Assembly (NCBI RefSeq): GCF_004010195.1
Contig: NC_057751.1
Span: 5,012,791 to 5,062,603 of the forward strand
DNA from: Chiloscyllium plagiosum
Taxonomy: Eukaryota
Direction of reading: 5' to 3'
DNA: 49,813 nucleotides
The position numbers and the translations under genes are program-made. The first letter of the stretch is position 1; each line of letters begins with the position of its first letter. Below, piece by piece: positions 1 to 49,813 of this stretch. The notes under the pieces were generated by a model that worked only from the letters and a program-made list of their open reading frames with translations, was not told the DNA's origin and did not search any database.

Positions 1-414
1 CCCCCACCCGCAGCCCGGGGGGCAATCCCGGTGTGGGGGTGGGGGGGGGGGGGTGGGGGTGGGGGGGGGGGAAGGGAGAACCCCAGAAATCAGACAAGGG
101 ATGGGGAGAGCAGCAAGGCAGAGGGGTACTGGGGTCAGAGTAAACAGCAAGTGAGGGTGAAAGGTGGAGTATGGGAGCATGGGGCTGAGGGAGGTGGGAG
201 TCATAATGATGGGAAAGACGGTGAGGAGGGAGAGGGAGAGGGGAATGGGAGGGAGGGGTAAAGGTGGGGTGGGGACAGATGTGAAGTGGTCTGGTGCAGT
301 GGATTCTTCAGTGATCACTGGTGGGGATCTGCAGTGAGAGTAGTGTGCCTGGGGAATGTGTCCCTGATTATCAGCCACTATCCTTCTGATCCATTGCTGC
401 TGTATGATCTGCAG

Positions 415-541
415 GGTCCCCATGCCTGTAGCCATCCCAGACGACTGTGTTGCAGTTTTCCATCAGGATCAGTGTCGCTACCACGTGCACAAGGTGGACG
501 ACAGCTCAGTGGAATGCCCAGTGTTCAGCAGCGTCCTGTAG
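415..541 (+). CDS. MSMB-like: Terminal coding exon of beta-microseminoprotein (PSP94)-like gene A; upstream exons lie outside the window
   Basis: Acceptor ctgcag|G, phase 2, then VPMPVAIPDDCVAVFHQDQCRYHVHKVDDSSVECPVFSSVL* (TAG 539-541). The P-x-x-C-x8-C-x-Y-x-V-x9-C pattern matches the last exon of MSMB. Cys spacing is identical to the exon at 21641. AATAAA follows at 626. Confidence 0.88.
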
Positions 542-625
542 TAAGCTGATCATCGCTTCAGTTCCTCAGCAGAGAGGCACGAACCAACACCAGGGGGCAG
601 CATGGCCCTTCTGAAAATATCTGTC

Positions 626-631
626 AATAAA
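626..631 (+). terminator. Polyadenylation signal of MSMB-like gene A
   Basis: AATAAA about 85 nt after the stop codon. Confidence 0.7.
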
Positions 632-1945
632 CTAACTGCATCGTGCTCAAACTTTCTCTGCTTTACAGTTCATCAAGAAGTCTTCATGTTGGGGTGGTTG
701 GAAGAGAGAGTGTGGAGAGTGGGTGGAGGAGAGAGAATGCTGTGTGAGGAGAGTGAATGACAGAGAGCATGCACATGTGGGGATAGAGATAGAGAGAGAT
801 AGAGAGAGAGAGAGATAGAGAGACACACACACACACAGTGTGGTGGGGAGAGAGAGTGCATGTGAGCGGGCAGAGAAAGAGACAGTGAGTACACAGGGTG
901 AGAAGAGGGAGAGCATGATGGGGGAGCTAAGGGGACAGAGAGAGAAAGGGACAGTGTTGGTGGTGTCCTAATGTTGGGAATGGTGGGAGCTATATTCCAA
1001 ACCCCAGGTCTGTTTTTCTATGGAGTTGCTGAGAAGTAATTCCATGATGATTTGGCCTCAGGAGGGGATGAGGTGCAAGGGATAGTGTCCTGGCCTCAGG
1101 GCAGGGAGCTCCAGGTTGATGGTCCAGCCCAGGAGCTGAAGGATGGCCAGGTATTCTGTGTGCTAGGCCTGAGCCAGTGAGTAGCAGTAAATCAGAGGCT
1201 GTTACTGCTGTAGGAGCAACACAGTCAGGAGAGAGCGTCACACCTCCACCCTCAGCTGAATGACAGGCTCCAGAAGGACATGTGACCCTGTTCTTCACCT
1301 CTCTCAAGTGTGTCCAGCTCTGCAGCTAGGGAATTCCCACTAGAGTCTCTGCTGTGGTGGCAAGAGGAAATCAGAGACTGAGAATTCTGTGACAGGAAAC
1401 TCCCTCCCAAACAGCACTGTGGCACACGGACTGCAGAGGCTCTGAAAGATGCTCAGTGCCACCTTGGGCAATGCCAACTCAGGTGGCAATGTACTGTTCC
1501 CCCAGCACATACACACAACAAACTGTGACCATTAGCTCCACACCGTTGTTCCACTGTCTGTCACACCATTATGTCCACTTCAGCCAATCCCCAAGGACAC
1601 CACACCTCAATGAAAGGACAGCTCGATAGCCTTTGGTCATCTTTCAATATTTTCCCTGAAAGACACACAGTCAAACTCCATTTTCCCAACATTCGAGGCA
1701 GCAGTACCTGTATTGGTATGATCCCTGGTCATGGGTAAATCCAATCCCATATTGACATCTAGCTAGATAGATCGCATTTAGTTCAGAAAGGTGACCTCTC
1801 CCTCCCACAAGGTTTCAGGTTTAGTTTGACCACTCAAACCCCAGCTCATTATCCAAAGGCAGTGTAAAAGAATAAACCAGATTCTTTTACACATCAGGCA
1901 AGTTTAATTATTTTGGAAGATGTGAAACAGCTGATCTCATGTCAT

Positions 1946-2262
1946 AGATTAGATTAGATTCGATACCCTCCAGTATGGAAACAGGCCCTTCGGCCTAACA
2001 AGTCCACACCGACCCTCCAAAGAATAACTCATCCAGACCCATTCCCCTATCCTATACTGACCCCTGACTAATGCACCTGACATGATGGACAATTTAGCAT
2101 GGCCGATCCACCTACCAGCACATCTTTGGACTGTGGGAGGAAACCGGAGCGCCCAGAGGAATCCCACGCAGACCCGGGGAGAATGTGCAAACTCCACACA
2201 GACAGTTGCCCGAGGCTGGAATTGAACCGGGGTCCCTGGTGTTGTGAGGCAGCAGTGGTAAC
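1946..2262 (-). mobile_element. tRNA-derived V-SINE (HE1-like) with CR1-type tail
   Basis: Minus strand has B-box GGTTCAATTCC, V-domain TGTGTGGAGTTTGCACATTCTCCCC and an (AATCT)n tail. Confidence 0.85.
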
Positions 2263-5200
2263 ACAAGGCTGCAGGCCAAGAAATGGGAAATGGCATGAAA
2301 ATAGGTGGTTACTCAGTGAGAGGCACCATCCAGCAATCCATACCAGAACTGATACACCAGAGAGAATACTCAGCTCTGTCTAATATGGTGTTTGGCTTGG
2401 CTGGAAATTGAATTCCCCAGGAAAGAGTTGAAAACCTATCCTTTGATTCATCATGTAACTGAGCCTAGACTTTGTCAGCTTCACAGAAGCCCTCCAGGGC
2501 TGAAACCAAACAGCTGGTCTTGAGCTTCAATGGAACTCTTTGCTCTGAGCTTGCTGCATTTTATAACACATTGAAATGATCGTGTCTTACATATTCAGCT
2601 TTAGCACTCCCAGACTGAAACTCAACACAATCCTTTCATTTCCAAGATATGAGCTGTTCCCAGAAACAGAACAAAACACTCAATTGCTTACCTCACAAAC
2701 CACAGCCTACTACATAACAATTTATCCATTCCCTCAAAACACACTCCCATGAAACACATTACACTTCAAGCAGTCTCTTCTCTCTCAGTGTGACTTGAAA
2801 TGAAATCACCATGGCTGCAGAAATCCTTTCAAGTCAGTCATTAAACTGCTTCAGATTGAGTGAAGAACCCATATGCCACGAGTTCAAATTCCAATTGTCC
2901 AAAATGGAAAGTGAGCAATTTTCAATAAATGTAAATCACACCCCTTCAATCACTGAAGGCAGAAACCATGGCAGTGCAAGCACTTCAATGTCCATGGTGG
3001 TAATGCAGGCTGCTGGGAGCAACCTCTCTCTGACACAGAGAGATTCAGGCACCATTGCTACATGGCAGCTCTTGCTCAGAGCTTCAGGCAGGAAGCTAAT
3101 GGTGGCTATTTGCTCTGGTCTGTACTTCCCCTCCTGAACAAACTTTCACATGCGCTGGAGAGAGAGAGAGACGGGATGGGTGGGCGAGGGGGGTGCAGGG
3201 TTGAGGTGTGAGGGACATTGACAGGGTAGATATGGAGAAATATTTCCCCTTCGGCACACCGTTTGAAGGATCCTGAGGTGATGTGAGGAAGATGCTGTTC
3301 ACCCAGAGGCTGGTGGCTAACTGGAAGGCCACTGAAAGGCTGGGACACGTCGGAACCCTCACCACACTTCAGAAGGGTTCAGATGATCACACAAAACATC
3401 ACAAGTACTCAAGGCTGCAGGTCAAGTGCTGGGAAATGGCATGAAAATAGGCAGCTACTCAGTGACAGGCATTAGAACAATGGGCTGAAGGGCCTCAGAC
3501 CAGGCTGGGGCAGCCCTGTATTGTTAGTTTAGCTGCGGACCCATGAGTTATGAGGAAAAGGCTACATGATGGAGAGCACTGACAGGAATGGCCGAGTGAA
3601 GACTACATCAGCCCTCCTGACTCACACCTCAGTGTCAGGAGGTGAGGAAAGTGGGTCTGAAATCACTCTTCAGAGACTGGTATCCCATCCCCAATCCCCC
3701 TGCATTTAGAACTACGCGGCTTTTGACGATAGCACTGTCTGTCCCTGAGTCCAGTGTTCAGCATCTCAATGTCACTGCCATTCACTCTCTCATGTCAGTC
3801 TGGGCTCCCTGATTAGACCCAATGAACAGCCGCAGTCAGGGCTGTTCCCACCGACTGACCTGATCACAATCTCTCAGGGTCTCTGGGAAGAGGTGAGAGA
3901 CCCAGGCCCCCATCCCCCCACCTGGATGGACATGGAAGCTGCTAAGGTGGTATTTGGGGGACTCCCGTGGGCAGAACTCCCTGTTTGTCGCTGGGTCAAT
4001 GACACAGGCACAGAGGACCCTGGTCCTGAGCATGGTGCTGCCACTTGCCCCAGTTCCCCGTGCTTCCCCCTAAGCCCCCACACTCCCCGACTTCCTTCCA
4101 CTTGGCCCATCGGAGGGAAAGGGAGTAGGGGGGCCCGGTCTGAGCTGAGGGGAGAAGAGAAAGCCAAGAGAGAACAGATCCATTGAGGTTCCAGACTGAA
4201 CAAGCGATGGGGAAGATGTAACCCTCCCCCTTCCCCCAATCTGTGTGACTGGCAGCAGCTGATCCATTCCCCCCACCCCAGGCAGCGCTCCCCCCATCGG
4301 AACTTCCCATGTCTCTCTCAGTCTGTCCAGAGGGCAGTTGGGGCATTGCCAGTGTCAGGTGTAGGGCCAGACCAGGTGAGGGTGGCAGACTGGCTGCCCT
4401 TTGAAGGACATATGAGGTGGGGCTTTCCCTGACAATAGATTCACGGTCACCACAGGGGACTCTTCATTCCACAGTTTTCATCTGATCCAGACCCCACCAT
4501 CTGCTGTAGCAGGATTGGAGCTCAGATCTCCAGGAGCTGAGCTGGTCAGAGTGGAAATGCCATGGAGGGAGGGAATGGGTGTGCCTGGCCGGGTGGGGGA
4601 ACGAGGCCGGGAGCAGCTATGTTCAAATGGTAGGTGAGTCCATGCACTATCTGGGAGTGAAGGTCTGTCCACTCAGTGTGGACGGTGGTCTCTGTGACAC
4701 CTGGGGGAGGGGGGATAAACCTTCGGCAGCCTTACTGATGGCTTAGTTTCTCAGAGATTTGAACCTGCTGGCTTGCCAAGAAGGGAACACTGCAGTGACG
4801 TGTCTTTCCCCACACCCTCAGGAACACAGCGTTTGTGCTGTCTCTGCAAGATAGCACAGAGCAGGCAGTCCGAGAAATACTCAGTGCTGTGACAAAGACA
4901 GAGTACTGAGAGTGCTGGAACTCTGAAGCCAGCACACAGTGTACTGCAGAAACTCAGCAAGGCATGGCAGTGTCTTGAGGCAGCGAGAGAGAGAGAGAGA
5001 GAGAGGGACAGTCCCCTCTTCACAGACTGAGTGCTATTGGACTGCAGGGGTCAGCTCCTAGACACAGTCTGGCATAAGGGGACTGAGAGAGAGAGACTGA
5101 CAGAACCACACTGCTCCATCTTCCTGTTGCATCTTGTGCAATCCCTGCTCCCACACACCCCCCTTTTGAATTTAGCCCGTTTCTTGCCCAACCCCCAACT

Positions 5201-5559
5201 GTGAAAGGGGGGAGGGTGAAACAATCTGGCAGCCTTCATCAGCCCAATCAGTCCTGAAACCAGAGAGAGAGAGAGACCTTTCCATGCTCCTCTCTGTCAC
5301 TGGCTCAAACTTCCCAATCAGCTCATCCCTTCATCCCCTTGCTCCATCCCCAAAGCCCCTCACCATTCCCCTTTCCACCCAGAATTAGTCACTATCCCTG
5401 GGTTACTGCACCCCGGACCAGAACTGGGACCCAGGTCCCAATTATCTGGCCCTTCAAACCCTCTTCTCCAGCATCGCCCTCCCCTTCTCAACTTTCCCCA
5501 CGCATGCACACACACGGACACTCACACATTCAATCACCATCCTGACTTGAAAATACATC

Positions 5560-5720
5560 ACTGAGTCAAAATCCTGGAACCCACTCCCTCAGGGTATTGT
5601 GGGTCAGCCCACAGCACATGGGCTGCAGCGCGTCAAGAAATCAGCTCACCCCCCACCTTCTCAAGGGGGCAACTAAGGACAGGGTAATAAATGTTGGGCC
5701 CAGTCAATGACTCCCATGTT
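5560..5720 (+). mobile_element. Old SINE/LINE 3' tail fragment (DeuSINE or L2-like; family uncertain)
   Basis: aaatcctggaac...ctgcagcg..tcaagaa..cagctcacc..caccttctcaag...ggg.aataaatg.tgg. Related decayed pieces are near 1390-1460, 4330-4540, 22200-22340, 38730-39120, 43360-43600 and 48120-48300. Confidence 0.5.
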
Positions 5721-6390
5721 TACATTAAAGTCAATATCGTGAGAAGGAGAGGTGATTTTTATGCAGGAGTGTTGAGGGTGGTGGAGGGACGGAGATAGAC
5801 AGAATGAAACCAGAAAGCAGCTGAGTAAGGGTCTGTTACTGTGCATGATCCCAGAGCACAGACAGACAGTCGGAGGAATGGAGTGTGCTGCTGAGTCAGT
5901 CAGTTCTTGGACAGGCAATGTTCCTGCTGTTTCTGCCTGCAGCTTCCAAAGCAATGGGCCTGTCAGCGGTGGGGACTGGCAGAGAGGAATAGGCCAGCTG
6001 CTGGACAAAGAGAGAGAGAGAGTGAGAGCGAGCAGGTCCTCTGGTACAGAGCTGACCATGACGGTGATGCTCATCTGGGAGAAGCCAGGGGAGACTCAGC
6101 CCCTTTCACACTCTCCCCCCACTGCCCACTCTGAGGACACAGGGCTGTGGGCTATGGGATCAGTTTGGCACACTGCTCACAGTCAGGGGTACCACGTACC
6201 CTCTCAGACAGAATCCCACTAAACCGCAAACAGCTCTCCCTACCCCTCAGCACTGGGTGAAGTCTGTACTGCTGAAGCATATTATCTGCTGTGTGTGTTC
6301 TCTGACACTGTACACAGCAGAGCACCCCATAGACAGCACTGTCAGAATCCTCATCATCACACTGCTCTAGCCCAGTGCTCGATCTATAAA

Positions 6391-6595
6391 GACTGGAAAA
6401 GCACAGCAGGTCAGGCAGCATCCGAGGAGCAGGAAAATTGATATTTCGGGCAAATCAGGAATAGAGCTCATGAAGGGCTTTTGCCCGAAACGCGATTTCC
6501 CTGCTCCTCGGATGCTACCTGACCTGCTGTGCTTTTCCAGCACCACTCGAACTTAGACTCTGGTTTCCAGCATCTGCAGTCATTGTTTTTACCTG
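6391..6595. mobile_element. Two Penelope-like 3'-end (pLTR) fragments in inverted orientation, with a degenerate hammerhead motif
   Basis: 6393-6460 (ctggaaaagcacagcaggtcaggcagcatccgaggagcagg) is the reverse complement of 6499-6541. The segment catgaagggcttttgcccgaaacgcg lies between them. Confidence 0.8.
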
Positions 6596-6609
6596 GAATA
6601 AAACTTCAA

Positions 6610-8056
6610 CACACACTCACACACACACACAGACACACACACACACACACACACAGACACACACACACNNNNNNNNNNNNNNNNNNNNNNNNNNNNNNNN
6701 NNNNNNNNNNNNNNNNNNNNNNNNNNNNNNNNNNNNNNNNNNNNNNNNNNNNNNNNNNNNNNNNNNNNNNNNNNNNNNNNNNNNNNNNNNNNNNNNNNNN
6801 NNNNNNNNNNNNNNNNNNNNNNNNNNNNNNNNNNNNNNNNNNNNNNNNNNNNNNNNNNNNNNNNNNNNNNNNNNNNNNNNNNNNNNNNNNNNNNNNNNNN
6901 NNNNNNNNNNNNNNNNNNNNNNNNNNNNNNNNNNNNNNNNNNNNNNNNNNNNNNNNNNNNNNNNNNNNNNNNNNNNNNNNNNNNNNNNNNNNNNNNNNNN
7001 NNNNNNNNNNNNNNNNNNNNNNNNNNNNNNNNNNNNNNNNNNNNNNNNNNNNNNNNNNNNNNNNNNNNNNNNNNNNNNNNNNNNNNNNNNNNNNNNNNNN
7101 NNNNNNNNNNNNNNNNNNNNNNNNNNNNNNNNNNNNNNNNNNNNNNNNNNNNNNNNNNNNNNNNNNNNNNNNNNNNNNNNNNNNNNNNNNNNNNNNNNNN
7201 NNNNNNNNNNNNNNNNNNNNNNNNNNNNNNNNNNNNNNNNNNNNNNNNNNNNNNNNNNNNNNNNNNNNNNNNNNNNNNNNNNNNNNNNNNNNNNNNNNNN
7301 NNNNNNNNNNNNNNNNNNNNNNNNNNNNNNNNNNNNNNNNNNNNNNNNNNNNNNNNNNNNNNNNNNNNNNNNNNNNNNNNNNNNNNNNNNNNAGGCACAC
7401 ATACACACAGACACATACACACACACACACTCACACACACACAGGCACACATACACACAGACACATACACACAGACACATACACACAGACACATACACAC
7501 AGACACATACACACAGACACATACACACAGACACATACACACAGACACATACACACAGACACATACACACAGACACATACACACAGACACATACACACAG
7601 ACACATACACACAGACACATACACACAGACACATACACACAGACACATACACACAGACACATACACACAGACACATACACACAGACACATACACACAGAC
7701 ACATACACACAGACACATACACACAGACACATACACACAGACACATACACACAGACACATACACACAGACACATACACACAGACACATACACACAGACAC
7801 ATACACACAGACACATACACACAGACACATACACACAGACACATACACACAGACACATACACACAGACACATACACACAGACACATACACAGGCACACAT
7901 ACACACAGACACATACACACAGACACATACACACTCACAGACACACACACACAGACACACATACACACAGATACATACACAGACACATACACACACTCAC
8001 AGACACACATACACACAGACACACACACAGACACAGACACACACTCACAGACACAC
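6610..8056. repeat. CA-rich tandem repeat (14-bp unit ACACAGACACATAC) spanning an assembly gap (N 6669-7392)
   Basis: Periodicity is directly visible. Confidence 0.95.
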
Positions 8057-9189
8057 ATGACAAAAGCTCCATCAAAGAGTGGGATTTTAAGGAGCACTGA
8101 AAGCAGAGATGTTTGAGGAGGGAATTTTAGAACAGGATGCTGCAGGCAGGGTTACTGATATTTGGAGAGGTGGGAATCTGGGAGGTTCTGGTGTTGGACG
8201 GGGTGCTGATGCTGAAACCAGCCGGGGTGGGGCTGGGAAATGCCCTTGAGTGACCGGGCTCCAGGCATGGTGCTATCTCCCTCAAAGGGTTGTGTGTGTC
8301 AAGGGAGGGGCTGGGGACCCAGGGCTTCTCAATGTGGAGCTCCCCGTGATGGACTGCTTTTGGGGGCTGTTTGAGTAAAGAAGACAGATGTTCCTCTCTC
8401 CCCGAATTTACAAGGAGCCCTTCTTGTGTTCCCCTCAGGCAGCCTCCTGGTCTCAGTCTCCCGTCTTGTCACAACCCCCTGACCTGAATAATTCCCACCT
8501 CGCTGTAACAGGGCCATGTAGTTCATTCAGAACCACCCAAGCAGTAACCAAACCAAGCAAGACAAAACCCAGTGTGATTCCTGGAACAAACGCACCCCCC
8601 CCGCTCACCCCCCCACCACGCTGTCTAACCATTCACCCAACTGAAATTATCTTTAATGATAGACCTGGGATTCCACTCCCAGACTGTAGCCTCTGTCATT
8701 ACCAAGTGGAGCTCAGCAGGGGAGTGCTTTGTTTTAGGACTGATTTATAATGTCTGCAGATTTTCCCCTCTCCCTGTTTCCTTCCGCATCAGGGGCAGCT
8801 CCCCCCCCACCCCACCCCACCCCCCCCCCCATACCCTGCCCTGATCAGGGGACCAATTCACCCCCCACCGTGGGTTAAAACCGGCCCCACAGAGGGTGAG
8901 AGGCTGTCTGCTTGGAGAAATGGCCCCTGTGGTTCCCTCAGTCTGTCAATGTGCCCAATTACTCGGGACAGTCCCAGAACTCAGTCTGGACTGCTGCCCT
9001 GAGATCTGAAAAACAGCTCTGTGAGGAAGCCCCAACCAATGGAAACACTCTGTCATTCTGTTCCACATCCAAGATCCACAAGGGGGGCATGAACAATTCC
9101 TCTGCAATACTGTGACCAATACCACTGGCCTTTCTTCCCACGGATATCGGTGGGATCTAGCTGTGTAAAAAAATCTCAATCCCTGGTCA

Positions 9190-9497
9190 GACCCCACATG
9201 GAGTATAGTGGATAGATCTGGGCCCCACACCCCATGAAGGATACACTGGCCTCGGAGGGAGTACGATGTAGATTAACAAGAATGATAACATGGACTTCAG
9301 GAATTAGGTTACAGGGAGAGATTACACAAACTAGCCCTGTTTCCTCTGGAATTGAGAAGGTTAAGGGCGATCTGAACAAGCTGTACAAGATATTAACAGG
9401 ACGAGACAGGGGAGAGGAAGATCAACCATTCCCACTGGTCGGAGATTGCAGAACCAGGGGGACAAAGACTGAGACTTAGGGCCACAGCATTCAGGAG
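9190..9497 (+). mobile_element. Decayed CR1 LINE 3' fragment
   Basis: Translates to ...KGDLNKLYKILTGRDR...RTRG, typical of the CR1 ORF2 C-terminus. Confidence 0.65.
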
Positions 9498-11180
9498 AGA
9501 TAGGAGATGCTGGAGATCAGAGTCGAAGAGTGTGCCGCTGGAAAAGCACAGCAGGTCAGGCAGCATCCGAGGAGCAGGAGAATCGACGTTTCAGGCAAAA
9601 TTTCTTCATCAGGAATGAGGCTGGGAGCCTCGGGGAGTGGAGAGATACTGAGATCCTTGTAGAGACAGGAGGAGAACTTCTTCAATGTTGACATCCTTGG
9701 AAGAGAATTCATAGTAAGTTTAAAATCAGCTAGAGGATCATGGGGTTGGAGGGTCCCAAGGCGGAAGATGAGACATTCTTCCTCCAGGCATTGGGTGGTG
9801 AGGGTGTGGCGATGGAGGAGGCCCAGGACCTGCATGTTCTTGGCGGAGTGGGAGGGGGAATTGAAATGTTCAACCATGGGGCAGTGGGTTTGGTTGGTGT
9901 GGGTGTCCCGGAGATGTTCTCCAAAACATTCCGCAAGTAGGCGCCATGTCTTCCCAAAGCAGAGGATACCACATTGGGAGCAATGGATACAGTAGATGAC
10001 CTGTGTGGAAGTGCAGTGAAACTTTGGTGGATGTGGAAGGCTCCTTTAGGGCCTTGGATGGAGATGAAGGTGGGAGGTGTGGGCGCAGGTTTTACAATTC
10101 CTGCGGTGGCAAGGGAAGGTGCCAGGACGCGAGGGTGGGTTGTAGGGAGGCATGGACCTGACCAGGTAGTCACAGAGGGAACGGTCTTTGCGGAAGGCGG
10201 GTAAGGGTGGGAAATGGTGGCGGAGGATGATGCGATGTATGCAGAGGTTGGTGGGGTGGAAGGTGAGGACCTGGGGTGGGGTTCTGTCCTTGTTGCGATT
10301 GGAGTGGTGGGGGACCTGGGGTGGGGTGGGGGGGTGGGGGTTCTGTCCTTGTGGTATTGGGAGGGATGGGATTCAAGGGCAGAGGTGCGGGAAGTGATGG
10401 AGATATGCTGGGAAGCATTGTTGACTATATCGGAGGGGAAATTGCAATCTCTAAAGAAGGTGTGTTCTGTGGTGGAACTGGTCCTCCTGGGAGCAGATCC
10501 GGCGGAGGCGGAGGAATTGGGAATACGGGATGTCATTTTTGCAGGAGGTAGGGTAAGAAGAGATGTAATCCAGGTAGCTGTGGGAGTCGGTGGGTTTGTA
10601 AAAAATGTCAGTGTCAAGTCAGTCGTCACTAATGGAGATGGAGAGGTCCAGGAAGGGGAGGGAGGTGTCAGAGATGGTCCAGGTAAATTTAAGGTCAGGG
10701 TGGAATGTGTTGGTGAAGTTGATGAATTGCACAACCTCCTCGCGGGAGCACGAGGTGGCACCAATGCAGTCAACAATGTAGCGNNNNNNNNNNNNNNNNN
10801 NNNNNNNNNNGGATGTAGGTGTAGAGGGATTGGATATCCATGGTGAAGATGAGGCATTGGGGGCCGGGGAAACGGAAGTCTTGGAGGAGGTGGAGGGCGT
10901 GGGTGGTGTCTCGAATGTATGTGGGGAGTTCCTGGACTAGGGGGGATCGGACAGTGTCGAGGTAGGTCGAGATGAGTTCAGTGGGACAGGAGCATGCTGA
11001 GACAATGGGTCAGCCAGGGTGGTCAGGCTTGTGGGTCTTGGGAAGGAGGTAGAACCGGGCAGTGTGGGATTCCCGGACTAAGAGGTTGGAAGCTGTGGGT
11101 GGAAGATCTCCTGAGGTGATGAGGTTATGGACGGTCTGGGAGATGACGGTTTGGAATCCAGCATCTGCAGTTTGTGTGTG
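9497..11180 (-). mobile_element. Penelope-like retroelement (RT C-terminus + GIY-YIG endonuclease + 3' pLTR with hammerhead remnant), frameshifted
   Basis: Minus-strand peptides include GPKGAFHIHQSF and VEHFNSPSHS..MQVLGLLH..LEEECLIFRLGTLQPH, and an FYLLPKTHKP RT motif near 11050. The pLTR is at 9500-9620. A short inverted pLTR piece is at ~11153-11180. Confidence 0.85.
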
Positions 11181-11316
11181 TCTAACTTCTCCTTCAGCCA
11201 GCAGTGCAGAGAACAGAGTGTCACGTCACAGTGGGAGCACAGTGTTCCCCAGTGAAGGAACAGCGTTTTCTCAGATAACAGGACTGACGATACCCTGAAC
11301 GGGTGACAGCAGGCTG

Positions 11317-11324
11317 TATAAAAG
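11317..11324 (+). promoter_or_regulatory. Candidate TATA box for MSMB-like gene B
   Basis: TATAAAAG in non-repeat sequence 4.9 kb upstream of exon 2. The link to the gene is inferred only. Confidence 0.3.
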
Positions 11325-12610
11325 AGTGCAGCTCTGTGCTCTCTCTCTGAACAGTTGAGAAGCTAGGTCACCCTGTTTCTGTCTTCGTACACCCCGTGAG
11401 TAACAAGGCAGCTGTTCCTGGTACACCCTGACGTCTGAGCGCCTGTGCTCTCGCCCCTGACCGAGACCAGCTTGACCATCCATTGGAAGAACCAGGAGGA
11501 AGCTTGTTCCATCGGACTGAACATTGGGCGTGGTCTCCCTCAAACCCACCAAGAACAAAGCCTCTAGCACTTTCCACACGGAACTCAACAAAGACTTCCC
11601 TTCAGGAGCAGTCATGGTGCAGGTTAGTACATGAAAAGTTATCAGAGAGAGGACATTCGGCCCATTGAGTCATTGCTGACTCCCTTCACCCCATTCCCCA
11701 ACACTAGGCCCAGAGCCATTGGCTGAAATCCTTTGTCAGTGTGTGTGAGATGAGGGTTTCTGTCTCTTGCACGCTCGCTGGTACTGGGAGTGTGTGCTGA
11801 ACTCCAGCCGAGGTTCAGCTGATGTTGGCTGGGTTCCTGAACATGGTCAGAGGAGGGTATGGATGGAGAGGGGGAGCAGGCTTGGAATGAACAATACCTC
11901 GGAACACTGACATTCCTGTGGGTCAGCCATTGTCCTGTCTTTAATCCCACACCCTCTCCCAAAACCAATCCAGTCACAAAGACTGATTATCAAACATCAA
12001 CCGGAGAGAGAGAGAGAGAGAGGGAGAGACTTCAGATCAGAAAAGGGACTCAGCCTCAGATTAAACTCTCCTCCATCCTCCGAAAATGTAAAGCTGTCTC
12101 GGGTTCTCCTGGGGAGGTAGTATGGAGATTGGGGCAGCAGTTTTCAGTATCACCCTCAGAGTTTCAGCTGAAGGTCATCTGATGATGTAGATATGGCTCC
12201 CTGAAGGGGTCAGTCCAAGGGAACTCTCTTGAACACTTGGGGGATAAATATTCCATGTGTGAGAATCCATTCACAATGACCATCATGAGCTCAGCTCCCC
12301 TGAGCCATTGAGTGGGTCTGAGCTGAAAGCCAGTGCCCCAGTTTGTAGTTAGTGAGTGAAATGAACAGTTAGTGCTATGTCACCTTACCTTCCTTTTCAG
12401 CGTTAGAACAATGACCTGATATTTCCACCTGAAACTCTCACACCATGTTTCAACCCAGCTTGTGTCCAGTCAGGGAGTCCTGGAGATGTACAGCATGGAA
12501 ACAGACCCTTCAAAACAACTCACAGGTCAGGAAGAAATCTGCACTGACATTTGGAGAGAGTTCCCTTTGTGATTTGGTCTTGATTTTGATTTTTGGTGTT
12601 ATTCTAACCA

Positions 12611-12779
12611 TGCAGAGAGACAGATTTACCTCTTCCTCCAACCACCACATTCCTGATGAAGGGCTTATGCCCGAAACGTCGATTCTCCTGCTCCCTGGAT
12701 GCTGCCTGACCTGCTGTGCTTTTCCAGCACCACTCTAATCTAGACTCTGATCTCCAGCATCTGCGGCCCTCGCTTTCTC
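12611..12779 (+). mobile_element. Short Penelope-like 3'-end insertion with 12-bp target-site duplication
   Basis: Flanked by TTATTCTAACCA at 12599-12610 and 12780-12791. Same sequence family as the pLTR at 9500-9620. Confidence 0.85.
12649..12684 (+). ncRNA. Minimal type I hammerhead ribozyme motif (family 1)
   Basis: attc CTGATGA a GGGC ttat GCCC GAAA CGTC gatt. Both core boxes are present, with a 4-bp stem II, palindromic ACGT in place of stem III, and a GUC cleavage triplet. Stem I is weak. Confidence 0.75.
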
Positions 12780-13174
12780 TTATTCTAACCACGGCCCACA
12801 GTGCTCTGAGGTAGCTCAGCAACTCGCCCAGTGTACCATCCTCTCAGCTGAACAGAATAAACTTTAAACCCTTCAACGGCCCCTGGGTGGGGTCACTGGC
12901 AGGATTAGCAGCAAGAATGGGGAGTTTGTTGAGATCTTTGTTTGACCCCGTGGCGATTAAACAGGCTCCCATTGTTCATTAAATTCCTCCAAATAAATAG
13001 CTTATTCTTATTTCAATCTTCTCACTGACTTCATTCCTGGAAGGACACAGAATTTGATCTTCTCTCGTTGCCCTCCAGGTTTTGTTGGTCCTGCCCTTTG
13101 ACACAATGGTTTCTCCCCAGCTCCTTGGCACATGGTCTCTGCTATTTGCCTGCAGCTGCTTACACCATTCCCTC

Positions 13175-13210
13175 ATGATCAAAGCAGTGGCTGTCTTTGC
13201 CAGTCTCATG
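13175..13210 (+). CDS. One candidate first coding exon of MSMB-like gene B (MIKAVAVFASLM, or only the final ATG)
   Basis: ATG|gtatgg phase-0 donor, in frame with exon 2. The alternative candidate is ATG|gtatac at 15760-15762, downstream of CCAAT at 15688. Unresolved. Confidence 0.25.
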
Positions 13211-13865
13211 GTATGGTGGCTGATTGAGGACATTGTTTTTCTGCTCCAAGCTGCAGATATGACATTGGCTATTCAGGAGGGCAGCTTGGAGGAAACACTT
13301 CCCCTACAGGACCAGAGGAACCCTCTGTCATTAAAGATAGTCCCTGTCAGCACATCAAAACTCAACATCTTCTTGTCAGACTGCAAACTGGGAAAGATTG
13401 AAGCAAAACATGTGTCCAGCCCTGATCTCATTGAACCACAGCACGGGGGGAGCAGGAGAGAGAGCATCACTTTCTGGAACAAGGGGTCAAGGAGGTGTGC
13501 AGGGAATAATAATCTCCCTCAGAAATATAATGGGCCAAATGATCTCCTTCAGTGGTCTCTGACATTACAATCCCCAAACTACCTGGTCCACAGGTCATTC
13601 GAAGGAGGGAGGGAGAGGGAGAGGGCGAGACAGAAGGAGATAGACAGAGAGAGAGAAAGAGAAGGAAGGGGAAAGAGAGACGGAAGGGGAGAGGAAGAAA
13701 TAGAAAATGAGAGAGAGATGGAAGGAGAAAGAGGGAGAGAAGGCAAGATAGAAACGAGAGAGGAGGGAGGAGAGAGATGGAAGGAAAGAGTGAGAGAAAA
13801 AGAGAGGGAAACAGAGAAATGGAAAGAATGAAGGCAAGAGGGGGAAGGAGAGGAGTTCTTGAGTT

Positions 13866-15071
13866 ACAGATTTATCCAACACGGAAACAGACCCTTCGGT
13901 CCAACCTGTCCATGCCGACCAGATATCCCAACCCAATCTAGTCCCACCTGCCAGCACCCGGCCCATATCCCTCCAAACCCTTCCTATTCATATACCCATC
14001 CAAATGCCTCTTAAATGTTGCAATTGTACCAGCCTCCACCACNNNNNNNNNNNNNNNNNNNNNNNNNNNNNNNNNNNNNNNNNNNNNNNNNNNNNNNNNN
14101 NNNNNNNNNNNNNNNNNNNNNNNNNNNNNNNNNNNNNNNNNNNNNNNNNNNNNNNNNNNNNNNNNNNNNNNNNNNNNNNNNNNNNNNNNNNNNNNNNNNN
14201 NNNNNNNNNNNNNNNNNNNNNNNNNNNNNNNNNNNNNNNNNNNNNNNNNNNNNNNNNNNNNNNNNNNNNNNNNNNNNNNNNNNNNNNNNNNNNNNNNNNN
14301 NNNNNNNNNNNNNNNNNNNNNNNNNNNNNNNNNNNNNNNNNNNNNNNNAATAAAGGAAAGCATACCAAACGCCTTCTTCACTATCCTATCTACCTGCGAC
14401 TCCACTTTCAAGGAGCTATGAACCTGCACTCCAAGGTCTCTTTGTTCAGTAACACTCCCCAGGACCTTACCATTAATTGTATAAGTCCTGCCTGGATCTG
14501 CCTTTCCAAAATGCAGCACCTCACATTTATCTGAATTAAACTCCATCTGCCACTCCTCAGCCCAATGGCCCATTGATCAAGATCCTCTTGTAATCTGAGG
14601 TAACCTTCTTCACTGGCCAGTACACTTTCAATTTTGGTGTCATCTGCAAACCTACTAACTATACCCCTTATGCTCACATCCAAATCATTTATGTAAATCA
14701 CAAAAAGCAGGTCATAGACCTCCAGTCTGAAAAACAACCTCCACCACCACCCTCTGTCTTCTACCTTTGAGCCAGCTCTGTATCCAAATGGCTAGTTCTC
14801 CCTGTATTCCATGAGATCTAACCTTGCTAACCAGTCTCCCATGGGGAACCTTGTCGAACGCCTTACTGAAGTCCATATAGATCACATCTACTGCTCTGCC
14901 CTCATCAATCTTCTTTGTTACTTCTTCAAAAATCTCAATCAAGTTTGTGAGACATGATTTCCCACGCACAAAGCCATGTTGACTATCCCTAATCAGTCCT
15001 TGCCTTTCCAAATACATGTACATCCTGTCCCTCAGGATTCCCTCCAACAACTTGCCCACCACTGACGTCAG
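13866..15071 (-). mobile_element. Young 5'-truncated CR1 LINE (RT region to 3' tail), with gap 14043-14348
   Basis: QHGFVRGKSCLTNL, DVIYMDFSKAFDKVPH, FADDTK, WQMEFNSDKCEVLHFG. There is an internal deletion/frameshift near 14715. Confidence 0.93.
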
Positions 15072-15132
15072 GTCAGTTGGACAGAGGAAGGGAAGGTGGT
15101 GGAGGAAGGGATGGAGGGATGGATGTAGAGAC

Positions 15133-15163
<31 letters not shown>

Positions 15164-16235
15164 ATGACCATGTGGCCAGGTTTCAGATCAGCAGTTGAAT
15201 GGTTGTTGTCAGGTTGAAACCCTGCCTTCAGTCTGTCTCTTGAGACAATTGTTTGACCCGAATGTGGCATCCTGTACCAGGAAGGGTCACATTTACTCCC
15301 TGGGATTGGGAGCCACTGGCACATTGCCTGAGGGCACTGCTTTCTACCGATGGGAACAATGCTGTGGAGAAGGTGGGTGAATGCAAGACATGGATGGGGG
15401 AGATGGGGGAGGGGGAGTGATGGGGTTGGGAGCAGGTTCACACTAACGCCCACACGGAGCTCTGGAGCAGGTCCTGTCAATCTGTATCAAACAGGCCCGT
15501 GCACAGACAGAGAGAGAGAGAGACACACACACACAGACACACAGAGAAACAGAGACACGCAGACACAGAGACACACAGACGGAGAGACAGAGATACACAC
15601 ACACACACAGACACAGAAACACACAGAGATACCCAGATGAATGGAGCCTTTAGGCTCTGAGTTGGAGTCAGTTGGAGGGCTATCTGACCAATCAGCGGGA
15701 CGCAGGGATGCTGTTCAACACAGGCTGAGACAGAGAGCTTTGGACACAGAGCCTGAGAGATGGTATACAGCTTCATGTAGCCAGATCCTGGCACACAGTA
15801 ACTCTCTCTCTGAGGGTACCTGGTTTTCTCTCTGAGTGACAGGCTGATAGGGAGCTCAGTCAGTCCTCAGTCTATCCCAGAAACACTCCTTCACTGCCAG
15901 CTCTCCCCCACCCAGCCTGCTTTCTCTCTCCCTCCCACAGAGGTAACAAGGTGAACAATGAGCAGAAGGGTGTAACACTAGTGATGATGGCGTCTAATAC
16001 CTGTATTGAGAGGCCGGGCAGTCAGTGTGCAGCACTGTCTAGGTGCCTGTGTGGACACATGTGCCCATTGTGATCCCCCCTCTGAGGCTGGAGACTGGCA
16101 GGGAACACTGCTACCCAGGGCTGGTTAACTGTTGCAGAAGAAGAAACTGACAGAAATAGGGCAGATCCTTCTGTGTGCCCCACACCAATCCCATTCAGAG
16201 CAGCAGCTTCTCATATTCCCCCTTGTCTTTCACAG

Positions 16236-16329
16236 AAAGCCCTGTTGTGTGTCCTGCTCCTCCTGAAGATCCTCGATATGTGTGAGGCTGACTGCAAATT
16301 TGTGATGAAGTCAGAGGCAGGAGCAGCAG
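16236..16329 (+). CDS. MSMB-like: MSMB-like gene B exon 2 (signal peptide and first Cys)
   Basis: Strong acceptor ttgtctttcacag|. Reads KALLCVLLLLKILDMCEA/DCKFVMKSEAGAA + G (94 nt, phase 0 to 1). Donor is CAG|GCAAGT (GC type). Confidence 0.85.
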
Positions 16330-16829
16330 GCAAGTAACTCTTCCATCATTCACTCCTACCCTCACTCATTCCCCTCTCACCACACTCCTGAACCTCATAT
16401 TTCCCAAAGGGGCCACACGATGCTTTCAACGGAGAGTGGGACAGAGACAGAGAGAGAGAGAGAGAGAGACAGAGAGAGAGAGACAGAGAGAGAGTGGGCA
16501 GGCACATGCACACAGAGACACGCAGACTCAGCTAGAGATGCAAATACACAGACACACGCACAGACAGAGATAGAGATAGAGACACATTCAGAGAAACACA
16601 CACTGACCTTGAGGATATGTGACGTTTTTATCCTCACTGTTCTACATGGATAGCACTGACCTCCTGGTAGGGAGGACATGTCCCAGGAGATACTGATAGA
16701 GGCAGCTGATTGAAGTTGACTGGAAGCAATGTGCTGGGAATGTGGGCCAGCATGCAGAGATGGGAACATGGGGAGGATTCAGGAAAGAGAACGTGGTGAA
16801 CTGAGGGGTCATTCACCGCTGGAACAAGG

Positions 16830-17332
16830 ACAGGCTCCTGCAGAGTACAGACACACACACTCACGTACACATACAGGCATAGACACACACAGACAAACAT
16901 TCACGCACATACAGATACACATAAAGACACAGATACACACACACTATGATAGACACACACAAAGACACACAGACGTAGACACTCAGACACACAGACACAC
17001 ATAGAAACACACTCACACACACAGACACACAATACATACTCACAGACACACAGATATAGATACACACAGACTCACAGATAGAGATACACACAGACACGCA
17101 CTCACTCACACATNNNNNNNNNNNNNNACACACACACAGGCACAGACACAACACACACACAAAGACACAACACACACAGACACGACACACCACACACACA
17201 TACACACACCATACACACACATAGACGCACCACACACACATCCACACACAGTCATAGACACACACAGACGCAGACATAGACACACAGACAGAAAGCCATA
17301 GAGAGAGAGACACACACACTCACACACATATA
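16830..17332. repeat. Degenerate (CA)n-rich tract in intron 2
   Basis: Directly visible; small gap at 17114-17127. Confidence 0.9.
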
Positions 17333-18263
17333 CAGTGACTGATTCCCCAAGGAACCCTCAGTTTGCCAATGTTCTGAATGCAGTGAATGTTAAGCTGTTA
17401 TGTTCCATTCTCAACACCAGAGAGCAGTAACATCCCACTAATAAATAATTCCTCCATCAGCAGCCCCATACACACACACACACACACCCAGATACACAGA
17501 GTTGAGACGAGCTTGGTGCAAAGACTGGCCCTGTGGCTGTGAGACTCTGAAATGGAACCTCACTGTTCCCACACTGTGCCAGGGAGGAGAATATCCACCA
17601 TGCACATCCCAGTCACTGCTATTACCACAGCCATAGCTTACATTCACATCGCCTCTTTCAGGCACCAAAACCTCCCTCAAGGCGTTTTGACAGAAGTGTT
17701 GTCAAACATAAGATAATATTATGCCTTTTAAGTGGACAGGAGGTGAGAGGAACAAAGATTGGTTCTTCAGAGCAATTGATGAGGAGTCCCAGAAAGAAAC
17801 GGGGAGAGATGAAGACAGAGAAAGGGAGGGAAAAAAGAGAGAGAGAGGGAGAGGAAGGGAGAGTGCAAGGGAAAAGAGCAAGGGGGAGAGAGAGAGAGAC
17901 AGAGGACCCAGAGCGAGGTGAGGAATAGAGAGAGACACACAGACGGGAGAGAGAGGGATAGTGAGAGAGACCAGGAGAGAGAGAAAGAGAAAGAGATGGA
18001 GAGAGAGAATGAGAGAGACAGAGGGATTAATCGAGGGAATTGCAGAGCCAGGGACGCAGGTAGGTGAAGGCATGAGTAAAATCTCCGGTGTAATCTCCGA
18101 GATCTCAGAGGAAGGTGGAGACGGAATCAGGGTGGGGAGGGATTTGAGAAGGGAGCTACATGGATTGGGGGGAAACAGTTCCAGATCAGTGAGCACATGG
18201 CCAGGTCAAGCTGAGGAAGGTTGGTGCTGAACACTAAGGCTGTGTTGTTGCTTGTTTTTGCAG

Positions 18264-18366
18264 ACTGCATGGACAATGGGATGAACTACAAGGTGGGAGC
18301 CATGTGGAAGAGTGAGGATTGCTACACGTGTTACTGTGGGAAGGTGACAGCAATCTGTTGTACTGA
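18264..18366 (+). CDS. MSMB-like: MSMB-like gene B exon 3
   Basis: tttttgcag| (D)CMDNGMNYKVGAMWKSEDCYTCYCGKVTAICCT(D) |gtaagt; 103 nt, phase 1 to 2. W-x4-C-x2-C-x-C-x6-CC is the PSP94 signature. Confidence 0.93.
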
Positions 18367-18664
18367 GTAAGTCACACCCAGACACACACTGTCTTCATCC
18401 CCCATCAGCTCTCTCCCAGGGATGGGGTTTCGGGTTACCCAGGATAGGAATGGCCAACAGTAACCCTATAGAGAGAACCAGGACAATTCCCATTGCAGAG
18501 CTGACTGGCAGACACATGTTAACAGTATCCCATAGAGACAGCTCAGGCTGCCATCGTAGTGTATGTGTGGCCATTGGTCTGACGTGAGGGGTACTCAGAA
18601 AAACCCCCTCCCCACACTCTCAGAGACACTAGGCAGAGTAGAGAGGGGACTGACAAAGAACAGG

Positions 18665-19260
18665 ACATCATTGGAACAGGCCCTTCGGCCCATCAACAGT
18701 GAACCCCTTTATCATCTAGAAAGCATTTTGCCCCTACAGTCCATATCCCTCTATTCCTGCCCGGTCATATCTCTGTCCAAACACCTTTACTGCATCCACC
18801 TCTACCAACTCTTCTGGCAGCACATTCCACACACTTAGCACCCTCTGTGTCGAAGACGTACCCCTCACATCGCCTTTAAACATTCCCCCTTTCATCTGGT
18901 GTCCCCCCATTCATTAACAGTTCTCCCATGGGCGAAAGTCTGTGATAATCCATTCTGTCCACGTCCCTCAGAAATGTGTTAACTTCCATCAGATCACCCT
19001 CCTTGTCCTTCCATGTTAAAGTGAAAACAAACACAGTTTGTCCAATCTCTCCTCATCACTAACACCCTCCAAACCAGGCAACATCCTGGTAAACCCTGTC
19101 TGTACCCTCTCCAAAGTATCCACATCCTTCAGGTAGTGTGGTGACCCGAACTGGACGCAATATTCCAAGTGTAACCCTCAGAAAAGGAATATTTGATAAC
19201 ATGACATGTTAATTTTTATCTTCCATGCCCTGACTGAAGGTAGCCATGCCATTCACCTGA
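18665..19260 (-). mobile_element. Decayed CR1 3' fragment in intron 3
   Basis: aggcccttcggccc tail and ccaggcaacatcctggtaaacc...gacccgaactggacgcaatattccaa (minus strand: LEYCVQF motif). Confidence 0.7.
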
Positions 19261-19614
19261 TGGCCTTGTGTTGTCTCTCTCAGGAAGTGTGGTCCCTGTG
19301 TGTGTTGGTGTTTCTGAGGGCTTCTGCCTTCAGCTGTCCCTGCTCAAACATCCTGGTGTACTGCTCTATCCATTATTACACAACACGCTGTGTACAGAGA
19401 GACCTTCAGTCATGATTAATAATGATCAGACTGTCCCATGCTCTGGGACATTGCAGAGTCTGAAGTACCTTGAGGCTTTGTATGTAGGACCGCGTGGAAG
19501 ATAGACCACAGATGTCAGATCTCCCCAAGGTTACTGACGTTTACAATGTGAGACAGAGTGACACAGTGCCTGGGCTCTGTGCTCACTGACAGGACATGGT
19601 ACACTGACTGGCAA

Positions 19615-20020
19615 CATGACACATACACACACACAGACACACACATAGACACACGAACACACAGACACATGTACACACACACAGACAGACACGTACACAG
19701 ACAGACACACGTACACACACACAGACACACATGTACACACACAGACACATAGACATGTGCACACACATACACACAGATACAGACACACATGTACACACAC
19801 AGATACAGACATACATGTACACACAGACACACATATACATACACAGACACACACATACACACATGTACACGTACACACAGACACACACAGAGACGCACAC
19901 GTACACACCACACATGTAAACATACACACAGACACACGTACACACAGACACACATGTACACACACATGTACACACAGACACACATGTACATGTACATACA
20001 GACACACGTACACACAGACA
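19615..20020. repeat. Degenerate (CA)n/CATGTA tract
   Basis: Directly visible. Confidence 0.9.
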
Positions 20021-21089
20021 GTGACTGAATGATCTTTCTGCCAGAACACCTCACTTTGTGAATGTCATGTGACCAGCTTAAAGGGACAGGCGTCTGGAAT
20101 CTCTGTGTCACACAACAAAGTCTGTGAAAGGTGCCAGAGAAACACACATCCTTCTGCCTCTCCCATTAGTCCATGACAACACGATCCAAGCTGGTGGGGG
20201 AAGTCACCAACACTTGAACCAACAAAGCCTGTTCGATACAACAACAACAACCACCTGAGTTTAGATAGCACTTTGAGCATAAAGAAAGATCCTAAGGTGC
20301 CTGACAGGAGCATTAGGAAACCAATAGACAGAGAGAGTCATACCAAGCACCTCGATTGAGGAGATCCCGGTCCAGAGGCAGAAAGCTTTCGGGAAGAGTC
20401 CCAGTGATTGGCAATAGCTCAAGGTCAGACTCTTCAGGGGAACAGGTAAAATCGAGGGGACACACAAAGGGGAGCCCCTAGAAGGCAGAGCAGGGCTGGA
20501 GCAAGTTACAGAGATCGGGAGGGGCTGTTGGCGCTGGAGGGGTTTATAGAAATAGGGAGGGGTAACAACACAAAGGCATTTGGAAGGAGGGTGAGCAGGG
20601 AAAAATGAGGAGTGTATTTGAGCGTGGATGAGGGGGTCAATGTTGGTGCGTAAGCACGGGGGGGGGGGGTAAGAGGAGGATGGGAGAGACAGTGTACAGA
20701 GAGACAGAGAGACAGACAGCAGAGCTTTGGACCAGCTCGGTTTGATAGAGGAGGGAAAGTGAGATGGAGAGGCTGTAAAGAGTGACAGGACACAGAAACA
20801 GACCCGACCCAGTGTTGGCATCATCGAGAGATCAGTGACAGGACTGAGGCTTTGAGCAGGAACAGGAGCAGCAGCACAGGCAGGGGGATACGGGCAGGGG
20901 GGTACTGGCAGGAGAAAGGGGCAGGAGGCAGCGGGGTACAGGCAGGGGAGAGGGGCAGGATCTAGTGGGGCCCTTTACAGAAGGTGTGAGCTCAGCACAG
21001 GCTGAGACAGAAGGGAAGGTGTGAGTTTGTCCAGAAGCTAGTGCTCTGGCTGGTTTCTCACTAAGGGAAAGGAGTTGGACTGATCCAGC

Positions 21090-21561
21090 CTCTCTCTCTC
21101 TCTCCCTCCCGTCTCTCTCTCTCTCTCTCCCTCCCGTCTCTCTCTCTCTCTCTCCCTCCCGTCTCTCTCTCTCTCTCTCCCTCCCGTCTCTCTCTCTCTC
21201 TCTCCCTCCCGTCTCTCTCTCTCTCTCTCCCTCCCGTCTCTCTCTCTCTCTCTCCCTCCCGTCTCTCTCTCTCTCTCTCCCTCCCGTCTCTCTCTCTCTC
21301 TCTCCCTCCCGTCTCTCTCTCTCTCTCTCCCTCCCGTCTCTCTCTCTCTCTCTCCCTCCCGTCTCTCTCTCTCTCTCTCCCTCCCGTCTCTCTCTCTCTC
21401 TCTCCCTCCCGTCTCTCTCTCTCTCTCTCCCTCCCGTCTCTCTCTCTCTCTCTCCCTCCCGTCTCTCTCTCTCTCTCTCCCTCCCGTCTCTCTCTCTCTC
21501 TCTCCCTCCCGTCTCTCTCTCTCTCTCTCCCTCCCGTCTCTCTCTCTCTCTCTCCCTCCCG

Positions 21562-21604
<43 letters not shown>

Positions 21605-21632
21605 CCTCCCGTCTCTCTTTCTCTCTCTCTCT
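21090..21632 (+). repeat. Polypyrimidine minisatellite (25-bp unit CCCTCCCGTCTCTCTCTCTCTCTCT) abutting the exon 4 acceptor
   Basis: 25-bp periodicity; no adenine between 21088 and 21638. Confidence 0.95.
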
Positions 21633-21640
21633 TGTCCCAG

Positions 21641-21752
21641 CTATGCCCAAGTGCCTGACGTGCCGAGTAACTGTGAAGCTGTTTTTGACAAGAGGCTCTG
21701 CAAGTACAAGGTGTACAGCAAGGAGAACCTGGACGTCCTGTGTGATATCTGA
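21641..21752 (+). CDS. MSMB-like: MSMB-like gene B terminal exon 4
   Basis: ttgtcccag| (D)YAQVPDVPSNCEAVFDKRLCKYKVYSKENLDVLCDI* (TGA 21750-21752). Completes the 10 mature Cys; intron phases 0/1/2 are as in MSMB. Confidence 0.92.
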
Positions 21753-21919
21753 GTACTGCTGGGAGAACGGTACCGTGGAGAGAATCTACTCAAGCTGCTT
21801 TCACATCACTCCCCTGCCTGTGCTTCTGCAGATGTGCAACCCCTGAAGGAGAGTCCGTAATCCCCAACTGCTCTGTATTCTCACAATCTCACCTCTCTGG
21901 ACTGCTGTCAAAATCCTTC

Positions 21920-21925
21920 AATAAA
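21920..21925 (+). terminator. Polyadenylation signal of MSMB-like gene B
   Basis: AATAAA about 170 nt after the stop. Confidence 0.75.
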
Positions 21926-24524
21926 GCGCATTTGGTCAGTTTCAGCTCGGAATCCAACATTCTGAGGGATACCCTCCACCTGCTCAGTAACTCCCAACCC
22001 ACCGAGAACAGCCCACTAAACAAAAGCCAACTCTCCGGTGTGGCAAAAGGTACACACACACACACACACAGAGAGACAGACACACACAGACACACACACA
22101 CACACACAGAGACAAAGCAGAGAGGGGCTGTTGAAGCTGTATGATGGATCAAAGGGCCTTTCTCTCAGTCTCTCTCACTTCAGGCTCTTTCTTCTCATGC
22201 TTCCATGTGGTGTGGGTATCTGTAGCTGGGTTAGTGTTTATTACCCATCCCTGATTGCCACAGAAGGCAATTGCTGTGGGTCTGGAGTCATGTGTAGGCT
22301 AGGCCAGGTAAGGACGGCAGCTTCCTTCCCGAAAGGACCACGTCAGTCGTCCAAATGGGAAGTAATTACCGCTTCACTGCCGCCTTTTGCTGAGTTGGAA
22401 TGGCACCATCCACCTGAGAAGATAACAACTTGCAGTGAGCTGTGACAGCTGGGATCTCAGGAGCTCACAGCAGAGATGGCCAACTGAGAGGCAGGGCAGT
22501 CTGCAAGGGAACGGTGGCTGAAGGTGGGAGATCGGCCCAGCCCGTGGGAAAGCAGGGATGGGTGCTGAGTGGTCCGAGGGTGGGCATTGGTGCAGCTGGC
22601 CCGGGGAGGGGAGTTGGGGGGGGGGGGGGGGGGGGAGGATGGGTTCACGTGATGGTCTGGAAGTCAATGCTCTGTTTATCTCAGAGATAGTGCAACTCAA
22701 GGTAAGAACAAAATAACCAAAGCGATTGGCTGGAAACTGTTTCAAAGAGAGTTTTAAATCGTTACTTCTCTGGGGCTTTACTGGCTGGGTCAACATTTAT
22801 CACCCCAGTCAAAACACACACACACACGAGTCCAAAATGACCAAACTGGAGCAGAGCTCACGTCTGGGGCTTGGGAGTGTGTGGACATTTGTAGTTAGCA
22901 GAAAGACTTCAGTGTCATGGGTGAAGCCAAGGCGATTTCTCACCATCAATGAGAAGCTCCTTGCTCAAATGAGGAGTAAGTGGTTCACTCTTGCCTGGGG
23001 GGGCGCTGTGTGTGGAAAAGCAGAGTCAACACTTTCTTGTGACACTCCCCATCCCCATCCCCATGTGCAGACAGATCTGAGACAGTGCTGGAAACCCTCC
23101 AATCCCCAGCTCGGCAATGACAGGGTTCCATACGATGCAATGCCCAGCTCTTCATCTTGCACCAACTGCAACGCAGACAGACCAGCTCTGTCAGATCAAT
23201 ACTGCTCCTCAGCTGCCTGTCCCGAACACCTTCTCAGCCCAGAATCTGCCAAACTCTCCCTTCACAATCGACAACAAAAAATCCCCCAGAAAGAACTGCA
23301 TGTGCTGGAAACTCTACTCAAGACCAGAAGTTGCTGGACAAGCTCAGCAGGCCACACAGCAGCCGTGAAGAGAAAGCAGAGTTCATGTCACCCGTCCTCA
23401 GAGTTGGGTGAGCCTTTCCAGCACTTTCTGGAACTTTCGCCAACATCCTGTAATCCAATCCAGGCAGAGAAAAGAGCATTAATTAATCAGCACTCACCTA
23501 CAGACAACACCTATCTCATTTACAACTGACAGAGACATAGGAGTCACAGAGAGAGACACACACACACACGGAGACAGAAACAGGGAGAGAGAGAGAGAGA
23601 GAGAGAGAAACTGAAAGTGAGACACACACACACAGACTGAAACTGACAGAGGAAAAAGATCAGAGAGACTGATAGAGACCAAGACAGAGACAGATACTGA
23701 GAGAGAGAGAGAGACTGAAAGAGAGAGACACACACACAAAGACAGAGACCGAGACTGACAGAGAGAGAGAAAATCAGAGAGACAGAGACCAAGAAAGAGA
23801 GACAGAGATACAGAGAGAGAGAGAGCTTGATGAAGAGAGGAACGGTGTTGTGGTGTGTGGGTTGAAAGAGTTACCACGTACAATACTGTGTGCTGTAACC
23901 CAGGGCCAAGGTCAGCAAGAGGACACAGTATCAGTTCAGAAGTGTGTGGGGATGATTGCAGAGGTCTGGAAACCACAGGACAGGACTACGGCAAGGCGGT
24001 GGTGGGGGGGAAGGGGAGAGTGAGACCTGGCGCCCAAGCAATGAAACTGCAAGGTGTCTTGATGGTTTGGAAGCTGTTCAGACAGTAAGTCTGGAATTGA
24101 TGAGAAGGTCTGTTTGGGTGACTGCTCCTTATTGCCTTGCAACCACACAGGGTCAGCCCAAAGTCCCGAGGTCAGGGTTTCTCTTGGGCCATGCCCTTGC
24201 TTGGATTTCCCTTCCCTTGTGTCCTTCCTCCCCTCTCCCAGGCACCACAGCAATGGGGACCAACTGACCCAGCCTGGCCCTGATGTTCAGACTCTCACAT
24301 CATTGTGCTCATGTACTCCTGCAGGCAGCACCATCTGGTTGGGCAGGTAGCCTGTTTGTGGTTCCACTTCACCCTGTGTCCTCTCCCTGGAAGAGGACCG
24401 AATGACAGGTCAGAGCCTGGGGCTCGAATCCATTTCACAAGCTCCTGGTACAGAGAGCAGCTTGCGGGTGCCTCACTGTTTCCTGACAGGAGACCGGGAG
24501 ATACAACTGTTCCGCAGCATTCCC

Positions 24525-25020
24525 ACAATTACAGAGTCATACAGCACAGAAACACATACCCAGTCTGTGCCAACCAGAATCCCAAAGTCAACTACTCCCA
24601 CTTGTCTGCTCCCTCCAACCCTTCCCGATTCACCAAAAGAGAAAATGCTGGTTTCAGATTCCAGCATCCGCAGTAATTTGCTTTTATCATTCCCTATTCA
24701 TGTTCTTCAGAGAAAGTCATCTCCTCATGAAGAGATTATACTTGAAACATCGATTCTCCTGCTCCTCGGATGCTGCCTGACTGGCTGTGCTTTTCCAGCA
24801 AGACACTCTTCAACAACTCATGTCCTGATCGAAATGTCTTTTAAACATTGTAACTGTACCCACATCCACCACTTCCTCTTGAAGCTCGCTCCACACACAA
24901 ACCACTCTCTGGGTAAAAAAAGTTGCCCCTTGTGTCCTTCTTAAACCTTTCTCACCCCCCACCCCCACCATAGTTCTGCGCTTCCCCATCCTGGAGAAAA
25001 GATCCTAGTATTCACATAAC
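24525..25020. mobile_element. CR1 3' tail (minus) interrupted by Penelope-like pLTR fragments (24630-24815)
   Basis: agagtcatacagcacagaaaca CR1 tail; inverted family-2 piece at 24632-24686; decayed family-1 motif ctcatgaagagattatacttgaaacatcgattc. Confidence 0.7.
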
Positions 25021-25684
25021 CGACACCCCCCCCTCCCCCCTCTGGCTTTGGTAAAGCCCAGATCCCATCTGCTCCACTCCACTGAAAGAAGTGCCAGTCT
25101 TTCGAGCCCAGGGATAGAAAGCCAGCTTGCATCAGACAGACTGACAGTGAGATTTCACAGCCTGTAAAGCCAGCCCAGTGGGGCACAGTGAGGACAGCAA
25201 GTGAACCGTCTGCTGTCCCCAATGCTAACACTGAGGTTTGGAGCTGTGTACACACAGAGAGGTGACCATGCCAGCCCCCTCCCTGTGCCTGGCAGGTCAC
25301 TCTCACCCTGCTCACCACTACCAAGCTCCATTGACTTGGTTTGTCCCTGGCCATCTGGGTCGATGGTTTTTTTTCCCTCTCTCTCACCTGTCGCCCTTGT
25401 TGGGAGTTGGAAGCTGAGCCTGAGCCCAGACTGGGACTTTGCCCCCGTGATAACAGCAGCATAAACTCTGACTCACACCTCGCTCCTTGCCTCTGGAGGA
25501 GGAGGAGAATGGAGCGGTGGGGGCTGGGGGGAGGGGGATTCACAGAGACCTCGGTCTCACCTCAGTGTCCCAGTTCCTATCCCCACCCCATCCTCACAGC
25601 CACCCACTCCCCATAGCTACAAAATGACCTGTCAGCAAAGGCTCCTGTACAACCTCTGGCCTGCCACCAATCCAACTGAACCAC

Positions 25685-25920
25685 CCGATTCCTACAGTGC
25701 AGAGAGAGGCCATTCGGCCCATCACATCTGCACCGGCCGCTCAAAAAGCATCCTACACCGCCAACCCCCCTGCCCCGCCACCCCCTTATCCTACCCCATA
25801 ACCCTGTATTTCCCATGGCTAACCCACCTGAGCCACACACCCCTGGACACAATGGGACAATTTCCCAAGCCCATCCACCTGAACCTGCACATCCCTGTAC
25901 TTTGGGCGGAAACCAGAGCA
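25685..25920 (-). mobile_element. Partial V-SINE (3' half)
   Basis: Homologous to 1960-2150 (ggacaattt....g.ccatccacct.aacctgcacat). Confidence 0.7.
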
Positions 25921-27064
25921 CAAGTTGGAAAAGGTGGATACTGGAGGACAGGAGCCAGTTCCCCCACTCGGGAATCTGGTGATAACAATCCCAGGCGACA
26001 GTCCCTGCTCTGTTTGCCAGTCATGGCAACAAAGCGACAATTCAGCGGCATTTGGCAGCTTTGGTCCAGATTATCACTGGAGGGCAATCTTTTTGCTGCC
26101 AAATTCAGTTGCACGTTAAGGAGCACTTGGATTCCATTGTTCACCACTGAATAACTCAGCAGCTTACTCATATCACACCACTGATCCCAGGAGATCGGGG
26201 AAAGGCAACTGACAGCATTGGCTGTGGTGATGGAAACATGAACTACATTTCAAACAAACTACCAACTGTGTCGCCAGGCAGCTGTCTCTGATAACACAGC
26301 AGAAAGTTGAATGAGCTTAGCATGTGAACATTTAATTCGCTATACAGGGGATTTCCTGGCAGTGAGTGAGTTAAAATGAAGCTATGGTTTGGTGCTATGG
26401 TTCAGCTGTGTGTGATACAGAAAGAAACTAAAGAGCCACTTACAGGGAAACTCATGTTGTGTGTTGCTTACACTGCTGCTTGCAGACGGGGTGTATAAAA
26501 GTCAGATTCGGAGAGCGACAGGTTGCTGATTTCTGATGATGGAGTTAGGGCCACTTGTCGATAATAACAATGACTCAACAGCTTCTGGGTGTGAACGATA
26601 TTAGCAGCAACCTTGGGACTGCTAGGAGGGGAAAGGTGGAAAGTAACATCACTGAAGCCTCAAGAAAGTGACTTTGTGTTTCCCTTATCAGTGGCTGTAA
26701 GCTGCTGCTTTTCACCAGGTACTATGAGACTTTGCAGTTTGTGTACAAATTGCCCTGTGCCTCCAGTCAAGACGTGACAAGAGATGATTACTTTGAGAAG
26801 GTGATGGTGAGCTACCTTGAAGGGCTGCGGTCTGGGTGCTGTCGTATGTGCTTAGGAAGAGGATTCCAGGATTTTGATCAGTGATATAGTTCCAAGTCAG
26901 GGTGGAGAATGGCTTGGAGGGGAACTTGCAGGCGTTGATGTTCCCATATACCTGCTGCCCTTATCCTTACAGATAACTGGTACACACAGGTGTGACTATG
27001 TGTCAATTGCGGTGGATGAGTCAGCAACTGGAGGGCATTACTAGAGAAACAAAATAGACAAGCA

Positions 27065-27203
27065 AAGACAGAATCAGGATTTGGAGATGCCGGTGTTGGA
27101 TTGGGGTGTACAAAGTTACAAATCACACAACACCAGGTTATAGTCCAACAGGTTTAATTGGAAACACACTAACGTTTGGAGCAACACTCCTTCATCAGGT
27201 GAT
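27065..27203 (-). mobile_element. Short probable Penelope-like 3' end with degenerate hammerhead (family 3)
   Basis: Minus strand: cac CTGATGA a GGAG tgttg CTCC aaacgtt agtg. Stem II is intact; G12 is missing. Confidence 0.6.
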
Positions 27204-27434
27204 AGTCACAATCAACATGATTGTTTCTTACAACTCAGTGTAGATCACAGCCCAAGGCATGTATTTCTTCATGAACTGACACATCAGCTTAGGAGATGGC
27301 ATTTCATTACATTTCTTCTCAAGGACTAAGGGCCTAGAGCAATGCTCCCCTATCAATACAAAATCATCACTGCTGTTTCAATCATCCACATTGCTACTAG
27401 CACAACAGGCATTATGTAACAGATTCAACCAACA

Positions 27435-28198
27435 ATACTGACCCTCCGATAGTGTGGCATTCCGTCAGGACTGAACCTCCGACAGTGTGGCATTCTGTCA
27501 GGACTGACCCTCTGACAGTGTGGCATTCCGTCAGGACTGACCCTCCGATAGTGTGGCATTCCGTCAGGACTGACCCTCCGACAGTGTGGCATTCCGTCAG
27601 GACTGACCCTCCGACAGTGTGGCATTCCGTCAGCACTGACCCCCCGACAGTGCCCACTCCCTCAGCACTGACCCTCCGACAGTGTGGCACACCCTCAGCA
27701 CTGACCCTCCGACAGTGTGGCATTCCGTCAGGACTGACCCTCCGACAGTGCGGCACTCCGTCAGGACTGACCCTCCGACACTGTGGCATTCCGTCAGGAC
27801 TGACCCTCCAACAGTGCCCACTCCCTCAGCACTGACCCCCCGACAGTGCCCACTCCCTCAGCACTGACCCTCCAACAGTGTGGCATTCCCTCAGCACTGA
27901 CCCTCTGATAGTGCAGCACTCCCTCAGCACTGACACTCTGACAGTGCCCACTGCCTCAGCACTGACCCCCTGACAGTGCGGCACTCCCTCAGCACTGACC
28001 CTCCGACAGTGCAGCACTCCCTCAGCACTGACCCTCTGACAGTGCGGCGCTCCCTCAGAACTGACCCTCCAACAGTGCCCACTCCCTCAGCACTGACCCT
28101 CCAACAGTGTGGCATTCCATCAGGACTGACCCTCCGACAGTGCCCACTCCCTCAGTACTGACCCTCTGACAGTTCAGCACTCACTCAGCACTGACCCT
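27435..28198. repeat. Minisatellite, 32-33-bp unit (CAGCACTGACCCTCCGACAGTGYGGCACTCCCT), ~23 copies
   Basis: Directly visible tandem units with variants. Confidence 0.95.
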
Positions 28199-29631
28199 GT
28201 ATCCATGAATAGGGAGGACTCAAAGCAATGTGTGCCAGATGCTGGTAAATGGGACTAGTTTATTTGGGAACGTTGCTCAGCGTGAATGAGTTGGTCCAAA
28301 GGATTGGGTGTGTCCAAGCAGTCTGACTGTAATGGACAATCCTTTCTCCAGCTCAACAGGCTGCATTGCTGGAATCTTCTTCCATCTGAAGCTTGCTTCA
28401 CACAGGAACAGACCATGCCCTTGTCCCCTCCACACTACTTTATCCAGCTATCTGTCTGCAAACCTGACCAGCAATGAGCAGGACATATTCAGGGGGAAAG
28501 TGTGGGAATGGATGTCTGAGTGCATATCTAAATGCTGAAGGGGTCAGGAAGCTGAGTGAGACATCAGGCTGGGAGACAGAGAATCACAAACTGAGCACTG
28601 ACCTGCACCTGATCACCCACCATAAAGAGTGGAGCTCACACCAAAACCTTTTGACAAAATCTACTTCAACTGTCCCGGTGGGGTCAAAATACACCCTGCC
28701 CCATCACCCCGCAATGATGGAGTTTGCACAACAGACCCTCACCCCCAACCTGTCCCAAATCAGGGTCCCACAACATAAAACACAGCAGGCGGCCCAATGA
28801 CAGGTCCTGATGTATCCCAGCCCAACGTCCCACTCCCTGAGGAAGCCTCCACCCTGTTCCCAGACCCTGACCTACTGTCACTGTCCCTCCCATATCTGGA
28901 TGGACTGCATTATGGTCCTTTACTGGCAACCCATGTGCATGGCCTACCATGCTCTGTGGAAGGTGCTAAACCTTCCACAGAACCGTTTCGGTTTCTGTTC
29001 GGTGCAGTCACATGGTAGACTTTGCCAGCTCACAAGAAACAGTGGGTACTCAGAATGTTCCCCACAGAGGGTCGCCCCAAACTCTACCTCTACCCCAATC
29101 ACTCCCACCCTTGACTGGGAAAGACTTGGATCTCAGGACGCCTAATTCCCAGAACCACAATTCCCGGTTCAACCTGTCACACAGGCTGAGCCATACTCAC
29201 TCGGGGATCGTGAGCAGGAGTGACAGGGTAACGGAGAGGCTGTGGAACAGGAGGGCACACTTCTTTCAACACCCAAAAGATCCCCTCTGCCTTCTAAAGC
29301 TGATCAAAACAGAATCAAAGAGCCTTGTACTCATCTCCCATTGTGGACAAGGAACGGGCAAGGTCCCTGAGTGCTGTACAACTGATGGTTTCCAATGAAT
29401 TGCAAATGGTGCAACAGGAAAAGGTGGAAGGAATAAGCTTTAGGATGATTCCAGCATCAGCAAGGTGAGAGTGACCACATATTGAGTGCAACAAGAAATC
29501 TCAGCCAGGAATCTGGTTCTAACCCTTCCCCCAAAGCCCTCCCCGAGGTCAGAAAGCCTCATCTGAAAGACATGGAATCCCATGCACAGGATCAGTATCT
29601 CTCTACTTACAGGAGGAGGATGTCAGTGTCA

Positions 29632-30060
29632 TTGAGTCATACGGCACAGAAACAGACCCTTCAGTCCAGCCGGTCAATGCTAACCACAATCCCAAACTCA
29701 ACGAGTCCCACCTGCCTGCTCCTGGTCCATAACCCTCCAAACATTTCCAATCCATGTCCTTATCCAAATGTCCTTCAAATGTTGGAACTACACCCACGTC
29801 CACCACTTCCTCTGACACATGGAACCAATCTCTGCATGAAACAAATTGCCTCTGATGTCTGTTAAATCCTGTTCCTCTCACTGTAAACATATGCCCCCTG
29901 GCTTTGAAATCCTCTGTGCTCTAGGGAAAAGACCCCTCATGATTTCATAAATCTCTCTAAGGTCCACCTTTCTACCTCCCATGCCCCAGTGAAAAAATAT
30001 CCCAGCCGATCCAGCCTCTCCCGATATCTCCATTCCCAGCAACATCCTGGTTAAAGCCTC
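29632..30060 (-). mobile_element. Decayed CR1 3' fragment
   Basis: Homologous to 13870-14040; translates to FEGHLDK..LEGYGPGAGRWD. Confidence 0.8.
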
Positions 30061-30929
30061 CTGGGAGCCTCTGTTTGAGAAGGTGGGTCTGACTGTTACC
30101 AAGCTGGGCTGGGGTGGCTGATGAGGCCTTTCCTGTCTCCAAGGGCTCGGAGTGTTTGGAACACCTGGACACAGACAGCTGTGTATGGGCTCAGAGTCCT
30201 CGAAGGCTGCCAAAGACAACTCTTGTGCAGTTGGGGAACAAGGGCTGGGGAAAAGGGCAGGAAAGTGGGCATGAGGAGTATGGGATCAGCCATGATCCTG
30301 TTGACTGGTGGAGCGGGATTGAGGGGCCGAAAGGCCTGCTTACTGTTCCTGTTCCTTATGGACTGATGGAACCAATCAGGCAGGCTGGGCTTGTCTCAGA
30401 GCGTGAGGGGTGATGATGATGATGACGATGACCACAAGGCATCTTGATGGGGCCTGTTCATCTGCAACATGTGAGGAACTGACCAGAACACAAGGTCCTT
30501 GGGTCTTGGCTTGGAACTGAAAAGCAATGATGCACAAAGTCATCACAGTCAGCTCACCACCAGCAGTCCACCCAGCTCATTCCAGACTGACCAGGAAGGC
30601 TGCAGGGTGTCATCGCTTCACTGTGGGTGGAGAAGGGAGGCTGGGAGGGGGAAAGAAAATCCTTCCCAACCCCAGGGAATGTCGATAGCCAGTTCTCTTA
30701 CTCTCCTCACACTGACGCTGCTGCACACCTCTCCCTATCTCAGCCAGCTTGGTCACCTCACTCCCGAATAGCTCCACACGCAGTCCCCTGGTCAAAGCAA
30801 GTTCACCAACAGCCCTGTGAAACATCACCTCATGTCGGAACAGCAGCAAAGTGGTGGATTACAGCTGGGAGCCTGAGCAGATGGAAATCACTCTGAAATC
30901 TCAAAGAAAACAAGTGCCTTTGAGAAAAC

Positions 30930-33900
30930 AACACACACACACACGCTCGCAGACACACACACACACACACACATAGCGCACATAGACACACATGCTCGCA
31001 GACACACACACAGACACACACACGCACATAGACACACACGCTCGCAGACACACACAGACACACACACATAGACATACACACAGACACATACACGCACGCA
31101 GACACACACAGACACGCACGCAGACACACACATGAACGCAGACACACACACATAGACACACACAGACACGCACACACACGCAGACACACACCGAGGGACA
31201 CGCACACACACGCAGAGCGAGGGAGGGACACGCACACACACGCAGAGCGAGGGAGGGACACATTCACACACCAGACACACACGCACGCAGACACACACAC
31301 CACACAGACACACACGCACGCAGACACACACACCACACAGACACACACGCACGCAGACACACACACCACACAGACACACACGCACGCAGACACACACACC
31401 ACACAGACACACACGCACGCAGACACACACACCACACAGACACACACGCACGCAGACACACACACCACACAGACACACACGCACGCAGACACACACACCA
31501 CACAGACACACACGCACGCAGACACACACACCACACAGACACACACGCACGCAGACACACACACCACACAGACACACACGCACGCAGACACACACACCAC
31601 ACAGACACACACGCACGCAGACACACACACCACACAGACACACACGCACGCAGACACACACACCACACAGACACACACGCACGCAGACACACACACCACA
31701 CAGACACACACGCACGCAGACACACACACCACACAGACACACACGCACGCAGACACACACACCACACAGACACACACGCACGCAGACACACACACCACAC
31801 AGACACACACGCACGCAGACACACACACCACACAGACACACACGCACGCAGACACACACACCACACAGACACACACGCACGCAGACACACACACCACACA
31901 GACACACACGCACGCAGACACACACACCACACAGACACACACGCACGCAGACACACACACCACACAGACACACACGCACGCAGACACACACACCACACAG
32001 ACACACACGCACGCAGACACACACACCACACAGACACACACGCACGCAGACACACACACCACACAGACACACACGCACGCAGACACACACACCACACAGA
32101 CACACACGCACGCAGACACACACACCACACAGACACACACGCACGCAGACACACACACCACACAGACACACACGCACGCAGACACACACACCACACAGAC
32201 ACACACGCACGCAGACACACACACCACACAGACACACACGCACGCAGACACACACACCACACAGACACACACGCACGCAGACACACACACCACACAGACA
32301 CACACGCACGCAGACACACACACCACACAGACACACACGCACGCAGACACACACACCACACAGACACACACGCACGCAGACACACACACCACACAGACAC
32401 ACACGCACGCAGACACACACACCACACAGACACACACGCACGCAGACACACACACCACACAGACACACACGCACGCAGACACACACACCACACAGACACA
32501 CACGCACGCAGACACACACACCACACAGACACACACGCACGCAGACACACACACCACACAGACACACACGCACGCAGACACACACACCACACAGACACAC
32601 ACGCACGCAGACACACACACCACACAGACACACACGCACGCAGACACACACACCACACAGACACACACGCACGCAGACACACACACCACACAGACACACA
32701 CGCACGCAGACACACACACCACACAGACACACACGCACGCAGACACACACACCACACAGACACACACGCACGCAGACACACACACCACACAGACACACAC
32801 GCACGCAGACACACACACCACACAGACACACACGCACGCAGACACACACACCACACAGACACACACGCACGCAGACACACACACCACACAGACACACACG
32901 CACGCAGACACACACACCACACAGACACACACGCACGCAGACACACACACCACACAGACACACACGCACGCAGACACACACACCACACAGACACACACGC
33001 ACGCAGACACACACACCACACAGACACACACGCACGCAGACACACACACCACACAGACACACACGCACGCAGACACACACACCACACAGACACACACGCA
33101 CGCAGACACACACACCACACAGACACACACGCACGCAGACACACACACCACACAGACACACACGCACGCAGACACACACACCACACAGACACACACGCAC
33201 GCAGACACACACACCACACAGACACACACGCACGCAGACACACACACCACACAGACACACACGCACGCAGACACACACACCACACAGACACACACGCACG
33301 CAGACACACACACCACACAGACACACACGCACGCAGACACACACACCACACAGACACACACGCACGCAGACACACACACCACACAGACACACACGCACGC
33401 AGACACACACACCACACAGACACACACGCACGCAGACACACACACCACACAGACACACACGCACGCAGACACACACACCACACAGACACACACGCACGCA
33501 GACACACACACCACACAGACACACACGCACGCAGACACACACACCACACAGACACACACGCACGCAGACACACACACCACACAGACACACACGCACGCAG
33601 ACACACACACCACACAGACACACACGCACGCAGACACACACACCACACAGACACACACGCACGCAGACACACACACCACACAGACACACACGCACGCAGA
33701 CACACACACCACACAGACACACACGCACGCAGACACACACACCACACAGACACACACGCACGCAGACACACACACCACACAGACACACACGCACGCAGAC
33801 ACACACACCACACAGACACACACGCACGCAGACACACACACCACACAGACACACACGCACGCAGACACACACACCACACAGACACACACGCACGCAGACA

Positions 33901-36900
33901 CACACACCACACAGACACACACGCACGCAGACACACACACCACACAGACACACACGCACGCAGACACACACACCACACAGACACACACGCACGCAGACAC
34001 ACACACCACACAGACACACACGCACGCAGACACACACACCACACAGACACACACGCACGCAGACACACACACCACACAGACACACACGCACGCAGACACA
34101 CACACCACACAGACACACACGCACGCAGACACACACACCACACAGACACACACGCACGCAGACACACACACCACACAGACACACACGCACGCAGACACAC
34201 ACACCACACAGACACACACGCACGCAGACACACACACCACACAGACACACACGCACGCAGACACACACACCACACAGACACACACGCACGCAGACACACA
34301 CACCACACAGACACACACGCACGCAGACACACACACCACACAGACACACACGCACGCAGACACACACACCACACAGACACACACGCACGCAGACACACAC
34401 ACCACACAGACACACACGCACGCAGACACACACACCACACAGACACACACGCACGCAGACACACACACCACACAGACACACACGCACGCAGACACACACA
34501 CCACACAGACACACACGCACGCAGACACACACACCACACAGACACACACGCACGCAGACACACACACCACACAGACACACACGCACGCAGACACACACAC
34601 CACACAGACACACACGCACGCAGACACACACACCACACAGACACACACGCACGCAGACACACACACCACACAGACACACACGCACGCAGACACACACACC
34701 ACACAGACACACACGCACGCAGACACACACACCACACAGACACACACGCACGCAGACACACACACCACACAGACACACACGCACGCAGACACACACACCA
34801 CACAGACACACACGCACGCAGACACACACACCACACAGACACACACGCACGCAGACACACACACCACACAGACACACACGCACGCAGACACACACACCAC
34901 ACAGACACACACGCACGCAGACACACACACCACACAGACACACACGCACGCAGACACACACACCACACAGACACACACGCACGCAGACACACACACCACA
35001 CAGACACACACGCACGCAGACACACACACCACACAGACACACACGCACGCAGACACACACACCACACAGACACACACGCACGCAGACACACACACCACAC
35101 AGACACACACGCACGCAGACACACACACCACACAGACACACACGCACGCAGACACACACACCACACAGACACACACGCACGCAGACACACACACCACACA
35201 GACACACACGCACGCAGACACACACACCACACAGACACACACGCACGCAGACACACACACCACACAGACACACACGCACGCAGACACACACACCACACAG
35301 ACACACACGCACGCAGACACACACACCACACAGACACACACGCACGCAGACACACACACCACACAGACACACACGCACGCAGACACACACACCACACAGA
35401 CACACACGCACGCAGACACACACACCACACAGACACACACGCACGCAGACACACACACCACACAGACACACACGCACGCAGACACACACACCACACAGAC
35501 ACACACGCACGCAGACACACACACCACACAGACACACACGCACGCAGACACACACACCACACAGACACACACGCACGCAGACACACACACCACACAGACA
35601 CACACGCACGCAGACACACACACCACACAGACACACACGCACGCAGACACACACACCACACAGACACACACGCACGCAGACACACACACCACACAGACAC
35701 ACACGCACGCAGACACACACACCACACAGACACACACGCACGCAGACACACACACCACACAGACACACACGCACGCAGACACACACACCACACAGACACA
35801 CACGCACGCAGACACACACACCACACAGACACACACGCACGCAGACACACACACCACACAGACACACACGCACGCAGACACACACACCACACAGACACAC
35901 ACGCACGCAGACACACACACCACACAGACACACACGCACGCAGACACACACACCACACAGACACACACGCACGCAGACACACACACCACACAGACACACA
36001 CGCACGCAGACACACACACCACACAGACACACACGCACGCAGACACACACACCACACAGACACACACGCACGCAGACACACACACCACACAGACACACAC
36101 GCACGCAGACACACACACCACACAGACACACACGCACGCAGACACACACACCACACAGACACACACGCACGCAGACACACACACCACACAGACACACACG
36201 CACGCAGACACACACACCACACAGACACACACGCACGCAGACACACACACCACACAGACACACACGCACGCAGACACACACACCACACAGACACACACGC
36301 ACGCAGACACACACACCACACAGACACACACGCACGCAGACACACACACCACACAGACACACACGCACGCAGACACACACACCACACAGACACACACGCA
36401 CGCAGACACACACACCACACAGACACACACGCACGCAGACACACACACCACACAGACACACACGCACGCAGACACACACACCACACAGACACACACGCAC
36501 GCAGACACACACACCACACAGACACACACGCACGCAGACACACACACCACACAGACACACACGCACGCAGACACACACACCACACAGACACACACGCACG
36601 CAGACACACACACCACACAGACACACACGCACGCAGACACACACACCACACAGACACACACGCACGCAGACACACACACCACACAGACACACACGCACGC
36701 AGACACACACACCACACAGACACACACGCACGCAGACACACACACCACACAGACACACACGCACGCAGACACACACGCAGACACACACACCACACAGACA
36801 CACACATGCAGACACACACGCACGCAGACACACACGCATGCACACACACACACACACGCATGCACACACAGACACACGCATGCAGACACACACGCATGCA

Positions 36901-36980
36901 GACACACACATGCACGCACACACAGACACACGCACGCAGACACACACGCATGCAGACACACACACGCATGCACACACGCA
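30930..36980. repeat. Large CA-rich tandem array; core 31270-36770 is a homogeneous 33-bp unit (AGACACACACGCACGCAGACACACACACCACAC), ~165 copies
   Basis: Lines recur every 660 bp (20 units); the ORF track shows 11-aa periodicity. Confidence 0.97.
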
Positions 36981-37904
36981 GATCAGAAAACTGCCTTTCA
37001 CACTCACACAAATAAGGCAGCGAAAATTCAATATTTATTCACTTATCTGCTTTGGGGCCTCAGTAAGCGGATTAGTCATTAATTAAATTGTATCACAAAG
37101 CATTCCTCTGGCACAGACTCACAGAGACTTGGAACTTGCCACGCCTGACTCACTTGTGTGAGATGGCAAGTTCATTTGGCAACGGACTGATCTGACTCTG
37201 GGGACAAGGGTCCTGTTGTGGAAGGAAGAGTGAAAATGAACACAGGTTTCTGTGAGAAGGAAGGAAGCAGAATGGGTGGAGGGACAGCATCAGGAATCAG
37301 GAGGGCTGAATGGTCTGTGTCTTGCACTGTGCGTGATGAAAAACAACTAATTGCAGTGACATGGCGTTGTGAAATATTCTCAAACTTGGCTTGCAGTCAG
37401 AGTCATTTGCTCAAGGCACTGACACTAAAGCACATGAAGTCTTGCTGTGGGGGGGGTATTATTTGACAGAGTGTTGTAAATGTGGGGAGAGAGGGTGAGA
37501 ATGACAGAGACAGACAGAGAGAGAGAGGGCAGAGAGTTTCAGTGAGAAAGCTCTGTTGCTGAAGGTTCAAACAGCCCAAGGCATGGTTACCAGGGCTGCA
37601 GTAACCCAGGACAAACAGCAAGCAGGAATTGGAAGGTTTACAAGGGCTGCACCAGGTGAGTCCACAGTGAAGAGCAATGAGACTTTTTCCCGTGTGTGTG
37701 GGTCAACTCAGCTGAAGTAAAACTGGAGCAGGGCCCTGTTGGACTCCAGCAACTAAGTAAGTGTTCTCCTTCCACCTCCTGTGCACAGCTCTGTCCAATA
37801 AAAGCCCATCGCTGTTTCTGTCCTCTCCCTCAGAATGAAGATCTCAGCTGACTGCCACCTGTGTAACCCTAGTATAAATACCTCCCTATTTCTCCCATTT
37901 TTTT

Positions 37905-37943
37905 AGCTTTGACAAAGGGTCAGTTAGACTCGAAACGTCAGCT
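37905..37943 (+). ncRNA. Minimal hammerhead ribozyme motif with U3:A8 core variant (family 2), in a short element at ~37860-38010
   Basis: AGCT TTGACAA a GGGTC agtta GACTC GAAA CGTC AGCT: perfect 4-bp stem I, 5-bp stem II and a GUC triplet. Confidence 0.72.
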
Positions 37944-38571
37944 CTTTTCTCTCCTTACAGATGCTGCCAGACCTGCTGAGATTTTCCAGCATTTTCTCTT
38001 TTGGTTTCAGCTGACTGTAGTCGTGAATATGGAACAGTGAGGGAGATCCACATAGAGAGCAGCTGCAGATTTGTTTGCAGAGACAGCTTGGGATTAAAGC
38101 ATGCTGCTGAGACCATTTTTCTGCATTCTAGCCCCCCTCCCACTCACCCCTGGGTATATCAGACAAGCATGGGGCTTTGGGCTCACTCCCTGCAGGGGTA
38201 AGGAGACAATGGAAGTTCTCAGGATAGTCCTACTTGTTCTCCTCTGTCTTGATTAGTGCAATCAGTTTCTGAAGACTTCCTCGAATGATTTGGACTCACC
38301 TGGAAACAAGGTGAGTTAGTTGCAGGCAGTGTTGTTCCTCTCTTCCTGTCATGGTATGGAGACTTCACTGAGTGAGAGAGACAACCCCCTTAAAGGGGTA
38401 CACACACACACACACACACAGAGCACCTGATTCCACAACCAAAGATAGTGTCCTGAGCTGTGGTATGGCTCAAATCCCTTCACTTGGTGACAGACTCCTG
38501 ATGGCTACTCAATACTGGACTTGTTGAATCATCCCATCGGGATTTCAGGCATTTTTACAGGACAAGGATGG

Positions 38572-38607
<36 letters not shown>

Positions 38608-38862
38608 ACTTTCCCTGCACCATCCCCTGCCAAAAGGTGTTAGAATCCAGAAATAGACTGACTGATGTTTCGAACTCATCTGATTGTCTCTCTGACAATG
38701 GACAGCATTTCTTTGTTCATTGATGAGATGATTTCTTGCCCATTGCCTAACTACCCAGAGGGCAGTTCAGAGCCAACGACATTGCTGTGGGTTTGGACAG
38801 TGAGGATGGAGAGTTTCCTTCCTAATAGGACATGAGGGAACCAGATGGCGTTTTCCTGACTA

Positions 38863-38994
38863 ACAGCAAATTACTGCGGGTGCTGGAATCTGAAACCAAA
38901 AGAGAAAATGCTGGAAAATCTCAGCAGGTCTGGCAGCAGCTGTAAGGAGAGAAAAGAGCTGACGTTTCGAGTCTAACTGACCCTTTGTCAAAGC
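38863..38994 (-). mobile_element. 132-bp family-2 insertion containing the U3:A8 hammerhead (38957-38995), with 12-bp TSD
   Basis: TTTTCCTGACTA at 38851-38862 and 38995-39006. Near-identical reverse complement of 37905-38010. Confidence 0.82.
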
Positions 38995-41152
38995 TTTTCC
39001 TGACTATTGGACTCAGGATCATCATTAGAGTCTCAATTTTGAATGAATTGAAATTCCACCAGCCGGCATGTGGGATTTGAACTGGGGTCCCCTGGGCTCT
39101 GGGTGAATAGCCACTTGGCCACCTGCTATCCCGAAAGCTGAGAGGTATCTAGCTGCTCACAATGTGCTCCATAACACTGCCGAGGTAGAGAATGGCGAAG
39201 GGATTTGGATCTGCCTTTCCCGTGCTTGACCCCAAGGTGAGACTCAGAGCTCCCTGGGGTTTGGCAGACTGAGTCTAACTCCCAGTTCATGTTCTGAAGG
39301 AGTCTTGTCTGATTAAAAGGGGTGAAGTCCACCTGATAAAGTTCAGAGGGGATTCCTGAAATAAGGACGTGTCACCCCCAACAGCAACAACAACAACTTC
39401 ATGCCTGAGACAGCGTCTACAGCCTGTCTCTCCCCCATAACATCCAGAGGGGTGGCTCGATGTGGCTCAGTCAGGATTGTTGGGACAAACTCTGACTGCT
39501 CCCTCACTGCCCATGCCAACCGCGGGCAGCTTGGATGAACCATTGTGGAAACAGATCTTTGTGATTTCTGACCAGAACGACAGGAGTGGGAGCTGTTTGT
39601 CACAGCCTCACCATCACATCCCCCAGCTTGGGGGCAAAGAGCTAGTCCCCTCTGTCCAAACACATCGAGGAGAATTAACTCCACCTTCTGCAATCCTCCT
39701 GCTCGGGACAGAGGGTCACTACCCTCACCCCAAGCCCCCAGTATCCCGACCTCCATCCACTGGGATCTTGCTGTGCACACATTCACTACTGCGTGGTGAT
39801 AGATCAAGTTTTGGGGAGGGGGGGGGTCTCTCTGTTTCCAACATTGTTCGGGATGGAAAGGCCAGTGAGACCTCTCACAGGGCAGTGCGGAGTGACCCTG
39901 GTGGATAGACGTGCAGATGGATGGGTGTCAATGAAGAGTAGGAACGTTGCTGAGGGAGCAGCTGGTGAAAGCTTGACCATTGCTGAACCCTGGGGAACCC
40001 TCATCCACTGGACCTGCCTGGAAGCAGCTACAATGAATCAGGCTTCATTCTCCGCTCCTCGCTCCAGTCCATTTCATTACATTGGTCTGGAATCAGAAGG
40101 CGAGGGTCTCAGACACATGCCCGGGAATCCCCGAGATCCCTTATGGAGTGTGTCATGGCAGAAGCAACAGCATGACTGGATCCAGCAAACAGAGGCAGCT
40201 GCTCAGTTCTCTCAATCCCACTGGCACTGAGAGAGCTCATCCCATCTGCTGATAGACGAGAATGGCTCCATTACTACCTGAATCGCAGTCCCTCTGTGTG
40301 AAGCTAAGAGTGTCATTGGAGGGCTAGATAGTTTCATTCCCACCAAAGCAGCCGGGCTCAATGACAGCTTGACTATCAGGACTCACCAGTCAATCACTTG
40401 ACTGCATAACGAAGGAATTTGACTCACTGGTGAAGCCCAGTGACACCGTTGCCTGGACACCTTCCCTGATATAGACACAAGCCTCTCCAGAGATCTATAC
40501 TCTATTGTACATGTGTCCATCCACAATTCTGCTTACAGTGACTTGTCCAATATTGCACTGGTTTGAGATTCTCAGCTCCCACCTGTGTAACCATTTCCAG
40601 TTTTCTGTCCTTCTTGTGTGGTTTCAGGCCAGCAGGAAACTCTGTGTGAAATCCTTCCTGGCTTGGTGAGGAAACCTCTCTCTCCTCTTTTTAAGGGCTT
40701 CTGAAAACATCTCCTTGCAGTCACCCGTCCTGATAACTCCAAAAACAACTGAGCCTCAGATCCAGTTTGGGAACACTCCTCTGATTCCCTTTCCCACCCA
40801 AGGAACAGCAATGTCAGACAGGTTTTCCCTTTGACACGGTCTGTTCACTCAGCTTGGTTTGAAACTGCAAACTGCTTTCTTCCTCACATTCCCATCCAAT
40901 TGCTTCCTCTCACTCCACTTTACTTCAGTGCACTGACATGGAACGGGCAAAGAAGCTAAATGATTGCACATGCGTATAGACATGTGGATTCACAAAATAT
41001 GGGTAGGCATATGCCATTCGGCCCCTCTCACCTGCTACATCATTCAATAATCTCATCTCAATCTCAATTCCACTTTCCTGCCCATTCCCGGTAGTCCTTC
41101 AACCCATTACTAATAAAACTCTATGTCCTCCTCAAATTTATTCCGTGTCCCA

Positions 41153-41746
41153 TGTTAGGGACCAAGCCAGATCCCCTCAGAATATTTTCAGAAGGTAGCC
41201 CAGACACTAACCTTTTCTTATTGTAAAGGTAGGTGTGAGCTGGATAGTCCAGGAGTGATACAGCTGGTCAAACCACTCGGCTTTAAGCAACACAGAATTT
41301 ATTTACGCACGACAGTTGAATCACAAACAAAAGAATACGGAATTTAGAATAATTTCACTATTGGAAAACTCAACCGACAGCAACTTAACTGAGGAGCTGT
41401 TCCAATTCCCGTAACATCCCACAAACGCACCCCTTGGCAAAAGGTAAATTCAATCACTGGTTCCTCCAGGCAGGAGAGATTTCAGAGACAGAGGCCTGAA
41501 CCTGTTTGCAGTGAAGCAGCTTCTGACTTCCTGCTCCCAGCACCTTCTCTGCTACAGCTAAACCAAACCAGAAAAAACCTCAACCGGGAGAACTGACCAC
41601 TCCCCTGCCATAGTGAAAGTCAACAACCCAGACATCTGCCTTTCCTGACACTCTTGAAAATAAAAACCCAAGGACAGGATTGTCACTGCCACCCCCCCCC
41701 CCCCCCCCCCCCTCCTCAGCATGTGCCATGTCAGGCTGCTGTCACA
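41153..41746. mobile_element. Possible solo LTR (right end uncertain)
   Basis: Starts TGTTA, abruptly interrupting a CR1 tail. Shares tttaa.gcaacacagaa..tttat with the LTR at 45849. No TSD was found. Confidence 0.35.
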
Positions 41747-44639
41747 CCTGATGTTCCTCGGGTCAATCCCTCCCTTCCTCAGTGGGAGGGGCTTCCTAGC
41801 CAGAGACACCATCTTCCCCTCCAGTCCTGCAGCACCCTGGGGGTCTCCTCTGAGAATGTGACCCTGGGTGAGGAAGGAAGCAGAGAGGGACAGTAAAGAT
41901 TGGGAGGTTGTGGGGAACAGACCTGCACACAGTCCTCCAGCTGTGGCCTGAACATAGTGCTGTCCAGCTCCAATATAACCTCCCTGCTCCGACTGTCTCT
42001 ACCATCACTGATGAAGGCAAGTGTCCCTTTTGCCATCTCAACTCCCCCATGAACCTGCCCTGTTCCCTTTCGGGATCTGTGAACATACACCCTTCCTGCT
42101 CTCTGCTGAGTGTGAACAATTCCATCGCCATGATTTTGAGGAGATCGGAAGGGGAAGATCGATGTGGTGTCCCAGTGAATACAGGATGGTGGACTGATGG
42201 AGATCAAACAGAGGACAGCATATTGGGAGGTGAGCACACTGCTCAGTTCAAACTGGCTGAGTGACCAAGAGCTCAGGAATCTCTCTGTTGGCTGGCAGTT
42301 AGTTGGGTACATTCTTGTGATGTTGAAAGACCTGATTGTATTTGTGTCCTGACACTGAATACGAACAAAAAGAAATCAACAACCCAGTGACCTGGCAGAG
42401 TTGCCCAAGGTACAGTCAGGATAGGTTTGCCACAGTGACAATGCTGACTTGTTACCCACAGCTCCAATTGCAACGACAAAGTTTGACATCAGGCTGAAGG
42501 GGCTTGGTTCACTCACAAAACAATGGCAGTACATCACTGGGATTGTCTGGGTTCCTGTCTCCGTCGTTCAGGACCAGCTCCCCCCTTCCCCATGGTCGGG
42601 GGGAACACGGCTGATCTCCCCCCAATTACCCCCCCCCCACCATGAGCTCAGGGAGTGGCCCAGTGTCCCTTCACTCTGCTTCTGCTCTCTGTATTTATCC
42701 TTCCTGCTCTTCCAAATCTCCTACTCTCTCAATTCAAGGCGGTACTGGCTACAGACCATCAAGTGCTGCTAGTGAGGCAGTTAGTTCATCGAGGTGCGAG
42801 GAGTTAGTCAGTGAGTTTGATGGTCAGTTAGTCTGTTAATGAGTAACCCTGTATTCCCTCAGCTGCTTTCTCTGTGCAGGTAGCAGAAGTACCAGATCTG
42901 AGCTCAGCTCTGCACGGACCCAGCACAATGAGGGAAATGCTTCCTTTCCTGGTTGCCAGTTGCTGTTGGGGAGCTTAGCAACGTTTCGTCAATGTAGCGT
43001 CTGACGGAGTCAGGAACTTGAATGGGCATGTGAGGAACCCAAATTATTGTCAGAACACAAGAAGCTTTCTAAATCCTGTTTTGTGCTGACCAGTTCAATT
43101 CTGAGAGGATTATTTCATTTCAGTTCAGAATTAAACCTTTCTTCTCTGTCTGGATTGAAAAGGATTTGCAAACAGCGATGCTTAACTCCCTATCATTTTG
43201 CAAACACACAAAGCATGACACAGTTGGATTGCTGTATGTGAAAACTCCAAAGGTACACTCAGGTATGCTTAACACGCCTTCAAAAACGGAGGAAGACAAC
43301 GCACTCAAACAGAGACAGTTTTAGTTTTTCTTTTACCTCTTTGTGCATCTGTTACCCATAGCAACCATATTGCCATGGGTCTGGAGTCATGTGGAGGCCA
43401 GACCAGGTAAGGATGGCAGATTTCCTCCCATGAGCAGGCCAGATGAGTCAGTAACAACCATTACAATCGGTCAGCGATGGTCCTGCTTTTTAAGTCCAGA
43501 TTTTCCATTGAAATTGCACCAGCAGCCAGGGTGGGATTTGAACCCATGTCCCCAGTAAAGCAGCACGGGGCTCAGGATTACTTCTCGAGTTATATTACCA
43601 CCGTGCCTGGCAATGTTGCAGCAGTGTCGTGGTGGTACTGGCACAGTACTTCAGACAGCAGAGAAAGAGTAACAGAGGAAATGCCTGTTCCTGCCTAATC
43701 AAGTAAAGAATGACCTCCAGGGTCTGAGATTGAGTAGTTTGCATTCCAAAGAAACTCAGCTTCCAACAAGGCAATTCATTAGAAGGTAGATGAGTGAATG
43801 GCACAAATCATTGCGAATGAATATGATATGGTCGCCATGACAGAGACATGGTCACAGGATGGTCACCATGAGGAATTAAATATCCAGGGGTATCAGACTA
43901 TTCTGAAGGGCAGACAGGAAGGTAAGGGAGGTTGTGTAGCTCTGATATTTAAGGAGGACATCAGGGCATTGCTGAGCGATGATATTGGCTTCTATGGAGA
44001 ATAAGATTGAATCTATTTGGGAGGAAATTAGAAATTCTAAGAAGAAGAAAAGCACTCATAGGGGTAGTCTATTGGCCACCAAATAATAACATCACATCGG
44101 GGCGGGCAATAAACAAAGAAATTACTAATGACTGTAAAAATAGTATGGCAATTATCATGGAGGATTTTAATCTACATGTCAATTGGTCGAACCAGCTCAG
44201 CCAGGGCAGCTTTGAGGGGGAATTCATTGACTGTATCTGTGATAGTTTTCTTGAACAGTATGTAATGGAACCGACGAGGGAGCAACCTATCCTCGATCTG
44301 GTCCTGTGTAATAAGACAGGAATAATTAATGACCTCATAGTTAGGGATCCTCTTGGAAGGAGTGATCACAATATGGTTGAATTTAGAATACAGATGAGGA
44401 TGTAAAGATAAAATCCAATACCAGGGTCCTGTGCTTAAACAAGGGAGACGACAAGAGAATGAGAGGGGACTTGGCTAAAGAAGACTGGAAACAAAGATTT
44501 TATGATGGGGCAACTGACGAGCAGTGGACGACTTTCAAAGCAATTTTTCAACGTGCTCAGTGAAAGTATATACCAGTGAAAAGGAAGGTCTGTAAGAAAA
44601 GGGGTACTCTGCCATGGGTGTCTCAGGGAATAAGGGAGG

Positions 44640-44790
44640 GGAAAGTGAGGACTGCAGATGCTGGAGATCAGAGTGGTGCTGGAAAAGCACAGCAGGTCAG
44701 GTAGCAGGATAGTCAATGTTTTGGGCATAAGCCCTTCATCAGGAATGTTGGAGGGGGTTGGGGCAGCAGGGAAAGTAGTTTGGAAAGTGA
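44640..44790 (-). mobile_element. Penelope-like 3'-end fragment nested in CR1 (hammerhead with mutated GAAA box)
   Basis: gaaagtgaggactgcagatgctggagatc...gggcataagcccttcatcaggaat. Confidence 0.8.
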
Positions 44791-44965
44791 TCTGACCTGC
44801 ACATCTTTGGACTGTGGGAGGAAACCGGAGCACCCAGAGGAAACCCACGCAGACAAGGGGAGAATGTGCAAACTCCACACAGTCAGTCGCCTGAGGCAGG
44901 AATTGAACCCGGGTCTCTGGCGCTGTGAGACAGCAGTGCTAACCACTGTGCCACCGTGCTGCCCA
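44790..44965 (-). mobile_element. V-SINE (HE1-like) 5' half nested in CR1
   Basis: Minus strand GGGCAGCACGGTGGCACAGTGGTTAGCACTG (A box), GGTTCAATTCC (B box) and V domain. Confidence 0.88.
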
Positions 44966-45848
44966 CCGTACCTCCGCTTTTGAGGAGGAGACGAGGCATT
45001 TAGTTATGGGATATCATGAAACGGCCAAGGCACTGAAGAGGTGTTTTGTATTGGTCTTCACAGTGAAGGGCACCAATAACATGCCAGCAATTGACAAAGA
45101 GACAAAGGTAAGTGAGGACCTGGAAGAAAAATCATTATTACTGCAGACGTAGTGTTGGGCAAGCTATTGGAGCTAAGGATAGACAAGTCTCCTAGCTCTG
45201 ATGGAATGCATCCCAGGGGACTAAACAACATGGCGGGAGAAATAGCAGGTGGGCTGGCAGTAATTTTCCAAACATTGCAGGACTTTAAGGCAGTTCCAGC
45301 AGATTGCAGAACAGTAAATGTGACGCTACTGTTTAAAAAGGAAGGTCAACAAAAGATGAGGAATTATAGACCGGTTAGCTTAACCTCTGTAGTGGGGAGG
45401 ATGATTGAGTTAATTATCAACCAACAAATAGCAAGGCATCTAGATAAAAAATTTCCCATTGGGCAGATGCAGCATGGGTTCATGAAAGGCAGGTCATGCT
45501 TAACAAATCTTTTGGAATTCTATGAAGATATTACAAACACAGTGGACAATGGGGACCGAGTAGATGTGGTGCACCTCGATTTCCAAAAGGCCTTTGACAA
45601 GGTGCTGCACAAGAGGCTGCTGCATAAGATAAAGATGTGTAGCATTATGGGCAAAGTATTAGCATGGATAAAGGATTGGTTGACTAACAGGAAGCAAAGA
45701 GTGGGGATAAATGAATGCTATTCTGGTTGGCAATCAGTAACTAGGGGTGTGCCTGATGGATCAGTGTCGGGACCGCAATTATTTACAATTTATATCGATG
45801 ATTTGGAGTTGGGGATCACGTGTAGTGTGTCAAAACTCCGGATGACAC

Positions 45849-46535
45849 TGTTACGACACAGGATAGACTCTCCTCCTTAATTTAAAGCAGCAACACAGAA
45901 AAGATTTATCCCGAGCAGTAATCTGTGAACATTCAAGAGGCCAAGAACTATTTAAAGTAAAAATTAACAACTTTATTCCTTAAAGTATAACAGAAAATAA
46001 TTAACTACTTTTTACAACTCCCTCTTCTAACCTATCTTTTACTTTCCCTTCTATAATACTAGTCTGATAAAACCCCCGAGTAAGATTTACTGAAAAATTC
46101 AAATTTCAAAACCCAGCCATTATTTGGATCTTCCGGTGCCTTAATTTCTTCTTCTTAGGGATTGCTGCCTCACAGGTCATGGATTGATAAAGGTACCTTT
46201 AAGAGAGCTATTCTCCAGGCAGTCTGCAGATGTCATTGTTGGTTTGGCAGTTCTCCTCCCCACTGTTCAATTTTCCCCAGTGTTATACGCCCAAAACATT
46301 GGATTGTGTCATTGGCTTTTAAGATTGTCAATATACTCAATTCAAACTGGATTGGAGTTTGGTATTTTTCAGGGTATAATTCGAATTGGTTTTATCATCT
46401 CCAGGCAACCAGCTAATCGAGTTGGTCAACCAAACGTTCTGTTGTTAACTTATTCAGAACACTTAGTGCTGTGTCAGGTACTTCTGCTCGCTTTTAACTC
46501 TCTTAAAGATACAGTACATCCACAACTTCAGAACA
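45849..46535. mobile_element. Solo LTR (687 bp) inserted in the CR1 RT
   Basis: TGTT...AACA termini. 4-bp TSD ACAC at 45845-45848 and 46536-46539. Removal restores GAT GAC ACT AAG (DDTK). Confidence 0.85.
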
Positions 46536-46965
46536 ACACTAAGATGAGTGGTACAGCAAAGTGTGCAGAGGACTGTGAAACTTTGCAGAGGAACATGAAT
46601 TGTTTAAGTGAGTGGGCAAAGGTCTGGCAGATGGAGTACAATGTTAATCAATGTGAAGTCATCCATTTTGGTAGGAATAACAGTAAAAAGGACTATTACT
46701 TGAAATTGCAGCATGCTGTTCTGCAGAGGGACCTGAGTGTCTCTGTACATGAATCACAGAAGTTTGGTCTGCAGGTGCAACAGGTAATGAAGAAGACAAA
46801 TGGAAATTTGTCTTTCATTATTAAAGGGATTGAGTTTAAAAGCAGGGAGGTTACGTTGCAGCTATATAGAGAGCTGGTGAGGCCACACCTGGAGTACTGC
46901 GTGCAGGTTTGGTCTCTTTCCTTGAGAAAGGATGTACTGGCACTAGTGGGGTACAGAAGAGGTAG

Positions 46966-47093
46966 GAGAAAGTGAGGACTGCAGATGCTGGAGATCAGAG
47001 CTGGAAATGTGTTGCTGGAAAAGCGCAGCAGGTCAGGCAGCAATCAAGGAGCAGGAGAATCGACGTTTCGGGCATGAGCCCTTCTTCAGGAAT
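46966..47093 (-). mobile_element. Penelope-like 3'-end fragment with intact minimal hammerhead (47058-47093), nested in CR1
   Basis: Minus strand: attc CTGAAGA a GGGC tcat GCCC GAAA CGTC gatt. Confidence 0.82.
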
Positions 47094-48899
47094 GGTACAC
47101 TAGATTGATTCTGGAGTTGAGGGGATTGGCTTATGAGGAGAGACTGAGCAGACTGAGGATACTGGGAATATATTCATTGGAATTTCGAAGAATGTGGGGA
47201 ATCTCACAGAAACATATAAAATAATGAAGGGAATAGATAAGATAGATGTAGAGAAGATGTTTCCACAGGCACGTGAAACTAGGACAAGAGGGCATAGCCT
47301 CAAAATTAGGGGGAGCAAATTTAGGAACAAATTGAGGAGGAAATTCTTCACCCAAAGGGTTGTGAATCTATGGAATTCCCTGCCAAGTGAAGTGGTTGGG
47401 GCTTTCTCGGTACATGTTTTGAAAGCTAAGATAGATAATTCTTTTAACAGTGAAGAAATTAAGGGTTTTTGTGAGAGGGTGGGTAAGTGGAGCTGAGGAC
47501 AGGAAAAGATCAGTCATGATTTTATTGAACGGCAGAGCAGGTTCAAAGGTTCTCATCCTTCCCAAAGCAAGTTGCACTCTGTTTGTTCGAACAGATTGTT
47601 GAATGAGTGCCCTCGCAGAAGGGACTGGGTTAGAACCTGCTTGAACATATCTGGTCGGTGTGCGTGGGATCTGACAATGAGAAACCTTCAGTGCGTCTTA
47701 ATAGGGCCCCTTTGTGAATCCAAGCTTTTGTTTTATGATTAAAGCACAGCTTTGTGTGACAATGAATTGATGCCAAAATACCATACAACCTGATTCCCTC
47801 AACCCACATTCTTCACAGACTGTAATCAAAGAGTTTCTCAGAGTCTGGGAGGGGAGAAAAACAAAAAAGCTGTCTTTGTCTCCTCTCTCTCTCTCTCTGT
47901 CCAGAATTCACAACCAAGATATCAGGACAAGCTGGAGGCTACAATCGTTCAAGGACCAGCAATGTCTATTGTTCAGGGGGGCTTTACTCCCACAGAAGAC
48001 TGGGGAAAGAGAGGGAAATGCTTGCCTCACAATCACGAGGTTAGGATGTCCACAACTCATTTCCCAAGGTAGCTGCTGAGACTTAGACTCTTGGAAGCTT
48101 GCAATTATAATGACAGTGACTATGAAATGATGATCATTAAAAGCCCACCCAGTTCACTCATGCTCGCTAGGGAAGGAAATCTGCAGTCCTTACCTGGTCT
48201 GGCCTATATGTGACTCCAGACCCACAGCCAATGTGGTTAACTCTTAACTGCCCGCTGGGCCACTAGGGATGGGCAATAATTGCTGTACCTCTCCAGCGAT
48301 GCTCACAACAAATTGAGAGGACAGTACAGTGAATCGATCTGACGACACAGCACATGATAGGATAAGCAGCCTTCTGTGAGAGACCAAACCTTGGACAAAT
48401 GGCCCCACAGCATCCCCCCTGCCACCTATCCAGTCCCCCTGACAGACAGAGGTGAGGCCAACACCTTGTCTTTGAATTCTTGCTATGCCCCAGTCAGTCA
48501 TTCTCCTTGCTGTTGTGGGATGCCAGGCAAAGTGGGACTGGCAGTCAATCTTAATATTGTTCTCCTGGCACTGAACCCCCCCCCCCAGTTCGCAAGAGCC
48601 TGCACATGTGGCAGAGATTCAGTTTTTGTTCACTCAATCCTGCTGTGGGGGAAGGGGCTGGGGCAAAAGACACAGGACCCCCATTGCATTGTGCCATCAG
48701 CAGCTGAACCCGACTGGAAACGGTGGGGCACAATGGTGCCAGACCAGCTAGGACAGCCACATCTCCTTCCTCAGAGCCTGCCTACAGAACCAAGTGATCC
48801 TGCATAGACTCCAGACTGCAGTCCAGTCCACCATCACAATCTGGACCTGAACAGGACAACCAATCCTTACTCCAACTCCGGAAACCTTCAGAAATGGTT

Positions 48900-49281
48900 C
48901 TCCTTCTGGATCAACTGCTCCACACTCGCAGCTATGCACCACCACCTAATCTCTCGACAGTCAACCATGCCCCAGCTCAGGGCCACACTCTCCCAGACCT
49001 GCAAAGGACTACTGCTGCTTTACATCCTTCGAAGAATTCACAAGCTCAACAGACATTTTCTCTTCAACATATCAGACATAAAACTCACAAACCTGACTTC
49101 CCCGGCTGTCCCATTGTCTCAACATACTCCTGACCCACTAAAACAAACCATCATCGCCCAGGCCATCCATAACCTCATCACCACAGCCTCCAATCTCTTC
49201 ATCCGTGAACCCCGCACTGCCCGATTCTATCTCCTACCGAAGATTCACAAACCTGACTTTCCCAGCCGTCCCATTGTCTCA
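48900..49281 (+). mobile_element. Penelope-like RT N-terminal fragments
   Basis: EPRTARFYLLPKIHKPDFPSRPIVS. The HKPDFP..PIVS segment is duplicated at ~49085-49121 and ~49245-49281. Confidence 0.8.
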
Positions 49282-49813
49282 GGAGAAAGTGAGGACTGCA
49301 GATGCTGGAGATCAGAGCTGAAAAATGTGTTGCTGGAAAAGCGCAGCAGGTCAGGCAGCATCCAGGGAACAGGACGTTTCCGGCATAAGCCCTTCTTCAG
49401 GAATGAGGAGGGTGTGCCAAGGGGGCTAAGATAAAAGGTAGGGAGGAGGGACTTGGGGGAGGGGCATTGGGAATGCGATAGGTGGAAGGAGGTCAAGGTG
49501 AGGGTGATAGGCCGGGGAGTGGGGTGGGGGGCGGTGAGGTCAGGAAGAAGATTGCAGGTTAGGAAGGTGATGCTAAGTTCGAGGGATTTGACTGAGACAA
49601 GGTGGGGGGAGGGGAAATGAGGAAACTGGAGAAATCTGCATTCATCACTTGTGGTTGGAGGGTTCCTAGGCGGAAGATGAGGCGCTCTTCCTCCAACCGT
49701 CGTGTTGCCATGGTCTGGCGATGGAGGAGCCCAAGGACCTGTATGTCCTTGGTGGAGTGGGAGGGGGAGTTGAAGTGTTGAGCCACGGGGTGGTTGGGTT
49801 GGTTGGTCCGGGT
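49282..49813 (-). mobile_element. Penelope-like element 3' end (GIY-YIG C-terminus + pLTR with hammerhead), continuing beyond the window
   Basis: AQHFNSPSHSTKDIQVLGLLH..LEEERLIFRLGTLQP; hammerhead-like CTGAAGAAGGGCTTATGCCGGAAACGTC at ~49373-49400. Confidence 0.88.

Follow-up and report, generated by a model that had tools for sequence, protein, structure and literature searches.

The 49,813-nucleotide stretch of Chiloscyllium plagiosum DNA analysed here (contig NC_057751.1; the window) raises the question of whether two short forward-strand exons, each encoding three cysteines, are the ends of working genes, and of what kind of protein those genes make. A sequence-only reading had proposed a tandem pair of divergent beta-microseminoprotein genes, A and B, and the terminal exons behave as it described: each follows an AG acceptor (413-414 and 21639-21640) with its first base completing a split codon, and both place Cys at codons 11, 20 and 34, with 10/36 residues identical. 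This pattern, which was picked post hoc, has two occurrences in the window; 100 shuffles averaged 0.01 and never gave two. The features of the locus are as follows.

415..541, + strand, terminal coding exon of gene A: C-terminal PSP94 domain, three Cys, a 7-residue tail after the last Cys, TAG stop at 539-541
626..631, + strand, polyadenylation signal AATAAA of gene A (sequence motif)
11317..11324, + strand, candidate TATA box of an inferred gene B promoter: the sole TATA-pattern match in 541-16236, in a region unrepeated in the window
11345..11622, + strand, candidate (inferred) exon 1 of gene B: Met-Val-Gln at 11614-11622, phase-0 GT donor, 5′ end guessed from the TATA position
16236..16329, + strand, exon 2 of gene B, ending in a GC donor: encodes the signal peptide with its cleavage site, the first Cys and Phe4
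17721..17742, + strand, first exon of RefSeq isoform X2, inside gene B intron 2, without a signal peptide
17996..18059, + strand, first exon of RefSeq isoform X1, inside gene B intron 2, without a signal peptide
18264..18366, + strand, exon 3 of gene B: Greek-key domain core, six Cys and the conserved Trp, containing a 21-residue run invariant among B orthologs
21641..21752, + strand, terminal coding exon of gene B: C-terminal domain, three Cys, two residues past the last Cys, stop at 21750-21752
21920..21925, + strand, polyadenylation signal AATAAA of gene B (sequence motif)

Profile, Pfam and fold matches agree in placing the genes in the proposed PSP94/MSMB family, an assignment that we hold with practically no doubt. 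A profile built from homologues picked exactly three exons of the two genes, the last of gene A among them, from 1614 stop-free segments, with E values of 8e-11, 6e-10 and 2e-8, the next segment reaching only 0.66. The Pfam scan (PSP94, PF05825; cut-off 22 bits) left single exons just under the cut-off (21.8, 15.2 and 14.5 bits) but gave 42.4 bits (E 1e-10) for a RefSeq protein identical to gene B exons 3 and 4, and 39.9-42.4 bits across five B proteins. The ten Cys of mature B are spaced as in the family, a profile search matched MSMB structures only (best, chicken MSMB3, E 4e-11), and the ESM Atlas features comprise PSP94 alone. An AlphaFold model of the Heterodontus B ortholog, used as a stand-in for gene B (pLDDT 85), has the two-domain all-beta PSP94 fold, lacking the terminal strand; its top five Foldseek matches all belong to the MSMB family, with an E value of 1.5e-7 for 6RWC. 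Matches of single exons to VWC, PLAC and Fn1 were rejected as falling below cut-off and reflecting a shared Cys-rich module, and the second-best library match (89 bits), a sea-urchin VWC-repeat protein, was set aside as off target.

Spliced together, exons 2-4 of gene B give, as had been claimed, a single open frame whose mature part has 10 Cys. Gene B reads as a gene of the four-exon type whose 105-residue precursor consists of a signal peptide and a mature chain of 84 residues, the latter with the family's ten Cys. Full-length orthologs (five shark records) align across all of its exons with 65-77% identity, and exon 2 was found by tblastn with them (E 2e-4 to 1e-2; 7-10/13 mature residues identical). 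Intron 2 requires a GC donor at 16330, as use of the GT four bases on gives a stop after 49 residues; on a crude matrix this donor scores 6.3 versus 9.5 and 10.4 for the two RefSeq first exons. We regard exon 2 with its GC donor as very likely to be real. Its hydropathy peak of 3.5 and the ortholog alignment mark a signal peptide, with cleavage predicted one residue ahead of the first Cys, and this hydrophobic N-terminus bears out the suggestion that the product is secreted. The sequence-only reading had opened the protein with a lone Met; a Met start stands, but probably as part of a three-codon exon 1 (11614-11622), since the orthologs open with Met-x-Gln ahead of the exon-2 residues. The leader of this candidate (11345-11613) holds no ATG, its start codon context is strong, and on balance we think it genuine. 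Two other candidates for exon 1 were set aside, one at 10674 because it sits among RT-like repeat fragments and one at 3999 for its poor donor. Across 15640-16430, four runs gave neither a joint nor a loose end: three were without coverage and one carried unspliced contigs at 15693-15870 and 16184-16400, the second of which spans exon 2. Among the 16 rows listed for 21641-21940, no carrier is recorded as RNA and 4 are of unrecorded kind.

Neither gene is hidden: RefSeq already lists them by family name, though mis-modelled. That the locus is absent from the track of open reading frames is true of the track, the exons being 31-41 codons long, but not of public annotation. Gene B exons 3 and 4 are identical at 71/71 residues to the C. 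plagiosum beta-microseminoprotein-like isoforms X1 and X2 (XP_043537641.1, XP_043537643.1), which describe the same locus without the signal-peptide exon and first Cys; their N-termini have hydropathies of 0.0 and -0.6, against 3.5 for exon 2. A second model, LOC122543229 (XP_043537639.1, XP_043537640.1), ends in the last exon of gene A, carried in another frame (43/44 identical). This 210-225 residue 'uncharacterized protein' is two fused genes, an upstream paralog (U) joined to gene A out of frame. Because the model fuses gene A to a third, upstream paralog, at least three genes make up the cluster, which is ended by gene B; downstream of B the family profile finds no match. The window thus does lie at a cluster edge. 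The attribution to a cartilaginous-fish cluster is upheld by named gene B orthologs in sharks; microseminoprotein paralogs number 2-6 per species, on contigs of equal length.

Exons 1-3 of gene A lie upstream of the window. Its terminal exon matches best, at 57% identity, a Cetorhinus beta-microseminoprotein-like paralog, and scores E 6e-10 with the family profile and 0.053 with Pfam PSP94 alone. From its sequence, gene A appears to be an ordinary long-tail, faster-changing member of the family. It is unlikely instead to be a decaying copy. In favour of decay, a search with the exon among proteins of 73-2000 residues found no in-frame protein (0/1 candidate), and the shifted frame used by the RefSeq chimera permits only Leu or Ser where Trp is nearly invariant. 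Yet that same frame permits the full family Cys spacing, matched in 1/5000 shuffles, and forces a stop at 0/72 of the steps listed, and the terminal exon itself is open and keeps all three Cys, an ordinary tail, a stop and an AATAAA.

Around the two genes, Pfam was run on 256/256 downstream frames of 45 residues or more, after filtering out low complexity and the array at 30.9-37 kb, and returned LINE endonuclease and RT only; Rfam gave 0 matches. A single sub-threshold Cys-rich match among 150/174 frames between A and B was rejected as noise; short exons would escape such searches. Among these frames no neighbouring gene was recognised, neither of ARID5A/ELP3, which mark the USMH/SSP locus, nor of ARID5B/FAM21C, which mark the MSMB locus. 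Judged by title and abstract start, no paper among those listed describes shark microseminoprotein genes; one supplementary file of a shark skin proteome and the main text of a Greenland shark plasma paper contain no family term.

The sequence-only reading had expected rapid evolution. This fits the long-tail paralogs and fails for gene B, the most conserved and slowest member of the cluster. Named orthologs were found in six other shark species, and B is single-copy in each of the seven. Measured as protein identities rather than dN/dS, B core identity from S. torazame is 69/70 to S. canicula, 60/70 to Cetorhinus, 59/70 to Heterodontus and 54/70 to Heptranchias, whereas long-tail paralogs from the same species pairs, which may not be strict one-to-one orthologs, share 49-53, 49-50, 40-42 and 36-38 of 70. 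In the alignment of seven B sequences 44/71 positions are invariant, 21 of them consecutive in exon 3. In trees that exclude partial, duplicate and multi-domain rows, B forms one shark clade (support 95/98) outside MSMP, branching much like the shark species tree, with tips mostly below 0.1 on a stem of 0.62 (1.11 in a second tree, for which 25 rows were dropped). The phylogeny resolves B from MSMP; grouping with MSMB3-like sequences (p-AU 0.30) or with SSP2-like sequences (0.36) is neither supported nor rejected. All seven B sequences end 1-2 residues past the last Cys, against 7-8 residues in 78/130 family matches, and five B sequences have an acidic pI of 4.5-5.0. The identity and tree comparisons make purifying constraint on gene B highly probable.

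The 4 clusters found have 11 members, all from sharks, and 12 batoid and chimaera paralogs are at most 39% identical to B; because the search was word-based, absence of B from rays and chimaeras is weakly shown. It is a doubtful proposal that B is an undescribed shark-restricted subfamily that went through a burst of change, lost its terminal strand and has been nearly fixed since the root of living sharks, without being kept in rays or chimaeras. If true, B would be a third independent tail-altered paralog with one fixed job, after avian MSMB3 and marsupial USM; that job might, for example, concern the egg capsules or the seminal fluid of sharks, and the 21-residue exon-3 run would be the binding face for a conserved partner.

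Our best explanation, which we consider likely as a whole, its shown and inferred parts taken jointly, is that a tandem PSP94/MSMB/USM/SSP cluster in the order U, A, B ends in the window, which contains its last two genes, with B a frozen secreted binder. A tandem duplication older than the split of living sharks would have given rise to B, which then changed fast before freezing. Its product is most likely a secreted five-disulfide protein binder, presumably non-enzymatic, with a single conserved host protein as partner. The predicted binding face comprises the N-terminal Greek-key sheet, with Phe4 on the β1 edge, and the invariant exon-3 run. The leading partner class would be CAP/CRISP proteins, the ligand common to PSP94 and snake SSP-2, at somewhat less than an even chance. 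PSP94 is described as binding CAP domains via β1 and F24 of the precursor (PMC8857485), and the Phe two residues past the first Cys aligns in B. Counting against this class, B loses the terminal strand with which, alongside β1, PSP94 engages CRISP-3, but SSP-2 binds a CRISP despite its own short C-terminus (both PMC7150914). The PSP94 dimer depends on strand β10 (PMC8167871). Lacking the terminal strand, B would be unable to form such an edge-to-edge dimer, and may be a monomer like SSP-2 or a dimer via C-terminal domains like chicken MSMB3.

MSMP has a chemokine-like role. B could be a conserved secreted signal, neural or developmental, closer to MSMP or zebrafish msmp2 than to seminal PSP94. 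Strong conservation typifies MSMP (PMC3268785), zebrafish msmp2 appears among the listed products of CSF-contacting neurons (bioRxiv 10.64898/2026.04.14.718607), a Xenopus msmb3 controls neural crest migration (PMC8167871), and NCBI labels one S. torazame cluster neighbour msmp2. That label sits on another paralog, however, and B is 30% identical to platypus MSMP, has no long tail and groups apart from the MSMP clade, leaving a signalling role quite unlikely.

It is distinctly improbable that A and B both belong to an expanding array of quickly changing, SSP-like inhibitors engaged in an arms race with venoms, parasites or rival sperm. Such a history would suit gene A, with its 57% best match, and the long-tail paralogs, which change quickly and have been copied within lineages (S. 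torazame has two, one Leucoraja/Rhinoraja clade five); accelerated SSP evolution is described in PMC7150969, and B shares its short C-terminus with SSP-2. B itself, nearly invariant and single-copy across sharks, does not behave in this way, and the SSP2-like grouping does not decide the matter. A role for B in the reproductive-tract coat or the egg capsule, like that of the cationic, heparin-binding, antibacterial avian MSMB3, is highly improbable: chicken MSMB3 is its best structural and profile match, and is likewise a conserved outlier in a tandem array without β10 (PMC3268785 and PMC8167871), but B is acidic where two MSMB3-like proteins have a pI of 9.5, and no supported clade unites them. 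A reproductive site of expression without the cationic mechanism is possible. Finally, that the RefSeq models are right and exon 2 goes unspliced in C. plagiosum, leaving B truncated, unsecreted or decaying, is very improbable indeed, for despite the non-canonical GC donor, the strong GT donors of the intron-2 exons, the lack of a joint in four runs (one with coverage) and a Cetorhinus model likewise without exon 2, that exon is open, in phase and conserved in five full-length ortholog records, the RefSeq N-termini lack a hydrophobic stretch and the first Cys, and exons 3-4 are free of decay.

This is no new kind of system but an ordinary family with a modestly interesting subfamily. Three database gene models are corrected, those of a secreted protein stripped of its signal peptide and of the fusion. 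Family function is unsettled, partly because the family changes fast, and the nearly invariant B offers a handle on a conserved partner and on the role of the terminal strand in CAP/CRISP binding or dimerisation.

Among known systems, B shares with human and pig PSP94/MSMB (PDB 3IX0, 2IZ3, 2IZ4) the ten-Cys pattern, the two-domain fold and the Phe after the first Cys. The predicted layout of B, four exons of which the first is tiny, would match theirs; the coding part of exon 1 is Met only in PSP94 (PMC3268785) and three residues in the B candidate. PSP94 evolves fast and uses its terminal strand for dimerisation and as part of the CRISP-binding edge, whereas B is slow and lacks the strand. 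Snake small serum proteins resemble B in their tandem array and short C-terminus (SSP-2, PDB 6IMF chain B; fold match E 2.5e-5) but are recent, accelerated anti-venom proteins, where B is old and frozen. In marsupial USM most of the C-terminal domain is gone, in B only the last strand. MSMP/PSMP, like B, is conserved within its subfamily, but has three coding exons and a long tail and forms a separate clade. The closest fold is that of chicken MSMB3 (PDB 6RWC; TM 0.66/0.77, 31% identity), also a conserved outlier in a tandem array lacking β10; orthology is not supported, and MSMB3-like proteins are basic (computed pI 9.5) with a 7-residue tail, whereas B is acidic with a tail of 1-2 residues.

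Re-reading the window bore out the exon coordinates that the sequence-only reading had proposed for a tandem pair of beta-microseminoprotein genes on the plus strand: gene A, of which only the terminal coding exon (415–541) lies inside the window, and gene B downstream of it. The terminal exons share phase and cysteine codons (11, 20 and 34), with 10 of 36 residues identical. They start at 415 (after an AG) and 21641, the first base of each completing a split codon, and this pattern occurs twice in the window compared with a mean of 0.01 in 100 shuffles. Gene B exons 16236–16329, 18264–18366 and 21641–21752 join into a single open frame with ten mature cysteines, and a profile of family hits picked three exons of these genes alone among 1614 stop-free segments of the window. 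Three further features are assigned to these genes.

626, plus strand: polyadenylation signal AATAAA, after the gene A stop
21920, plus strand: polyadenylation signal AATAAA, after the gene B stop
11614–11622, plus strand: candidate exon 1 of gene B, Met-Val-Gln followed by a GT donor

Orthologs of gene B begin Met-x-Gln, and the candidate at 11614–11622 lies around 300 bases past the sole TATA match between A and B, with the intervening stretch free of ATG; it is probably exon 1. Intron 2 of gene B requires a GC start; a nearby GT donor shifts the frame and leads to a stop after 49 residues. Because exon 2 of the catshark orthologs ends in Gly-Lys-Ser, a match to the opening codons of intron 2 in the window (the 16327–16337 region), this GC donor may be old, as judged from protein sequence only. 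The intron is of the GC–AG type in the window, and the three extra residues of the catshark proteins hint at a shifted donor in those species.

A search with exon 3 found 11 proteins of seven shark species, grouped in four 90% clusters; ten carry the name beta-microseminoprotein-like and the other is listed as hypothetical/beta-microseminoprotein. Exons 3 and 4 are identical in two Chiloscyllium plagiosum RefSeq isoforms (35/35 and 36/36 residues). These isoforms replace exon 2 with first exons inside intron 2 (17721–17742 and 17996–18059), and both such exons have strong GT donors, which counts against the exon 2 model; the resulting N-termini lack a hydrophobic leader and the first cysteine. 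No spliced RNA joint appeared in four sequencing runs mapped to 15640–16430, one of which had coverage there. As full-length orthologs include exon 2, the earlier gene B model is preferable. The Cetorhinus model of gene B likewise lacks exon 2.

Complete B proteins scored 39.9–42.4 bits on Pfam PSP94 (cut-off 22), confirming the proposed PSP94/MSMB identity, with single exons at 14.5–21.8 bits, below the cut-off. A profile of five B orthologs matched six PDB sequences, all of the MSMB family, chicken MSMB3 at the top. The Heterodontus ortholog served as a stand-in for gene B in the structural comparison: its AlphaFold model (pLDDT 85) shows a signal helix plus eight short strands, and the first structural matches were 6RWC, 3IX0, 6IMF chain B, 2IZ3 and 1XHH. 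Genes A and B are real genes of a known family, already in databases under the family name, and their database models can be corrected.

The sequence-only reading had also placed the pair at the edge of a cluster, and this holds: a further paralog lies upstream, and a family profile search found no family exon in the 28 kb remaining after gene B. The accessions of RefSeq LOC122543229 immediately precede those of gene B. Its C-terminus is the last exon of gene A in a different frame (43/44 identical), and its opening 101 residues represent a paralog of their own, U, whose orthologs occur in Stegostoma and Heterodontus. The gene order is therefore U, A, B. In a shifted frame, the stretch between U and the gene A exon can give the family spacing C-x2-C-x-C-x6-CC just before the window exon (1 in 5000 shuffles), and the conserved Trp is not possible in that frame. 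Paralog U has only eight cysteines, lacking the first and one of the adjacent pair, which are partners of one MSMB3 disulfide (C2–C43); this paired loss is kept in Chiloscyllium, Stegostoma and Heterodontus. On contigs of equal size, Leucoraja has six paralogs, S. torazame four, S. canicula and Heterodontus three each, and Cetorhinus, Heptranchias, Rhinoraja and Callorhinchus two each, which indicates that the paralogs of each species share one chromosome without thereby proving adjacency.

The window is also rich in repeats. A broken LINE, which we take to be CR1, spans 43983–47500 (Pfam endonuclease 43983–44402, reverse transcriptase 45116–45877), and a LINE-like fragment lies on the minus strand at around 13940–15070. 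Decayed, related RT-like fragments in opposite orientation (9500–11200 and 48800–49813), perhaps Penelope-like in origin, had no Pfam match. A SINE-like repeat occurs at 2114–2262 and 44795–44943 (90% alike), and its translation appears within the Chiloscyllium punctatum model of paralog U, probably as a false exon. A dispersed repeat of 110–150 bases has at least seven copies in both orientations (6393–6581, 9505–9620, 12625–12782, 24717–24814, 44633–44774, 46960–47094 and 49281–49415). An inverted 106-base pair (37905–38010 and 38890–38995; 99% identical, around 880 bases between) may be two young copies of a repeat or mark both ends of a small element. Tandem arrays comprise a 6 kb array at 30931–36977 (33-base unit, around 183 copies, 96% match; a minisatellite or an assembly artefact), a CT-rich 25-base array at 21090–21629 ending right before the exon 4 acceptor of gene B, and a 33/98-base array at 27437–28198 downstream of gene B. 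The interval 38290–38420 holds GTGAGT donor-like sites in opposed orientation, with an ATG on the minus strand, possibly the first exon of a neighbouring gene, with no Pfam support for such an exon. Four assembly gaps (6669–7392, 10784–10810, 14043–14348 and 17114–17127; 1071 N in total) could hide a small exon.

The gene A exon is nearest to the ordinary long-tail paralogs, family members with 7–8 residues after the last cysteine, at 57% to one from Cetorhinus; it has seven such residues, and 78 of 130 library hits have 7–8. Gene B ends 1–2 residues past the last cysteine in 7/7 sequences, and the B profile gives 211 bits for the B cluster itself versus no more than 89 for anything else among 131 hits. 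Its orthologs group in one clade (95/98) in which the stem is long, the tips are short and the branching follows the shark tree; in another tree, clade support is 100 and the stem 1.11. Core identity from S. torazame is 69/70 to S. canicula, 60/70 to Cetorhinus, 59/70 to Heterodontus and 54/70 to Heptranchias, against 49–53, 49–50, 40–42 and 36–38 of 70 for long-tail paralogs, which are maybe not one-to-one orthologs. Together with the short tips and 44 of 71 positions invariant across seven sequences (21 consecutive in exon 3), the near-identity of the two catsharks contradicts the rapid evolution that had been supposed for gene B. No close B relative was found among 12 ray and chimaera sequences (best 39%), a weak sign that gene B is restricted to sharks. 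MSMB is described as fast-evolving, MSMP and avian MSMB3 as conserved and tandem arrays as common (PMC3268785); the sequence table of that paper has one skate EST and zero shark entries, and literature searches found no paper on shark microseminoprotein members. The gain is modest, namely a revised structure for a three-gene cluster and a tail-less subfamily that has stayed frozen in sharks.

The gene B product is a secreted-type precursor with ten cysteines, a PSP94 fold, no terminal strand and strong constraint. MSMB proteins have a two-domain fold with five disulfides (PMC8167871), and PSP94 uses beta1 and F24 to bind CAP domains, at nanomolar affinity (PMC8857485). We infer that the gene B protein would be a non-enzymatic binder, its fixed Greek-key face suiting one conserved host partner; by analogy, a CAP/CRISP protein is tentatively the likeliest class, at slightly under even chances. 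A conserved signalling protein is possible: one cluster neighbour in S. torazame is labelled msmp2, and msmp2 of zebrafish is counted among the products that CSF-contacting neurons secrete (bioRxiv 10.64898/2026.04.14.718607). An arms race of the SSP type (PMC7150969) suits the long-tail paralogs better than B. The cationic antibacterial mechanism described for MSMB3 (PMC9363672) does not fit, because the gene B protein is acidic (5/5 sequences checked).

The PSP94 dimer depends on the C-terminal strand beta10, whereas in MSMB3 the dimer forms between the C-terminal domains (PMC8167871); unlike PSP94, the gene B protein has no such strand and would probably be unable to use the PSP94 dimer edge. 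It differs from MSMB3 in charge, and it resembles SSP-2, which is likewise short at the C-terminus and still binds a CRISP (PMC7150914).
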